Shown here: positions 1 through 64,000 of the stretch, piece by piece | Position numbering within the stretch: the stretch's first letter is position 1 | Layout of the letters: every line of letters starts with the position of its first letter | Source: Spirochaetia bacterium | GTDB taxonomy: Bacteria; Spirochaetota; Spirochaetia; UBA9216 | Direction of reading: 5' to 3' | DNA: 64,000 bases | NCBI GenBank assembly: GCA_963675665.1 | Contig: OY776510.1 | Span: forward strand, 128,001-192,000 | Position numbers and translations under genes: made by a program | The notes under the pieces: model-generated | What the model was told of the DNA's origin: nothing | Databases searched by the model: none | The model's input: only the letters and a program-made list of their open reading frames with translations

Positions 1-410
1 AGCTCGAGAAGCCCCTCATGCCCGTCGCCCAGGCCCAGCTCGTCTTCGGCACAGAGCATTCCCTCGCTCAGGATTCCCCGTATCTTCTTCGGCTCAAGGG
101 TGAATCCGATCGGAAGTGTTGTTCCGACCGGCGCAAAAGGAACCTTCATACCCGGGGCTACATTCGGCGCGCCGCAGACAACCCGTCGCTCTCCGCTGCC
201 TGTTTCAAAGCTGACCAGCCTCAGCTTGTCGGCTTCGGGATGAGGCTCAACCTTTGTTATTTCGGCAACTATCACCTTTTCCATATGCGCATTGGCTTCT
301 TCAACACCTTCAACTTCGCATGTGGACAGCGTGAACCTCACACCCATTTCTCTGGGCGAAAGCTCCGGTAATTCAACAAAATCTTTTATCCAGTCTAAAC
401 TGATTATCAT
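1..410 (-). CDS. pheT: Phenylalanyl-tRNA synthetase beta subunit, N-terminal part (runs off window)
   Basis: Not in ORF track; minus-strand ATG at 410 reads MIISLDWIKDFVELPELSPREMGVRFTLSTCEVEG; SD AGGAG upstream; directly follows pheS. Confidence 0.93.
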   Translation of the reverse strand, partial: MIISLDWIKDFVELPELSPREMGVRFTLSTCEVEGVEEANAHMEKVIVAEITKVEPHPEADKLRLVSFETGSGERRVVCGAPNVAPGMKVPFAPVGTTLPIGFTLEPKKIRGILSEGMLCAEDELGLGDGHEGLLE

Positions 411-449
411 CTATATCTCCTCTGCCCTGCTTTCCGGAACACTTGATAT

Positions 450-1493
450 TTAATAGGATCTGAACTGTTCCGAAAACTGCAGGTTTCCGCTGTGAAGATG
501 CCGTATGTCGTCAATGTGATAACGCATCATTGTAAGACGATCTATTCCCATCCCGAAAGCAAAACCGTTAAACTCGTTCGGATCGATATTTCCGTATTTG
601 AGCACATTCGGGTGCACCATTCCGCAGCCGAGGGCTTCAACCCATCCGACCTGCTTGCAGACCGGGCAGCCTTTTCCCCCGCAAAGCATGCATTCGTAAT
701 CAAGCTCGAACCCCGGCTCAACAAAGGGGAAAAAGCCGGGCCTGAGTCTGACCTTGATTTCCCGCTTGAAGATTTCGGACAAAAGCGTCCTGAGAAAATG
801 AATCATGTTCGGCACGGCAATATCCCGTCCGACCATCATTCCTTCAAGCTGGTGAAAGGCTGCTTCGTGACCTGCATCCAGGGTTTCACATCGAAAAACC
901 TTTCCCGGGCCGACAAATTTAAACGGAGGCTTTTTCATTTCCATGCCGCGAATCTGAAGATTTGACGTATGTGTTCTCAGCAGGTGTTTTTTGTCCGTAA
1001 ACCAGAAGGTATCCTGCATATCACGGGCAGGATGAGATTCGGGAATATTCAGCGCTTCAAAGTTATAATACTCATTTTCAATATGCGGACCGTCAAGAAT
1101 ATCAAAACCCATCGAAAGGAAAATATCTTCAAGCTCCCGGGTAACCTTTGTAAGCGGATGAAGTCCCGCAGCCTGTTGGCCGAGATCGGTTATCCGATCG
1201 GTCCAGCTTATATCCTGTCTGTTCTTTTCAAGCTTACTGTTTATTTCCTCAATCTCAATTTCAAGGCTTCGGGTTTCTATTGCGGCAATCATTTCCTGTT
1301 TTATATCATTTGCCTTTGAACCGAAGCTTTTTTTATCTTCCGTGGAAAGGTCCCGCATTCCTCCCATAAGAGCGTTAAGCTTACCTTTTTTGCCGAGATA
1401 ATCAGCTTTAAACTGCGCCATATCGGGCATCGAAGCAACTGAACCGATCAGGGAATCAAATTCCTTCTTCACCTCTTCCAGTTTCTGAAGCAT
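450..1493 (-). CDS. pheS: Phenylalanyl-tRNA synthetase alpha subunit
   Basis: HPARDMQDTF, LLRTHTS, FHQLEG, FPFVEP, GCGMVHP, GFAFGMGIDR motifs. Confidence 0.98.
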   Translation of the reverse strand: MLQKLEEVKKEFDSLIGSVASMPDMAQFKADYLGKKGKLNALMGGMRDLSTEDKKSFGSKANDIKQEMIAAIETRSLEIEIEEINSKLEKNRQDISWTDRITDLGQQAAGLHPLTKVTRELEDIFLSMGFDILDGPHIENEYYNFEALNIPESHPARDMQDTFWFTDKKHLLRTHTSNLQIRGMEMKKPPFKFVGPGKVFRCETLDAGHEAAFHQLEGMMVGRDIAVPNMIHFLRTLLSEIFKREIKVRLRPGFFPFVEPGFELDYECMLCGGKGCPVCKQVGWVEALGCGMVHPNVLKYGNIDPNEFNGFAFGMGIDRLTMMRYHIDDIRHLHSGNLQFSEQFRSY

Positions 1494-1529
1494 TGTCCGT
1501 CTCCTTTACCGTCTTTTAAGGCTTTAACT

Positions 1530-1564
1530 AAAAAAAAAGCGGATTCCCCCTAAGAGGAACCCGC
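1530..1564 (-). terminator. Attenuator terminator in pheS leader
   Basis: Minus strand GCGGGTTCCTC-TTAG-GGGGAATCCGC followed by T9, between leader ORF and pheS start. Confidence 0.85.
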
Positions 1565-1582
1565 CGTCAAGCCCTGTTGTTG

Positions 1583-1669
1583 TTAATTCAGGGAAAACCG
1601 CCGCTCCTCCTTATCGGAGCCGTTAAAAAAGAAAAAATAAAAATTAAAAAAGCTTTTCCGGTTTTCCAT
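1583..1669 (-). CDS. Phe-rich leader peptide (pheM-like), 28 aa
   Basis: MENRKSFFNFYFFFFNGSDKEERRFSLN*; 7 Phe in 9 consecutive codons, upstream of the terminator and pheS. Confidence 0.8.
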   Translation of the reverse strand: MENRKSFFNFYFFFFNGSDKEERRFSLN

Positions 1670-1679
1670 GGTGAGTACC

Positions 1680-1707
1680 ATTATAGTGCTGACCGTAATT
1701 TAGTCAA
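1680..1707 (-). promoter_or_regulatory. Sigma70 promoter for leader-pheST
   Basis: TTGACT-16bp-TATAAT on minus strand. Confidence 0.7.
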
Positions 1708-1711
1708 GACA

Positions 1712-1746
1712 GAAAAGGGGCTGCTCCCGTTAAACAGGAGCAGCCC
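1712..1746 (-). terminator. Intrinsic terminator of ato operon
   Basis: GGGCTGCTCC/GGAGCAGCCC stem followed by CTTTTCT on minus strand, just downstream of atoA. Confidence 0.75.
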
Positions 1747-1766
1747 AAAAATAAAATCAGGTGCGA

Positions 1767-2432
1767 TTATAAAATCTCAACCTGCTTGAAATCAGGCGCG
1801 ACAACAAGATTTGCGGTAGTGCTCTCCTGAACAAACTCTGCCGTATACGGCGCAAAAGTTTCTTTCAGAATAAAAGCGCCGTCCTTTATCTCAAAGTACC
1901 CGACATCAGTCACAAGGATATCAACCTCGTTCTGTGCAGTCAGCGGAAGCGTGCATTTTTCCATGAGCTTTGAATTGCCGTGCTTGTCAAAATGAACAGT
2001 GGCCGCAATCACCTTTTTTGATCCTACAGTAAGATCCATTGCTCCGCCCATACCGGGCACCATTTTGCCCGGTATCTTGTAATTCGCAAGGTTCCCGTGC
2101 TGGTCGACCTCAAGCACGCCGAGGACCGTATAATCAACATGTCCTCCCCGGATTATTCCGAATGACGTTGCCGAGTCAAAATAACAGCCGCCCTTCAACA
2201 AGGTTACCGGAGAACCGCCGGCGTTTACCAGAAACGGATCGACATTATCCTTATCAGGAACTGGTCCGAGACCGATAAAACCGTTTTCCGACTGAAGAAT
2301 AATCTCTACGCCCTCAGGCAGATAATTGCCTACAAGAGTCGGCAGTCCGATTCCCAGGTTTACAACATTTCCGTTTGAGAACAGAAGGGCAATCCGCTTT
2401 GCAATTACATCTTTATTGGGTTTATAATCCAT
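1767..2432 (-). CDS. atoA: Acetate/3-oxoacid CoA-transferase beta subunit
   Basis: VNLGIGLP, catalytic SENG, GMGGAMDL. Confidence 0.9.
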   Translation of the reverse strand: MDYKPNKDVIAKRIALLFSNGNVVNLGIGLPTLVGNYLPEGVEIILQSENGFIGLGPVPDKDNVDPFLVNAGGSPVTLLKGGCYFDSATSFGIIRGGHVDYTVLGVLEVDQHGNLANYKIPGKMVPGMGGAMDLTVGSKKVIAATVHFDKHGNSKLMEKCTLPLTAQNEVDILVTDVGYFEIKDGAFILKETFAPYTAEFVQESTTANLVVAPDFKQVEIL

Positions 2433-2433
2433 T

Positions 2434-3123
2434 TTACCTGCCCCCCTTTTTTTCAGTTTTGACCAGATATTTCACGAATATCGACGGTGTTACAACACAT
2501 TCCGGGTCAATTTCACCTATTTCAACAATCTCATCCGCCTGTACTATTACAGTCTCGCATGCCATAGCCATCAGGGGACCGAAATTCCGCGCTGATCGCG
2601 CATACATCAGGTTGCCGGCCTTGTCAGCCACACTCGCATGCAGCAGCGCAATATTTCCGGATATAGGGTGTTCCAGAAGGTACCTGCGGCCCTGGTACTC
2701 CAGGACCTGTTTCCCTTCCTCTACCTCGGTTCCGACTCCGGTCGGGGTCAGGAACCCTCCGAGACCGCAGCCCGCGGAACGAATCCTCTCGGCAAGCGTT
2801 CCCTGCGGCACAAGCTCCACATCCGTTTCGCCGGCAATCATCTGCCGCTGAATCTCGGCATTAAGCCCGATGTGCGTTGCAACAACCCTTGAAAACTGCT
2901 TGTCAAGCACGTTCATTGCCACACCGGTAATCATGTCCTTATCGGGTATATACCAGCCACAGTCGTTACAGACAAGGGTTAAATTCTTTGTGCCCGCGTT
3001 TCTCAGGCACTCCAGCAGTTCCGGAGGCGATCCGCAGCCCATAAATCCCCCGACCATAACCACATCGCCGGATTTTATAAGCTTTACCGCCGCCTCACAG
3101 GACAGTATTTCTTTTTCTACCAT
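2434..3123 (-). CDS. atoD: Acetate/3-oxoacid CoA-transferase alpha subunit
   Basis: VMVGGF, PQGTLAERIR, TPTGVGT, ARNFGP. Confidence 0.9.
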   Translation of the reverse strand: MVEKEILSCEAAVKLIKSGDVVMVGGFMGCGSPPELLECLRNAGTKNLTLVCNDCGWYIPDKDMITGVAMNVLDKQFSRVVATHIGLNAEIQRQMIAGETDVELVPQGTLAERIRSAGCGLGGFLTPTGVGTEVEEGKQVLEYQGRRYLLEHPISGNIALLHASVADKAGNLMYARSARNFGPLMAMACETVIVQADEIVEIGEIDPECVVTPSIFVKYLVKTEKKGGR

Positions 3124-3138
3124 TACTTAAGCGTCCTC

Positions 3139-4317
3139 CTACATCTCGACACAGAGAGCCGCACCCATTCCGCCGCCTATGCACAGGGTTGCAATTCCTT
3201 TATGAAGATTGCGTCTTTTCATTTCATATATCAGTGTTACAAGAATCCTGGCGCCGCTGGCCCCGATCGGGTGACCGATCGCAATGGCCCCGCCGTTTAC
3301 ATTGATTAACGAGGTATCCCAGCCGAGTTCCCTGTTTACCGCTATCGACTGCGCGGCAAAAGCTTCGTTGGCTTCAATCAGCTCAAGGTTGCCAATGCTC
3401 CATCCGGCTTTTTTCAGCGCAACCTTGACCGCTCCTACGGGTCCGATACCCATAATCTCCGGCGGACAGCCGGCATAACCGTATGAAACAATGCGGGCCA
3501 GCGGTTCAACATTTTTCTGTTTTAAAACATCCTCTGAAACAAGAATCGCCGCCGCAGCGGAGTCGTTGATTCCTGATGCGTTTCCGGCTGTTACAGTCCC
3601 GTCTTTTTTGAACGCGGGGCGCAGTTTCGCAAGCCCCTCAACAGTTGCACCTTCACGGATATACTCGTCATCCTTGAAAGCAACCGGATCGCCCTTCCGC
3701 TGAGGAATTCCAACAGAGGTTATTTCTTCCTGGAACCGCCCGGACTTTCTTGCTTCTTCGGCCTTATTCTGCGACGCACATGCAAATTCGTCCTGCTCTT
3801 CACGGCTGATTCCATATTTTTCAGCAAGGTTCTCTGCTGTTATGCCCATATGATAGTTATTGTATTTTTCCCATAAACCGTCATAAACCATACCGTCTAC
3901 AATCTCTCCGTTGCCCATCCGGTACCCGTAACGGGCTTTCGGAAGAAGATACGGCGCCATAGACATATTTTCGGTTCCGCCGGCAATAATTGTATCGGCA
4001 TCACCGCATTTAATGCTCTGGGTTCCCAGCATTAAAGCCCTTAACCCTGAACCGCATACCATATTCACGGACATTGCAGTCTTTTCCACCGGAATACCGG
4101 AATAGATGGCAGCCTGGCGTGCTACATTCTGTCCCAGGCCCGCGCCCAGAACATTACCCAATATCACCTCATCAATTTCTTCGGGCATGATGTCATTTCT
4201 TTTATAAAGATCAACAATAACATCCTTTGCAAAATCTGCGGGGTGGACGTTTGATAACGTCCCCCCGAAACTGCCCACAGCGGTCCTGGAGCAGTCCAGT
4301 ATATATACATCTTTCAT
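3139..4317 (-). CDS. atoB: Acetyl-CoA C-acetyltransferase (thiolase)
   Basis: [27 protein letters not shown]. Confidence 0.95.
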
Positions 4318-4327
4318 ACTTAATCCC

Positions 4328-5662
4328 TCAGAAAGCGAGCAGCATGAACAGCGAAATGATGATGCCTGAATACAACAGGATGACCGTCGTATATCCCATA
4401 ATGTCGCGGATATTCAGCTTGGCAACACCCAGCAACGGCAACGCCCAGAAAGGTTGAATCATGTTTGTCCAGGCATCGCCCCAGGCTACCGCCATGGCGG
4501 TGGAAGAATAGGAAACACCGAGCGCTTTTGCCGCTGGAATCATTATCGGACCCTGAACACCCCACTGGCCTCCTCCTGACGGAACAAAAAAGTTAACAAC
4601 ACCGGCGGAAAGGAAGGTAAAGAACGGGAAGGTTGTCTGATTCGAAATATTTACAAATCCCTGTGAGAAAGTGCTTGCCAGCCCGCTGTTTATCATCATG
4701 CCCATGATACCCGCATAAAACGGGAACTGCAGAATAACACCGCCGCAGCCTTTAACGGCTTCTGCAACAGCACGTACGTATCTGATAGGTGTTTTGTGAA
4801 GAAGAATTCCGATTATAAGGAAAATAAAGTTTACAATATCAAGAGATATTCCTCCGCCCTTAACGAAATACCTTACAATGTAAACTACGCCGATTGCGCC
4901 GATTAAAAGCGAAACAATCATGTTATTTTCAAGCTTTTCTGCGGGAGTCATTTCCTTTTTGTCTTTTACCGGCTGTTCGTCCTTGTCGTCCTCTGCAAAA
5001 AGAGAAGCACTGACTTCAAAGACTTCTTCTTTTTTCGGATGCATCAGACGGTTTATAATCGGCAGAGTGACAACGAGCAACACAACAAGAATTATATTCG
5101 GAACACAGAAAATAGTTTCAGAAGCAGGAACAATCGTACCGTCGGCGAACTTATCCATAATTGAGTCCGCTCCGGCTATCTTCAGCGGAATGGATGCCGA
5201 AAGGCCGGCATGCCAAACCAGGAAGCCGCTGTATGCTGCGGCAACAAGAAGCGGATAGTGAATTCCGCGGACTGTCCGCGCCAGTTCCTTGGCAAGAAGG
5301 GCACCGATTATAAGACCGAAACCCCAGTTTATCCAGCAACAGATGGCTGCAACAAATGCAACAAGCATGATTGCCTGAGTCGGGGTTTTTGCCGATTTGG
5401 CAATGGTCTTTAACAGCGAGTGCACCGGTTTCGATGTTGCCATTGCGCTTCCGGTAACGATAATCAACGCCATCTGCATTGAGAACGACAGAAACGCCCA
5501 TACTCCGCCGCCGAAGTATCCGGCCATAACCGTAAAACTCTGACCTTCAACAATCATTCCGAGTGCGAAGACCAGAAAACAGAGAATCAGCGCAAACAGG
5601 AATGCATCCGGGAGCCATCTCCGTGCAATGTTTGAAAAGGCCCTACCTAAAACACGAATCAT
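4328..5662 (-). CDS. atoE: Short-chain fatty acid transporter
   Basis: [34 protein letters not shown]. Confidence 0.93.
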
Positions 5663-5693
5663 ATTATTCCTCCAAATTGTTTTTCACCATTAA

Positions 5694-5710
5694 AGCAATA
5701 AGGAGGCCAA
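5694..5710 (-). promoter_or_regulatory. Sigma54 -24/-12 promoter of atoE-atoB-atoD-atoA
   Basis: Minus strand TTGGCCTCCTTATTGCT = GG-N10-GC, upstream of atoE and downstream of a bEBP gene. Confidence 0.8.
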
Positions 5711-5805
5711 TTTTTATCTGCTTGATTAATTTAAATAATTCCTTTCCGGACAGACATATACACAGGATAACAAAAAGAGCTGTTTGGTCGGCGTTGATTA
5801 CAGGA

Positions 5806-5840
5806 TGCAAAATCCTGCATCCCGCATGCATATTCCTGCA
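5806..5840. promoter_or_regulatory. Tandem AtoC upstream activator boxes
   Basis: TGCA-AAATCC-TGCA (5806-5819) and TGCA-TATTCC-TGCA (5827-5840), 21 bp apart, ~100 bp upstream of the sigma54 site. Confidence 0.75.
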
Positions 5841-5844
5841 GATA

Positions 5845-7188
5845 TTACATATCTATCTCATACTCTGCAATCTTGTACTGAAGGTTTCTGAGGCTTATCT
5901 GAAGCTCTGTCGCGGCATTCTTCCTGTTTCCTTTCTGAGCGGACAGAGTACTGATGATAATCTGTTTCTCGAATGTCTGCAGCTGCTTTTTCAGCCCCTG
6001 GCTGTACTCGGACACCGGGAAATCCCTGTTTGCCTGAAGCTCATCGACAGCGAGGACCTCGCCGTCGCTGTAGATATAGGCCCTCTCAATCTGGTTTTTC
6101 AGCTCACGTGTATTGCCGGGCCAGGAATAATTTTTCAATAATTCGAAACCTGGGGCATCCAGGATCTTTCTGATACCCCCGTAATTCTGAAAAAACAGGT
6201 TTAAAAAATGACTGCACAGCAGCGCAATGTCTTCACGCCTTTCACGCAGAGGCGGAATATGAAAATGAATTACATTCAAACGGTAAAAAAGGTCCTTTCT
6301 GAAACGACCCTCATCAACCTCTTTCTCAATATCACGGTTGGTCAATGCGATAATACGTGTTTCCACCCTGATTTCCCTTGTTCCGCCTACCCGAAAAAAT
6401 GTTTTTTCCTGCAAAAAAGTAAGCAATTTTGCCTGCAACTTGTAAGGTATTTCAGAAATCTCGTCAAGAATAACAGTGCCGCCTTCCGCTTCTTCCAGGC
6501 GCCCTCTTTTTCTTTCAATCGCTCCTGTAAAAGCGCCTTTTTCATGCCCGAAAAGCTCAGACTCAAAAAGATGTCCCGAGATGTTGCTGCAGTTTATATA
6601 GACGTACGGGGCCGAGGATTCATTTATCGTATAATGAATCTGTTTTGCAAGAATGTTTTTACCCGTTCCGGTTTCCCCTGTTATCAGCACAGGAACGTCC
6701 GTGTTTTTCAATTTCAAAATACGCTGTTTGATACGTTCCACCTTCGGTGATTCGCCAATAAATTCCTGGTAGAGCGGGCAATCCTGCTGCATCTTTCTCA
6801 GCCGACGGTTTTCACGCGAAAGAGTCTGGTATTCGCAACATCGTTTCAGGGTCAGGATTATTTTCTCGATATCAAACGGCTTTGTTATAAAGTCGTAGGC
6901 GCCCAGCTGTGTGGCCTTTACTGCATTTTCTACGGTTCCAAGGGCGGAAATAATGATTATCTGGGGCAGTGATTCTATCTTCTTGAGCGGTGTGATTAAA
7001 TCCAGTCCGTTTGCGTCGGGCAGCTTCAAATCAAGAAAAACAATATCAGGAAGAAAGGAACCGCTTACATCACCGGCTTCAGCCCCGCTTGCCGCTGTTT
7101 TTATAATATATGTTTCATTCTCAAGCAGTTCCTGCAGGAAAAGCCGGACATTGGGTTCGTCATCCACGATGAGTATTTTATGCTTCAT
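5845..7188 (-). CDS. atoC: Sigma54-dependent response regulator (NtrC family)
   Basis: REC domain, GETGTGK, ESELFGHEKGAFTGA, WPGNTREL, C-terminal Fis HTH; ato context. Confidence 0.88.
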   Translation of the reverse strand: MKHKILIVDDEPNVRLFLQELLENETYIIKTAASGAEAGDVSGSFLPDIVFLDLKLPDANGLDLITPLKKIESLPQIIIISALGTVENAVKATQLGAYDFITKPFDIEKIILTLKRCCEYQTLSRENRRLRKMQQDCPLYQEFIGESPKVERIKQRILKLKNTDVPVLITGETGTGKNILAKQIHYTINESSAPYVYINCSNISGHLFESELFGHEKGAFTGAIERKRGRLEEAEGGTVILDEISEIPYKLQAKLLTFLQEKTFFRVGGTREIRVETRIIALTNRDIEKEVDEGRFRKDLFYRLNVIHFHIPPLRERREDIALLCSHFLNLFFQNYGGIRKILDAPGFELLKNYSWPGNTRELKNQIERAYIYSDGEVLAVDELQANRDFPVSEYSQGLKKQLQTFEKQIIISTLSAQKGNRKNAATELQISLRNLQYKIAEYEIDM

Positions 7189-9037
7189 TCAGTTTCTCCA
7201 GCTCCTTCCTGTTGAATGTCATCACGATTTCTGTGTAGACACCTTCTTCCGAATTAATCTCTATCTTTCCCTTGTGCCTTTCAATGATGCCAAGACAAAA
7301 ACTCAGGCCCAGTCCTGTTCCTTCTTTCTTGGTCGTAAAGAACGGCGTCAGCACACGGCTTCTGTTTTCCTGCGGGATCCCCTCCCCCGAATCGCAAACT
7401 TTCAGAACAATAATATCCGAACTGATGCATAGATAAAAGTTTATGTTTTTACTTTTGGGATCCGGTTTGACCATAATTGATTCAACGCTGTTTTTTACCA
7501 GGTTATCAAGCAGCTGGGCAATATTATTTTTGTCCATCCGGATAAAACAGGATCCCTTGAGATCCGTCTTCAGGCTGAATTTTATTTTTGGATAGCTGTT
7601 GCTGTAAATTACAAGAAACTCACTCAGCATATCCAGAATATTAACCAGTTCGGGCTGCAGTTTTGATTTTCCCCCGTTTATCAGAAGATCATTTAAAAGC
7701 TTGTCGATTCTGTTCAGCTCGTCATCCATCAATTCAAGATAATGGTCCATTTTCCCGACAGGGAGGTTTCTGCGGTGCATCAGCTGTGAAAAACCCTTAA
7801 CTGCCGTCAGAGGGTTTTTGATTTCATGGGCAATGTTTAAACCCATCTCTCCCAGAATGACAAGTCGCTGCTGTTCCTGGAGTCGTCTTTCATACAACTT
7901 GATCAATGTCTGGTCACGAAATATGAAAACAACGCCTATATTAATATTCTCGTCGTTATATACGTCATTACTGTAGACCTCAAAAATACGCCCCTTGAAT
8001 ATTATGTCGCCCTTCCTGCTATCAACACTCATCTCCGGATTATTGTCTATAAAGGAACAGATTTCATCAGGTAAAACCGACAGATATTTTTCACCCGGAA
8101 GATTCCGTCCTTCCATATCGACAATTTCCAGAAAGGCCGGGTTTGCCAGCAGAATTTCACCGTCAATCGAGATTGCCAGTATTCCGCTTTTCAAACTGTC
8201 GAAAATAAACTCGTTGTGGCTCTTAAAGAAGAAAATCTTGTCGAGAAGACTGTTAACACTGCTTACCACACTGGCCAGAGGACCGGTAATTTTCGACAGG
8301 CGCTCTTTCGGGTTATGCATTACAATATCTATATCGCTTATAAGCAGATCAATTCTTCGGTTAAAATACCAGGTGGGAAGAAACACGGCAACATAGAGAA
8401 GGATAAAAATAATTATTGTAAAAAAAAGTATCTGCTTGAAGACTATCGACAGCCTGCTGGAAACATCTTCCAGGGTCTCATTGGCCCATATGTATCCTAT
8501 TGTAGTTCCGTTTCTGATTACAGGGCGCATACAGTTCATGATGTTTCCCCTGACAAGTTCACCGTGCTGCACCATTGACTGCCCTTCAGCCATTACCTGG
8601 TACCCCAGATGTCCCTCAAAAATCGACTGCCCTATCGTATGACCGAATTCTGCTTCCGGCCCGTACGTGAGAATAGCATCAAGCTCCTTCGAGTAATACC
8701 CCACCCCCACTCCGGAAACACCTGAAGCAACAAAATCGGTAATTTCCCACAGCTCATCATGCAGAATCTTTATCTTTTCTTCACGCGTAACGGAAACCCC
8801 GCCATACCGATTAATTATATCTTCATAGGTTCCATCCAGCGCGTTATCAAGCTGGGTTGCCAGACCGAACAGCATCACCTCTTTTTCTTCGATAAGTTCT
8901 TTTGATATGATAACTCTCAGAGAACTTTCAGTAGCAAAGAAAGCAATAAGAATTATCGCCAGAATTATCAATAGAAGTCTGACAGTATAACTTTCAGTGA
9001 GTCTTTTCTGAATTGTATTAAAAATCGTTCCGGGCAT
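7178..9037 (-). CDS. atoS: Sensor histidine kinase
   Basis: 2 TM; sensor domain GVGYYSKELDAILTYGP...VRGNIMNCMRP...GYIWANE as recalled for AtoS; PAS; AHEIKNPL; GTGLGL. Confidence 0.85.
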   Translation of the reverse strand: MPGTIFNTIQKRLTESYTVRLLLIILAIILIAFFATESSLRVIISKELIEEKEVMLFGLATQLDNALDGTYEDIINRYGGVSVTREEKIKILHDELWEITDFVASGVSGVGVGYYSKELDAILTYGPEAEFGHTIGQSIFEGHLGYQVMAEGQSMVQHGELVRGNIMNCMRPVIRNGTTIGYIWANETLEDVSSRLSIVFKQILFFTIIIFILLYVAVFLPTWYFNRRIDLLISDIDIVMHNPKERLSKITGPLASVVSSVNSLLDKIFFFKSHNEFIFDSLKSGILAISIDGEILLANPAFLEIVDMEGRNLPGEKYLSVLPDEICSFIDNNPEMSVDSRKGDIIFKGRIFEVYSNDVYNDENINIGVVFIFRDQTLIKLYERRLQEQQRLVILGEMGLNIAHEIKNPLTAVKGFSQLMHRRNLPVGKMDHYLELMDDELNRIDKLLNDLLINGGKSKLQPELVNILDMLSEFLVIYSNSYPKIKFSLKTDLKGSCFIRMDKNNIAQLLDNLVKNSVESIMVKPDPKSKNINFYLCISSDIIVLKVCDSGEGIPQENRSRVLTPFFTTKKEGTGLGLSFCLGIIERHKGKIEINSEEGVYTEIVMTFNRKELEKLNEA

Positions 9038-9055
9038 TATGGTCCTTGTTGATAT

Positions 9056-9084
9056 ATTCTAAGTCTATGAGATACAGGGGTCAA
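9056..9084 (-). promoter_or_regulatory. Sigma70 promoter of atoSC
   Basis: TTGACC-17bp-TAGAAT on minus strand. Confidence 0.65.
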
Positions 9085-9127
9085 TCGACTATTTTATTTT
9101 TATATTGAAAAAATAATATCTGGAAGT

Positions 9128-9976
9128 TTATTCCGTCAGCTTCCTGAGTAAATCAAGCTCTCCGGACCAGTTTCTCCTGTCCGGGGTTTCAAGAATCATC
9201 GGGATACAGTTGATTTGCGGATCATTCATAATAGCCCTGAAGCCTTCAAGCCCGATTTGTCCCTTTCCGATATTCTCATGCCTGTCGCTTTTCGATCCCA
9301 GCCCTTCTTTCGAATCATTAAGGTGCATTCCTTTCAGATAACCAAAACCTATGATTCGATCGAATTCAGATGCAGTCCGCGTCCAGCCCTTCGGGTTTGA
9401 AATATCATAACCCGCGGCGAAAATATGGCAGGTATCGATACATACTCCTATGCGGGATTTGTCTTTAACCTGTTCAATTATGGCGGCAAGTTCCTCAAAA
9501 CTGCCGCCTATCTTGTTGTCCTGGCCGGATGTCGTTTCCAGTACATGAACCACATCCGGTACAAATTTGTGAGCACGGTTAATTGAATCGGAAATGCGGC
9601 TGATACCTTCTTCTTTACTGATGATACCGACGGTACTGCCCGGATGAAAGTTAAGATATTTCAGTCCCAGAACGCGGACTCTTTCCAGTTCATCAACAAA
9701 TGCGGCAAATGAACGTTCTCTCTTCTCATTGTCTGGCTGGGCAAGGTTTATCAGGTATGAATTATGCGGAAGGACCATATCGGCTGTATATCCGTATTCG
9801 GTCATTCTTTCTTTAAAAAGTCTTATGCTTTCGTCGCTCAGATCCGGAGATTCCCAGCGCCGCTGATTACGGGTAAAAATGGCAAAACCGGCTGCCGCAA
9901 TCCTGTCGGCATGGAGCGGAGCATTCTCTACACCGCCGGCAGTAGTTACATGGGCCCCGATATATTTGGTTTTCAT
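9128..9976 (-). CDS. nfo: Endonuclease IV (AP endonuclease); start moved to MKTKYIGAH
   Basis: GAHV, PHNSYLINL, NFHPG, CIDTCHIFAAGYD, HLNDSK, DRHE, ILETP. Confidence 0.93.
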   Translation of the reverse strand: MKTKYIGAHVTTAGGVENAPLHADRIAAAGFAIFTRNQRRWESPDLSDESIRLFKERMTEYGYTADMVLPHNSYLINLAQPDNEKRERSFAAFVDELERVRVLGLKYLNFHPGSTVGIISKEEGISRISDSINRAHKFVPDVVHVLETTSGQDNKIGGSFEELAAIIEQVKDKSRIGVCIDTCHIFAAGYDISNPKGWTRTASEFDRIIGFGYLKGMHLNDSKEGLGSKSDRHENIGKGQIGLEGFRAIMNDPQINCIPMILETPDRRNWSGELDLLRKLTE

Positions 9977-10082
9977 GTATACAATATAATAAAAAGAATC
10001 GATTGAATCCAGTTCGACTTTCATTCTTTATTGTTTCAGCTTCTGCTTGAAAAAGAGACATCTAACGGGTAATATCATTCTC

Positions 10083-10358
10083 ATGGAATGGAAAGCAAGT
10101 CATATACTGGTTAAAAGCGAAAGTCAGGCAAGAGAACTGCAGCGCAAGGTTAAACAGGGCGCCAATTTTGAAGCAATAGCCCGCGATTTCTCAACCTGCC
10201 CAAGCAAATCGAAGGGCGGAGATCTCGGGTGGTTCGGTCCCGGGAAAATGGTTCCCGAGTTTGAAAGGGCATGCACCAGAATGGGAGTCGGCGGCATAAG
10301 CGATGTTGTAAGAACCCAGTTCGGTTACCATATAATAAAGCTGACCGGAAAACGCTGA
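10083..10358 (+). CDS. ppiC: Parvulin peptidyl-prolyl isomerase; start moved to MEWKASH
   Basis: ASHILV, STCPSKSKGGDLGWF, QFGYHII; TTGAAA-17-TAATAT 7 nt before ATG. Confidence 0.92.
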   Translation: MEWKASHILVKSESQARELQRKVKQGANFEAIARDFSTCPSKSKGGDLGWFGPGKMVPEFERACTRMGVGGISDVVRTQFGYHIIKLTGKR

Positions 10359-10371
10359 TCGAAAACAAACA

Positions 10372-10395
10372 GGCCGAAGGATTAATCCTCCGGCC
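10372..10395. terminator. Hairpin between convergent ppiC and gntP-like gene
   Basis: GGCCGAAGG-ATTAAT-CCTCCGGCC flanked by A runs. Confidence 0.55.
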
Positions 10396-10436
10396 GAAAA
10401 AACATGAATCTGCGCAGGTGTTTATTCTTAAAGCAT

Positions 10437-11813
10437 TTAAACTATTGCGTTCATTATAAAAAGTACGACAGCGCCGACTACTGAAAGCGATAAAACAGCG
10501 CCGAACCAGTGCCAGAGCATTTCCTTGACATCGGTCAATCCCGTTGTTCTGTTAACAACCCAGAAATAACTGTCGTGCAGGTTTGTAATACCTATTGAAC
10601 CGATACAACATGCCAGTCCTGCAATGTACGGATTAATTCCGGGCATTGCAAGAAGAATCGGCGCTGAAATCGAACCTGCCGTAAGCATACCGACCGTGGC
10701 GGATCCTGTAACAATCCTTAAAAGAAAAGCCATTAGATAAGGCAGTACTATGCCGGGAATATTGGCATCAACAAGAGCCTGGGCAATCTGCTCGCCTGCT
10801 CCGCTTGCCTTAAGTACTGCGCCCAGAGCCCCGCCGGCGCCGGTTACAAATACTATTATTCCTGCATGTTTGATTGAGTCATCAAGAATTCCCACAACCT
10901 TTTTGCGATCAGTTTTACCGGCAAGACCGTAAATGGCAATAAGAACACCGATTCCTACCGCAACTATCGGATGACCGAAAAGACCTACCACAGTTTTAAG
11001 CGAACCGCTGAATCCGGCCATGTTTCCGACTGTATTCAGAAGAATAAGCACAATCGGAATAAGAATAGGCGCGAATGAGATAAAAGTTCCCGGAAGACCT
11101 TCCGTCTCAATCTTGTCTGTCGCCTGAAGTTCTTCTGCAGTATAATTTCGTTCGATAAGAACCGAAGAATCAATCGGATCCGGAAGTTTAAACAGTTTTT
11201 TCCCAATCCATTTTGAATAAGCAAGCCCTGCAAGCGTGATGGGAATGGAAGCAATCAAACTGTATATCATGAATATCCCGATATCCAGACCAAAGAAATT
11301 GGTGATGGCAAGGGGGCCGGGCGTAGGCGGAATAAGGGAGTGTGTAACAAGCAGCGCCGTACCGAGTGCACAGCTGATTGTTATCAGACTCCGGCCTGTA
11401 TTTCTCGACAGGGATTTTGCCAGCGGTGAAAGAACAACAAAAGCCGAGTCACAGAAAACCGGAATAGATACTATAAATCCGGTAATCATCATGGCAATAT
11501 CTTCTTTACCTTTTCCGAGTATCTTTATAAAGGTTACGGCCATTCTTTTTGCAGCGCCGCTGACCTCAAAGATTGCTCCCATCATGACACCAAAACCGAT
11601 AATAATTCCTATACTTCCCAGGGTCCCGCCGAATCCGTTCTTTACCGAATTAAGAACGTCAACCGGGGGAAGTCCGGCAATCAGACCGGCGGCTATCGCG
11701 CCGATGATCATTGCGGGGAAAACATGAATTTTGGTTCGCATTACGAAGTAGAGTATTACAAATATTGCAACCGCAAGACCTATAATGACCCTAATTACAT
11801 TTACGTCTCCCAT
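10437..11813 (-). CDS. GntP-family permease; start moved to MGDVNV
   Basis: IPVFCDS, PPTPGP, GSATV, DSYFW; SD AAGGAG before ATG 11813. Confidence 0.85.
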   Translation of the reverse strand: MGDVNVIRVIIGLAVAIFVILYFVMRTKIHVFPAMIIGAIAAGLIAGLPPVDVLNSVKNGFGGTLGSIGIIIGFGVMMGAIFEVSGAAKRMAVTFIKILGKGKEDIAMMITGFIVSIPVFCDSAFVVLSPLAKSLSRNTGRSLITISCALGTALLVTHSLIPPTPGPLAITNFFGLDIGIFMIYSLIASIPITLAGLAYSKWIGKKLFKLPDPIDSSVLIERNYTAEELQATDKIETEGLPGTFISFAPILIPIVLILLNTVGNMAGFSGSLKTVVGLFGHPIVAVGIGVLIAIYGLAGKTDRKKVVGILDDSIKHAGIIVFVTGAGGALGAVLKASGAGEQIAQALVDANIPGIVLPYLMAFLLRIVTGSATVGMLTAGSISAPILLAMPGINPYIAGLACCIGSIGITNLHDSYFWVVNRTTGLTDVKEMLWHWFGAVLSLSVVGAVVLFIMNAIV

Positions 11814-11840
11814 ATCTCTCTCCTTATGTAATTTTAAAAG

Positions 11841-11873
11841 AAGTTCCGGGTTTTGGGAAAGTCCCGGAAACTT
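11841..11873. other. Intra-operon stem-loop between uxaA-like and gntP-like genes
   Basis: AAGTTCCGGG...CCCGGAAACTT inverted repeat. Confidence 0.5.
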
Positions 11874-11885
11874 CAATCTTCACTA

Positions 11886-13049
11886 TTAAATAACCGGCCC
11901 AAGGCAGTAAAAGTCCATGGACTTTGTATATCTGATGGCCTCGCCCTTGTTGGTTTCTCCGGAAGCAATCCTGAGAAGCAGTTCAAAGGTTTCCTCGCCT
12001 ACTTCCTCTATGGATTTTTCACCTGTAACAATTCGTCCGGCATTTATATCCATATCACCCTGCATACGCTCGTAGGTAACAGGATTGCCGCAGATTTTAA
12101 CAACCGGTACTACAGGAAATCCCTGGGGGGCGCCGCGGCCTGTTGAAAAAAGAATTACCTGGGCCCCGCCGACGGCCATTCCGGAAAGAAGCTCTATTTC
12201 ACGGCCCGGCGAATCCTTTATCCAGAGGCCTTTTCCTGAGGGCTGCTGCGTATAATCAATCACACCTTCAATTGTTTTTGAGCCTGATTTCACGATTGCA
12301 CCAAGTGATTTTTCCTCGATTGTACTGAGCCCGCCTTCTATATTTCCCGGTGTAGGCTGGCCTTTACGCATGTCGACACCAATCGCTTTTGCACGGGCTT
12401 CCATTTCGTCTACAATCCGCTTGATTTCCGAAGAGACAAAATCGTTTTTTGCCCGTCTCTGCAGAATATGTTCCGCTCCTATGAATTCCGTAGTCTCACC
12501 GAATATTACGGTTCCGCCCAGATCTACAACCTTGTCCGCAACATATCCGATAACCGGGTTTGAAGCCACACCGGAGGTTGTATCGGAAGCGCCGCATTTT
12601 ATACCCATAACGAAGGTCGACATGTCAACCTCAGTTCTCTGCTGACCGGAAATCTGCATTACAAGTTTCTGGGCCTTATCAATCCCTTCCTTGATTGCAA
12701 TACTTGTTCCGCCGAGTTCCTGGATATTTATTCTCTCTACAGGTTTGCCAGTGGCCCTGAGTTCGGCTTCAAGCCTGTCGGTATCAACTCCTTCACAGCC
12801 GAGACTGACAATCAGGGATGCGCCGACATTGGGGTTTTTACCTATGCCTATCAGACACTCGGTAATCCTTTCAAGATCAGGAGGCGTCTGGCAGCATCCC
12901 TGATGGTGAATAATCCCCTGGGTCATAACTGTATTCGCCACAATGCTTTCAACTACCTCATTCGCACATACGACCGAAGGTATTACCGCAACATGGTTCC
13001 GACTGCCTACAGAGCCGTCTTTTCTGATATATCCTGTATAGGTAATCAT
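11886..13049 (-). CDS. UxaA/GarD-family dehydratase, large subunit
   Basis: GSRNH, HHQGCCQ, NPNV, SLGCE, KCGASD, PGNIEGGLSTIEEKSLG, FSTGRG. Confidence 0.88.
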   Translation of the reverse strand: MITYTGYIRKDGSVGSRNHVAVIPSVVCANEVVESIVANTVMTQGIIHHQGCCQTPPDLERITECLIGIGKNPNVGASLIVSLGCEGVDTDRLEAELRATGKPVERINIQELGGTSIAIKEGIDKAQKLVMQISGQQRTEVDMSTFVMGIKCGASDTTSGVASNPVIGYVADKVVDLGGTVIFGETTEFIGAEHILQRRAKNDFVSSEIKRIVDEMEARAKAIGVDMRKGQPTPGNIEGGLSTIEEKSLGAIVKSGSKTIEGVIDYTQQPSGKGLWIKDSPGREIELLSGMAVGGAQVILFSTGRGAPQGFPVVPVVKICGNPVTYERMQGDMDINAGRIVTGEKSIEEVGEETFELLLRIASGETNKGEAIRYTKSMDFYCLGPVI

Positions 13050-13363
13050 TCTGCTGCTCCCTCTTTTTCCCAGTCTCCGCGTCCGCGGATACTGTCGATG
13101 TTTTGAATGTGCACATGCTCTCCGGGTTTAATAGGCTTTGTTGCGATTCCTATTTCTTCACCGTATTTTGTAACCTGCTCTTTTATCCCTATTTCTTTCA
13201 GGGCAATTTTATGCCCATAGGGAATATCATTGAGTACTTTAACCTCAAAACTGTTTCCGTTCTTTTCCATTACGGTCACAGCGCTTCCTGCCGAAGCAGT
13301 ACCGAACAGGGTTGCAACATTGTCATCATCATGATTTTTTATTGCTTTTACCATTTCCTGCAT
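13046..13363 (-). CDS. UxaA-family dehydratase, small (SAF) subunit
   Basis: DDNVAT, IPYGHKIA, KYGEEIG, GEHVH; overlaps large-subunit start. Confidence 0.88.
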   Translation of the reverse strand: MQEMVKAIKNHDDDNVATLFGTASAGSAVTVMEKNGNSFEVKVLNDIPYGHKIALKEIGIKEQVTKYGEEIGIATKPIKPGEHVHIQNIDSIRGRGDWEKEGAAE

Positions 13364-13365
13364 TA

Positions 13366-14640
13366 CTATGCTCTCCTTACTATTACGCCGACACCGTCGG
13401 GGATAACCGTTATTCCAGCATCTTCGCCCTTTAAACTGCGTGCTGTACTTAAAGCATCCTCTATGGAATCAGCGTAGATAAAATTCATCTGTTCAACTGT
13501 TTTTTTGTCCAGACCATCCGAAACAAGAATTATCGTGTATCTGCAAAGAGCATCTGAAAATCTCTGTGCACACCATTGTTCCGATATTGTCTTCTCAGGC
13601 GGGATCAAAAGAATTCGCTCCAGCAACTCCTGCGGCGGCGCCGACAGCATTAATTCACCGAAATTTTCGCCGCCTAGCCCCTCTGAACATTCGGCGGCCA
13701 GTATTATTACAGCATTCTCATTGGCACAGGCCAGCGCCGCATCAAGACCTTTCGGACATTGATAAAGGTTTTGATCAAGCGGATAGCCTCCGTTTGAAGT
13801 AACGACAATATCGGCCTTAACGGCATCTACCCCGCACCGGTCCATAAGGCTTGCACAGCCTGCCTTATGGGCTTCCCCGACATCGCCGCAGTAGGCTTCG
13901 ATAATTTTCTTTTCATCATCAAGAAGAACGTTGCATATAAAAGCCAGATTCGCCATGCGCGCCGCTCTTATCATGTCCTCGTGAATCGGATTACCGTCCA
14001 GAACTCCTGTTGCCGCACCCGAATGTTTTATCGCATCCGCGCTGTGATTGATATTTACACAGTCCTGAGAGGCAATCCCCGGCAGCACACTTTTTCTGCC
14101 GCCGGAGTATCCTGCAAAAAAATGAGGTTCTATGAAACCTTCAGCTACAAGCAGATCAGCCTCTATGGCAATTTTGTTTATCTCGCATTTGCTGCCCGAC
14201 GGCAGAGTTCCAAGGTTTATGAAACTGCTTTTATCGAACGCATTATGATTAAGAATCTTCTCATTCTCAAAGATCTCGTCGCTGAAACGTTCCCTCATTT
14301 CTTCTTCAGTCATTCCCCGGTGCAGACCGGTTGCTACAAGAATTGAAATGTCGGCATCCGGGTTGCCTTTTCTTATTTCATCCAGCAACAGGGGCATTGT
14401 TATTCTGCTTGGAACAGCCCTTGTATGGTCGCTGGTAATAATCACAATCTTTTTTTTACCTGCCGCCAGGGTATGGAGAGGTTCCGTTCCGATCGGATTC
14501 GCCAGAGCTTCAAGAACAATCCCACTTTCGGATAAATCCGAAGGCACTGCCTCTCCGCCTGTTAATACCGCTTTCAGATACCGCTTCTCGAGTTCACATT
14601 TAATTGTTCCCCGACCGTATACAAGATTTATTTGTTCCAT
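13366..14640 (-). CDS. LarA-family nickel-pincer-dependent racemase/epimerase
   Basis: SDHTR, TGLH, PHFFAGYSGGRKS, NHS, YPLDQNLYQCPKG. Confidence 0.9.
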   Translation of the reverse strand: MEQINLVYGRGTIKCELEKRYLKAVLTGGEAVPSDLSESGIVLEALANPIGTEPLHTLAAGKKKIVIITSDHTRAVPSRITMPLLLDEIRKGNPDADISILVATGLHRGMTEEEMRERFSDEIFENEKILNHNAFDKSSFINLGTLPSGSKCEINKIAIEADLLVAEGFIEPHFFAGYSGGRKSVLPGIASQDCVNINHSADAIKHSGAATGVLDGNPIHEDMIRAARMANLAFICNVLLDDEKKIIEAYCGDVGEAHKAGCASLMDRCGVDAVKADIVVTSNGGYPLDQNLYQCPKGLDAALACANENAVIILAAECSEGLGGENFGELMLSAPPQELLERILLIPPEKTISEQWCAQRFSDALCRYTIILVSDGLDKKTVEQMNFIYADSIEDALSTARSLKGEDAGITVIPDGVGVIVRRA

Positions 14641-14659
14641 ATATCAATGTTCCATGTGT

Positions 14660-14703
14660 TATGCATCATGTATACATTATACCTGAAAAATAAATCCTGT
14701 CAA
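14660..14703 (-). promoter_or_regulatory. Consensus sigma70 promoter overlapped by a GntR-type palindrome
   Basis: TTGACA-16bp-TATAAT (14703-14676) and perfect palindrome ATGTATACAT (14668-14677) over the start site. Confidence 0.7.
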
Positions 14704-14742
14704 ATTCTTTAGTCATTCAAACCGAAAACTCTATCCTGAATT

Positions 14743-15417
14743 TTACTTAAGAAGGGAATTATTTTTAATATTGCGAAGTATTTCTTCTCTGGCAAGGGTC
14801 AGATGATTATCGCATGACGCAACAGCGGCGGCTTTATCCTTTTTCAGCAGATTGTCGATAATATCGGTATGCTCCCTGATGGAGTCATAAAACCGGTTCT
14901 GTTTTGACAAAGCAAGAACCCTGAACGGACTCACCATCATGGAAACCTTATCAAGGGCTTCTTTTATTACCTTGTTACCGGAAATCTCAACAAGATACTC
15001 GTGAAACTCAGCATCTGTCGCAAGGTATTCCTTCATATCAGAAATATCACCATGCTCAATAAAAGTTTTCCTGAATTTCTTAAGCCGGGATATAATGCTG
15101 TCGTCCAGTTTGTCAACTATCTTCTCAACAGCAAATTTTTCTATAATCAGCCTGAATTCATACGACTCATTAATGTCCCGTACCGTAAACTGTTTTACAC
15201 AGACATATTTATTGGGAATACTCTGAAGAAAACCTTCCCCTACAAGCTGATTGATTGCATTTCGAACAGGAGACCTGCTTACTTCCAGTTTTTCGGCGAT
15301 CTGGACTTCCTGAATACGTTCACCGGGCTTGAGCTCACCGTTGAGAATGCCCGCTTTAAGGACTTCATAAACCTGATCTTTAATTGTTGAAGCTATTTTT
15401 GTATTACCAATACCCAT
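14743..15417 (-). CDS. GntR/FadR-family regulator; start moved to MGIGNTK
   Basis: ELKPGERI, VSRSPVR, FCD domain DAEFH...EH; TTGCCC-17-TATTGT 6 nt before ATG. Confidence 0.88.
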   Translation of the reverse strand: MGIGNTKIASTIKDQVYEVLKAGILNGELKPGERIQEVQIAEKLEVSRSPVRNAINQLVGEGFLQSIPNKYVCVKQFTVRDINESYEFRLIIEKFAVEKIVDKLDDSIISRLKKFRKTFIEHGDISDMKEYLATDAEFHEYLVEISGNKVIKEALDKVSMMVSPFRVLALSKQNRFYDSIREHTDIIDNLLKKDKAAAVASCDNHLTLAREEILRNIKNNSLLK

Positions 15418-15459
15418 GAATAAACAATAAACAAAAAGAACCATCTGGGCAAGATAAAA

Positions 15460-16749
15460 TTAATTATCGTCCTCTTCCTCAAAAACCATATCGTAAAGAG
15501 TATGATGCCGGTTAACCTGAAAGCCGATTACTGCCGCAAGACCGGCAGGAAGACTGTAATACATGCCGAACAATTCGATCGTCAACACACTTACAGCAAT
15601 CGGCGTATTCATCGTACTTGAAAAAACTCCGGCAAACCCGGCAGCCAATAATGCAAAATAATTCGGGGTGCCGGCAGAAATGCCAAAGAATGATGCAAAC
15701 GCAGCCCCGGCAAGAAGGCCTATGAGCATTGACGGGCCGGCAAATCCGGCGCTCATACCAGAGCCCACTGTCAGGGAATTAGCTGCCGCCTTCAGGATCA
15801 TAAGCAGGATTATAACCAGGAAAAGAGGCGCCGAATTGCTTATATTACCGTAGAGAAGATTGAAATCGCCCTCAAACACCGCCCTGAAAATATCGGGGCT
15901 TGTTCCGGCCAGAGCGGGATTTAAAAAATATACTGCAAAGAAAGCTGCGGTTGAACCGATTACCGCACGGACGGCAACACCGCAATGGGAAAGCTTGTGA
16001 TCACGGTGAAACATGCGTGAGACCAGCGCGTAAAGCAATGTAAAGCCGCGCCCTGCAAAACCTGCCGCAACGCTGAGCAGCAGAATAATTCCAGCTATTC
16101 GAAGATCGATCAATCCCCCGACGGCGTTCAGTGAAAACATGGGCTTAAAACCAAAAAACCTTGATGTATAAACACTTACCGTGCTGGCAAGAATCGCCGG
16201 AAAGAGCTGCCTGTAACGCATACTGGATTTCTGCATAATTTCCACGGCAAAGATTCCTGCGCCTATCGGGCTGTGAACAAGCGCGCCGAATGCCGCGGCA
16301 AGCCCGCAGATTGGAAAAAGCGGTTTGTGTTCCGCTGATATTATTTTACCGGGAATAATCCTGTACAGTGCAGACATTATACCGGCGGAAACCCGCCCGC
16401 CGGGACCGAGGAATCCCCCGTTTCCGAATGTTCCGAGCGTCAATAGCGCTGCCCAAAATTTAAAAAATGTTTCCGAGACGGACATTTCGCCGCCTCTTTC
16501 CCTCAGGCTTATAATATACGAAGGCATTCCTTCGCCCTTTGCCCGCGGTTCTATCCTGTAGATTAGCAGGCTGACTACTGCAGCTCCGGCCACCGGCCAT
16601 ATAAAAACCGGAACCGCGTTTACCGATCTTAAAAAACCCGACAGACAGCCGTAAAAAGCAAGAAATATATGAATAGTGATACTTCCTGTAATGCCGGCTA
16701 TACACGCGATGATCAGCCATTGAAACAGAAAAATATATGATTTTTTCAT
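15460..16749 (-). CDS. CLC-family channel/transporter with degenerate motifs
   Basis: GEGMP, GFLGP, GLAAAFGA-P-GAGIFAVE, TPI...IELFG, terminal LY. Confidence 0.78.
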   Translation of the reverse strand: MKKSYIFLFQWLIIACIAGITGSITIHIFLAFYGCLSGFLRSVNAVPVFIWPVAGAAVVSLLIYRIEPRAKGEGMPSYIISLRERGGEMSVSETFFKFWAALLTLGTFGNGGFLGPGGRVSAGIMSALYRIIPGKIISAEHKPLFPICGLAAAFGALVHSPIGAGIFAVEIMQKSSMRYRQLFPAILASTVSVYTSRFFGFKPMFSLNAVGGLIDLRIAGIILLLSVAAGFAGRGFTLLYALVSRMFHRDHKLSHCGVAVRAVIGSTAAFFAVYFLNPALAGTSPDIFRAVFEGDFNLLYGNISNSAPLFLVIILLMILKAAANSLTVGSGMSAGFAGPSMLIGLLAGAAFASFFGISAGTPNYFALLAAGFAGVFSSTMNTPIAVSVLTIELFGMYYSLPAGLAAVIGFQVNRHHTLYDMVFEEEDDN

Positions 16750-16774
16750 TCAGCTGTGCAATTCCTGATTCATT

Positions 16775-18940
16775 TCAGAATTTAAGCTTGCTTCCAAGCG
16801 TACTTTTTAATGTCTCCGCGGCATCTTCCGCGGCCTTTTCAACCTCATCGGGGACCGCATCCTGAAGCAATTTTTCCGCCTGTTTTGCGATATTGTCCTT
16901 TACCGACTGTTCAATTTCAGCAATTTTGTCATCAGCCATCGATCTGTATTTATCGAGTTCCTGTTCATAATTTCTGATTTTATCAGCATAGGACTCAAAC
17001 TGCTCCCTTGCCGAATCGAACTCCCGGAGCGGTTCTGCGAGCTCAGCGTCCAGATAATCCTTCAGCATCTGTAACCCCTCATCAGCGCCCTCTTTCAGCA
17101 TGGCTGAAGCAGCATTGCCGAGGCTGTCATCCAGTTCGGTTTCAACCGAAATATCAAAACCGGTGCTATCGTTCCAGGTAAAACTGCCGATCGCCGTCAG
17201 GGGTTTTACCGATTCAAGGCTGGTGTTGACAAGCCTGTATAAAAGTCCCTCCGGTTTTTCTGACTCGAGATTAAGCTCAACTGCTTCCAGACCGAAATCA
17301 CCGGCAAATCCGTCTTCGTTCCACCCAAGGCCACTGTCAAGCGACAGCGAACCGGAAAATACGGAAATATCAAGCGCCGACAGGCTGCCGCCCAAATCAA
17401 ACGGCACGGAAGGCACATCAAGCGTAAGGCTGCTCTCGGTAATCAGGGCTTCCGCGGCTCCTGTCGCCGGGGTATCTATCCCGATTTCGAGGCTGGTTTC
17501 GTTTTCCCATTTGTCCGGTTCGCTTACCAGATCATTTAAAGACAGGTTATAACTCAACCCTGGCTCTTCACCGGAAGCAAAAGCATGAACCAGAACAAAG
17601 CCCGGCGGGGCGTCTGCCGGAGGGGGAAGACTTCTGCCGGGCCTTCTTTTCTCCGGAGACTTTTCCTTTTTAAGATCTGAAAGACGTTTAAAACGTCCGT
17701 ACCACTCAAGGCCGCGATCCAGGTACGACAGGTATTTCTGAAGCGGTGCGGACAGCTTTTCTTCAAGAATTGAAGCCGCCCAGTCAACCTTCTCACCGGC
17801 CGGCAATGTAACAAGACCTTCAATATAGTCATAATCGTTCGAGATTGCAGTCTTTATTGCATCAATCATTGATGAGGCTTCATTAATCCCGGCTTCAACG
17901 GCAGCCAAATCGTTTGCTGCGGATGAGTAATCCTGTTCCGCATCATTATATATCTTTTCAAGCTTTGAGATTGTGGACTGTGCGCTTTCAAGGGTCTGAA
18001 AGGAACCGGCGTTTACCGTTTTGATGTAATTAACGGAAGTCTCCCAGCCGTCAATCCTTGATTCCCATTCCCCGGCCTTGCCCTCCCACTGCCCTGCGTA
18101 GCCTTCAACTTTCATCTTTGAATCTTCAAGAACTGTAAAACTTTCAAGGTTTTCCTTCTGCTGCGCAAGAATCTCTTCAACGTCGATTTCCCCGGCAATG
18201 GCCCCAAGCTGGTTGACAACATCCGTAATGGAATCCTTTCCGGCAGACACCAGTTTCCCGGCGGCCCCCTGCTTCTGATTTCCGGAAGACGCCTTGTCCG
18301 AATCTTCCGGTACAGCATCTCCGTCTTTGTCCGCAGGCGCTCCCGTTTCGGGAGCAGGAAGCAGCCCTGATTCGGCTCTTTCAGTGCCCCGCTTCAGTCC
18401 TGAAAACCCAAGCTCCTCTATAAGAACCCGGCCCTGAAGAAGTTCCGCCGTATCAAGATCAGCAGTAACCGATGAACATTCAAAAAGATTTTTCATAGGG
18501 TTCTGCGCGTCCGCTACAGCAAAGTATTCGAGCGAAAATTCACCCTTGAAGATTGAAAGCTCAACGCCGTCCGTATCAACCTGTGCGAGAAATATCTTTT
18601 CAAGTTGAGTTTCCAGCAATCTCTGAACAAGCATATTCTTCAGATAGAATTCAAAGAAGACTATACCGCCTGCAACAATCACCAAGATAAAGATGAGTAT
18701 GAAATTAAGACGCTTCCTGTTCTGTTTTATCGCTTTTCCGAGGGCTTTCAGTCGTTTCAGATCTTTTTTGGACAAACCCTCTGCATTCACCCTTACCATG
18801 CCGTTTTCTTCAACCAGCAGCGATTCAAGAAATTTCCGGTCCTCCGGCAGGTAAATTTTCTTTATATACTTTTTTTCCCATTTCTTCTTATCAACAGCCT
18901 TTGAAAATATTCCGGGCGCTTTCCTTTTTTTATCAGCCAT
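16775..18940 (-). CDS. TIGR03545-like protein (single TM, AsmA-like N-terminus, coiled coils)
   Basis: ADAQNPMKNLFE segment after a TM; paired with the adjacent TIGR03546-like gene. Confidence 0.65.
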   Translation of the reverse strand: MADKKRKAPGIFSKAVDKKKWEKKYIKKIYLPEDRKFLESLLVEENGMVRVNAEGLSKKDLKRLKALGKAIKQNRKRLNFILIFILVIVAGGIVFFEFYLKNMLVQRLLETQLEKIFLAQVDTDGVELSIFKGEFSLEYFAVADAQNPMKNLFECSSVTADLDTAELLQGRVLIEELGFSGLKRGTERAESGLLPAPETGAPADKDGDAVPEDSDKASSGNQKQGAAGKLVSAGKDSITDVVNQLGAIAGEIDVEEILAQQKENLESFTVLEDSKMKVEGYAGQWEGKAGEWESRIDGWETSVNYIKTVNAGSFQTLESAQSTISKLEKIYNDAEQDYSSAANDLAAVEAGINEASSMIDAIKTAISNDYDYIEGLVTLPAGEKVDWAASILEEKLSAPLQKYLSYLDRGLEWYGRFKRLSDLKKEKSPEKRRPGRSLPPPADAPPGFVLVHAFASGEEPGLSYNLSLNDLVSEPDKWENETSLEIGIDTPATGAAEALITESSLTLDVPSVPFDLGGSLSALDISVFSGSLSLDSGLGWNEDGFAGDFGLEAVELNLESEKPEGLLYRLVNTSLESVKPLTAIGSFTWNDSTGFDISVETELDDSLGNAASAMLKEGADEGLQMLKDYLDAELAEPLREFDSAREQFESYADKIRNYEQELDKYRSMADDKIAEIEQSVKDNIAKQAEKLLQDAVPDEVEKAAEDAAETLKSTLGSKLKF

Positions 18941-18949
18941 TAAGTCCTC

Positions 18950-19480
18950 CTAGTACACTTCGCTGAACTGCCTGACCGCGGCAATCAGCTTTCCGAGAAC
19001 AGGGGCTTTCTTTAAGGCGTTTATGAATTTTGATTTTGCTATCCTGGGCGAAATCTTCTCCCGGAAAAGTACAATTATCAGCCTTGCAAGAAAAAATAAA
19101 GGCAGCCACGCCGCAACGCCCGCTATAAGCCCGCCGACCATCAGCGAATCATTCAACCCCAGGTATATCAGCCCGGGAATATCATTAATTCTGTATACGA
19201 AGGCGGATACAGTCTCCGATTGAAGTATTCTCCAGCCCACAGGTTCGGTAAAAGTATCAATTAAAGGGACAATCCACTTAAAAAGCGCTATAAAAACAAT
19301 CTCAAAGCCCCAGTTAAGCCTGGCAATGAGACTTATTATAAACAGAACCGGCCAGAGCAGGTTTATTGAAGGAACAAGCGCCAGTAAAAAGGCAACAGCA
19401 ACAGCGGCCGCTACAGCCCCCGGTTTTGAGTTCGAATTAAGCGCCGCAATCAATTTTGCAACAGGTCTGATAAAAAACAT
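18950..19480 (-). CDS. TIGR03546/DUF2062-like membrane protein
   Basis: ALNSNSKP, NLLW, NDSLMVGG. Confidence 0.7.
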   Translation of the reverse strand: MFFIRPVAKLIAALNSNSKPGAVAAAVAVAFLLALVPSINLLWPVLFIISLIARLNWGFEIVFIALFKWIVPLIDTFTEPVGWRILQSETVSAFVYRINDIPGLIYLGLNDSLMVGGLIAGVAAWLPLFFLARLIIVLFREKISPRIAKSKFINALKKAPVLGKLIAAVRQFSEVY

Positions 19481-19530
19481 TTTAAAACCTCACTTTATGT
19501 GATTATACCCCGGGCGGCAGCAGCCCGGCA

Positions 19531-19570
19531 AATAAAAAAGCTGTCTTAAATCCTGCGGGACAAAGACAGC
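19531..19570 (-). terminator. Intrinsic terminator
   Basis: GCTGTCTT...AAGACAGC followed by TTTTTTATTT on minus strand. Confidence 0.6.
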
Positions 19571-19591
19571 CTGGATTTCACTCAGCTAAAA

Positions 19592-19963
19592 TCAGCTTTT
19601 AAAAGGTAAATCTGTCTTGTAGTTTTCTCCCCATTCGGTATCAATCGTCATTTCAAGATCAAGGTTTGTAGGGGGTTTCAGAAATTCGTAGTCCCTTCCG
19701 CTTTCTGCACATGAGAATTTAAGTGTGATCCCGTCCAGGGCTACTGAGACCTTAAAATTGGTAATGGTTTTCCCGCGAAAATCATAGTAAACACCGCCGT
19801 CGGCATCAAGAATTCTTATATTGTTTGAGCTGAATTCCCAGTAGGCATCATAGTTCTCATCCACCCATTTACCGAGAGGAAACTCGCCAAGTTCAATCCC
19901 CTGGGCAAAAGCCCCGACAGAAACAGCAATCAGTACCATAGAAATAATTAAAATCTTTTTCAT
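19592..19963 (-). CDS. Exported hypothetical protein
   Basis: Signal peptide MKKILII...AFA; no recognised family. Confidence 0.75.
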   Translation of the reverse strand: MKKILIISMVLIAVSVGAFAQGIELGEFPLGKWVDENYDAYWEFSSNNIRILDADGGVYYDFRGKTITNFKVSVALDGITLKFSCAESGRDYEFLKPPTNLDLEMTIDTEWGENYKTDLPFKS

Positions 19964-20068
19964 AATTTGCCCCTTCCTTAAACAGTTTCATTAATTATAA
20001 AACACTTGATGAGGTATTTCTATTTCTTTTTCTACCATATATTTCAATTTATGGAGAAAATATAACAC

Positions 20069-21073
20069 TCAGCCGAGAATATCCGATTCCACCGTCTTCA
20101 GCATCCGTGAAACTTCGTCGCGGTCGGCGGAATAATAGATCCTTTTGCGTTCTCCCCGCTGGTAGCCTACCAGGTTCAGATTACTCAGCTTGCTCATATG
20201 ATATGATACCGTAGCCGAAGTAAGATCAAGTTCATCGGCCAGTTCCCTGATAAACCACGGTTTCCGGCACAGCATGCGCAGAATAGTCCGCCTGCTTTCA
20301 TCTGCAAGAAGACTGTAAATTTGATCCAGCGGAAGAGAAAATTCCCGAACAAGATCTTTCCGCCGCCGTCCGTAAACAATTGCCTGGGGGTTATCCAACT
20401 GGATAATGTCCGTTTCATCGTAGTAACTGATATAAATTTCCTGCCCTGCATCATCTTCAGAATAATTAATATGAAATACTTCCGAATAGAATGCAGCCGG
20501 ATCCTGCTCAAACAGCAGTTGCTCCTCTGAAAGTTCCTTCTTCATCAGATCAAGCACTGCCTTTTCATACGGCGCTATTGCCGCGCTGTAAAAATCCTCC
20601 ATAATTATAACCAGTCTTTGCCGGATGACATCCGGCCTGTGATAAAAGTCAAGAAAAAACTCAGGTTCATTCGCCCTGGTTGTCCCGCCTGCTTTTTGGA
20701 TAGCATTTATAATTTTTTCAGGCTCATCCTTTACCGAGTTGAAATCTATATCGGTTTTATATGAATTAAAAAGTCTTTCAGGCAGACCGGCGGAAGGTAA
20801 TTCTTTGAATGTTTTTATCAATTCAGCCGGTGAATTTATTTCATTTTGTAAGGCTGTCTCGACAGGCAGGAACAAGAGTCCCAGAAAATTAGTGACGAGA
20901 TATCGAATATCATTGTCGAGCAGACCCGGCAGATTCGACTTTGCTGTTCTGTACCACTTCTCAAGTTCGGAACTGACACGGTATCCGGGAATATTAACCG
21001 CAAATTCATCCCAGTGTGCATACTGAAGCAATGCACAGCACAGATCCACTGCCGGATTATATCTTATCTTCAT
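20069..21073 (-). CDS. ArsR-family regulator with long N-terminal domain and C-terminal wHTH
   Basis: LADESRRTIL...ELADELDLTSATVSYHMSKL. Confidence 0.82.
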   Translation of the reverse strand: MKIRYNPAVDLCCALLQYAHWDEFAVNIPGYRVSSELEKWYRTAKSNLPGLLDNDIRYLVTNFLGLLFLPVETALQNEINSPAELIKTFKELPSAGLPERLFNSYKTDIDFNSVKDEPEKIINAIQKAGGTTRANEPEFFLDFYHRPDVIRQRLVIIMEDFYSAAIAPYEKAVLDLMKKELSEEQLLFEQDPAAFYSEVFHINYSEDDAGQEIYISYYDETDIIQLDNPQAIVYGRRRKDLVREFSLPLDQIYSLLADESRRTILRMLCRKPWFIRELADELDLTSATVSYHMSKLSNLNLVGYQRGERKRIYYSADRDEVSRMLKTVESDILG

Positions 21074-22283
21074 TCGCAGGCTCCCTGATTAAGAGATAGG
21101 CGAAGGCTGATAATGCAAGCAGCCCTCCCGATAACATCCATGCCGCCGGAATATTTGCCTTAAGCGCAATCTGACCGGCAACAACAGCGCCCGCAGCACC
21201 TCCGGCCTGAAGGAAAAGGGAATTGAGCGACAGCAGGCTGGAACGTTTGTCCGACGGAATATTCCGGTTAAAAACAGTCATTTCCGGCGATTCTGTAATG
21301 CCGTGTGTAAAGAAAAGTATAAAGTATATGGGCGCAAAACTGCCTGTTGTGGATGTAAAAGAAAGTAGAATATAAAATACTCCCATTAATAACCTGAAAG
21401 ACACCATTACCGGCACATATCTGTTTCCGGTCAGCTTCAGGATTCTGGAAGAAATCGCATTGCCCGCCGCCGCCGAAACAAAATACCCGGCGGCAAGCAG
21501 ACCAAGGATCCAGGTGCCGGTCTCCGGCGAAATATTTCTGACATGCGGTTGCCACAGCTGTTCAAGACCCGAAAGACCGATACCCAACGCGCCTGTTGCC
21601 ATCAGAACTGCAAAAACATTGCGCTGCCGTATACCGAATTTCATTGCGGAGCCGAGCACATGAGGGAAGTTCTGAAACCCGGCGGCAATGTTTTTTGAAA
21701 AGCCGTCCCTGCTTTCCTTTATGACGACCACCGTCAGAAAAATTTGAATAATATAAAGCAGAATAAGAACAACAATATTTGTACGAATGGTACCGGATAT
21801 ATCGGGAATAATACCGCCGGCCAAAGTCCCCGCCCCCAAGGCCGCAGGGATTACAACACCGGCCGCGGCAAGATCTTTCTGCAGTTGCCGGTCGTCGCCG
21901 CCCAGGCGCTTGTGTTCATCCACAAACCAGGCATCAATCGAACCGGACGACAGCGCGCGTCCGGTACCTGCAAGAATTACTGCAGCAAGCAGAATAATAA
22001 AAGTACCGGCGGCAAGTATCAGCGAATATCCGGCTATATAAAAGACAACTGCAATGATATAAACCCGTTTTCTACCGAGAGTATCTGATAATCCTCCGGT
22101 AGGCAGTTCCAGCACCAGAACTGTAGTTCCCATCACTGCCATGGCGATTCCTACCTGCCCGATATTAAATCCCAAATCCATCAGAGCAAGAATCATCACG
22201 GGGATAACAATACCCATTGAAAACCAGTGCATCCCCTGGTTTATGCTGTAACGAATTAACAGTTCTTTATGCGAACGGACCAT
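21057..22283 (-). CDS. MFS transporter
   Basis: ELPTGGLSDTLGRKR motif A, RALSSGS, ~12 TM. Confidence 0.88.
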   Translation of the reverse strand: MVRSHKELLIRYSINQGMHWFSMGIVIPVMILALMDLGFNIGQVGIAMAVMGTTVLVLELPTGGLSDTLGRKRVYIIAVVFYIAGYSLILAAGTFIILLAAVILAGTGRALSSGSIDAWFVDEHKRLGGDDRQLQKDLAAAGVVIPAALGAGTLAGGIIPDISGTIRTNIVVLILLYIIQIFLTVVVIKESRDGFSKNIAAGFQNFPHVLGSAMKFGIRQRNVFAVLMATGALGIGLSGLEQLWQPHVRNISPETGTWILGLLAAGYFVSAAAGNAISSRILKLTGNRYVPVMVSFRLLMGVFYILLSFTSTTGSFAPIYFILFFTHGITESPEMTVFNRNIPSDKRSSLLSLNSLFLQAGGAAGAVVAGQIALKANIPAAWMLSGGLLALSAFAYLLIREPANEDKI

Positions 22284-22332
22284 AAAAACCCCATTTCAGG
22301 ATTAAAACAAAATACTTATCATGATAGATATT

Positions 22333-22385
22333 TATTATATTAGACTATCATCTAATATAATATATTCAAACTTACCGTTTGTCAA
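22333..22385 (-). promoter_or_regulatory. MFS-ArsR promoter with perfect palindromic operator
   Basis: TTGACA-17-TATTAT; TATTATATTAGA-N6-TCTAATATAATA (22333-22362) overlaps the -10. Confidence 0.7.
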
Positions 22386-22422
22386 TTAAGTTATCTGCGC
22401 TATAATATTTTATGAGGTCAGT

Positions 22423-23391
22423 ATGAAAAAAACAGAAAGCAGCAATTTTAAAACCTCTCTTGAAACAGGCAACAGGCTGTTAATGAAAAGCGTTCCCAGG
22501 GCGGACGTGCATAATCATGCGGGGCTGGGAGGCAGCTTTGAAGAATGGAGAAAAAAGGAAGGGCTGAATATTGAAGACAACTCCCACAACTTCCCCGATT
22601 TCACCGATTTCCAGAGGTTTGTAGACAAAATATACTTCTACCCCAACAAGAATCCGACTAATGAACAAAACCGCGCAAGAATCCTCAGTCTTTATGAAGC
22701 AACTTATGATCTCGCCGTTTCCGACGGCGTAACCTATATAGAGCCCGGAGTAGACGCATTAATTCTCGACTACTTTGAAGGCGATATTGAAAAAATGGTT
22801 TCGGCCCTGCAGAACCAGATATCCCGGTATTCAGGAAGACTGATTATAAAACCGGACGTTGGAATGGTCAGGGTGTTCAGTCAGAAAGAAATAGAAAGGA
22901 CTATCTACCCATGCATCGAATCCGGGTTTTTCAGTGCCCTGGACGTTTTTGCTGATGAGAGGCATGGTCCTCCCGAACAATTCAGGCAGATTTACCGTGA
23001 TGCAAAAAAGGCCGGGATGAAACTGAAAGCCCATGCCGGAGAGCTTCTTGACGCCGACTTTGTTCGAAAAAGCGTTGAAATACTTGAACTGGACGAGGTC
23101 CAGCACGGCATAGCCGCGGCAACATCTTCTGAAGTGATGCGTTTTCTGGCGGACAACAGCATAAGGCTGAATATATGCCCGTCCAGCAATATTCAGCTAT
23201 GCCAGGTAGAATCGTTTAAAACACACCCGATGCGGGTCCTGATGGATAACGGCGTGAAAGTCAGCCTGAATACCGATGACGCCATAATATTCGGGCAAAA
23301 ATCTTCGGATGAGTTCTTTAACATGTATGAAACAGGACTCTACACGACTGAAGAACTTGACAAAGTGCGTTTAGACGGCTTCCCGGATTGA
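22423..23391 (+). CDS. Adenosine/adenine deaminase family protein
   Basis: DVHNH, AHAGE, QHG, CPSSN, NTDD. Confidence 0.85.
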   Translation: MKKTESSNFKTSLETGNRLLMKSVPRADVHNHAGLGGSFEEWRKKEGLNIEDNSHNFPDFTDFQRFVDKIYFYPNKNPTNEQNRARILSLYEATYDLAVSDGVTYIEPGVDALILDYFEGDIEKMVSALQNQISRYSGRLIIKPDVGMVRVFSQKEIERTIYPCIESGFFSALDVFADERHGPPEQFRQIYRDAKKAGMKLKAHAGELLDADFVRKSVEILELDEVQHGIAAATSSEVMRFLADNSIRLNICPSSNIQLCQVESFKTHPMRVLMDNGVKVSLNTDDAIIFGQKSSDEFFNMYETGLYTTEELDKVRLDGFPD

Positions 23392-24071
23392 AAGTCTCAC
23401 GGCTTCTGCAGCATGAAGCTCCATAGTGTTGAAAACAGGGATATCAACATCTTTCTGTTTTATCAGCAGCGGGATTTCCGTACAGCCCAGAACAACCCCT
23501 CGGCGCCGGCCTTTTCCAATTCGGAGATTATATTACGAAAAAGATCTCTTGACTTGTCCTTTAACTCGCCGAGGCAGAGTTCATTATATATCACGCTGTG
23601 AACAATATCCATCTCGCTGCTTTCAGGAATAATTACATCTATACCGTGCCGGTCTTTTAACCTTCCCCTGTAGAAATCCTGCTCCATGGTGAACCTGGTG
23701 CCGAGAAGCCCTACGGTATGAAATCCGCGACGTTTTATTTCTTCGGCTGCGGCATCGGCAATATGAAGCAAAGGTATACCAATGTTTTTCTGCACGTCAT
23801 CAGCCATTTTATGCATCGTATTTGTACATATCATAAGCATATCCGCACCCGCATTCTCCAGCATGATCGCAACCTCAGTCATCTGCCTGCTGAGTTCACC
23901 CCAGTCTTCTTTATGCTGGAGGGCTTCAATTTCTTCAAAATCAACAGAATACATCAAAGTCTTTGCCGAATGAAGTCCGCCGAGCGCTGATTTGACCCCG
24001 GTATTCAGCAGCCGGTAGTATTCAAGAGAAGACTCCCAGCTCATTCCGCCTATCATTCCTATTGTTTTCAT
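23371..24071 (-). pseudogene. Aspartate/glutamate racemase family gene with a 1-nt frameshift
   Basis: IGGMSWESS and CTNTMH in one frame; GVVLGCTEIPLL...TMELHA to TAA at 23371 in another; shift at G4 run 23496-23499. Confidence 0.8.
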
Positions 24072-24248
24072 ATGCCCTCCTGATTCCGGTATCAGTACAT
24101 CTTCTTACAATACAGTCCTTTTTTCAAGCAGAAATACCGGTTTTAAAGTGAGGCCTCCATATTGGACAGTAACATCTCTGCCGGCTACAGGGTTATATAA
24201 CAGGAAATGTGTGCTTTTCCAATCGCAATGTGATAACATTACGGCTGA

Positions 24249-25190
24249 ATGCAGAACAATGAATATTTCTCACAGTTATTATATCTTCTTGTCTATTCCA
24301 GCGCGCTTATCTGTGTCGCAGCAGTAGTCGTATTCAGGACAAGACTGAAAACCGAACCAGGCGTGCATCTGAACAGGTTTATACTTTCGCTTGCATTCAC
24401 CGGGTCACTGGTTTCAATTCAGGTCTTTCTGAATGCGGTAGGAATCCTTGACCGGTTGAACGAATCAAGCACTTCAAGACTAATTATAATAATGAATATG
24501 CTCATAATAGCTGCAATTTCTTTGATTGTTCATTCGGCCGTTTCAATTTCTCTGTTAACAAGGCCTTCCGGATTCAACCGCAGGATTATTTTTACCGTAT
24601 CAGTCGTTATTACTGCAATGCTTATAAATACCGCCGCGCTTCAGATCCTGACTCTTGTTTCTCACTCAACTGCTGCCTCGGCACTTCTGGAGATAGTAAT
24701 GTCGGCGGGGATCATCCTGTATGCCGCAGGCATAACCTTCTCGGCGATCCGGCTGTTTATACCTCTCAGGATGAAAGACGACCCCGTGATTCTACCGGCA
24801 ATCAGACTGAATCTGCTGTTCATTTTGATTCTGCCGGCGTTTTATATAATTTCTGACAGTTTAATAGGCGCCCTCCTTGCGCCCGCGGGGTTTATCGCAA
24901 TTAATATCCTCAGCCTCAGAATTCTGTACTTGAGATTAAATACTCATCCGAAGGACCACGCAAAAAAGGATGAACCGGAAACAGCAGCAACCTGCAGGGA
25001 ACTGGGCCTTTCGGGAAGGGAAACCGATGTTGCGCTTCTGCTTGCAGAGGGAAGATCGTATAAAGAGATCGCAGCCGACTTGTGTATATCAATGTCTACT
25101 ACCCAGACGCATGTCGGCAGGATATATACGAAACTGGGAATAAACAGTAAAACTGAACTGGCAAACCTTTTATTCTACAAAAAAACCTGA
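24249..25190 (+). CDS. Multi-TM membrane protein fused to LuxR-type HTH
   Basis: ~7 hydrophobic segments, then LSGRETDVALLLAEGRSYKEIAADLCIS..T..THV..IY.KL. Confidence 0.85.
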   Translation: MQNNEYFSQLLYLLVYSSALICVAAVVVFRTRLKTEPGVHLNRFILSLAFTGSLVSIQVFLNAVGILDRLNESSTSRLIIIMNMLIIAAISLIVHSAVSISLLTRPSGFNRRIIFTVSVVITAMLINTAALQILTLVSHSTAASALLEIVMSAGIILYAAGITFSAIRLFIPLRMKDDPVILPAIRLNLLFILILPAFYIISDSLIGALLAPAGFIAINILSLRILYLRLNTHPKDHAKKDEPETAATCRELGLSGRETDVALLLAEGRSYKEIAADLCISMSTTQTHVGRIYTKLGINSKTELANLLFYKKT

Positions 25191-25192
25191 TT

Positions 25193-25221
25193 ATACGACA
25201 AAAATCATACAAACATACGAC
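25193..25221 (+). promoter_or_regulatory. Direct repeat ATACGAC x2, 22 bp apart, upstream of DUF4097 gene
   Basis: ATACGAC at 25193 and 25215; TATATT -10-like element at 25244. Confidence 0.45.
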
Positions 25222-25281
25222 TGTTTAGCAACCGATAACAAGCCTATATTAAATGCAGACAACTGATAAGGAGTATTCAGA

Positions 25282-26421
25282 ATGAAAAAGATGATATTGA
25301 TTTTACTTGCAGTTCTGCTTTCACCAACAGGAGTGTTTGCAGCCTCTTTCAATATCAATGAAAATAAAAATGAGGATCTGGCGGATATCAGAAAAATAGT
25401 TTTTGATTTGAAGTCGCCGAATTGTGCAATCTGCATAAGTACAGGCCGTCAGTCGTACAGCTTTACCGGCGGAGGCAGGCCGGGGATTCTTTCGCTTTCA
25501 CTTGAAGGAGATTTAAAATCAAACAATAAAAAGGCCGTGCCCTCAATTATCACCAGCAGGGAAGGAGATATCCTCTATATAAGGCTTTTCGGCAACAACA
25601 ATCTTTTCTTCGGCCTTGTTCAAAGCGGGTCTGTTCATATGCACGCAGAATTTCCTGATTACTTTAACGGCGATATCACTATAAAAACCTCATCCGGGAA
25701 TTCAACTGTTGCTGATCTGAATCTGAAGTCCTTTATGCTTGATTCCAGCTCCGGAGATAATGAACTCAGAGACATTGAGGCTGAAAAGATCGGAATCGAA
25801 CTGAGCTCGGGAAATGTAACTGCTGAAAATCTTGCATCGGTCGGTGGAATCAGCATCAAATCATCTTCGGGAGACCTGAACCTCGATGAGCTGCTGTCGG
25901 AATCGGCGGAAATCAGGGCCAGCTCGGGACGAATTAATATACAAAGACTCAGATGCACCGGCAATCTTGATATCCATGCAAGCTCCGGCAGAATTTCCGC
26001 CGGATATCTTGAAGGAGGCGCAGTAGCGGTAGATGCAACCTCGGGCAGCATAACCATAAAAGAGCTGCAGGGCAAGAATGTACAGATAGAAGCCTCGTCG
26101 GGTGACATTACCCTGGGAGCCCTTGCTGCCGAATCATCCGCATTTGAAGCCTCGTCAGGAAACACGGTAATAGGTGTAGAACCTTTTAACGGTGATATTT
26201 CCGTAAAAAGCAGCTCAGGGGATGTAACTATTGAACTGCCGGCTGATGCTTCATTTACAGCAGACCTTAATGCTTCCTCAGGCAAAATAAGAAGCGATTT
26301 CCCTCTGCTTGCTGAAATAACCGGCGACAGAAAGAACGAAATAAAAGGCGAAGCCAACGGAGGCGGCTATTCAGTCAGAGTTAAAGCTTCAAGCGGAAAC
26401 ATAACTATCAAGGAAAGATAA
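25282..26421 (+). CDS. DUF4097 beta-strand-repeat exported protein
   Basis: Signal peptide; SSG(D/N/R)I repeats with ~19-20 aa period. Confidence 0.82.
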   Translation: MKKMILILLAVLLSPTGVFAASFNINENKNEDLADIRKIVFDLKSPNCAICISTGRQSYSFTGGGRPGILSLSLEGDLKSNNKKAVPSIITSREGDILYIRLFGNNNLFFGLVQSGSVHMHAEFPDYFNGDITIKTSSGNSTVADLNLKSFMLDSSSGDNELRDIEAEKIGIELSSGNVTAENLASVGGISIKSSSGDLNLDELLSESAEIRASSGRINIQRLRCTGNLDIHASSGRISAGYLEGGAVAVDATSGSITIKELQGKNVQIEASSGDITLGALAAESSAFEASSGNTVIGVEPFNGDISVKSSSGDVTIELPADASFTADLNASSGKIRSDFPLLAEITGDRKNEIKGEANGGGYSVRVKASSGNITIKER

Positions 26422-26453
26422 AACCGGCTGAATTTTATCGGTAACAGTTTGTC

Positions 26454-26488
26454 CGGCAGCCGAAAAACGGCTGCCGTTATGTTTTTTT
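26454..26488 (+). terminator. Intrinsic terminator
   Basis: CGGCAGCCG-AAAAA-CGGCTGCCG then TTATGTTTTTTT. Confidence 0.8.
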
Positions 26489-26498
26489 GCCGTACGAA

Positions 26499-27383
26499 TT
26501 ACACAGCTTTCCAGTACATCCTGTTGTCGCGGAATTTGTATTCCGCCTTTCCGTTATTATAAAGATAAGATAAAAAAGATTTCACAGTGCTGCCGACAAG
26601 GACGTACTGCCCGTGATTCAGGGTTATTTTTCTTTCGTCACAGAAAAACTTCAATAAATCTTCAAAAATAATTTCATCACAAATCAAACGCAGTATGTCG
26701 CGAACGGCTTCTGCAACCGTATTCAGATTAAGCGCGGCTATTTTAGAAACATCATTTACCAAATCGCCGTGGCAGGGCACATAATAATCCGCTTTTACTG
26801 CCATAATCTTCTCTATGCTTCCGATAAAGGCTTCAACATCGTAGATAAACGGAAGCCCGTATTTTTTTATTATATCCTCGCCGAAAAGACTGTCTCCCAG
26901 GAAAAACACGCCGTCGTCGGTAAGAATTCCGTACTGATTAAAAAAATGTCCCGGAAGCCCGATAAAATTCAATCCTTCAATCTTCGAATCTTCGGAGATA
27001 ATCCGGTCAACATGAGAAGCTTTCGCTTCAAAAAACTTGGAACGCAGTTCCTTAAAAGGAAAGCCTCCCCATAAAAAACTCGGCTCAAGAAGCGGGGTTT
27101 CGGTAAATGAGGCTTCTGTTTGAGATGTCCAGATTTCACATCCGGCATTATTCTGAAGATAAGCATTGCCTCCGATATGGTCCGCATTTGAATGGGTATT
27201 TATTACAGCCTTGATCTTTCGGCCGCTCTCCCTGACTACCTTGTACAGTTTTCGTCCGGCGTCCTTGTCGCCTCCGCTGTCTATCAGGTAAACTCCGTCG
27301 CTGCCTTCAATAATACCTATATTGACCGCTCCCCTTGATATGAACGTACTTCCTTTCAATTGCTCAAAAAACCCTTCTGACAT
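26499..27383 (-). CDS. MBL-fold metallohydrolase
   Basis: THSNADHIGG, PGH, GDS, PCHG. Confidence 0.85.
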   Translation of the reverse strand: MSEGFFEQLKGSTFISRGAVNIGIIEGSDGVYLIDSGGDKDAGRKLYKVVRESGRKIKAVINTHSNADHIGGNAYLQNNAGCEIWTSQTEASFTETPLLEPSFLWGGFPFKELRSKFFEAKASHVDRIISEDSKIEGLNFIGLPGHFFNQYGILTDDGVFFLGDSLFGEDIIKKYGLPFIYDVEAFIGSIEKIMAVKADYYVPCHGDLVNDVSKIAALNLNTVAEAVRDILRLICDEIIFEDLLKFFCDERKITLNHGQYVLVGSTVKSFLSYLYNNGKAEYKFRDNRMYWKAV

Positions 27384-27499
27384 TATTCTGTTATTCTCCG
27401 TATTCTATTCCTCTTCCTTTTTTAGAATACCTTTTTTTTTAAAACTGCGCAATTTATTGATTTGACATCCGGTTGAAATAGATTATAGTTAATAAAAAG

Positions 27500-30469
27500 A
27501 TGAAAAACAGTATAACTAAAGTATCAAAAATACACCTTAGATTTCAGATAAGCCTGCTTTTTTTGATTCTGGTTATGCTGATCATTTTAACATTTTCAAT
27601 TCTTTTCGCAGTACTGTCGGTCAATAAAAATATCAGCAGGCAAAGAGCTGAGCAGTTATTCAGCAAAACAGGGCAGTCAATAATACTAAAACTTGATTCA
27701 CAGCTTGAAAAGGCTATTCAGTTTGCCGGCCTGATGACGCATCTGCAGCAGTTTTCAGCAGAAATTGAAAACAACGGCCAGTCCCATCCGGGACTTCCTT
27801 TCATGTTCGAGGCGCTTAAACACAACAGCTATTTTTATTCTGTTTATGCAGGCTTTGAAAACGGAGATTTTATCCAACTTATCAACACCTTGGGAAGCCC
27901 ATTAATCATCAATGCCCACTCGGCCCCGGACGAGACCGCTTTTATCCTGAGAGCCATCAACAGCTCAGAAGGCAACCGCACGGAATACTGGACGTTTTTC
28001 GATTCCTCATATAGAACCCTGGGTTCGGCGATTAACAACTCTCCTGATTATTTTCCTTCAGAGAGGCCATGGTATATATCAGCCGACCAAAACAGAGGAG
28101 AGGTAATTCTTACCGAACCCTATGTTTATAATTCGTTGAAGCAACCCGGAATAACAGCCGCCTCATCTGTTTCCGGACTCTCTGTCGCCGGAATTGATAT
28201 TACCCTTTCAGGTCTGAATACGTTTCTCGACAGCATGTTTATTTCACCGGGCACCGGCATTATTGTTCTTACCGGCGAGAACAGGGTTCTGGCATCCAGT
28301 CGGCAAATGAGCGAAAAACTTGGAATATCGGGAACTGAACTTTCAAAAACGGACCCGATTCAGCACGAGAGGAATCAAATGCTTTGGGAAAATCCATGGA
28401 CCACTCCCGGCGGGCAGAATTACAGACTTGTCATTACAGCACCCGCATCGGACTTCCTTCAGCATCAGTATATAATTCAGAGACAAATAATATTGATTTC
28501 CATAATTATTTTTGTCCTTTTTCTTCCGGCAATAATAGTCTCAAGCAAATATCTGAGCCGTTTTCTGGAAAATCTTGCCGATGACGCTGAAAAAATTCAG
28601 AATCTGGTTTTCGACGAAAAGGATGAGGAACATTCATTTATTATTGAGTTTGACAAGCTTGCAGAAGCCTTCAGGGTTATGAAAAAGGCAATTGCCGCCA
28701 AAACTAAAGCGCTTCAGGATGCGAAAACAAAGCTTGAGCGAATAATCAACCTCGGCATTGCCATGACAGTAGAGGAAGATACCGATAAGCTTATTGAGAT
28801 GATTCTTACCGGAGCAAAAGAGATTTCTCATGCGGACGGAGGAAGCCTGTATCTGAAAGGTGATAAGGACGAACTTGATTTCAGGATTGTTTTTAACGAC
28901 AGTCTTGGTTTTATCCAGGGAGGAACCAGTAAAAACCGGATTACAATGCCGCCTGTATGTCTGTATGATGAAGACGGTACACCCAACTTTCATAATGTTG
29001 TTTCCTGTGCTTTTCATAAGGGAAAAACAATCGTAATAGAGGATGCTTACAAAGATCCCGACTTTGATTTTTCGGGAACAAGAAAATTCGACGAACTTAA
29101 CAATTACCGATCAAAATCCTTTATCACAGTACCACTCAAGCTTGAAGGAAGCGAAATCCTCGGCGCGCTTCAGCTTATAAATTGTATGCCTGACAAAACC
29201 GGCGGAATTGTCCCTTTCAATAGTGAGATCCGCAGCTTTGTAGAAGCCCTGAGCGCGCTTGCTGCAGTTATTCTGTACAACAGAAGCCTGATGGAATCAC
29301 AGGAAGCACTGTTTGAAGCCCTGATACGCCTGATTGCAAGCGCCATAGACACAAAAAGTCCGTACACGGGAGGCCACTGCGAACGTGTTCCAGTTCTGGC
29401 GACAATGCTTGCCGATGCGGCAGAAAAAGCAGAGACAGGGTCTCTCGGTAATTTTCGGTTTCAATCACAGGAAGACAGAAAAGCTTTTATTATCGGGGCA
29501 TGGCTTCATGATGCCGGCAAAATGACAACTCCGGAATTTGTTGTCGATAAAGCTGTCAAACTTGAAACAATATACAACAGAATACATGAGATAAGAACAA
29601 GGTTTGAAATACTTCTGCGAGATGAACTTCTAAAACAGAAAGAAGCTCTTCTGGCCGGCAGGAACCCCGAAGCGGCAACAGCAGAACTTGAAGCTGCAGT
29701 TGCCAGGCTGCATGATGATTTTAATTTTATCGCCAGCTGCAATACCGGAGAAAATCCTGTAGCGGAAGAATGTGAAAAACGGATAACAGAATTAAGCCGT
29801 ATAACATGGACAAGCCATTTTGATCATACAATCGGCTTGTCGCGGGAAGAAGCAGAAAAAACCGAAACACCGTTTGTAATGGGAAAAACAATTGAAGAAC
29901 CTCTGATAGCGGACAAACCGGCACATATTATCGCAGACAGGGGGAAAACCAAAGCCCTGTATGAAAGTTACGGTTTTGCACTTCCAAAACCGTCATATCT
30001 TTACAACAGAGGTGAAATCCATAACCTGATGATATGGAAAGGAACACTCACTGATGAAGAACGCTTCAAGGTAAATGAACATATAATGCAGACCATAGTC
30101 ATGCTGGATCAGCTCCCGTTTCCGAAAGGCCTTCACAAAATTCCGGAATATGTAGGAACACATCATGAAACATTATCGGGTAAAGGTTATCCGCGGGGCC
30201 TGGATGCTTCAAAACTTTCCATACCGTCAAGGATAATGGCAATTGCAGATATTTTTGAAGCCTTGACTGCCGCTGATCGGCCGTATAAAAATGCTTATAA
30301 ATTGTCAAAAGCAATCGCGATACTGCATGAACTTGCAGTTTCAAGGCATATTGATTCTGATCTTTTCGAACTGTTTCTGACGTCAGGTATTTACCGGAAA
30401 TATGCGGAACAGTACCTGCCTCCTGAAATGATTGATGAAGTAGATATAAATAAATATCTGGGTCAATAA
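27500..30469 (+). CDS. Cache-HAMP-GAF-HD-GYP cyclic-dinucleotide phosphodiesterase
   Basis: ERPWY Cache motif, GAF, YTGGHCERV, LHDAGK, HHETLSGKGYP, IADIFEALTAADRPYK; TTGACA-16-TATAGT upstream. Confidence 0.87.
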   Translation: MKNSITKVSKIHLRFQISLLFLILVMLIILTFSILFAVLSVNKNISRQRAEQLFSKTGQSIILKLDSQLEKAIQFAGLMTHLQQFSAEIENNGQSHPGLPFMFEALKHNSYFYSVYAGFENGDFIQLINTLGSPLIINAHSAPDETAFILRAINSSEGNRTEYWTFFDSSYRTLGSAINNSPDYFPSERPWYISADQNRGEVILTEPYVYNSLKQPGITAASSVSGLSVAGIDITLSGLNTFLDSMFISPGTGIIVLTGENRVLASSRQMSEKLGISGTELSKTDPIQHERNQMLWENPWTTPGGQNYRLVITAPASDFLQHQYIIQRQIILISIIIFVLFLPAIIVSSKYLSRFLENLADDAEKIQNLVFDEKDEEHSFIIEFDKLAEAFRVMKKAIAAKTKALQDAKTKLERIINLGIAMTVEEDTDKLIEMILTGAKEISHADGGSLYLKGDKDELDFRIVFNDSLGFIQGGTSKNRITMPPVCLYDEDGTPNFHNVVSCAFHKGKTIVIEDAYKDPDFDFSGTRKFDELNNYRSKSFITVPLKLEGSEILGALQLINCMPDKTGGIVPFNSEIRSFVEALSALAAVILYNRSLMESQEALFEALIRLIASAIDTKSPYTGGHCERVPVLATMLADAAEKAETGSLGNFRFQSQEDRKAFIIGAWLHDAGKMTTPEFVVDKAVKLETIYNRIHEIRTRFEILLRDELLKQKEALLAGRNPEAATAELEAAVARLHDDFNFIASCNTGENPVAEECEKRITELSRITWTSHFDHTIGLSREEAEKTETPFVMGKTIEEPLIADKPAHIIADRGKTKALYESYGFALPKPSYLYNRGEIHNLMIWKGTLTDEERFKVNEHIMQTIVMLDQLPFPKGLHKIPEYVGTHHETLSGKGYPRGLDASKLSIPSRIMAIADIFEALTAADRPYKNAYKLSKAIAILHELAVSRHIDSDLFELFLTSGIYRKYAEQYLPPEMIDEVDINKYLGQ

Positions 30470-30486
30470 ATCAGGATCGTCTGAAC

Positions 30487-31206
30487 CTATTCAACTATAA
30501 TTTTTATAGCTTCAATCATTTCTGCAGCACTATCTATTCCGGTTAAATCCGTATAAAGCCCTGGATTTTCATCCAGAGAACCTCCGTGACCGACCAGCGA
30601 AAGAGAAACCGATTGCCCTTTTTCAATACAGCTGATATCAGCAGAATATATAATTGACGGTTGCCCTGCCCAATCATTATTGTCCTCTGTATATACAGCG
30701 TTTACATCATCCGATTTGTTCAGTTCTGCAAAAACTCTGGTTGCAGACGGAAGTTCATCTGTTGAAGTTTCAAGAGAAAAATCCGCCATGGGTGTTGCGG
30801 ACGTCAAAGTATCAGGATACGGATATTCCCTGCACGGCAGCCGGCTTCCGGAGTTTTTGAGTTTAAAACTCCAGAACGGCAGGCATTCAGAATAAAAGGC
30901 CTCTCCGTCTTCATTCTTTGCGGAATGATTTACCTCAGTAAAATCCGCTCCGGTTACATAAAGGGTCTGAACAAGCTCACCTTCCGCATTCTCAAGCCAG
31001 ACAGCCATTTGTGGAAGTACATTAAAGATGAACGGTCCTATATGCATTTGACTGCTCCACTCATCTCCGGTATCTGTATCGATAGTCAGAAGACGCTCTG
31101 CAGAATCGTCCAGTTGTATTACGGTATAAGAGGTATCCAGTTTATTCATTACACAACCTGAAAAAGTCAAAGTTGCAGCAACAACAATCAGTATTATTTT
31201 ATTCAT
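30487..31206 (-). CDS. Putative lipoprotein, DUF2271-like
   Basis: Lipobox TFSGC; PQMAVWLE, TLYVT, DTLTSAT. Confidence 0.6.
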   Translation of the reverse strand: MNKIILIVVAATLTFSGCVMNKLDTSYTVIQLDDSAERLLTIDTDTGDEWSSQMHIGPFIFNVLPQMAVWLENAEGELVQTLYVTGADFTEVNHSAKNEDGEAFYSECLPFWSFKLKNSGSRLPCREYPYPDTLTSATPMADFSLETSTDELPSATRVFAELNKSDDVNAVYTEDNNDWAGQPSIIYSADISCIEKGQSVSLSLVGHGGSLDENPGLYTDLTGIDSAAEMIEAIKIIVE

Positions 31207-31289
31207 TTCTGCTCCCAAATATATTGCTTCAGTATTATTTCAACTGAATATTACAACAATTGAAGCAGTTAAAAATGTTACCTTATTTT

Positions 31290-31691
31290 TCAGGAATTGC
31301 TTTTTTCCTCTTCCTTAATCATTTTTTCGATTCTCTGAACTCTTTTACCTACATCGTTTACCCGGTATTCAATTGTATTGAGAATCCAGAAAATGAAGTG
31401 GTTGTATTTATGCTGGGAATGGATCATCCAGACAATCTTTATTGACACAAGCAGCACAGAGATCTCCAGGGAAATAAAAGCCGGAAGCCAGTGGGTTGTG
31501 GTTTCCAGAATAAACATCAGGAGAATCAGTCCCAGAAAAACCAGGTTTATTATATTATCCCGGTTGGAATAGCTTTTACCGCCGATATTGCCGATGAGAG
31601 CCTTTATCTCTTCCTTTTCCTTATTGAATTCGGCTATTTCGGCTTCCAGCTGCGCCTTGTTCTGTTCCCATTCAGAATGATCGATACTCAT
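31290..31691 (-). CDS. Hypothetical 2-TM coiled-coil protein; start moved to MSIDHSE
   Basis: SD GGAGG before ATG 31691; coiled coil, 2 TM, FWILNTIEYR. Confidence 0.7.
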   Translation of the reverse strand: MSIDHSEWEQNKAQLEAEIAEFNKEKEEIKALIGNIGGKSYSNRDNIINLVFLGLILLMFILETTTHWLPAFISLEISVLLVSIKIVWMIHSQHKYNHFIFWILNTIEYRVNDVGKRVQRIEKMIKEEEKSNS

Positions 31692-31711
31692 AAATTGCCT
31701 CCACCGAATTA

Positions 31712-32500
31712 TTACATAATTGGAATCTCTAACAGCTTTTCTGAAATTTCCACAAAACCCTTTCCGCCGCATAACGACGCAACATAAGCAGGTTCGTTTT
31801 CAAGTATATCAGCAAAATCCAGAATATTGGCAACAGCAAATGAATTGGGCAGTAATCCAAACAGGGGTTCGTCATTCGGCGAATCACCGCAAAACACAGC
31901 TTCTGCCTTGAACTCATCTTCATCTAATCCGTAACGCTCTTTCATAAACAGAATCGCCATATCGCGCTTGCTGTAATTTCCAAACCAGGTATTAACGTGA
32001 ATTGAACTTACTTTGGCCTCCGCGCCGAAGCTTTCACAGATTTCTTTAATACGCACGGCTGTCTCGTACCCCAGGCGCGGCGGGTCTTCGTTAAAATCAA
32101 TGGCCAGATCATATATTCTTGCAAACTGGTCTCTTGCTTTTCTTACAAGCGGAATCTCGGTTTTTACAGCCCGATAAACCTGCTCAAGCTTTTTTATACT
32201 TTCACCGTCGGCAACAGAAGGATGGATAAAACTTTTAAGCTGCAAATTATCGAAGAAATAAACAAAAGCGCCGTTCTCGCCGATAACTGCATCAACCGGC
32301 CACTGGCGTATTATCATGTCGCACCATCCGGCCGGTCTGCCGGTTACCGGGATGATCTTCATTCCTGCATTTTGAAGCTGCCACAACGCTTTATATGCTT
32401 CAGCGCTCAGCTTGCCGTTGTCCGTAAGAGTGTCGTCTATATCCGTAAGTATAAAACGTACACCGTTTGCCGGCGGTAAAAACTCCTTAAGAGGCTTCAT
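31712..32500 (-). CDS. HAD-IIB family hydrolase
   Basis: TDIDDT, VTGRPAGW, GENG, GDSPND. Confidence 0.88.
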   Translation of the reverse strand: MKPLKEFLPPANGVRFILTDIDDTLTDNGKLSAEAYKALWQLQNAGMKIIPVTGRPAGWCDMIIRQWPVDAVIGENGAFVYFFDNLQLKSFIHPSVADGESIKKLEQVYRAVKTEIPLVRKARDQFARIYDLAIDFNEDPPRLGYETAVRIKEICESFGAEAKVSSIHVNTWFGNYSKRDMAILFMKERYGLDEDEFKAEAVFCGDSPNDEPLFGLLPNSFAVANILDFADILENEPAYVASLCGGKGFVEISEKLLEIPIM

Positions 32501-33077
32501 CGCTTTTAAAAATCTTTCTTACGGCAACAATATAGGTGATGAATGATAAAAGTGAAGCAAGCGCTGAAAGAATGAAAAACAGCGTTACAATCGCTTCAAA
32601 TATTCCGATGCCGCTGAAACTGAGTTCCAGGCGATAAACCGAAATCAGTAAAATGCCGAGAGCGCTTGATACCGTATAGGTTACAGCCTTGGCCTTGCCC
32701 CATATGCTGGCTGCCATTGCAGTGCCGCGTCCCATCATCATCATTCTGACAAATGTTATTCCAAGTTCACGATAAATTATTACAAGCAGGGCCCACAACG
32801 GCATAATTCCCGTAAAGGCAAAACAGATAAAAAATGTAACCCTGCTGATTACGTCCGAAAAAGGGTCCAGAATCTTTCCCAGATCGGTCACCATATTGTA
32901 TTTTCTCGCTATATAGCCGTCGAGAACGTCCGAGAGTTCCATCACAATCAGCATGGGTATCATTATAAATACCGAAGCAGCAGCAAAACTGCCGGTCCAT
33001 TCCGGAATGAAATATACAAGGAAAAATACAGGAGCAAGAATAATCCTGAAAACAGTTATTTTTGTCGGTAGATTCAT
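32487..33077 (-). CDS. pgsA: CDP-diacylglycerol--glycerol-3-phosphate 3-phosphatidyltransferase
   Basis: MNLPTKIT..RI; DVLDGYIARKYNMVTDLGKILDPFSD. Confidence 0.9.
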   Translation of the reverse strand: MNLPTKITVFRIILAPVFFLVYFIPEWTGSFAAASVFIMIPMLIVMELSDVLDGYIARKYNMVTDLGKILDPFSDVISRVTFFICFAFTGIMPLWALLVIIYRELGITFVRMMMMGRGTAMAASIWGKAKAVTYTVSSALGILLISVYRLELSFSGIGIFEAIVTLFFILSALASLLSFITYIVAVRKIFKSDEAS

Positions 33078-33120
33078 AATCTGAGGTTATGATTTAAACC
33101 GGATTATGTCAATGTAGGCC

Positions 33121-33270
33121 TAATTAAATCAACCCATGGCTGCCTTTGAACCATAAATCACAGCCGGAATCATCGCCAGCCGAAAACTACTGTCGAAAGA
33201 CTCCAGATGTTTTCAGCCGTCGATGCTGCCGGCAGTTATACCTGGGAAATTGCAGCCTTAGGTTCAATTA
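33121..33270 (-). ncRNA. Candidate structured ncRNA (rod-like hairpin with central bubble, 6S-like shape)
   Basis: Hand-folded nested stems AACCUAAGGCUGC/GCAGCCAUGGGUU, GCCGG/CCGGC, CAUCG/CGAUG, CGGCUGAAAAC/GUUUUCGGCUG; G-U pairs favour minus strand. Confidence 0.45.
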
Positions 33271-33297
33271 ATCTATTTATCTGAAATATTACAAGAA

Positions 33298-33588
33298 TCA
33301 GGCATGTTTCCGGGAGGCTTCTTTGAACATTTCCTGATATCTTGTTTTTTTTGCGTAGGAATAAAGAACCTTATAACCCTTTTCGGTACGTTCCCTGAAT
33401 ATTTCACGCAGTTTGTCATCCATTTCACGTCTTGTTTTAAAAGTATAGACCTTTTCACGACCGGAGCCCTGATCCATTCCGTATATGGTACTGAATGAAT
33501 ATTTTGAAAAAAGATGCGACTGCCTGTCATGAATTGAGTAGTAGCGGATGCTTGAATCATTCATAGTCTTGAAAAAGGTAATCATCAT
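33298..33588 (-). CDS. Small WGR-domain-like protein
   Basis: RYYSI...QSHLF...YG...G.EKVYTF...KGY pattern. Confidence 0.55.
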   Translation of the reverse strand: MMITFFKTMNDSSIRYYSIHDRQSHLFSKYSFSTIYGMDQGSGREKVYTFKTRREMDDKLREIFRERTEKGYKVLYSYAKKTRYQEMFKEASRKHA

Positions 33589-33624
33589 ACATTTTGAGTA
33601 TCGACCGGTTTGCCTATAAACTAT

Positions 33625-34353
33625 TCACTCGATATGACGAATTATTACAGGTTTATTCATTTTATCAAAGCGAATGCGGTATTCAATGCTTGGTGTAATT
33701 GCGGCGGCTTCAGCCATTCCTGAAGAAACAGAAAACCCCGGCAAAGACAATAATCTTTTTAGAAGGAAACTTCCGGCGGCATCCTGCGGATCAGTCTCCG
33801 ACTGGCTGAAACCCTCAAACCGGTATACAGAGCCGGATCCGGTAATAAAAAAATAATCCGGAAACTCTATAAGAACCAGCTGAGGATAAACCGTTTTGCT
33901 TTCTATACTGTCGATTCCGGTCCGGCCGTCCGGTGTTTCAAACTGAATCCGGGTAAAATCACTTCCTTCCGAAATGGTACGGTAAGTACAGACCTCGGCT
34001 CCCGGCACAACGCACAGCCAACCGTAAAGAGAATACCAGGTACCGCTTATAAACAGCACAAGAATAAACAGCAGCGGAAGTCCTGCTGCTTTCCAGAACA
34101 GAACTCCAAGGTACCCTGCAGCCGTACTTCCCGCCAGCCAGTACAGCATAAAAGAAAGCGCCGTAAAATCAAAACCGGCGACAAACATCGCAGCCAGAAC
34201 AGATAAAATTGCCAGGCTTAACAGAACTGATGCCGCAGGAGCGCTGCGTCTTTTCCGCGGAGACAGAACAAAACTAAGACCGCCTCCGAGCAGCAACCCG
34301 CCGAGGGTCAGCCAAAGATAAGTGTTTCCGGGATCAATTACCCCGCAATTCAT
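33625..34353 (-). CDS. Hypothetical membrane protein
   Basis: 4 N-terminal TMs plus soluble domain; overlaps end of the M32 gene. Confidence 0.65.
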   Translation of the reverse strand: MNCGVIDPGNTYLWLTLGGLLLGGGLSFVLSPRKRRSAPAASVLLSLAILSVLAAMFVAGFDFTALSFMLYWLAGSTAAGYLGVLFWKAAGLPLLFILVLFISGTWYSLYGWLCVVPGAEVCTYRTISEGSDFTRIQFETPDGRTGIDSIESKTVYPQLVLIEFPDYFFITGSGSVYRFEGFSQSETDPQDAAGSFLLKRLLSLPGFSVSSGMAEAAAITPSIEYRIRFDKMNKPVIIRHIE

Positions 34354-35857
34354 AGATTCCGCCGTATTTGTTTTCCAGGTAATCGCTGAAATAGCGGGGG
34401 TTCAGGCTTTCCCCTGTTACCCTTCGGCAAAGCTCGTCCGCCGGATAAACCATTCCGTACTGATGAATGTTTTCCCTCAGCCAGCCCAGGATTTTATCGA
34501 ATTCTCCGCGCCGGACCAAAGCATCTAGATCATTAAATTCATTCATCATTGAATTTCTGAACTGTGCGGCATACAGATTGCCGAGCGCGTAAGTGGGGAA
34601 GTACCCTATAAGGCCCGCAGACCAGTGAACATCCTGCAGGACCCCTTCTGAATCGGTTTTTGGTTTAATACCCAGAAGCTCTTTCATTCGCCGGTTCCAC
34701 TCATCCGGAAGCGACGATACTGCAAGCTCGCCCGAAAGCATCGCTTTTTCAATCTCAAAACGCAGGATTACATGCAGACTGTATGTAACCTCGTCGGCTT
34801 CCACACGGATAAACGAAGGAGAAACCCTGTTTACAGCCCGGTAAAAATCATTAATTTCTACGCCTTCAGTCTGACTTCCGAATATTTTCTGAAATTCCGG
34901 AAAAAACAGTTCCCAGAAAGCAAGACTTCGGCCTACCATATTTTCCCAAAACCTGGACTGCGATTCATGAATACCCAGAGAAACTCCTGTTGCAAGAATT
35001 GTCCCTGCAATATTTTTACCCGTTCCAAGCTCATACAACGCATGTCCGCATTCATGAATATTACTGAACAGCCCGCTGGTAACCAGCTTTTCGTCGTAAC
35101 GGGTTGTAATTCGTACATCGTTTGTTCCCAAGGTTGTAGTAAAAGGATGGGCTGATATATCAAGACGGCCCCTGTCCATCGGGAATCCTATTTTGTCTAT
35201 TACGCTTCGTCCGAACCGGTCCTGCAGATCAGCCGGGTAATTCTTTCTAAGAAATGAAGTGTCGACCTGCTTCGATTTTGCAATTCTCGCCGTCAGATCC
35301 GCAAGTTCTCTGCCGAGAGGTCCGAAAACATCCTGGACCTGCGAGGACGTCATCCATGGTTCATATTCGTCAAGCAGCGCATCGTACGGGTGTTCCCTGT
35401 AGCCGATTTTCTCCGCTTTTTCACGGTTCAGCTCAATTATCCTTGTAAGACTGTCCTCAAAAATTGTGAAATCGGCATTTTCCCTGGCGTTCACCCAGAA
35501 GGTATGTGCAAGACCCGTCTGCCTGGCCATCTCGGTAACAAGAGATTCAGGCAAACGTGAAGCACGCCTGTAGTTGCGGTACATTTCGCGAATAAAGGCT
35601 TTATCCTCCGCAGGAAAGTCGCCCTTGCCTTCGGGTTTATCGTCATCCGCGCCCAGCACCGATAACAGGCGGCCGATTTCAGGAGAGGTGAGTTTCTGAT
35701 GCATTATACCCTCAAGAAGCGCAAGCTGATCGGCACGTTCTTCATTACCCGCATCGGGCATATTGGTTTCCTGGTCCCAGGAGACAATTGCCTGAGTATG
35801 CTCAAGCAGATAGAGATCACGCGCAGATTTCTTCAGATTAACAAGGCTGTCTTTCAT
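34334..35857 (-). CDS. Carboxypeptidase, M32 family
   Basis: HPF, DVRITTR, HECGH, HESQ, IRVEADE, QDVHW, GYFPTY. Confidence 0.95.
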   Translation of the reverse strand: MKDSLVNLKKSARDLYLLEHTQAIVSWDQETNMPDAGNEERADQLALLEGIMHQKLTSPEIGRLLSVLGADDDKPEGKGDFPAEDKAFIREMYRNYRRASRLPESLVTEMARQTGLAHTFWVNARENADFTIFEDSLTRIIELNREKAEKIGYREHPYDALLDEYEPWMTSSQVQDVFGPLGRELADLTARIAKSKQVDTSFLRKNYPADLQDRFGRSVIDKIGFPMDRGRLDISAHPFTTTLGTNDVRITTRYDEKLVTSGLFSNIHECGHALYELGTGKNIAGTILATGVSLGIHESQSRFWENMVGRSLAFWELFFPEFQKIFGSQTEGVEINDFYRAVNRVSPSFIRVEADEVTYSLHVILRFEIEKAMLSGELAVSSLPDEWNRRMKELLGIKPKTDSEGVLQDVHWSAGLIGYFPTYALGNLYAAQFRNSMMNEFNDLDALVRRGEFDKILGWLRENIHQYGMVYPADELCRRVTGESLNPRYFSDYLENKYGGIYELRGN

Positions 35858-36002
35858 TCTTCCCCCTATTCCAATTCGATTACATTTTACCGAATTCCCT
35901 GTAAATTCGATGTTGTCTATTTACCGAAGCGTATGTATATTCTACAGATAATTTATGCAAAATTCAAACAATAGATTATTTTTCTGTTATATTGGAGATT
36001 AT

Positions 36003-36728
36003 ATGAATAAAAGCCAGGTTACAAATTTGGCAGCTGCGGGCATTATTGCCGCCGGATACATTGTATCTATTTATGCCAGCCCTGCAATCGGTTCACATAT
36101 TAAAACGGTCGGTTATTTTGCTCTTTCGGGAGCAATAACAAACTGGCTTGCAGTCTATATGCTGTTCGACAAGGTTCCCGGGCTTTACGGTTCCGGCGTT
36201 ATTCCGGCGCATTTTGAGGAAATCAAGGGATGGATTCGCGGAATGGTCATGGAACAGTTCTTTACCAGGGAAAATCTTGATCGTTATTTTGCCGAGGGAC
36301 AGACGCTGCTGCTTGAATCCTTCGACTTTGAAAAAGCTGTCGACAAGCTTGATTATGACCGGATATACGACACAGTAAAGGGCGAGATCCTGTCCAGCAC
36401 CCTCGGAGGAATGCTGGGAATGTTCGGCGGATCAGGCCTGTTCGAAAAATACCGCGATCCGTTTAAAATCAAAATCCGCGAATACATTCTTATCGAAATT
36501 ACATCTCCACAGTTCTTTGAAACCATTACCGCCTCGGGAAACCTGGATATTACATCGATTGTAATGGAAAAGGTAACCGAAATAGTTCAGGCAAGGCTTG
36601 ATGAGCTGACTCCGGTGATGATAAAGGAAATCGTTCAGGAAATGATCAGAGTTCATCTGGGATGGCTTGTAGTATGGGGCGGCGTTTTCGGCGGGGTAAT
36701 AGGCCTTGCAATGAGCTTTGTAAGCTGA
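36003..36728 (+). CDS. DUF445-family protein; start moved to MNKSQV
   Basis: GAITNWLAVYMLF..VPGLYGSGVIP; HLGWLVVWGGVFGG. Confidence 0.82.
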   Translation: MNKSQVTNLAAAGIIAAGYIVSIYASPAIGSHIKTVGYFALSGAITNWLAVYMLFDKVPGLYGSGVIPAHFEEIKGWIRGMVMEQFFTRENLDRYFAEGQTLLLESFDFEKAVDKLDYDRIYDTVKGEILSSTLGGMLGMFGGSGLFEKYRDPFKIKIREYILIEITSPQFFETITASGNLDITSIVMEKVTEIVQARLDELTPVMIKEIVQEMIRVHLGWLVVWGGVFGGVIGLAMSFVS

Positions 36729-37295
36729 ATGAATTCTGCACTGATTCTTGCCGGAGGTAATAGCTCGCGTTTCGGGAGTAACAAAGCCATTGCCGGATTG
36801 AATGGAAAACCAGTGATTGCACATATTCTATCTCAGCTTGAACCGCTTTTTTCAGAAATAATCATATCAGCAAAAGATTCAGAAGAATATTCTGGACTGG
36901 GCCTTCCTGTCTGTACCGATATTTTGCAAGGATTCGGCCCGCTTGCAGGAATACACGCAGGGCTTAAAGCAGCCTCATCTGAACATGTTTTTGTTACCGC
37001 CTGCGATATGCCGTTTATATCTAAGAAACTTATCCACCGAATGAAGAAACAGATATACAGATCAAAACCGGCAGCAGTCGTTTCCAGTCGTGGAGATTTC
37101 ATAGAGCCCTTTCACGGGTTCTATTCAAAAAGCCTTGTTCCTGTAATTGAAGAAACAGCAAAGACAGGTCACTGTGGAATATTCTCATTCCTGAAAAAAA
37201 TATATCCGGCGGTAATAGAATCTTCGGATGAATATATTTTTTATAATGTAAACCGGCCTGAAGATCTTGAAAAGCTTACTATTACCACCCTGTAA
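36729..37295 (+). CDS. mobA: Molybdenum cofactor guanylyltransferase
   Basis: LAGGNSSRFGSNKA, GPLAGI, ACDMP, NVN.PED. Confidence 0.88.
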   Translation: MNSALILAGGNSSRFGSNKAIAGLNGKPVIAHILSQLEPLFSEIIISAKDSEEYSGLGLPVCTDILQGFGPLAGIHAGLKAASSEHVFVTACDMPFISKKLIHRMKKQIYRSKPAAVVSSRGDFIEPFHGFYSKSLVPVIEETAKTGHCGIFSFLKKIYPAVIESSDEYIFYNVNRPEDLEKLTITTL

Positions 37296-37397
37296 TTCTT
37301 TAAACATAACCATCTGGACCACTTAAATGGTTATTATAGAAGTCTTCTTAAGAACTTTCGCACGATTTATATTTTTTTCACTGTTGTCCATATGGGA

Positions 37398-38330
37398 CTA
37401 TAAAGCACCGATTTTAATTTTTACTCCGCAGTCTCTGCCGATATCAACAAGGTACTGCAGATCTTCCTTCTTTACAGGCTGCAAATCATGCAGTTTGTAT
37501 TTCCTTCCAAGGCCTTTGTATTTCATGTTGCCGAGCCTGTGATACGGAAGGATCTCTATCCAAAGCAAATTCTTCAATTTCGAAGCCCATTCGAAAATTT
37601 CGCGCTGAATATCCGGCTGATCATTAATTCCGGGAATGGAAGGAACCCGTATAATCATTTTCTTATTGAACCCGTCCAGTTTAATGATATTTTTAAGAAT
37701 TTGATCATTATTGACGCCGGTATACTTTTTATGAAGAACGCTGTCACTGTGCTTAATATCAACATAGATCAAATCAGCGTCCCGTAAAATGTGTAACGAG
37801 CTGTCTTCGTTAGTGTAGAGACATGTTTCAACTGCAACATGAAAATGATAGTCTTTGCAGGCTTTAATCAGCTCTGCTAAAAACTTTGACTGAAGAAGAG
37901 GTTCTCCCCCGGAAAAAGTAACACCCCCTCCTGATTCTATATAAAAGTCCCGGTCTTTTAAAACTTCCGCCATAACCTCGTTTACGGACATTTCCCTGCC
38001 TGTAAACTCGCGCGCACCGTAATAACATGCGCTTACACACTCGCCGCATAATACGCATTTTGAAAAATCTGTATAAATTCCGTATTTATCATCGTACCGA
38101 ACAGCCCCGACCGGACATTTTTCAACACACCGACCGCATAGACTGCATTTATTGGGAAAGTATATAATCTGCGGTTTTTTTATCTGAGATTCGGGATTTG
38201 CGCACCAGTCGCATCTTAACGGACAGCCCTTCATAAAAACAACCGTCCTTATTCCCGGGCCGTCTTCAAGACCATAACGTTCAATATTAAAAATTATACC
38301 CTTCATCTGCCCCATCCTGCTTTCAGGCAT
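37398..38330 (-). CDS. Glycyl-radical enzyme activase 1 (radical SAM with ferredoxin insert)
   Basis: DGPGIRT, GCPLRCDWCANPES, two CX2CX2CX3C, GGVTFSGGEP. Confidence 0.93.
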   Translation of the reverse strand: MPESRMGQMKGIIFNIERYGLEDGPGIRTVVFMKGCPLRCDWCANPESQIKKPQIIYFPNKCSLCGRCVEKCPVGAVRYDDKYGIYTDFSKCVLCGECVSACYYGAREFTGREMSVNEVMAEVLKDRDFYIESGGGVTFSGGEPLLQSKFLAELIKACKDYHFHVAVETCLYTNEDSSLHILRDADLIYVDIKHSDSVLHKKYTGVNNDQILKNIIKLDGFNKKMIIRVPSIPGINDQPDIQREIFEWASKLKNLLWIEILPYHRLGNMKYKGLGRKYKLHDLQPVKKEDLQYLVDIGRDCGVKIKIGAL

Positions 38331-40734
38331 TTACCTCCGCCCTTCCGATAAGATCGTCCTGGCAGGCGCTGTCCAGCAGGGTGAACAGACAGCTGTATCC
38401 GGAAACCCTGACCATCAGGTCTCTGTACATATCCGGATTGGCTTTTGCGGCCTTCAGGGTTGAATTGTCAACAACATTGAACTGGATCTGCTGGCCGTAT
38501 TTATCAAAAAACACCTTTATCAGCGCGGCAATCCGCTTCCGCCCTTCAAGCGATTTCAAAATACCGTTTGCAAGCCTCATATTCAGTATGGCGCCCTTCT
38601 GGAACCATTCCGTCGGCATTTTACTGACGGAAAGCACTGTGGCAGTTGCACCCATTTTCTCCGCCCCGTTGCACGGTGAAATACCGTTGTTGACCGGCTG
38701 ACCGGCTTTTCTTCCGTCGGGAGTTGCTCCGATTAACTTGCCGAACGCAACATTTCCGGTAACGGGGCTGATATTGGTTGAGAAACACCCGGGAACCGGT
38801 CCTTTGCCGTACCTTGAATTCCTGAAATCCTTGTGAAAACTGCTGCCTATAAAGTCGGCGATTCTTACAGACCATTTATCAACTGAATCTTCATCGTTTC
38901 CGAATTTAGGAGCCTTGTTTATCAGAAGCTGCCTTATTTCCTCACCGGTTGGAGATGTTGTCGTATCCTCGAAATTTGAGGACAGGGCATGCATCAACTG
39001 CTCTGAGGTTACCAGATTTTTATCAAATACAGCGTATTCGATTGCCCCGAGAGAATCTCCGGCTGTATTTATTCCGGCTGTCGGCCCTCCGTCTGCGGAA
39101 TAAACGGAACCTCCTTCAATCAGTGAAAGCCCCCGCTCTACGCAGTCTGCTATCAGCGATGATGAAAACGCGTTTATGTCCCGTTCCCTGTGCAGGTCGT
39201 CGCTGATATGTTCCATGATAACAATCAAACTCATGTAATAATTCAGCTGCTTTTTAAACGACTCGAATAATTCTTCAGTACTTTTCAGTTCAGTCAGATC
39301 TCCGTCGCCGGGCAGCAGGGTTATTCCTTTAGCAGGGTCCGTCCCGTTATTCAGGGTTATTTCGAGGACCTTTGCGATATTTAAGCCGCCGCCTTTTGCC
39401 GCAAAATCCCATTTTCCCGGAATAGAAGCTTCAATGCATCCTACCGGGGCCCAGTTTACGGCATCTTCACGGCTAACCCCCATACCTGTAAGGGTTCGTA
39501 TGAAAGCCTTGTCATTATAGAATGCAGGCATACCGCCTTTATGCTTCTGTACAGCCTCCAGAGCCCTTGTTATAAAACCGTCATCGGTACCTTCAAACCA
39601 CTTAACGGAAAGTGATGACGTAAAAAGCTTTACATCCTCATAGGCTTCGATACAGAGCCAGGAAAGATCATTAACAGCGTCCTTTCCGTCAACGGTCTGT
39701 CCTCCGATGGAAAGATTTATTGCCATATGGTAATTCGGCATCATCTGGGTTTCATCCCAGCAGCGCAGTTTATTCAGCGAATTCATTTTTATAACGAACA
39801 GTTCAATTAATACAAGCGCTTCCTCTCTGCTCAAAGAACCGTCTTCAATGTCCGCTGAATACAGCGGATACAGGTACTGATCAAATCTACCGACAGAATT
39901 TGAATGACCGTTGGACTCAATATAATACATCAGAAGTATGAACCAAACGCTCTGAACACCTTCCCTGAAATTCCGCGCGGGATTTTCCGGGACGTTCGCA
40001 CAGCTTTCCGCCATTCGCATCAGTTCCGCTTTTCTTTCAGGATCCTTTTCCTGTTTCGCTTCTTTCAGACATAACTCTGAATAGCGATTTGCAAACCGGA
40101 TAACAGCTTCATTTGAGATAACAACGGCATTTAAAAACCAGTGTTTTTTTATTGCATCCGGCTGCGTCAAATCGAGTTCTTCAAGCTTCTTTTTTGCATG
40201 ATTGATAACATATCTCAATCCCTTCCTGACGACCAGCTCAAAATCAGGAAGCATATTCCCCAGAGCTGCAACTATAACCCAGGTATTGTCTATTACGCCC
40301 ATCTCCCAGGCCTGAGTGCATTCAGGCGGCAGCCGTTTTTTATAGCTTTCAAAAAGGGTCTTTCCTTCCCAGTATTGTATTATTTCCAGCAATTCAGCCC
40401 TTACTTCGTCGCTGCAGATGAACCTGTCGGCAGGTCTCCGGTCCAGCGGATAGGGGATCCCGTTAAGATCATTTTTAAGCCATTCGGTTGAATATTCAGG
40501 GTAGATAGGTGCAGCCCAGGGCCTGCTTGTCTGATTGCCGACAATAAGTTCGCCTTCCGATACAAAAAGCGACATATTATCAAGTACATTTGCAAATGCC
40601 TTTGCTCTTCTTACCGCTATATTTTCGCCCTCGGTCTGCTTCATTGACTGTGTAAAAAACCTGGCCCTTTCGCTGCAGATTTCGGGTACTGTTTCAAAAA
40701 AACGGCTTCGTAAACTTTCGATTCTTGTATCCAT
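38323..40734 (-). CDS. Glycyl radical enzyme 1 (non-PFL, YbiW-like)
   Basis: ESNGHS, GRFDQYLYP, Cys loop VGCIE, ATPDGR, Gly loop RVSGY. Confidence 0.92.
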   Translation of the reverse strand: MDTRIESLRSRFFETVPEICSERARFFTQSMKQTEGENIAVRRAKAFANVLDNMSLFVSEGELIVGNQTSRPWAAPIYPEYSTEWLKNDLNGIPYPLDRRPADRFICSDEVRAELLEIIQYWEGKTLFESYKKRLPPECTQAWEMGVIDNTWVIVAALGNMLPDFELVVRKGLRYVINHAKKKLEELDLTQPDAIKKHWFLNAVVISNEAVIRFANRYSELCLKEAKQEKDPERKAELMRMAESCANVPENPARNFREGVQSVWFILLMYYIESNGHSNSVGRFDQYLYPLYSADIEDGSLSREEALVLIELFVIKMNSLNKLRCWDETQMMPNYHMAINLSIGGQTVDGKDAVNDLSWLCIEAYEDVKLFTSSLSVKWFEGTDDGFITRALEAVQKHKGGMPAFYNDKAFIRTLTGMGVSREDAVNWAPVGCIEASIPGKWDFAAKGGGLNIAKVLEITLNNGTDPAKGITLLPGDGDLTELKSTEELFESFKKQLNYYMSLIVIMEHISDDLHRERDINAFSSSLIADCVERGLSLIEGGSVYSADGGPTAGINTAGDSLGAIEYAVFDKNLVTSEQLMHALSSNFEDTTTSPTGEEIRQLLINKAPKFGNDEDSVDKWSVRIADFIGSSFHKDFRNSRYGKGPVPGCFSTNISPVTGNVAFGKLIGATPDGRKAGQPVNNGISPCNGAEKMGATATVLSVSKMPTEWFQKGAILNMRLANGILKSLEGRKRIAALIKVFFDKYGQQIQFNVVDNSTLKAAKANPDMYRDLMVRVSGYSCLFTLLDSACQDDLIGRAEVNA

Positions 40735-40749
40735 ATAACCCCCCTCTCC

Positions 40750-42276
40750 TCAGGCTCCGCAGGCAGCTAATTCTTCGCTTACCATTGGCGTAAGCAGATC
40801 TGTCTTACACAGGAACCTCTCACTGTTATCAAATTCATGAACAACTTTACCTTTTTTCAGGACAAGTATCCTGTCTGAGAGGCTTAAAATTTCTTCAAGT
40901 TCATCTGATATGAATATTATGGATGTTCCTTCTTTTGCCAGGGAATCGATAAGACTATATATCTCTTCCTTGGCACCGACATCAACACCCCTGGTCGGCT
41001 GATCCAGTATTATCACTCTTGAACCGATGGAAAGCCACTTTCCGATTACTACTTTCTGCTGGTTTCCGCCGCTTAAAAAACGGACTTCCTGTTCTTCCGA
41101 ATGACATTTTATGCAAAGGAAATCTATCATTCTGCGGATCGATTTCCGCATCGCCCCGTAATTTATAACACCATATTTCGTGCTTTTTTTCAGGGATGCA
41201 AGCGAGATATTATCCCTGATTGTTCTTTTCAAAACAAGCCCTTCTGTTTTCCGGTCTTCAGGTATAAATGCCAGTTTGGCCGACACCGCCTTTGCGGGGG
41301 AACTAACATTTATCTTTTTACCGTCGAGGATTATTTCTCCGGAGGCGGTCTCTTCAGCTCCAAAAATCATCCGCGCCAGTTCCGTTCTGCCGGAGCCGAC
41401 AACTCCCGCTATTCCCAGAACTTCTCCCTTTCTCAGGTTAAAAGACACATCCTTTACGATTCCGTTCTTCTGGGTCAACTCCTTTACCTGAAGAACGGAA
41501 TCTTCCGACAGGTTGTCCCGGATATATTTTTTCTCGGAGTCCGAACAGTGACCTATCATGCATTCAACAATCTGCTTTTTTGTAAAGTCTTCGATATTCC
41601 GGGTTGTTACATTCTTTCCGTCACGAAGCACCGTCACCCTGTCCGCCACAGTAAAGATCTCTTCAAGAAAATGTGAAATATAAATAACAGATATACCTTG
41701 ATTACTAAGATCTTTTATTACTGAAAATAATTTTTCCGTTTCGCTGATTGAAAGCGACGAAGTAGGCTCATCCATTACCACAACACTTGATTGAATTGCC
41801 ACAATTCGTGCAATAAGAACAAGCTGCTGCATTGCCGGAGATAACGATTCTACTTTCCGGTTAGCGTCAATTGGAAAACCGAGGGAATCCAGCAGCGCCT
41901 GAGCTTCCTTTCTCATCGAGGGTCTGTCGATTACAGGAATGTTTTGCCCTTTTTTTTCCCTGCCTAAAAATATATTCTCGCTTACATCGAGATTTGTTAC
42001 TAAATCCAGTTCCTGATGAATCATGGTTATGCCGTGGTTAAGTGCATCAATGGGATCATTAAAATTCAATATTTCATTTTTTAAAACAATTTCTCCAGTA
42101 TAATTAACATAGATACCGTTCAGTATTTTCATCAAGGTTGACTTTCCAGCGCCGTTTGCTCCTACAATCGCATGGACTTCCCCTCGTTTAACATCAAGAT
42201 TGACGCTGTCAAGCACCCGCACTTTATCAAATTCTTTTGTGATATTTTTCATCTGAAGAACATAACTGTCATTCAT
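40750..42276 (-). CDS. Sugar ABC transporter ATPase (two NBDs, RbsA-like); start moved to MNDSYV
   Basis: GANGAGKST, MDEPT, PEDRK, LSGGNQQK, GVDVGAK. Confidence 0.92.
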   Translation of the reverse strand: MNDSYVLQMKNITKEFDKVRVLDSVNLDVKRGEVHAIVGANGAGKSTLMKILNGIYVNYTGEIVLKNEILNFNDPIDALNHGITMIHQELDLVTNLDVSENIFLGREKKGQNIPVIDRPSMRKEAQALLDSLGFPIDANRKVESLSPAMQQLVLIARIVAIQSSVVVMDEPTSSLSISETEKLFSVIKDLSNQGISVIYISHFLEEIFTVADRVTVLRDGKNVTTRNIEDFTKKQIVECMIGHCSDSEKKYIRDNLSEDSVLQVKELTQKNGIVKDVSFNLRKGEVLGIAGVVGSGRTELARMIFGAEETASGEIILDGKKINVSSPAKAVSAKLAFIPEDRKTEGLVLKRTIRDNISLASLKKSTKYGVINYGAMRKSIRRMIDFLCIKCHSEEQEVRFLSGGNQQKVVIGKWLSIGSRVIILDQPTRGVDVGAKEEIYSLIDSLAKEGTSIIFISDELEEILSLSDRILVLKKGKVVHEFDNSERFLCKTDLLTPMVSEELAACGA

Positions 42277-42289
42277 TCCAAACCTTCTT

Positions 42290-43279
42290 TTAATCTCTCT
42301 TTGTATTGGATAAACTGTCAATACCGACTGCACCGAGAATTATCATTCCGGTAATTGCTGACTGCCAGAAGGGATTAACCCCGAGCAGCTGAATAAGATT
42401 GAGTATCAGCCCCAGAATTATAGTTCCTATAACGGAACCCAGGATATTTCCGCGACCTCCTTCCAGCGAAATTCCCCCGACGATACACCCGGCTATTGCA
42501 GTAAGCTCATACCCCTGACATGCGTCCGCAGTCGCCATCAATACCCTTAAATTTAATAAAACCCCTCCGAGAGACGCTAACATTCCACAGTACATAAACG
42601 CCAGAATTCTCAGTTTTTGAGTCTTCACCCCGGAAAGCCATGATGCGTTTTCATTTCCGCCTATTGCATACAGATACTGACCGAAGGTGGTGTATCTCAG
42701 GACAAAGAACAGAACAACAGCAAGAACAATCCATATTGACGCTGAAATTGGAAAAGGTCCTATTTTTCCGAGACCAATCACGCCGTATGCCCTTGGAACC
42801 CCCATTACAGGAAAACCGTTGGTTACAATATAAATAATACCCCTTCCGATAGTCATTGTTCCCAGAGTCGTTACAAAATAGTTGATTTTAGCTTTGGTTA
42901 TTAATAGACCGTTTACAAGACCCATAATGCAGCCTACCGACAGGCCGCCTGCAACACCAATAACAAATCCGAACTCACGGAAAAGGTGTGTTGAAACTAT
43001 TGCCGTCAGCGCTGCCGTTGAGCTGACTGATAAATCAATCGCTCCAGTTATAAGAACAAAAGACATTCCCAGAGCAATGGTTCCATATACTGCATTATGG
43101 TTAAAAATATTAAAAATGTTTTCAATAGAACGAAATGTAGGTGAAATTATTCCGCTTACAATAAACATACCTATTAAAACGAAGAACATGGTATTTTCTC
43201 TTTTCTTCAACACCCTGCCGAGTCCAAGAGCGTTTTGCTTTATAAAACTACCCTCAACTCCGTTTATGATTTCTGACAC
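42290..43279 (-). CDS. Sugar ABC transporter permease (RbsC-like)
   Basis: IDLSV, YAIGGNE.AS.LSG, YELTAIAGCIVGG.SLEGGRG. Confidence 0.92.
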   Translation of the reverse strand: MSEIINGVEGSFIKQNALGLGRVLKKRENTMFFVLIGMFIVSGIISPTFRSIENIFNIFNHNAVYGTIALGMSFVLITGAIDLSVSSTAALTAIVSTHLFREFGFVIGVAGGLSVGCIMGLVNGLLITKAKINYFVTTLGTMTIGRGIIYIVTNGFPVMGVPRAYGVIGLGKIGPFPISASIWIVLAVVLFFVLRYTTFGQYLYAIGGNENASWLSGVKTQKLRILAFMYCGMLASLGGVLLNLRVLMATADACQGYELTAIAGCIVGGISLEGGRGNILGSVIGTIILGLILNLIQLLGVNPFWQSAITGMIILGAVGIDSLSNTKRD

Positions 43280-43304
43280 TTTAGCATCTCCTTATCTCAA
43301 CCGG

Positions 43305-43399
43305 AAAACCGGCTTTTCCTTCATTATGCATCTAACGGGAACCTCAGAACAAAGTGCTCTGAGGTTCCCTCATTAGAAGCCGGTTTTTCTGAAACCGGC
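43305..43399. other. Nested stem-loops between the SBP and permease genes
   Basis: GGGAACCTCAGA/TCTGAGGTTCCC perfect 12-bp stem, outer AAAACCGGCTT/AAGCCGGTTTT, and alternative GCCGGTTT/AAACCGGC. Confidence 0.6.
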
Positions 43400-43424
43400 C
43401 CGTTAATATACAATCTTTTGATCT

Positions 43425-44396
43425 CTACCAGGCTGCTCCATAATTCCCGATATTATCAACAGTTACTTTCGGCAAATCAGTCCAGGTCTGTTTTTCTATG
43501 TTCCTGTCTCCGTTTAGGTAGCGAACAGCCACCTCTATACCGAGATTACCCTGTTCCTGTGGATCCTGAAGAACCGTACCGTAGATTTCTCCTTCATGGA
43601 TTGAATCAACAACTTCCTGAGGCAGATCAAAACATACAATTTTACCAAGAAGTTCATCTCTTCCTGAAGACTTTACCGCTTCAACAGCGCCAAGGGCTTC
43701 GTAAGGCCCCTGCAATACGATTGCGTCAATTTCTCCCTTTTTATACTTTAAAAGGAAATTCTCAACTACAACTATTGTTTTAGCCTTATCCCAGTCTTCC
43801 GGCTGTTTTGCAAGGATATTGATACCCGGAGCATTTTTGGAAATATAATCCTCAAGCCCCTGTTCCCTCATTACCTGAGGCGAACTTCCGAGGGAGCCCT
43901 GACAGAGGACGATATTTCCATTACCAGCCAGCAATTCATCAAGGATTTCCCCCTGAATAGAGCCTCCGGTACGGTCATCACATCCTACATATGTTACTAT
44001 ATCAGGACCTTCTCCGAGCTGACGGTTTACTGTTACTATAGGAATACCCGCCGCGATGCATTTATCAGCTACAGGAACCAGTGCATCAAGCTGCGCTGCG
44101 ACAATGATAACAAGATCTTTCTTCTGAATGATAAAAGTTTCAATCTGGCTCATCTGAACATTCGGATCTGATTTTCCGTCCTGAATATCAAGATTTGCGC
44201 CCAACCTGTCTGCAGCACCTTCCATACCCTTCATCATACGAACAAAAAAGGGAATTTTGAAATCGGCCATAGCAACGCCGATGTTATACCCCTGACTGGA
44301 TGTTCCTGTATCTTCCTGTGATCCGTTTGCAAAACTAACCCCGCATACCAGCAGCATTGCAGTTGCCATCACGATTACCAGCATCTTTCTTTTCAT
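43425..44396 (-). CDS. Sugar/polyol ABC substrate-binding protein (RbsB-like)
   Basis: Signal peptide; PFF, AGIPIVTVNR, YVGCDD, TVLQDP. Confidence 0.9.
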   Translation of the reverse strand: MKRKMLVIVMATAMLLVCGVSFANGSQEDTGTSSQGYNIGVAMADFKIPFFVRMMKGMEGAADRLGANLDIQDGKSDPNVQMSQIETFIIQKKDLVIIVAAQLDALVPVADKCIAAGIPIVTVNRQLGEGPDIVTYVGCDDRTGGSIQGEILDELLAGNGNIVLCQGSLGSSPQVMREQGLEDYISKNAPGINILAKQPEDWDKAKTIVVVENFLLKYKKGEIDAIVLQGPYEALGAVEAVKSSGRDELLGKIVCFDLPQEVVDSIHEGEIYGTVLQDPQEQGNLGIEVAVRYLNGDRNIEKQTWTDLPKVTVDNIGNYGAAW

Positions 44397-44493
44397 GCTA
44401 ATCCTCCTTAAAATAATTACCCTGCCCTGATTTTCCAGGACTTAATACTTTACGATTACCACGTCATTTCCGGAAATAATTTCTCATGGTTGA

Positions 44494-44562
44494 TGTATTA
44501 TAGATTACGTTTACATATAAGTAAAATAAATATATTTAATGTTTACTATGCATTAAACTTAT
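44494..44562 (-). promoter_or_regulatory. Promoter of ABC-GRE1 operon with LysR boxes
   Basis: TTTACT-17-TATAAT on minus strand; T-N11-A boxes over the -35 and at 44548-44562 (ATGCATTAAACTTAT). Confidence 0.7.
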
Positions 44563-44576
44563 ACTATAATAATTAT

Positions 44577-45461
44577 ATGAACCTGGATTGGTACAGAGTA
44601 TTTTTTCAATTAGCTAAAAGCGGCAGTTTTTCAAAAGCCTCAAAGGAACTGTTTGTAACCCAGCCTGCCGTCAGTAGAACAATCGCACAACTGGAAGACT
44701 TTTTAGGGTGTGAATTATTTTACAGATCGCGTCAGGGTGTAACTTTAACAGAACAGGGAAAGGTCTTGTATGAGAACCTAGAAAATGCATTCGATTCAAT
44801 CTCAGCTGCGGAAAAAGCTATTGAAGAAATACAAACCCTGAAAAAAGGGGAAATAAAATTCGGAGCAAGCGATATTTTATTTAGAAACTATCTTGTTGAG
44901 ATTCTAAAACTGTTTAAATCGGAGTATCCTAATATAAAAATAAAAATTGTCTCACATAGTACTTCAAATATTATAAACCTGCTAAAAAGAGGAGAAATCG
45001 ATTTCGGCATAGTAAATTTACCGGTTGCTACTGACAAGAAACTAGCATTTAAACCCATCATAACAGTACAGGACTGCTTTATAGTGGGCGAAAAATATAA
45101 ACATCTGGTTGAAAAAAGAATTCATCTTAATGAATTAGTTGATTATCCTTTTATACTATTGAATAATTCAACAAATACCAGAAAACATATAAACCAGCAT
45201 TTTAAAAATAATTCCATCTCGATTATTCCTGATTTTGAATTTGGAAATACTGATTTGCTTGTAGAATTTGCAAAAAATGATTTTGGTATTGCTTATGTCT
45301 GCAAAAATTTTGTTAAACAAAATCTTGAATCAGGCCAGGTTTATGAAATAAATCTTTATGAAGAGATACCTCCACGAGAAATCAGTGTTGCCTGGTTAAA
45401 CAGCATACCTCTTTCGGTAGTGTCAAAAGCCTTTATTGAGATGCTGGATAAACCTGTATAA
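44577..45461 (+). CDS. LysR-family regulator; start moved to MNLDWY
   Basis: SFSKASKELFVTQPAVSRTIAQLE...LF.R; TATAAT 6 nt before ATG. Confidence 0.93.
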   Translation: MNLDWYRVFFQLAKSGSFSKASKELFVTQPAVSRTIAQLEDFLGCELFYRSRQGVTLTEQGKVLYENLENAFDSISAAEKAIEEIQTLKKGEIKFGASDILFRNYLVEILKLFKSEYPNIKIKIVSHSTSNIINLLKRGEIDFGIVNLPVATDKKLAFKPIITVQDCFIVGEKYKHLVEKRIHLNELVDYPFILLNNSTNTRKHINQHFKNNSISIIPDFEFGNTDLLVEFAKNDFGIAYVCKNFVKQNLESGQVYEINLYEEIPPREISVAWLNSIPLSVVSKAFIEMLDKPV

Positions 45462-45507
45462 AAACCAGGTGTGAATTATTAACAGTCCAATAAATATCTG
45501 TATCTCT

Positions 45508-46125
45508 CTAGAAATTTAAATCAAATATATCCTGCGGTTGTTTAAAAATATATTCTGCATTAATATCTGTAATTGTTTTAGCACCCCAGGATGCCAAACC
45601 GAAATCTATTTCCGCATTTATGGCACAAAGGCTGTCATACAGAGTATCTCCAATATAGATCACGGAAGACGGATCAGCTCCTGATAATTCCAAATATTTC
45701 AATAATGGAGCCGGCTGCGGTTTATGGTTTAGAGTGTCATCCACACAAACGGTATATTTAAAATATTTTTTTAAATCAAGATTATCAAATAATTTATCCA
45801 GAGCATTTCTCGTTCTGGAGGTTACAATTCCCATAGTGATGTCTTTATTATATAAGGCGTCAAGCATGTTTCTTATACCGTTAAATAAAACAAGCGATTT
45901 ACTTTCATGTCTTAAATAAAAATCCCATTCCTCCTTGGCCTGTTTAATATTCTTAATTCCCAATAGTCTCAAAGCCTCTACGCCGGGAATACCTAATACA
46001 AAAGACAATTCTTTATTTTCTTTTTTTATTCCATATTTTTCGACAACTTTACTCAATGTTGAGATAATTACATTTTCAGAATCAATCAATGTACCGTCTA
46101 CATCGAAAACAAAATTTAGATACAT
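45508..46125 (-). CDS. HAD-IA family phosphatase; start moved to MYLNFVFD
   Basis: FDVDGTLIDS, VTSR, KPQP, YIGDT.YD. Confidence 0.88.
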   Translation of the reverse strand: MYLNFVFDVDGTLIDSENVIISTLSKVVEKYGIKKENKELSFVLGIPGVEALRLLGIKNIKQAKEEWDFYLRHESKSLVLFNGIRNMLDALYNKDITMGIVTSRTRNALDKLFDNLDLKKYFKYTVCVDDTLNHKPQPAPLLKYLELSGADPSSVIYIGDTLYDSLCAINAEIDFGLASWGAKTITDINAEYIFKQPQDIFDLNF

Positions 46126-46222
46126 AAAAACATCCTTATACAACAATAAACAATTGCTATAAACATATACAGGGAGTATCCGGGCGATCATAAATGATAT
46201 ATCCAATCAGGTATGAAGCTTT

Positions 46223-47164
46223 TCATTGGCCGCTGCCGCCAACACTTACCATAAACCCAAAATCCGTGAGAATATTTGCTGTTTTTGTAATCTCTTCAAG
46301 GCTTATCCCCTGCTGGTTTTTAAAACTGTAATCCTTATCCAACCCTTCCCATTTTGTCTCTCCGGCCTGATGGAAAGGCATCAGATGTATTTCCTCAATT
46401 CCCGCAGCTTTACAAAAGTTCCCCATAGTCTCAATTTCCCGTGTCGAATTGTTTACACCGGGAATTAAGGGATATCTTACAATAATCTTTTTCCCCTTGT
46501 CCACGGCATCACGTAAATTTTGCCGGATCAGCTTGTCATCAACTCCTGTATATTCTCTGTGCATATCTGCATTCGGGTGTTTAATATCAAAGAGTATTAA
46601 ATCAGCGGGAAGGATAACACGACGAAAATTTTCAGTTGAAGCATACCCACAGGTCTCTATTGTGATATGGATATCGTCTTCTTTCAGAGAAATTATAAGC
46701 TGTTCCGCGAAAATACTTTGTAAGGTTACCTCCCCGCCGGACAGCGTAACACCGCCGCCGCTGTTCATATAGAAAACAAGATCGCGACTGACAATTTCTC
46801 TGAGCTCATCAACCGTATAAAATTTCCCTATCAGCCTCCGCGCCTCCGACGGACATACTTTTGCGCACTCACCACAGTCGGTACATTTTAAACGATCAGT
46901 TATCAGTTTTTCATCACTGATGTATATTGCGTCAGATTTACAGACTTCGGCACACTTTCCACAACCGATACAGGCATCCTGATCATAAATTATTTCAGGC
47001 ATCATTCTGAACGTTTCAGGATTATGACACCATTTACACCTAAGAGGACACCCCTTGAAAAAAACTGTGGTCCGGAGCCCCGGACCGTCATGGACACAGT
47101 ATCTCTGAATATCCGAAATTACAGCAATGGTGCCGGATTTTATTCTATCTTGCTCCCTCATCAT
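46223..47164 (-). CDS. Glycyl-radical enzyme activase 2 (radical SAM with ferredoxin insert)
   Basis: HDGPGLRT, GCPLRCKWCHNPET, two CX2CX2CX3C, GGVTLSGGE. Confidence 0.93.
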   Translation of the reverse strand: MMREQDRIKSGTIAVISDIQRYCVHDGPGLRTTVFFKGCPLRCKWCHNPETFRMMPEIIYDQDACIGCGKCAEVCKSDAIYISDEKLITDRLKCTDCGECAKVCPSEARRLIGKFYTVDELREIVSRDLVFYMNSGGGVTLSGGEVTLQSIFAEQLIISLKEDDIHITIETCGYASTENFRRVILPADLILFDIKHPNADMHREYTGVDDKLIRQNLRDAVDKGKKIIVRYPLIPGVNNSTREIETMGNFCKAAGIEEIHLMPFHQAGETKWEGLDKDYSFKNQQGISLEEITKTANILTDFGFMVSVGGSGQ

Positions 47165-49437
47165 ATACCATGCTTTACCCTTTTTATCATAATATCCTGA
47201 TGCATCTTCGGCAGTGCGACAAAATACCCCGAATACCCCCCTATGCGCACTCTGAGCCCCTTATAAGCCTCCGGTTGTTTCTGGGCATTACGCATCATTT
47301 CCTCACTGACTCCGGTAACAGTCAAGATGTTTCCTCCCAACTCCATAAAGGAGCGGATAATTCCTGTTAGCCTTTGTATCCCTTCATCACCAGCTGCCTC
47401 ATTTGCATTAATTTGTATATCCAGCGGGCAACCGCCGAAATACGGCAGAAGATCCGGCTTGGTGCATGATAAAATAGCTGCTGTCGGACCGTTTGTATCA
47501 CAACCGACTGACGGAGAATAATTACTGGATATTGTGGTTTCTGCACTGCGTCCGTCCGGAGAAGCCCCGCAGCGACCTCCCAATTTTGCGTAATGCTCAA
47601 ATGTGCCCAACGCGAGAGGAAGCATCATCTTCGGGTCTTCCGCCTGTAAATCCTTCACATAAGCAGCTAAATCACCCAATATACGTATCATCAGCTCATC
47701 CGCATAATTATCATCGTTTCCGAATTTTAAGCCCCTTGATGCAAGTGTTTCACGAAGAACCTCATAACCTTTAAAATTTTCACTGGTAGCATTTATTATC
47801 TGCTTCATAGTGAATTTATTTTCCTCAAAAACAAATTTCCTGATTGCGGCAAGAGAATCGACGGTATTTGCCATTCCGGAGATTATAGGCGGATACATCA
47901 TATACCTGGCCCCGCCGTTCGTAATATCCAGACCGTTTTCAATACAGTCGTCAATAAATATCGACAGCATCGGGTCCGGTGCGATTGTGCTGTGCACCCC
48001 GTAGATATTTCTTCTTGTTCTGATTCCATCGCTTATCGCTTTCTTCATATGGGAAAGATAAGCATCATACAGCTGCTCAAAAGCCGTAAATTCTTTCGCA
48101 TCCCCGGTATCGAGCTCACATTCTCTTGTCTTCCGAACCAGGCTGCAGCCGTTATGAAGCGTATATTCCAGCTGTAGAAGGGATTCAATATCAACATGGT
48201 TGTGATCAGTACATCCGGGGATAAGCGTTTCCCAGCACCCGTCATTTGAATAATCGCGCGCATCCTCCAGCGGCACGCCCTTTTCGGTAAATCCCGGTAT
48301 TATTTTTTCATCATTATAAATGGCAGGTTCGCCGCTTCCCGAACGCAGTATTCGTGCACATTCCTCATATAAACGCGGTGGAGATCCTTTAAAAAACCGG
48401 ACTGACATCACTGGAGCTATCAGTTCAAGCTTATTCCATAACCGCAAGATCATATAAGTCAGCTCGTTTGTCGCATCGTTGCCATCCCTTTTCTGACCGC
48501 CGATTATTGCATTCATAAACCAGGAATTTGCTCCGATTCCGTAGTTCCCGGTTCCGGGCGCAGTAAAATACGGAGGGACCTTTTCTGAAAGATCGATAGC
48601 CTTTCCGCCCGGGGCAAAATCCGTTACCTCTGCATGGCTTTCCCAGGAATCCGGACTTGTCTGGATGCGTTCACTGAATTTTGCAAGCCAGGAGGCTAAA
48701 AGCTCTTCCGCATATTCCTGTGATATCAAACCGCTTTCAGTGTCCTCTTTATAGAAAGGATAGAAGTACTGGTCGCAGCGCCCGACAGGAATCAAATCCA
48801 TTGTGGATTGGAGGGCAATATAAACAATCCAGAAACACTGTAATGCTTCATGAAGCGTCTCCGGCGCATTTTCCGGTGTTTTTTCAAGGATCCTTGCGAT
48901 TTCCAGAAGTTCATTGCGCCTGGCTGCATCGGATTCATTCAACGATTCAAACTGCGCGATTTTAGCGTAACGTTGAGCGAAACGTTTCAGGGCATCCAGA
49001 GATATAAACATCGCTTCATATTCAGATATCTTTCTTTCATCACTTTCAAGCTTTAATTTTTCTAAAATCTTTTCACGATAACCATGCAATCCAAGCTTTA
49101 GAAGCTTCTCAAAATTTATAGGCAGATGAGCCCATACAGAGTTTACCCCGACCCCTTTTTTTGCTGCCTCCTCTTTTTCTTCAGGGGTGGCATATTCAGG
49201 GAATTCACGTCCCAGTTCGCTGCTGGCCATTCCGGCGATGCCGACAATCAATTCGTAAGGTCTGATATATGCCGGCATGTTATTTATCATTAAATCTATT
49301 GCCATTGCCTTGCGTATAACAATCGGCAAAGATCCGGCCTTTTCGTCCGTCAATACAGTGAGCTCACTGCCCCACCATTCTTTTTTTTCTTTGAAACCGT
49401 CAAACATGCTTTTTTTTATTTTTTCTATTCTGGTCAT
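47161..49437 (-). CDS. Glycyl radical enzyme 2 (non-PFL, GCWE Cys loop)
   Basis: GRCDQY, DYSNDGCWE, KFGNDD, ASPDGR, Gly loop RIGGYS. Confidence 0.9.
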   Translation of the reverse strand: MTRIEKIKKSMFDGFKEKKEWWGSELTVLTDEKAGSLPIVIRKAMAIDLMINNMPAYIRPYELIVGIAGMASSELGREFPEYATPEEKEEAAKKGVGVNSVWAHLPINFEKLLKLGLHGYREKILEKLKLESDERKISEYEAMFISLDALKRFAQRYAKIAQFESLNESDAARRNELLEIARILEKTPENAPETLHEALQCFWIVYIALQSTMDLIPVGRCDQYFYPFYKEDTESGLISQEYAEELLASWLAKFSERIQTSPDSWESHAEVTDFAPGGKAIDLSEKVPPYFTAPGTGNYGIGANSWFMNAIIGGQKRDGNDATNELTYMILRLWNKLELIAPVMSVRFFKGSPPRLYEECARILRSGSGEPAIYNDEKIIPGFTEKGVPLEDARDYSNDGCWETLIPGCTDHNHVDIESLLQLEYTLHNGCSLVRKTRECELDTGDAKEFTAFEQLYDAYLSHMKKAISDGIRTRRNIYGVHSTIAPDPMLSIFIDDCIENGLDITNGGARYMMYPPIISGMANTVDSLAAIRKFVFEENKFTMKQIINATSENFKGYEVLRETLASRGLKFGNDDNYADELMIRILGDLAAYVKDLQAEDPKMMLPLALGTFEHYAKLGGRCGASPDGRSAETTISSNYSPSVGCDTNGPTAAILSCTKPDLLPYFGGCPLDIQINANEAAGDEGIQRLTGIIRSFMELGGNILTVTGVSEEMMRNAQKQPEAYKGLRVRIGGYSGYFVALPKMHQDIMIKRVKHGI

Positions 49438-49474
49438 ATTGCTCTCCTGATGTTTAGTTTCATGCCTGCTAAGA

Positions 49475-51370
49475 TTACTGCTGACTTATATACTCCCCGA
49501 CCCAGTCAAGATTTAAGGACATCAGGCGGGTTTTTGAAGGCTCACCTTTTTCTCCGACCCACCCCGCCATTTCGTAATACTGCTCTCTTGTTTCATTAAA
49601 ATCGGCTTCATTAACGACCTTCCCTTCCGAAATACCATCCGCTAAAGGAGTCGACAGTTTAAGCGGTAATTTATCGTCATCCTTATCAAATCCTTCGCGG
49701 ATATTGAATGCGCGCATCATCTGCAAACCGCGCTCTCCAACCATCAGCATCTCGTAAAGATTTGTTTCCCACCCTGTCGCAAAGTTGATAGCGTCCACCA
49801 GTTCATCAAAGCTGTACGCTCCGCCGAAACCGAATATCATAATGCATACCGATGCTGTATCAACCAGAGCGTATGCTCTTTGAGTCCGCCAGAACAATTT
49901 CGCTTTTTCGGAGTTAAGCTCATCAGGAGCTTCAATCCTGTCGAATCCAAAACTTTTCAGCCTATTCGACAGAGGATAGGTCCCAAGGCTCGGATCCATT
50001 TCCACTGAAACATGATCCGAGCCGAAAGATACCAATGCATATGACAACCCTAAAACGGCTTTAGTCTGCGGCATATGCGCAGGAAACTCTTTCTTTTTAA
50101 CCGTGATTAAAAGCTTACTGCTGTTATTTCCGAAAATTCCGGAAAGCCTCTCCGAGCCGAGAGCGATAAGCTTGCCGAATCCAGTTCCAGTACCAGTCAT
50201 TTCAGCCAACCGGATTACTGATTCGGAATTACCGAAATGGCAGTCGAATCCTTCCGTATCTTCCGCAGTGATAATTCCCTTCTCAAAACATTCCATGATA
50301 AAGCCCATTGTTGCACCGAACGAGACTGTATCCATTGCATACATGGCGCAAATCTCATTGATTTTACAGATAGCGAGCTTATCGGATATCCCGAGATTGG
50401 AACCGCACATTCCGATTGTTTCATATTCAGGTCCACCGTACTTTGCATCTATCCGGTCGGTCTTGCTTTTGTCCACATGACGCTTGCAGCTTTGTGCACA
50501 GGCATAACACGTGCCCGGTTTGATTATTTCTTCATTCCAGGCTTCCGGCATCAGTTTATCAACATTTTCGAATGTTCCTGATGTCCAGTTTCTGGTCGGC
50601 AATCCCCCCAGGGCGGAATTTTCCACAACACAGCCTATTGTTCCGTTCTGTTTGAAACTCTGAAGACCGACGCTTTCACGTATTCTGTTAATTCCCTTCC
50701 GGGCAAAGATTTTCATACCTTCCGGATCAAAAAAATCCGGTTTCTGCGTTCCGCGAACGGCAATGGCTCTTAAATTCTTGGAACCCATCACCGCACCGAG
50801 CCCCCCCCTGCCGTTAAAATGCGCAAGTTCATTTACAATATTAGCGTATCTACACAATGTTTCGCCCGCGCAGCCTATTTGTGCTACTCTGATTTTTTGA
50901 TCTTCATGATAATTTCTGATATGTGCTTGCGCTTCTCCTGTTGTTTTTCCCCATATTTCCGCTGCATCAAGCAGTGAATATTCTCCGTCACAGATCCACA
51001 GATACGAAGGAGTTTCCGCTTTTCCGGTCAGAACTATCGCATCAAAACCGGCTTTTTTCATCTCAGGCGCAAAGTAACCGCCGCCCTCACTTGTCGCAAT
51101 CCCGCCGGTAAGCGGAGATTTGGCTGTTACGGAATGCCTGGAAGCACCGGAAATATTTGATCCTGTAAGCGGACCGACTGTAAAAGCAATAACATTGTCC
51201 GGCGATAATGGATCAACACCCTGTTCTGTTCCCTGCATTACATAGTAAACACCCATACAGCTGCCGCCGACATACTTACGATAGAAATCTTCATTTGGTC
51301 TTTCTATTTCAAATTTCTGTTCAGTTAAATTAATATGCAGTATTTTACCGTTGTATCCTTTCATCCTCAC
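49475..51370 (-). CDS. Aldehyde:ferredoxin oxidoreductase family (W/Mo-pterin)
   Basis: GYNGKIL, KSPLTG, GRGGLGAVMGSKNLRAI, CYACAQSC, GPEYET, FNIREG. Confidence 0.92.
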   Translation of the reverse strand: MRMKGYNGKILHINLTEQKFEIERPNEDFYRKYVGGSCMGVYYVMQGTEQGVDPLSPDNVIAFTVGPLTGSNISGASRHSVTAKSPLTGGIATSEGGGYFAPEMKKAGFDAIVLTGKAETPSYLWICDGEYSLLDAAEIWGKTTGEAQAHIRNYHEDQKIRVAQIGCAGETLCRYANIVNELAHFNGRGGLGAVMGSKNLRAIAVRGTQKPDFFDPEGMKIFARKGINRIRESVGLQSFKQNGTIGCVVENSALGGLPTRNWTSGTFENVDKLMPEAWNEEIIKPGTCYACAQSCKRHVDKSKTDRIDAKYGGPEYETIGMCGSNLGISDKLAICKINEICAMYAMDTVSFGATMGFIMECFEKGIITAEDTEGFDCHFGNSESVIRLAEMTGTGTGFGKLIALGSERLSGIFGNNSSKLLITVKKKEFPAHMPQTKAVLGLSYALVSFGSDHVSVEMDPSLGTYPLSNRLKSFGFDRIEAPDELNSEKAKLFWRTQRAYALVDTASVCIMIFGFGGAYSFDELVDAINFATGWETNLYEMLMVGERGLQMMRAFNIREGFDKDDDKLPLKLSTPLADGISEGKVVNEADFNETREQYYEMAGWVGEKGEPSKTRLMSLNLDWVGEYISQQ

Positions 51371-51385
51371 CTCAATTCTTTAGAA

Positions 51386-51646
51386 TCAGCCGCCTGATAA
51401 AAAAGGTATTATCATAAAAGAATCCCCTTCTTTTACCGTAATATCTTCCTTAATCGCTCTAGCCAAAGGAATCCCTCTGATCATCATGGTATACGGGGTC
51501 TCGATTCCGTAATTTGTATCCAAAAAACTCGAAACATATTGTGAAGCATTTCTGATTTCATCATCAACATAAAGCGTTTCGAATTTTACACCTGTTATAT
51601 TTTTATATTCACCAATATATTCAATCGTGATTTTGACACCTTTCAT
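51386..51646 (-). CDS. MoaD/ThiS-family sulfur carrier
   Basis: 86 aa ending KEGDSFMIIPFLSGG; adjacent to AOR. Confidence 0.82.
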   Translation of the reverse strand: MKGVKITIEYIGEYKNITGVKFETLYVDDEIRNASQYVSSFLDTNYGIETPYTMMIRGIPLARAIKEDITVKEGDSFMIIPFLSGG

Positions 51647-51688
51647 ATGGCCTTTGTATGAAATTCCTTTTATATCAATAATCTGCTT

Positions 51689-51757
51689 TGTATTATATTT
51701 CAGAATTATATATAAGTAAAATGCATATTTTTTATAATATATATAATTATTATTTAT
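51689..51757 (-). promoter_or_regulatory. Promoter of MoaD-AOR-GRE2 operon with LysR boxes
   Basis: TTTACT-17-TATAAT on minus strand; ATAA-N7-TTAT at 51743-51757; aligns without gaps to 44494-44562. Confidence 0.7.
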
Positions 51758-51950
51758 ATATCAGGATATATAAAACAATAATCAATTTCAAATTTGCAAA
51801 CAGAATTTTATCATGTGCATACATTGATACTGCTAACAAAGCCCAACTATGGAAGAAGTTAATAGTAGTATTCATATTGAAGTGTTTTCAATAAAAATCA
51901 GTAACACTAAAAAAATTACAGCATGACACCGGGCCCCGAAAATAAATAAC

Positions 51951-53081
51951 TTAGTAACTTCCCCTGTCGGCGCTGTAGGCATCTTTCTTCAGCTCTTTCG
52001 CCTCGTCTTTGTGCAGTGTAAACCCGTCCCCCTGGTAACAGGCTTTGTAGGCGGCGATTGCCTCCTGACGGCGGCCGGTAATATCAAGCAATTTGCCCAT
52101 CTCAAGGTTGATTTCCGAAGCAGTATAACCGCTTATTTCATCAAAACTCAGCGACTCCCGGTAAAGCTCCACCGCACTGTTATAATCTCCCAGGGCATTA
52201 CACAGGTTGCCCGTCATCTGGATATACCTTGGAAGCCACTTGCCGGCAAGCTCTCCGCTACCCGGAGCCGTCTCATAAAAGGACAGCAGTTTTTCAGCTT
52301 CGGAAAGCCTGCCGGTGCGCAGCAGAAGATCGATATAAAAAAAGCGTACAGACAGGTTTCCCGGGAACTCCCCTAAAAACGACTCCGCAGTCCTGATGGC
52401 GGAATCGTAATCTTTTTCTATGTAGATACAGGAACTGATATACATCAGATTTGCCTCGTACCGGGTCAAACCGCCTTCTTTTGCCGCCCGTGCAATACCG
52501 GCAAGGCCTTCCGCCTGATCAGGTGAAAAATTGAGCCCCTTGAGCAGGGGTTTCAGATAATCCGGGGCCAGTGAAGTTGTGTAATCCTGTTCGCCCAGAA
52601 TAAAATACATTTCGGGCGGAAAATTCCCCCTCTCCAGGAGTTCCACTGAAAGTTTTCGGGCCTCCACAGCAGAGGCTGCAGTATGTATCCATCGCTCACT
52701 GAGAGCATAACTCTTCATGCGGTAATAACAGAGAAAACAGGCGGCAAACGTCCCGTCAACGCCGCCGGAGTTATCCGTTTCATCGACTTTGTCTTCGGCA
52801 GTCTTCAGATCGCTGAAGATTCTGTTGAAATTTTCATCTCCGGGATCCTGCTTGACTTTCAGAAAATCATAGACAACCTGTCCGAGATCTCCCCACACAT
52901 CCGCCGGATTCTCACTTCTATACTCCGCCAGAACCTCTTCAGCCTGATCAAACTTAAGATTGTAAGCCAGCTGAATAGCGTCATCGACCCGAATCGGCGC
53001 GGAAAAGGCCGATATACCCGTCAAAACCATAAAAAGAGACAGTAACAGCCCTGTATTTTTTTTTATTTTGTGGAATTCCAT
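51951..53081 (-). CDS. Exported TPR-repeat protein
   Basis: Signal peptide; helical repeats such as GDYNSAVELYRESL and GRRQEAIAAYKAC. Confidence 0.72.
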   Translation of the reverse strand: MEFHKIKKNTGLLLSLFMVLTGISAFSAPIRVDDAIQLAYNLKFDQAEEVLAEYRSENPADVWGDLGQVVYDFLKVKQDPGDENFNRIFSDLKTAEDKVDETDNSGGVDGTFAACFLCYYRMKSYALSERWIHTAASAVEARKLSVELLERGNFPPEMYFILGEQDYTTSLAPDYLKPLLKGLNFSPDQAEGLAGIARAAKEGGLTRYEANLMYISSCIYIEKDYDSAIRTAESFLGEFPGNLSVRFFYIDLLLRTGRLSEAEKLLSFYETAPGSGELAGKWLPRYIQMTGNLCNALGDYNSAVELYRESLSFDEISGYTASEINLEMGKLLDITGRRQEAIAAYKACYQGDGFTLHKDEAKELKKDAYSADRGSY

Positions 53082-53179
53082 TATTAGAATTATAATGACA
53101 GGAATAAGTACCTGTAAATGATTTTCTTCTTTGCCTTATACTTGAACTATGGGAACATTTAAAAGCTGAAGGATGAGAA

Positions 53180-56100
53180 ATGGAAAAAATGATGGAAAGT
53201 CACGGCCCCTTTTATGTCGGCTTCGATGTAGGCTCTGATACAATTCATACGGCAGTGGTTGACTCGCAGGGCCGCCTGGTCTGGAGCCCCGACTCTCTAA
53301 TGCACTTCGGTAACCCTGTGGACGCACTGAAAGAAGCATACGAGGGAATTCAAGAATATTTTGAAAAAGACAGCATTGCATCATATTCGTTTACCGGCAC
53401 GGCCGGGAAGCTGATTGCAGAGGTTTCAGAATCTCCCTTTTATTATGATACCATAGCCATCTCGGAGGGCGCCCGCGTTATAGCTCCCGAGTCGGAATAC
53501 ATCATCCATGTCGGGTCAAAGGACCCGTATTTTTTTGAAAGGGAAACCGATACGGTGATCACCGGCAAATCCTTCATATCGGACCATGGAACAGGAACCA
53601 AATGCGGCGGCGGCAGCGGCATTCTGATAAACAAACAGGTCCGCAGGTTCTTTGCAGAAGATTGTCCCGTGGAACTGGAAGACCCGCAGGCTCAGGGCAG
53701 CGATGGCGCAGCGTACCAGGCCAGGATGCGAAACAGGCGCAAGCTGCAGAAGCAGGTGGAAGAAATTCACGAAAAAGCCATTGAGACCATTAATGCCTCC
53801 AACAAGGATCTTGATGTGGGCGGACGCTGCGGCGTTATCATTCAGTCCGATATGATACACATGCAGAATTCCGGCGAACAGATAAAAAATATCCTGAAAG
53901 GGATGTATGTACGTATAGCACGCAACTACCGAAGCGACGTTCTCGGCACGCGCACAATAGATCCGTCAAAACGGGCGGTAGCTACAGGAGGAATATTCCT
54001 TAACGGCAACCTCGCCGAGATGTTCAGCAGCGAACTAGGCATCAATCTGGAACGGCCCGACGAGCTTGAAAAGATAGGGGCAGCAGGAGCAGCCTTAAAA
54101 GCGCTTGATGATAAAAAGGAATCCGGTTTCACCATTGAATCCCTGGACAAACTAATCGAAGCCCAGATGCGTGAAATAAAATTCGCCCCCGCCCTGAAAT
54201 CAGTCCTTCATAAAGTTAAAAGTTATGATGAAGAAGATGCGGTATTCAAGTCATCCGGGGGGCTTGTAATTTTCAAGGAGCTTTCCGGAACCACAGAGGT
54301 CGTAATCGGTATTGACGGCGGGTCAACCACAACCAAAGCCCTGATAGCCGGAGCGGATGACCTGGACATTATTGCCGAAATCTGTCTTGACACCGACGGA
54401 AAGCCCCTTGAAACGGCCCAGCGGCTTTTCGCAGAAATTCGCACTTATCTGGGGAAAAAAATAAATATTCGGGGAATAGCCTATACCGGATCTTCCGGGC
54501 AGTTTTACCACCGCCTTTTTACCGACTTTTCCCTGCCGGCGGCAGACTGTGAAACCGATATTGTAAAAGACGAAATCACCTGCCATGCACAGGGCGTCAG
54601 GCACTTCAACGACAAGGTTGATACAATATTCGAGTGCGGCGGACAGGATGCAAAATTTACCGTATTCAACAAAGACGGCACGGTAAAAAAAGCCAAAATG
54701 AACCTGTCATGCATGGCAGGAACCGGGCAATCGATGAAGAACATGCTGGACATGCTCGGATATGACTTTAAAACATTCAAAGAGTACGCCCTTGCTGCAG
54801 AAAGAACTCCAATTACGGATGAAATGTGCGCCATATTCACCGAAGCAGGGGTACTGAAACTTCTGGCATTGAACTTTCCAAAAGAAGAGATTGCCGCCGC
54901 CATAGCCCACGGCTTCATGGGCGGTTACGCAAATAAATTTGTCGGCAGCGAAACCTTCGGAGAATTTGCGTCAGCACAGGGCGGGCCCTTTAAGGGCCTG
55001 GACTGCCTGGCGGCGCTGGCGCTTCATACAGGAATTGAAATCCACGCCTTTCCCCACCGGCAGCTTTTCGGCGCCATGGGCGCGGCCATAGTTGTCTATA
55101 ATGAGATCAGACAGGCGGCCGCCGACGGGAAGAAAGCCGGTTCCAGGTTCCGCGGACTCGACCTGGCCGATGCTGCTTTTGAGAAGCGGGTTGAGAACTG
55201 TTCATCAATGATTGAAGATTCCTGCGGAACCCGCGACTGCAAGCTTCAGGTTTACAAAATCGGCGATGACGAGATTTTTTCCGGCGGGCTCTGCCCCAAG
55301 GGAAATACCGAATCTTCAACCAGGCGGAGCCCCGATTACGTCAACCTCTACAAGAAGTTAATGAACCGTGAGCTTGAAAAATACTCGACAAGCCCCGATA
55401 ACATCCTTGAAAGCGACGGAACACGTATTCTGATTCCCAGAACCCTGCACTTCCTTAACCAGCGGGGAATCTTTTTCACCTCTCTTTTTAAAGAACTTGG
55501 ATTCAAAGTTATAGTCAGCCCCGAATCTAACGATGAAATAGCCAACCTCGGGCTGGCGACATCTCATTCCGAGGCATGCTTTCCGTCAAAACTGCAGCAC
55601 GGGCATGTAGCCTATCTTAAAAATTTCCTCCGACCGGGAATCGATAAAATGTTTCTGGTTAACTACCTCGGACAGGGAGAGAAGGGCGCCCCGCAGGACC
55701 AGTCAAAGACCTGCCCCTTCATCTCGGGAGCCGGATATTCCGCAAAAGAAGCTATAAAAATAGCTACCGAAGATGCGCTGCTGCCTTTGATTCTCTTCGA
55801 TGATCCTATCTACAAGCTTGAGGAAGACATCTGGCAGGATTTCAAGCGGGCGTTCCGCAACACCCCGACACCGGGAAAAATAACGAAAAAGATAGTAAAA
55901 AAGGCTGTTATAAAGGCCATGAACAACCAGAACAGCTTTAACCGATCCGTATGGGACCAGGGGGCAAAAATAGTCGAGGGACTCAAAGCAAAGGGCCATA
56001 AAATATTTATAGGAATCGGCCGCGGTTATACCCTTTTCGACGACAAGGCGAACTCAAAGGTCCATGAGCTGTTCGTTTCAAACGGCCTGCATTTCATTCC

Positions 56101-57730
56101 CGCCTTTTTTCTTGAACAGCCGGATATTGATTTTTCGGATATCGTTCATCATATGTACTGGTTCCAGGGAAGGGAAATGACACGTTATAACCTGATGGTG
56201 GCCCTGGATCCCCAGCTTTACGGCGTCCGGGAAACCAATTTCAACTGCGGTCCCGACGCAATGCTCAGTTACCATGAAACGGAAATATTCAACCGTGCCG
56301 ACAAGCCGTATCTTACCCTGCAGACCGACGGCCATAATTCCAATGCCCAGTTCGGCACCCGCACCATGGCCAACTGGGAGGTTGTAAAAAACCATTGCCC
56401 CGGAAACGTCACGCTTGAAGATCTTAAAACAGCCGGTTCCGGCGAAGGAGAACTGCTCAAAAGAGTAATGGGCGTTCCGAATATGGGGCTCCAGAGTTCA
56501 CAGGCCCTGGCGGCTGTCTTCCGTTCGGTCGGCGTGGAATCAGAAGTCATGCCCACAAAAAATACCGAGACCGAATATTACAGCCGGAAATACCTGATCA
56601 CCAACAACTGCCTGCCCATGCATATCCTGTTCGGGGACTGTATGGCCTGGATTCACAACAAGGTAAAAGAAGGCTATGATGCCAATAAGGACCTGGCCCT
56701 GTTTATTCCGATGGCAGGAGGCCCCTGCAGACTGGGCCAGTACCATATTATTACAAGGTATTTCCTGGACCAGAACGGTTATGGCGGGGTGCTGATTGTT
56801 AACCCGGCAGCCTACCTTGACTGGGAAAACATCCCGGTCCCGGCAAAAGAGAGAGGGATGATCCGGAAAGGTCTTGCAAAAGCAACTATAGCCAACGACA
56901 TTCTCTACAATGCAAGGCTTCGCACCCGCCCATACGAGCTTAACCCCGGCGAGACCGACCGGGTAATGGATGAAATCGGCAGAGAGTTTATCGGTATAGT
57001 CAGCAACGGAAGTGATTTTGCAGACATGAAGGCCCTGATGAACAAGGCTGCCGGGGCCGTTCAGAGAATCCCCGTAAGCAATGAGCGTTATCCGAAGGTA
57101 GGTATGTTCGGCGAAATCTTTGTCCGTTCCCACGACGGTTCAAACGAGGAATCTATCCGCAAACTTGAATCTCACAAACTTGAAGTGGCGCCCAGGCTTA
57201 CCGCCGACATGCTTGAGTATAACAACAAAATGCAGCGGGCCGCATATATCAAGGAACGCAGGTTCGGTCACTGGTTTGTCTCCTACATAAAAGGCGTGTA
57301 CATGCATAACGCGGAAACGGCATTCATGAAACCCTTTGAAGAGTACCTGGCGGACCGCAAACAGAAACGCCCCATTGAGATATACGACCTTTTAAGGAAA
57401 TTCAATATTTTCGATATCAGGATCAAGGGAGAAGCCGGAATATCAATAGGAACATCCTATATGTTTATGACGGACAATCCTGAAGATCTCTGCGGGGTTT
57501 ATCATCTTGAGCCCTTCGGCTGTATGCAGGAATGTGTCGCCACATCCAAGATTCAAAGCCTGATAGACGTTCAGCGCGGAAAGGAAACAGATGTTTCACG
57601 GAAGGTAATCCCGTACCTGGTCGGAGTTTTCGGCGATTCGGAATTGCCCAACCTGGAAGCGGAAATGGCCATGTTTGCCGAGAAATGCTACGCCAGGCGG
57701 GAACTGATTCAGTCAAGGAGGGGAGAATGA
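53180..57730 (+). CDS. Fused CoA-activase (2x BadF/BcrA-type ATPase)-DUF2229 reductase/dehydratase, PlsAR/Ger-like
   Basis: GFDVGS...KCGGGSG; GIDGGSTTTKA, GGQDAK, SCMAGTG; EACFPSK, NFNCGPD, GGPCRLGQY, GEIFVR, PFGCM. Confidence 0.8.
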   Translation: MEKMMESHGPFYVGFDVGSDTIHTAVVDSQGRLVWSPDSLMHFGNPVDALKEAYEGIQEYFEKDSIASYSFTGTAGKLIAEVSESPFYYDTIAISEGARVIAPESEYIIHVGSKDPYFFERETDTVITGKSFISDHGTGTKCGGGSGILINKQVRRFFAEDCPVELEDPQAQGSDGAAYQARMRNRRKLQKQVEEIHEKAIETINASNKDLDVGGRCGVIIQSDMIHMQNSGEQIKNILKGMYVRIARNYRSDVLGTRTIDPSKRAVATGGIFLNGNLAEMFSSELGINLERPDELEKIGAAGAALKALDDKKESGFTIESLDKLIEAQMREIKFAPALKSVLHKVKSYDEEDAVFKSSGGLVIFKELSGTTEVVIGIDGGSTTTKALIAGADDLDIIAEICLDTDGKPLETAQRLFAEIRTYLGKKINIRGIAYTGSSGQFYHRLFTDFSLPAADCETDIVKDEITCHAQGVRHFNDKVDTIFECGGQDAKFTVFNKDGTVKKAKMNLSCMAGTGQSMKNMLDMLGYDFKTFKEYALAAERTPITDEMCAIFTEAGVLKLLALNFPKEEIAAAIAHGFMGGYANKFVGSETFGEFASAQGGPFKGLDCLAALALHTGIEIHAFPHRQLFGAMGAAIVVYNEIRQAAADGKKAGSRFRGLDLADAAFEKRVENCSSMIEDSCGTRDCKLQVYKIGDDEIFSGGLCPKGNTESSTRRSPDYVNLYKKLMNRELEKYSTSPDNILESDGTRILIPRTLHFLNQRGIFFTSLFKELGFKVIVSPESNDEIANLGLATSHSEACFPSKLQHGHVAYLKNFLRPGIDKMFLVNYLGQGEKGAPQDQSKTCPFISGAGYSAKEAIKIATEDALLPLILFDDPIYKLEEDIWQDFKRAFRNTPTPGKITKKIVKKAVIKAMNNQNSFNRSVWDQGAKIVEGLKAKGHKIFIGIGRGYTLFDDKANSKVHELFVSNGLHFIPAFFLEQPDIDFSDIVHHMYWFQGREMTRYNLMVALDPQLYGVRETNFNCGPDAMLSYHETEIFNRADKPYLTLQTDGHNSNAQFGTRTMANWEVVKNHCPGNVTLEDLKTAGSGEGELLKRVMGVPNMGLQSSQALAAVFRSVGVESEVMPTKNTETEYYSRKYLITNNCLPMHILFGDCMAWIHNKVKEGYDANKDLALFIPMAGGPCRLGQYHIITRYFLDQNGYGGVLIVNPAAYLDWENIPVPAKERGMIRKGLAKATIANDILYNARLRTRPYELNPGETDRVMDEIGREFIGIVSNGSDFADMKALMNKAAGAVQRIPVSNERYPKVGMFGEIFVRSHDGSNEESIRKLESHKLEVAPRLTADMLEYNNKMQRAAYIKERRFGHWFVSYIKGVYMHNAETAFMKPFEEYLADRKQKRPIEIYDLLRKFNIFDIRIKGEAGISIGTSYMFMTDNPEDLCGVYHLEPFGCMQECVATSKIQSLIDVQRGKETDVSRKVIPYLVGVFGDSELPNLEAEMAMFAEKCYARRELIQSRRGE

Positions 57731-58071
57731 GTCTGAAAGGAGCGCTTTTACTGCTTGCTACGGTTTCCTTCACAGTCACCGGGCAAATTCTGATGAAGAA
57801 AGGAGTAACCGCCGCAGGCAATCTTACAGCAAAAACAGCCCTTGCGTCCCCGTTTATGATCATAGGCATATTATGCTATATTTCCGGGTTTCTGGTCTGG
57901 ATTAATGTTCTCAGCATACTGCCGCTTTCGATAGCCTACCCGTCCTCCAGTATTTCGTACGTGCTTGTTATCTTTGCATCTGCAATTGTGCTGGGAGAAC
58001 CGTTGAATATCTTTAAGGCAATCGGCATAGCTTTTATTCTTGCAGGGGTTTTCTTTATAAGCCGCAGCTGA
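57727..58071 (+). CDS. SMR/EamA-type 4-TM protein, ArnE/ArnF-like; start moved to MSLKGA
   Basis: ATGA overlap with previous stop; GQILMKKG, LSIAYP, LGEP. Confidence 0.8.
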   Translation: MSLKGALLLLATVSFTVTGQILMKKGVTAAGNLTAKTALASPFMIIGILCYISGFLVWINVLSILPLSIAYPSSSISYVLVIFASAIVLGEPLNIFKAIGIAFILAGVFFISRS

Positions 58072-58086
58072 ACCGGACTTCGGGAC

Positions 58087-58689
58087 TCAGCTCTTCCTTC
58101 CGGTGAGCCTCGAAAACAGCGACTGCCGCTTTCCCCCTTCGGAAGCTCCGCTTTTCCCGGAAAGTTCCGAATCGGAAGATATGGCTGAAGATGTGTCCCT
58201 GTCGCCTTCTGCGGGAAGCGTGTTATCCGCCCAACCGGTGCCTACCGCAGGCACAATTCGCCTGATGAAGGGCACTGTTCCGTCAAGGCTTCTTCCCGCC
58301 TCCTGCTCACATTCCTGAAGCACTATATGCCAGGCAGGAGCAAACCCCGGGGCTCTTACCGACATTTTTTCTATTGCCGACTGGTAAACCTGAAGCTGAA
58401 GCTTCTCTCTTCTGCCCGGTTTCGCCGAAAGGTTCTGCAGCGATGTCTTAAGGTTCGAGTTCCTGTTTTTCAGGTCGTCCATTTCTTTCTTCATACCGTT
58501 GATTGACGCAGCCTCCAGGTCAATACGGTTGACAAGACTGTTTCGAAGTTCACGAACTTCTCGCTTATTCCTGGATTTAAGCACCAGGATTCTGATCCCG
58601 AAAATAAGCCATGCTATTAAAAACCCGGCTGCAAAAGCATATACTACATTCTGATCAACCGGTCCGATTTCAAATACTGGTACTGCCAC
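58087..58689 (-). CDS. Hypothetical protein, one TM plus coiled coil
   Basis: TM followed by heptads; APGFAPAW motif; SD AAGGAG. Confidence 0.7.
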   Translation of the reverse strand: MAVPVFEIGPVDQNVVYAFAAGFLIAWLIFGIRILVLKSRNKREVRELRNSLVNRIDLEAASINGMKKEMDDLKNRNSNLKTSLQNLSAKPGRREKLQLQVYQSAIEKMSVRAPGFAPAWHIVLQECEQEAGRSLDGTVPFIRRIVPAVGTGWADNTLPAEGDRDTSSAISSDSELSGKSGASEGGKRQSLFSRLTGRKS

Positions 58690-58774
58690 CCATCGCTCTC
58701 CTTTAATAAAAATATATCATTTAAAACAGATTTATCACAGTAGATCAAAAACGGTAAAAGAGCTGACCCGACAA

Positions 58775-61700
58775 TTAAAAGAGACCGATCCGGGCTCCGA
58801 CGCTTGGAAGAAGCACTACTTCCGGGCTGACATCCGAGGAGATCAACCAAAGCTGCCCTTCCCAAAAAACCGAAATGTATTTTAAAAAACGCCTATCTTT
58901 AAAACTTATTTTGGGCAATTCAAATTGCCCGACAACTCCAGCAAGAACAACCCCCCAGCTGTCTTCCGAATCAACGGAATTACTGCTGAAATATGAAAAA
59001 TTTGCGCCCAGCGCAGCTGTTGCGGACAATGCGGAAAACTCGGGTCCGAAAAGCCAGGAAAATGGAACCTGCGCAAGGTTTGCAAGAAGCTTGGCCCCAA
59101 ATACATTACCTCCAAAACGGGAGGCACGTTCATACCCCGTATCAGGATCAATCACGGTTTCTGGCGCATAACCGTACTGCATCTGAAGTTTTACGTTGTC
59201 ATCCATAAAGGTCAGACCGAGCCCGGCTGTAAAATATGTAGCGCCAAGCGCCGAGGCGTCAAAGTACATGCCCTGAATAAAACTCGGCGTACTGTAATTA
59301 TCCTTGTCACCATCACGAAGATTCAGCCATACGCCTGTTAATCCGCCGTCATCTGATGCGCTTCCTGATAAAAGCAAATTCCCGAACTGCCGGGAATTTT
59401 CCTCGGGGCTTAACAGATATAAATTCGGAGCTTTTGTATCCATAACTACGCTGCATCGCGAGTATACCATGCTGTCTTCACCGGAAATTCTAACCGCCAG
59501 ATTTAACTCTCCGTCGGGTACTTCTTCGCTGTATAAAGTGAATTCCCATTTCCCGTCTTTTATTCTCAATTTTCTGAAGGTTATGCCTCCGTCAAGGCTG
59601 AATTCCAGTTTGCCCGGCTGCAGTTTTTCAGGATCCTCCGGATCAGATTCAGCCTGTTCATAACCGGCGCTTCCTTCAATTGTAAAACGGTCGGTCACAT
59701 ACTGCTTTTCTGACAGATTGTCAAATGTTACCCACAGGCCGGTATCGGAATAATCAAGTTCGATACTTTCACTTTCAACTTCACTGCCATACTCGTCCGT
59801 CATAAGAGATAATCTGCCCCAACCTGCAGTATAATCATCATCCTGCAGGACGTCACAGCGAAAAAATCCGGAGGAATCTACCTCAACCGTTTTAAACAGC
59901 CTGTCGTTTAATTTAAGATGTACCCTGGAAGCCTTGTCGGGCAAAAACCCCTGAACAGAAAATCTCGGCCCGACTGATTCCCCGGGCAGGGGCGCCAGAA
60001 GTTCAGGCGGCCTGATTCCCTCAGGCAACACTTCTATTACCCTGCTTACAGTACCGGTATTATCTGCTGAATCTACAGCCTCCGCCCTGAAGCTGTAGAA
60101 TCCGGGGGACAAACCATTAATATCAAGAGTCTCCCGGATTGTCCCCCTTGAAGAAATATCTTTTACCGTTTCCATGCCGCTTTCTTTATCATCAAGGGGC
60201 GTCAGAATTGCGGTAAGGCTTTTTAAGCTGCTGTTGTCGAACACCCTTCCGCTCAGCTCAAGGCTGCCCCTGACAGCCTCGCCGTCGGAAGGTTTTGAAA
60301 AGGTTATTTCCGGAGAAGTATTGTCGGTGTTTATAAGAGTTGTAATCATGCTGCTTACCCCGGCATTATCTACAGCCCTGATAAGGATGGATGTTATTCC
60401 GTCGGACAGAAGGCTGGTATCCAGCGGATATGTCCACAGTTCAGTCCCCTCCGCCTTCTGGAAAGTGTTGCCGTTATCATGAGATATTAAAATCGCGGCA
60501 ATCCCGTTTACATCGGAGGATACTCCTTCGAGTAATACGGAACCTTTTACAACCGAATCAAGATCCGGTTTGTTTATTTGTATGAAAGGGGGATCAAGAG
60601 ATACGATAAATTTTCTTTCAACTTCTTCACTCTCAAGACCGTTAAGATCAACAGCTTTGACCCTTACCGTATTAATATCATCTTGCAGTTCGGAAAGCTT
60701 CAACGGAACCGTGAAAAGGTTGCCGCTGCCGGCTTCAAGGTAAGCGCCGTCATTAAGACTGTAACTGACGGAAGCAACACCCTCCTGATCCAGTATCAAA
60801 CCGGACAGCTCAAACCCTGTTTCCGTCGCACTCATTTCTTCGGGAACCTGAATGTCCACAACCGGCATACCCGCAGAAAAATCCAAATCAAGAAGAAGAG
60901 GCTGCTCAACTTTATTTCCTGCATTATCAACAGCTGAAACAAGGACCTGCTCCGGATTAAACCCGAGAGAAGTAAGGTTGACATCAAGATAAAAAACATT
61001 TCCATCCTGTACTGCATCAAAAATAACAGGATCGGTTTCCTGTTTTATAAAGCTTATTTCTATCTTTGAACAGGAATCAATATCGTCCACTTTGCCTGAT
61101 ACGGTTATCTGTTCGGCCCCTTTACTGAACGACGATGTAATAAAAGATAACGAAGGCGCTTTTGTATCCTTCAACAGCGGAATAGAAACAATTTCGGTAT
61201 TACCAAAAATATCCCCGGCTTCAAGTATTACCGTAACTTCACCATCCTCTTGATGTAGTACCGAAACCTCAACCGGATCGCTGCCTGATAAATCGGTATA
61301 AGTTTTTCCCCCGTCGACAGAAAATTTCAGGAAACCGAGAGCGGTGTTATCTGAAGCTGCCGTATCAAGCAGAAAATGTTCGCCTATTATGCTGCCGGGA
61401 GACGGCTGAGTTATTTCTATAACCGGAGAAGTTCTGTCGGAAGCTATATTCATCGGTTTGGATATCAATTCTTTTCCGTTTTCAAGAGTTGCTGTCAAAA
61501 TGATGTCTTCAGCTGCGCCTTCTTCGGAAGCTGTTATCCTGAACCCGTTTCCTGAAAAGGATACATCCAGAAATTCGCCGCCCGACAGATTCATACTTTT
61601 TATCCCGCCGCCGCCCGTCCATCCGCCTAAATAATCCCCTTCGCCCAATACAATATAATCGGACGCAGCAGATTCGGGATATACAAAATACAACCCTTCC

Positions 61701-63418
61701 GGATCAGACAGAGAGTTGTAATAAAAGGTTGTTTGCGCGCTGAATTTCGTTCCGGATCCGTCCTGTCCGGTAACGGAAATATCAATCCTGTCTTCACCGG
61801 CATATCTGGGAAGTTTGATATCAAAATACGCTTCGTCAGGATTATCACCGCTTTTTGGTACAAGCTTTTTTGGAGCGCTATTGTTGAAACTCCATTCCAG
61901 ACCGGAAATTCCGGCGCCCCGGACAGTTCCTGCAAGTTTCGCCTGAATTTCTGAATCAATAACCATACCGGGAAACCATTTTTCATCCTGCTCGTCAATT
62001 GTCAACGAATCAAAGATGATTTCAGGAACCGGATATGCCGTTCTGATATTCCGGCGTATTGTTTCTCCGACCATGCCGAAACTGTCCACCGCACGAATTT
62101 CTATCCGGTTATCTCCGGCGACAACCTGGTCAAGCTGCAAACTCCATGGGCCTGAAACATCAACAGATTTCCAGTCCCCACCGTTAAGTGAGTACTCAAT
62201 CTTTCCGGTAGAACCGTCGTCGTCTTTCATCATGCCGGTCAAAACCGGCATGATGCCGTATATCATTTCATCAACGCTATCGGACACGCCCGGGACAGGA
62301 AGGTCCGCTTCAAGATTCAGCGGGATTCGGAATTTCCCGGATATAACATTGCCGACAATATCAGTCAACAGCATATTGATCCGGGCTTCTTTCTTTTCTC
62401 CCGTTCCGTAATCGAGCGGAAGGACCCATACCGGGTTTCCCGGGCTTAACGAAATCTCGCCTGCAGTCCCGTTGTCAGCCTCGTAGCTTAGAGAAGATAT
62501 TCCTACTTCATCATATGCCCGGCCTATTAGAACAATTCTGCCGTTTACAGATTTTTCAGCTTCCGGATAAATAAGCGTCAATTCCGGCGGCCGATTGTCT
62601 ATATAAAAAAGAAACGACTGTTTTGAGCGTGAACCCAAACCGTCTACTGCTTCCAGCCAGAAAACAAATGAACCGTCCTGATGCAACCGGGTGTCTATCT
62701 TCCTGGAAAATGTCCACTGCCCGTCCGTTGTCCCTTTGGAAAGTTTTATTTCATTATACGTCTTCCCGCCGTCTTCAGAGCATGATAATTTCTCAATACC
62801 GTTTAAATCTGTAACGGTTCCTTCCAGAGCTATCTTTCCTGTTACATAACTTCCGCCGGTATGGGAAATTATATCTATCACAGGTTTAACCGTATCTTTA
62901 AAAAAGGAAACACTTACAGACTCGCTCTCGTTTTGATCCTCATCCCAGGCCCTGGCTTTTATCGTATGTTCTCCATCGTCCCACGCGGAGCAGTCTATAT
63001 TCATTCTCCAGAACGAAGTTCCTTCAGCAGGGCTGAATTCCCCCTCGTCCACCGCAATTTCCACGCGCTCGATTAGTTTATCATCTACGGCCGTGCCGAG
63101 AACATTAAGTGAATTTCCTGCCCGGCTCCCCCGGGAAGGCGTTGAAATTGAAACTTTGGGAATCTGAACAGAGGGATCAATATAAATATTATACGGCCCG
63201 CCCGAACCGGAGTTTCCGGCCTTATCAACTGCATGCAGCAGAATATTATACTCTCCCGGCGGAAGATCCGAAATATCAATACTGTGCTCCCAGTTATCAA
63301 GGCCCGAAACCGGTTGCGTTTCAGAATCATCAGCCTTCCCCATTGCCCACAGGCTGATTGAAAAGAATATAAATATTATTAAAAAACCCAGTCTGCTCCT
63401 GTAGTAATTAATCATCAA
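58775..63418 (-). CDS. Large secreted Ig-like-repeat protein with probable C-terminal beta-barrel
   Basis: Signal peptide; repeated D..PP.I...P...G...D..G...V..S.DGG and A.D.AGN units; amphipathic strands ending ...GARIGLF. Confidence 0.8.
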   Translation of the reverse strand: MMINYYRSRLGFLIIFIFFSISLWAMGKADDSETQPVSGLDNWEHSIDISDLPPGEYNILLHAVDKAGNSGSGGPYNIYIDPSVQIPKVSISTPSRGSRAGNSLNVLGTAVDDKLIERVEIAVDEGEFSPAEGTSFWRMNIDCSAWDDGEHTIKARAWDEDQNESESVSVSFFKDTVKPVIDIISHTGGSYVTGKIALEGTVTDLNGIEKLSCSEDGGKTYNEIKLSKGTTDGQWTFSRKIDTRLHQDGSFVFWLEAVDGLGSRSKQSFLFYIDNRPPELTLIYPEAEKSVNGRIVLIGRAYDEVGISSLSYEADNGTAGEISLSPGNPVWVLPLDYGTGEKKEARINMLLTDIVGNVISGKFRIPLNLEADLPVPGVSDSVDEMIYGIMPVLTGMMKDDDGSTGKIEYSLNGGDWKSVDVSGPWSLQLDQVVAGDNRIEIRAVDSFGMVGETIRRNIRTAYPVPEIIFDSLTIDEQDEKWFPGMVIDSEIQAKLAGTVRGAGISGLEWSFNNSAPKKLVPKSGDNPDEAYFDIKLPRYAGEDRIDISVTGQDGSGTKFSAQTTFYYNSLSDPEGLYFVYPESAASDYIVLGEGDYLGGWTGGGGIKSMNLSGGEFLDVSFSGNGFRITASEEGAAEDIILTATLENGKELISKPMNIASDRTSPVIEITQPSPGSIIGEHFLLDTAASDNTALGFLKFSVDGGKTYTDLSGSDPVEVSVLHQEDGEVTVILEAGDIFGNTEIVSIPLLKDTKAPSLSFITSSFSKGAEQITVSGKVDDIDSCSKIEISFIKQETDPVIFDAVQDGNVFYLDVNLTSLGFNPEQVLVSAVDNAGNKVEQPLLLDLDFSAGMPVVDIQVPEEMSATETGFELSGLILDQEGVASVSYSLNDGAYLEAGSGNLFTVPLKLSELQDDINTVRVKAVDLNGLESEEVERKFIVSLDPPFIQINKPDLDSVVKGSVLLEGVSSDVNGIAAILISHDNGNTFQKAEGTELWTYPLDTSLLSDGITSILIRAVDNAGVSSMITTLINTDNTSPEITFSKPSDGEAVRGSLELSGRVFDNSSLKSLTAILTPLDDKESGMETVKDISSRGTIRETLDINGLSPGFYSFRAEAVDSADNTGTVSRVIEVLPEGIRPPELLAPLPGESVGPRFSVQGFLPDKASRVHLKLNDRLFKTVEVDSSGFFRCDVLQDDDYTAGWGRLSLMTDEYGSEVESESIELDYSDTGLWVTFDNLSEKQYVTDRFTIEGSAGYEQAESDPEDPEKLQPGKLEFSLDGGITFRKLRIKDGKWEFTLYSEEVPDGELNLAVRISGEDSMVYSRCSVVMDTKAPNLYLLSPEENSRQFGNLLLSGSASDDGGLTGVWLNLRDGDKDNYSTPSFIQGMYFDASALGATYFTAGLGLTFMDDNVKLQMQYGYAPETVIDPDTGYERASRFGGNVFGAKLLANLAQVPFSWLFGPEFSALSATAALGANFSYFSSNSVDSEDSWGVVLAGVVGQFELPKISFKDRRFLKYISVFWEGQLWLISSDVSPEVVLLPSVGARIGLF

Positions 63419-63430
63419 GATGTACTCCTT

Positions 63431-64000
63431 CTAATCGGTCAACTCATCAAGCAGCCTTACATACTCCAGTCCGTCGGCAGTATAGCCTACAACCGGCAGA
63501 CCGGCGGAATCTACTCCCATATTAAATCTGTTTGAATCCGTATCCTGAATAAGGTTCGGAACAGTCTGAATCTCCCAGTTCCCTGTAAAAACATCAGACG
63601 TCACGCCGGGGCCTTCAGCGCCTGTATTCCAGGCCACCCTGGCGCTGTTGCCCAAACCTTTGTAAGCTATATAGGGAACTCCGGCTGAACTGACATCGAT
63701 TGTAAGTTTTGAGCCTACAATCAGATAACTGTCGATAGTATATACATCTACATCTGCGGCGGCACTGTTGTATGCCGGAATATACGCATATTTCACATCA
63801 CCGTTATAACTGTCGTAATATGCAAGATGAATATGGTTGCTGCTGTCCACCTTAAGATCAATATATTCAGCATTAATAAAACTCTCTATGGTTATCGGGA
63901 TCGACCAGGTACCGCTGTTGTCCGGGGTTTCATTATAGCTGAATACCAGCTGACCACTGCCGGTGGTATCCAGATAAGCCAGAACGGCTGTTGAACCGTC
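63431..64000 (-). CDS. C-terminal part of a beta-rich (propeller-like) protein, runs off window
   Basis: Frame is open from 64000 to the stop at 63431; blades such as HIHLAYYD and PYIAY. Confidence 0.7.
   Translation of the reverse strand, partial: DGSTAVLAYLDTTGSGQLVFSYNETPDNSGTWSIPITIESFINAEYIDLKVDSSNHIHLAYYDSYNGDVKYAYIPAYNSAAADVDVYTIDSYLIVGSKLTIDVSSAGVPYIAYKGLGNSARVAWNTGAEGPGVTSDVFTGNWEIQTVPNLIQDTDSNRFNMGVDSAGLPVVGYTADGLEYVRLLDELTD

Follow-up and report, generated by a model that had tools for sequence, protein, structure and literature searches.

Two neighbouring operons with an importer, two glycyl radical enzymes and a tungsten aldehyde oxidoreductase: a possible undescribed anaerobic pathway for a carbohydrate-like compound

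Two neighbouring operons with an unusual promoter in common encode a sugar-type importer, two different, oxygen-sensitive glycyl radical enzymes (GREs) and a tungsten aldehyde:ferredoxin oxidoreductase (AOR), and appear to serve the anaerobic breakdown of a carbohydrate-like compound by a route not yet described. They lie in the window, the whole 64,000-nucleotide stretch of spirochaete DNA that was analysed. The first minus-strand operon encodes binding protein, permease, ATPase, GRE1 and activase1, the second a MoaD-like protein, AOR, GRE2, activase2 and a HAD hydrolase, and a LysR-type regulator is found on the plus strand. The original prediction of this layout was borne out by open reading frames, Pfam, NCBIfam and the translations for all 11 genes at their positions:

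37398..38330, minus strand: activase1, GRE-activating radical SAM enzyme with a two-cluster ferredoxin insert (TIGR02494 336 bits against a cut-off of 174; Radical_SAM and Fer4)
38323..40734, minus strand: GRE1, 803 aa, uncharacterised (PFL-like 621 bits, E 4e-186; Gly_radical)
40750..42333, minus strand: CUT2-type ABC ATPase, two fused nucleotide-binding domains (two ABC_tran matches in Pfam; likely start Met at 42276)
42290..43279, minus strand: CUT2-type ABC permease (BPD_transp_2 137 bits)
43425..44396, minus strand: periplasmic sugar-binding protein of the ribose-binding-protein type (Peripla_BP_4 197 bits)
44495..44551, minus strand: conserved 57-nt promoter/operator element of the ABC-GRE1 operon (first of 10.3 million positions with a matrix from the foreign locus L099 only)
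44542..44570, plus strand: putative promoter-like site for lysR, back to back with the operon promoter (TTTACT-17-TATAAT; consensus scan, 10/12 matches)
44577..45461, plus strand: LysR-type regulator (HTH_1 and LysR_substrate in Pfam; ORF open from 44490)
45508..46125, minus strand: HAD-IA phosphatase-like hydrolase (HAD_2 135 bits; likely start 46125, ORF open to 46206)
46223..47164, minus strand: activase2, GRE-activating radical SAM enzyme with a ferredoxin insert (TIGR02494 339 bits against a cut-off of 174)
47161..49437, minus strand: GRE2, 758 aa, uncharacterised (PFL-like 440 bits; Gly_radical)
49475..51370, minus strand: AOR, tungsten-type (AFOR_N 246 bits and AFOR_C 328 bits)
51386..51646, minus strand: MoaD/ThiS-like protein, 86 aa, with a Gly-Gly end (ThiS PF02597 E 0.03, under cut-off)
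51690..51746, minus strand: second copy of the 57-nt element, 5′ of MoaD-AOR-GRE2-activase2-HAD (second of 10.3 million positions, same L099-only matrix)

The translation of activase1 contains CPLRCDWC and two Fer4 motifs, that of activase2 CPLRCKWC, and the two genes overlap the stop codons of GRE1 and GRE2 by 8 and 4 nt, respectively. The ABC permease is similar to AraH and RbsC, and the ATPase to the xylose, arabinose and ribose ATPases, in each case under the NCBIfam cut-offs. Neither the binding protein, whose closest solved protein is 2ioy (148 bits), nor the LysR protein reaches an NCBIfam equivalog. In the ORF 44490-45461 the HTH_1 match does not begin until residue 32, so LysR translation probably starts at 44577. 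The HAD protein carries the motifs DVDGT, VTSR and GDTLYD and has phosphoglycolate phosphatases as its closest solved proteins (83 bits). The genes claimed to be missing are indeed missing: Pfam finds no shell protein, CoA-acylating aldehyde dehydrogenase, alcohol dehydrogenase, PTS component, kinase or aldolase within 33.6-57.7 kb of the window.

The two operons probably form one co-regulated unit. Both open with TTTACT-17-TATAAT, within a longer alignable element. In the ABC-GRE1 copy the -35 TTTACT is at 44525-44520 and the -10 TATAAT at 44502-44497, with an ATA-N5-TAT-like block further upstream (44535-44549); in the second copy the -35 is at 51720-51715 and the -10 at 51697-51692. The 13-mer ATTTTACTTATAT has two copies in 5.15 Mb (both strands; ~0.6 expected), found only at the two operon promoters. 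The looser pattern ACTTATA-N13-TAYAAT has three genome sites, the third inside an 880-aa ORF, and two sites in the 1.72 Mb of 119 comparison loci, both in L099, one 5′ of GRE2 and the other 5′ of GRE1. When a cross-genome matrix built solely from these two L099 sites was used to rank 10,301,014 positions of the window genome, the window sites came first and second with scores of 30.0 and 26.5, the next best being 20.7.

The claim that both operons stand under one LysR was upheld as far as the single unit is concerned, by the genome-unique element and by the synteny with LysR in L099. The lysR gene itself, however, is divergent from the ABC-GRE1 operon only; with the other operon it is convergent, facing that operon's 3′ end. 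Joint control is therefore argued from the shared element and not from position. The ABC promoter contains no strict palindromic T-N11-A LysR box. Most likely, both operons are controlled by the LysR encoded between them.

In L099 the gene order on one strand is PfkB kinase, LysR, GRE2, activase2, HAD, GRE1, activase1 and CUT2 ABC importer, LysR being directly 5′ of GRE2 and HAD between activase2 and GRE1. Identities to the window proteins are 63% (LysR), 76% (GRE2), 63% (activase2), 45% (HAD), 76% (GRE1) and 63% (activase1). The locus is rearranged relative to the window and is the sole foreign locus long enough to show GRE1/GRE2 pairing. One importer and one regulator accompany the two GREs in both places; the binding proteins are only 25% identical, and the importer is therefore not a conserved member. 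Outside the window the two GREs occur together in L099, within one contiguous run of genes; in more distant genomes each family occurs without the other. In five genomes with GRE2 relatives (38-50%), no GRE1-like gene is found at E<=1e-150. Among 400 same-class genomes, GRE1-family genes occur in 15 (50-58% identity) and GRE2-like genes in five (40-42%), and the two occur together nowhere but in the window's genome. In the sister-clade loci L108-L117, tblastn finds GRE2, HAD, LysR or an AOR beside the GRE in none.

The two GREs are, as proposed, clearly different (803 versus 758 aa, GCIE versus GCWE, 28% identity), and both fall outside characterised isofunctional groups as judged from NCBIfam, solved structures and the functions given in the available part of a 2026 review, none of which matches either enzyme. 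Neither has a near solved enzyme or reaches an equivalog cut-off: every NCBIfam equivalog scores about half its cut-off or less, with GRE1 at 521 against 1100 (HypD) and 496 against 1050 (CutC), and GRE2 at 396 bits against 1100 (HypD). In GRE1 (GCIE and RVSGYS in the translation; Cys433/Glu435, Asn160, Lys447 and Gly779 mapped), Asn and Lys replace His164 and Asp447 of glycerol dehydratase, its best solved relative (1r8w, 540 bits). Asn160 and Lys447 are invariant in 132/132 family members, and Tyr339 of glycerol dehydratase is Ala. The idea that GRE1 is a plain GCxE diol dehydratase had to be abandoned, since neither His164 nor Asp447 is kept. GRE2 (NDGCWE and RIGGYS; Cys401-Trp-Glu403, His104, Asp214, Gly734) has 5i2a as its best solved relative (342 bits), in an alignment that falls into four pieces. 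Its His104, Cys401 and Glu403 are invariant in 22/22 sequences (alignment A1), and compared with other GREs (alignment A3) it lacks ~50 residues of the N-terminal region and has a ~45-residue insert. Their low identity and the contrast of a His/Cys/Glu set with Asn/Lys suggest that the two enzymes catalyse different chemistry.

The AOR, with CYACAQSC in its translation and 9mqx (358 bits) and 1aor (347 bits) as closest solved AORs, is one of 16 paralogues in the genome, just one other of which (63% identical) has a MoaD-like partner. The MoaD assignment is tentative: the window copy has a Gly-Gly end, but its PF02597 match, at E 0.03, stays below cut-off. This weak, full-length match recurs in 4/4 tested copies beside related AORs, one of them above cut-off. 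Ten loci of the GRE2 clade were examined (window, L099, L098, L001, L003-L007 and L096). Six of them have an aldehyde oxidiser <=10 kb away, either an AOR or an aldehyde dehydrogenase of PF00171, and in four it directly adjoins the GRE-activase pair (AOR in the window, Aldedh in L098 and L001, MoaD-AOR in L007). The PF00171 enzymes are mutually 45-48% identical, while the AORs of L006 and L007 share 62-65% identity with that of the window and keep the MoaD-like gene. AOR/MoaD is thus an exchangeable accessory, missing in L099 (no AOR in the examined part of this locus) and with an aldehyde dehydrogenase instead in L098. This pattern supports an aldehyde as the probable product of GRE2. That an aldehyde feeds the AOR, as first suggested, fits the data because relatives have an NAD-type aldehyde dehydrogenase in the AOR's place.

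Going beyond what was observed (the genes present, a cis-element common to both operons, synteny with L099 and the residue patterns), we tentatively favour a model with one regulon, sequential GRE steps and an aldehyde passed to the AOR, to which we give somewhat less than an even chance. The ribose-type ABC importer would take up a carbohydrate-like compound, perhaps a monosaccharide, a polyol or an anhydro- or deoxy-sugar. Two unrelated uncharacterised GREs, each with its own radical-SAM activase, would then make two different C-O cleavages in the same carbon skeleton, presumably one after the other. GRE2, with its Cys-x-Glu loop and the retained diol dehydratase His, may act as a 1,2-eliminase giving an aldehyde, which the AOR, co-transcribed with the MoaD-like cofactor protein, would oxidise to the acid while reducing ferredoxin. 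The other cleavage would fall to GRE1, which belongs to the invariant Asn/Lys subfamily and has a Cys loop like that of YbiW, a sugar-phosphate C-O lyase. The HAD hydrolase could point to a phosphorylated intermediate. The island has no kinase and the genome matrix scan found no third element site pointing to a kinase gene, so such an intermediate is without a source inside the regulon.

A less likely alternative keeps the single regulon but divides it into two parallel branches, each GRE acting on its own related imported substrate (two epimers or enantiomers, for example, or a ring form and an open one), with the aldehyde end in the GRE2 branch only. Co-regulation and the L099 synteny fit here too, and elsewhere each GRE family is found singly, beside an ABC importer of its own. 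Known pairs also split stereoisomers: as described in a 2026 review, YbiW/PflD are a precedent for two GREs sharing out related sugar substrates (gluco/manno epimers), and HpyG/HpzG divide L and D forms. This sits less easily with a single binding protein and a single regulator for two enzymes at both loci. Moreover, the catalytic residues (His versus Asn/Lys) and the large indels differ beyond what we assume mirror-image substrates of one reaction would call for, and the HAD protein is without a role here too.

It is highly improbable that these are two independent catabolic operons that became neighbours by chance, with LysR serving the divergent ABC-GRE1 operon only. The orientation of LysR and the single occurrence of distant relatives of either GRE would agree with this, as would the crowding of the genome, which contains 10 GREs, 16 AORs, at least 60 CUT2 permease matches and at least 32 binding-protein matches. 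Because of these GRE and AOR numbers, GRE/AOR adjacency alone is weak evidence: random placement puts two of the 10 GREs <=8.9 kb apart in 15% of trials, and a GRE <=3 kb from one of the 16 AORs in 17%, so closeness as such is not significant. By contrast, both the promoter element common to the two operons and the L099 synteny are significant, and chance does not account for an element unique in the genome that precedes both operons and both L099 GREs, for the first and second ranks under an L099-built matrix, or for the contiguous GRE2-activase-HAD-GRE1-activase order in L099. Finally, known functions, with GRE1 as a glycerol/propanediol dehydratase and GRE2 as a hydroxyproline, choline or diol enzyme, are suggested by the best solved relatives and the Cys-x-Glu loop of both GREs but are scarcely credible given the low equivalog scores, the loss of His164 and Asp447 and the Tyr339-to-Ala change in GRE1, the fragmented alignment of GRE2 with 5i2a, and a sugar-type ABC importer with neither microcompartment nor 1,3-propanediol dehydrogenase.

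Compared with glycerol dehydratase (GD; 1r8w/1r9d) and propanediol dehydratase (PD; 5i2a), which score 540 and 527 bits with GRE1 and 312 and 342 bits with GRE2, both GREs share the Cys-x-Glu loop, the glycyl radical motif and an activase with a ferredoxin insert. The NGHS motif of GD/PD is present in GRE1 and not in GRE2, which retains a His corresponding to GD His164 and has Asp at the GD His281 position; GRE1 has a 6-residue insert absent from GD and PD. Unlike the GD/PD context, the island has a sugar ABC importer and no microcompartment or propanediol dehydrogenase. The trans-4-hydroxy-L-proline dehydratase HypD (6vxc), which ranks third among the solved relatives of GRE2 (320 bits), likewise has an acidic residue at the His281 position ('wDaf', against 'mDli' in GRE2), but the island combines a sugar importer with an aldehyde oxidiser and lacks proline-pathway genes. 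The AOR resembles the classical tungsten enzymes (P. furiosus 1aor; 9mqx) in both Pfam domains and the Cys-x2-Cys-x3-Cys cluster motif, and differs in being part of a GRE operon, where it follows a MoaD-like gene.

The sister clade of GRE1 (54-58% identity), also uncharacterised, includes a copy at ~5.05 Mb in the window's own genome. It shares the invariant Asn160/Lys447 Cys-loop signature, the CUT2 ABC importer and the dedicated activase, and the window genome's copy has an AOR too. Clade and GRE1 differ in their pocket residues (YHLAENL and LGNVLPDH against YHMAINL and LGNMLPDF) and in context, the clade having DeoR and LacI regulators, DUF4037/DUF4125, DUF2291, sometimes an FGGY kinase and, in 6/10 Pfam-scanned loci, a class II (FucA-like) aldolase, but no GRE2, HAD or LysR gene.

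YbiW and PflD (8id7, 8id0), GREs that act on sugars, are the C-O lyases of 'anhydroglycolysis' in E. coli, with 1,5-anhydroglucitol-6-P and 1,5-anhydromannitol-6-P as substrates. GRE1 is 35% identical to YbiW and 32% to PflD, and with YbiW only it has in common the GKW of the Cys loop (GCIE..GKW) and an insert, RYG[KR]GP; the His missing from GRE1 is kept by both. The HAD gene near the island GREs recalls ybiV, a HAD-type sugar phosphatase gene that adjoins ybiW. The E. coli loci rely on PTS uptake and fructose-6-P aldolases, whereas the island has an ABC importer and an AOR and no aldolase. In contrast to ybiW and pflD, which lie far apart on the E. coli chromosome, the GRE genes of the island are co-regulated neighbours.

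The original prediction had described two same-strand operons around a lysR gene, and this gene map was borne out by the ORF list, the Pfam and NCBIfam matches and the translations. The genes are arranged as follows.

Genes of the island, in window coordinates, each operon in the order of its genes
43425-44396, minus strand, binding protein (Peripla_BP_4), first operon, gene 1
42290-43279, minus strand, permease (BPD_transp_2), first operon, gene 2
40750-42333, minus strand, double-domain ATPase, first operon, gene 3
38323-40734, minus strand, GRE1, first operon, gene 4
37398-38330, minus strand, activase1, first operon, gene 5
51386-51646, minus strand, MoaD/ThiS-like gene (86 aa), second operon, gene 1
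49475-51370, minus strand, AOR, second operon, gene 2
47161-49437, minus strand, GRE2, second operon, gene 3
46223-47164, minus strand, activase2, second operon, gene 4
45508-46125/46206, minus strand, HAD, second operon, gene 5
44577 (likely start; the ORF opens at 44490), plus strand, lysR, between both operons

The genes of the first operon overlap or lie at most 15 nt apart, save for a 145-nt spacer 3′ of the binding-protein gene, and the stop of each GRE gene is overlapped by its own activase gene. The spacer, between the binding-protein and permease genes (window 43280-43424, minus strand), contains two inverted repeats, one long and GC-rich (~43337-43369) and the other shorter; a hairpin here may stabilise or attenuate the mRNA and so determine how much binding protein is made relative to permease. 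The lysR gene points away from the ABC operon and towards the HAD end of the second operon. Within window 44542-44577 (plus strand), its promoter-like −10 ends 6 nt 5′ of the likely ATG; the lysR transcript may be leaderless, or else the gene may start elsewhere in the ORF open from 44490.

Peripla_BP_4, BPD_transp_2 and the double-domain ATPase together identify a CUT2 monosaccharide importer, for which no substrate-specific NCBIfam equivalog was reached. No ligand could be assigned to the binding protein, whose closest solved relatives score 148 bits at most and are generic ribose-binding proteins. The AOR has both family domains (AFOR_N 246 bits, AFOR_C 328 bits) and a CYACAQSC motif, its nearest solved proteins are AORs and not GAPOR or FOR, and by family it is predicted to be of the tungsten type. 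The 86-aa protein ends in GG and gives a weak full-length match to PF02597 (15.3 bits, E 0.03, cut-off 22.5); the same weak full-length match was obtained for all four AOR-linked copies tested, one of them at 22.9 bits. The HAD protein belongs to HAD-IA (HAD_2 135 bits, with DVDGT, VTSR and GDTLYD in the translation) and reached no NCBIfam equivalog. Both activases carry ferredoxin inserts and pass the TIGR02494 GRE-activase model with 336 and 339 bits, where the cut-off is 174. In the Pfam results the block is, as had been claimed, devoid of a shell protein, PTS component, kinase, aldolase, alcohol dehydrogenase or CoA-acylating dehydrogenase. It is flanked on one side by mobA, a DUF445 protein and an M32 peptidase, and on the other by a TPR protein and a 1516-aa BcrAD/BadFG-type protein, all of which look unrelated to the island. 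The 1516-aa protein (window 53180-57730, plus strand) combines a BcrAD/BadFG ATPase with DUF2229 (‘CoA enzyme activase’) and has no evident link to the island. Elsewhere in the window a sugar-acid cluster (10437-15444, minus strand) encodes a GntP permease, an altronate/galactarate dehydratase-like protein, a LarA-like protein (lactate racemase family) and a GntR regulator.

The genome is a single 5.15-Mb contig with 10 PFL-like and 16 AOR genes; the permease has at least 60 matches in it and the binding protein at least 32. Among the listed contigs of DNA sequencing runs that match the window, some show no mismatch over the island and many fragments are less than 90% alike; one contig covers the entire window and may be its source, so that these matches are not independent evidence and do not bear on expression. 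Upon simulated placement, 15% of trials brought two of the 10 GREs within 8.9 kb of each other and 17% brought a GRE to within 3 kb of an AOR; adjacency by itself is no more than chance. The genome has a second GRE gene pair, 7-10 kb apart (G000:C1:2043348-2055197), where only one member has an adjacent activase match, and two pairs within 10 kb occur in ~1% of random placements.

Evidence for common control comes from the promoters. The sequence TTTACT-17-TATAAT lies upstream of both the binding-protein gene and the moaD-like gene, among the top matches of a consensus scan, and both promoters are embedded in a longer stretch that can be aligned without gaps. The 13-mer ATTTTACTTATAT occurs exactly twice on both strands of the genome, at these two promoters (~0.6 occurrences expected), and ACTTATAT-N12-TATAAT is unique in the genome to the same two sites. 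The looser pattern ACTTATA-N13-TAYAAT has one further match in the genome, inside an 880-aa ORF, and two across the 119 fetched loci (1.72 Mb). Both of the latter are on L099, a foreign contig that came from a metagenome scan with GRE2, one upstream of its GRE2 and the other upstream of its GRE1. A 57-column matrix built solely from these two L099 sites ranks the window sites first and second of 10,301,014 genome positions, with scores of 30.0 and 26.5 and a next best of 20.7. Since this matrix owes nothing to the window and still places both of its sites at the top, there is good evidence that the two operons form one regulon and that the element predates the split of the two organisms. A third regulon member was sought and rejected, the additional match to the loose motif being intragenic and the L099 matrix giving no third site near the top two.

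The presumed regulator is the LysR protein (HTH_1 and LysR_substrate domains), which lies divergently with respect to the ABC-GRE1 operon alone. LysR regulators are usually divergent from their target, with binding sites near −65 and −35 and with overlapping back-to-back promoters. All four sites of the window and L099 carry an ATA-N5-TAT-like block ~20 nt upstream of their −35, and at the ABC promoter this block overlaps a back-to-back promoter-like site for lysR. A scan for the strict LysR box (T-N11-A, at least five palindromic pairs) gave no match in the ABC promoter and just AT-rich ones upstream of moaD, and the aligned four-site element was used in its place. LysR would act at the shared element, to which its binding is putative.

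L099 also shows that the two enzyme sets occur together outside this genome. On one strand it carries a PfkB kinase, LysR, GRE2, activase2, HAD, GRE1, activase1 and a CUT2 ABC importer. Identity to the window proteins is 76% for each GRE, 63% for LysR and for each activase, and 45% for HAD; the available L099 sequence has no AOR. The L099 importer (17589-21307, set against 40750-44396 of the window) is likewise CUT2 but not orthologous, the binding protein, permease and ATPase being 25%, 33% and 43% identical as against 63-76% for the enzymes. The PfkB kinase was discarded as a partner of the island, its best match in our genome (45%) lying at 1.55 Mb, unlinked to it. L098, a locus with a GRE2 relative, ends 218 nt past activase2 and has no bearing on the pairing with GRE1.

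The pairing is known from two places, the island genome and L099. GRE2 was absent from 40 relatives at E≤1e-100, and in a 400-genome sample of the class the five genomes with 40-42% GRE2 relatives and the 15 with GRE1-family genes did not overlap. Likewise, five genomes whose GRE2 relatives are 38-50% identical yielded no GRE1-like gene at E≤1e-150. Copies of the two GREs at orthologue level are rare, and since the families occur in separate genomes of these samples, each can work alone elsewhere. A scan of genome contigs with the GRE2 alignment kept 80 loci, one of its two search patterns being generic for GREs; most belong to a 28-35% identical family that is uninformative on GRE2, and only L001-L008 (38-50%) were used.

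Both enzymes have the PF02901 and PF01228 domains and the superfamily motif R-[VI]-x-G-[YF]-S in the C-terminal glycine-radical domain (RVSGYS in GRE1, RIGGYS in GRE2) and are predicted glycyl radical enzymes with dedicated activases. In the available text of a June 2026 review, the GRE 1,2-eliminase and isomerase classes are described as having a single catalytic Cys in a C-x-E loop. The loop is GCIE in GRE1 (C433, E435), invariant in 132/132 relatives, and GCWE in GRE2 (C401, E403), invariant in 22/22. All NCBIfam equivalogs (HypD, CutC, the HpsG/HpfG sulfopropanediol dehydratases, PflD-type, IAD, HPAD and PFL) scored at about half their cut-off or less, and GRE1 is also below the cut-off of the broad TIGR01774 subfamily (640 versus 678). 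The best solved relatives of GRE1 are glycerol dehydratase (540 bits), diol dehydratase, the unnamed ‘glycyl radical protein’ 9rco and YbiW; those of GRE2 are diol dehydratase (342 bits, in four pieces), CutC, HypD and glycerol dehydratase. In accordance with the proposal that both lie outside the characterised isofunctional groups, no eliminase or isomerase characterised in the same portion of the review fits either enzyme, and whole GRE clades are listed there as still lacking an assigned function. Among the papers listed, judged on titles and abstracts apart from the review, none describes a GRE with a sugar ABC importer and an AOR, which agrees with the claim that no pathway with this layout has been characterised.

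The residues around the catalytic Cys set the two enzymes apart. Aligned to the solved enzymes, YbiW and PflD, GRE1 retains Cys433, Glu435 and the NGHS motif, and its Asn160 aligns with a His of glycerol dehydratase, diol dehydratase, 9rco, YbiW and PflD. His164 of glycerol dehydratase is given in the consulted sections of the June 2026 review as the proton donor to the leaving hydroxyl. GRE1 further has Lys447 at the position of glycerol dehydratase Asp447 and Ala338 at that of Tyr339. Together with His164, Asp447 is among the residues believed to bring about dehydration. All 132 sequences (GRE1, 120 database matches and 11 translations from loci, all at least 50% identical) have Asn160 and Lys447 without exception, an unusual active-site change of GRE1 common to its family; pocket residues divide the family into at least three groups, YHMAINL (the GRE1 type), YQMF[IV]NL and YHLAENL. 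GRE2 retains the glycerol dehydratase-type His, the Asp447 position aligning ambiguously, and its His104, Cys401, Trp402 and Glu403 are invariant in 22/22 sequences. It has Asp214 at the position of the HypD Asp, where glycerol dehydratase has His281, lacks ~50 residues close to the N-terminus and contains a ~45-residue insert.

The loci of relatives bear on the products. The GRE2 clade was examined in 10 loci: the window, L099, L098, L001, L003-L007 and L096, the last holding a 42% paralogue from the island genome. An aldehyde-oxidising gene is present within 10 kb in six of them, and in four it directly adjoins the GRE-activase pair: the AOR of the window, aldehyde dehydrogenases in L098 and L001 (GRE2 78% and 50% identical) and a MoaD-AOR pair in L007. 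The aldehyde dehydrogenases of the clade are 45-48% identical to one another and closest to lactaldehyde dehydrogenase, below its cut-off. That two unrelated aldehyde-oxidising enzymes occupy one and the same place is the strongest evidence for an aldehyde as the GRE2 product. Of the 10 loci, six have CUT2 importers (window, L099, L001, L006, L007 and L096). In L006 a PBP_like_2 binding protein, an ABC ATPase and two moeA genes stand beside MoaD-AOR, which we read as tungstate or molybdate uptake and pterin-cofactor assembly. L096 (G000:C1:4808000-4827999), an operon of Zn-ADH, CUT2 ABC importer, the GRE2 paralogue, activase, split transketolase, SDR and GntR, looks like another unassigned radical locus for a sugar or polyol. 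The only other MoaD-like and AOR pair of the genome (L097, G000:C1:210000-229999) lies ~47 kb to the right of the island, its AOR 63% identical, amid KduI/IolB, a GH3 fragment, glyoxalase, alanine dehydrogenase, a class III aminotransferase, two dehydrogenases, a CUT2 ABC importer and a B12-binding and hydantoinase-like pair.

A sister clade of GRE1 (54-58% identity) is present in 15 of the 400 genomes of the class, with a copy in the island genome near 5.05 Mb. Its context differs from that of the island and is conserved (DeoR and LacI, activase, DUF4037 and DUF4125, a CUT2 importer with DUF2291 and sometimes an FGGY kinase), with a FucA-like class II aldolase in six of the 10 Pfam-scanned loci, and the sister-clade loci scanned contain no GRE2, HAD or LysR. 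A second GRE-plus-AOR locus of the genome (L095, G000:C1:5034000-5053999) encodes a GRE 56% identical to GRE1, a CUT2 ABC importer with DUF2291, activase, a 469-aa aldolase-II-like protein, a 678-aa AOR, LacI, a FucA-like aldolase and DeoR; this uncharacterised type of module recurs in 15/400 class genomes without the AOR.

We tentatively favour a model, with chances somewhat short of even, in which both GREs work in sequence on one skeleton. The ABC system would bring in a carbohydrate-like compound, and LysR would sense the compound or an intermediate and switch on both operons via the shared element. The two GREs would then carry out two different C-O cleavages; the GRE2 step would yield an aldehyde that AOR oxidises to the acid with reduction of ferredoxin, and HAD would strip the phosphate from an intermediate. 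Alternatively, GRE1 and GRE2 could act on separate substrates. The separation of the two families elsewhere, the lack of an AOR in L099, its exchanged binding protein (25%) and a regulon without a kinase to supply a phosphorylated intermediate all count against a sequence of steps. We nevertheless hold separate substrates to be somewhat less likely because one importer and one regulator serve two enzymes at both loci, the catalytic residue sets of the GREs are very different and the aldehyde oxidiser is attached to GRE2 alone. Of the original reading, one regulon, two uncharacterised radical enzymes and the passage of an aldehyde to AOR have gained comparative support from the element, L099 and the GRE2-clade loci, while the sequential working is the tentative part.

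Strict anaerobes use GREs for chemically hard bond cleavages, and newly assigned members have opened pathways from choline to trimethylamine and for hydroxyproline, isethionate and anhydro-sugars. The island is a GRE-based anaerobic catabolic cluster, a general kind already known. It offers a well-defined test case, with two clades without assigned function linked through a common operator and through synteny, LysR as the candidate sensor of the inducer, a binding protein open to ligand screening, an aldehyde that can be followed via AOR or the NAD-type dehydrogenase of a relative and, throughout the GRE1 family, the replacement of residues believed to bring about dehydration. Once solved, it would assign roles to two or more widespread sequence clusters (the database search with GRE1 returned at least 120 cluster representatives at 56% identity or more) and could reveal a new radical carbohydrate-fermentation route coupled to tungsten enzymes. 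A bolder and rather improbable proposal is that the GRE1 type, with Asn160 and Lys447 instead of the dehydratase His and Asp, represents a new mechanistic GRE class acting on sugars. The island would then be a two-step radical deoxygenation, a PTS- and aldolase-independent cousin of ‘anhydroglycolysis’ converting an ABC-imported sugar, polyol or anhydro-sugar to a deoxy-acid, with AOR passing the aldehyde electrons to ferredoxin.

The known systems to compare are YbiW and PflD, both anhydro-sugar-phosphate C-O lyases, to which the relationship is not close (35% and 32% identity). GRE1 has Asn at the position of their conserved His, and they act in the context of a PTS and fructose-6-P aldolase, whereas the island contains neither a PTS component nor an aldolase. 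GRE1 and YbiW have in common GCIE..GKW and a six-residue RYG[KR]GP insert, neither of them shared with PflD, glycerol dehydratase or diol dehydratase. The insert was considered as a phosphate binder, an argument that we dropped because PflD handles a 6-phosphate too without it. In E. coli K-12 (856000-866000, L118) ybiV, ybiW (GRE), ybiY (activase) and fsaA lie together, directly followed by moeB and moeA. The sole parallel for the HAD protein of the island is found here, ybiV, a HAD-type sugar phosphatase gene, adjoining ybiW.
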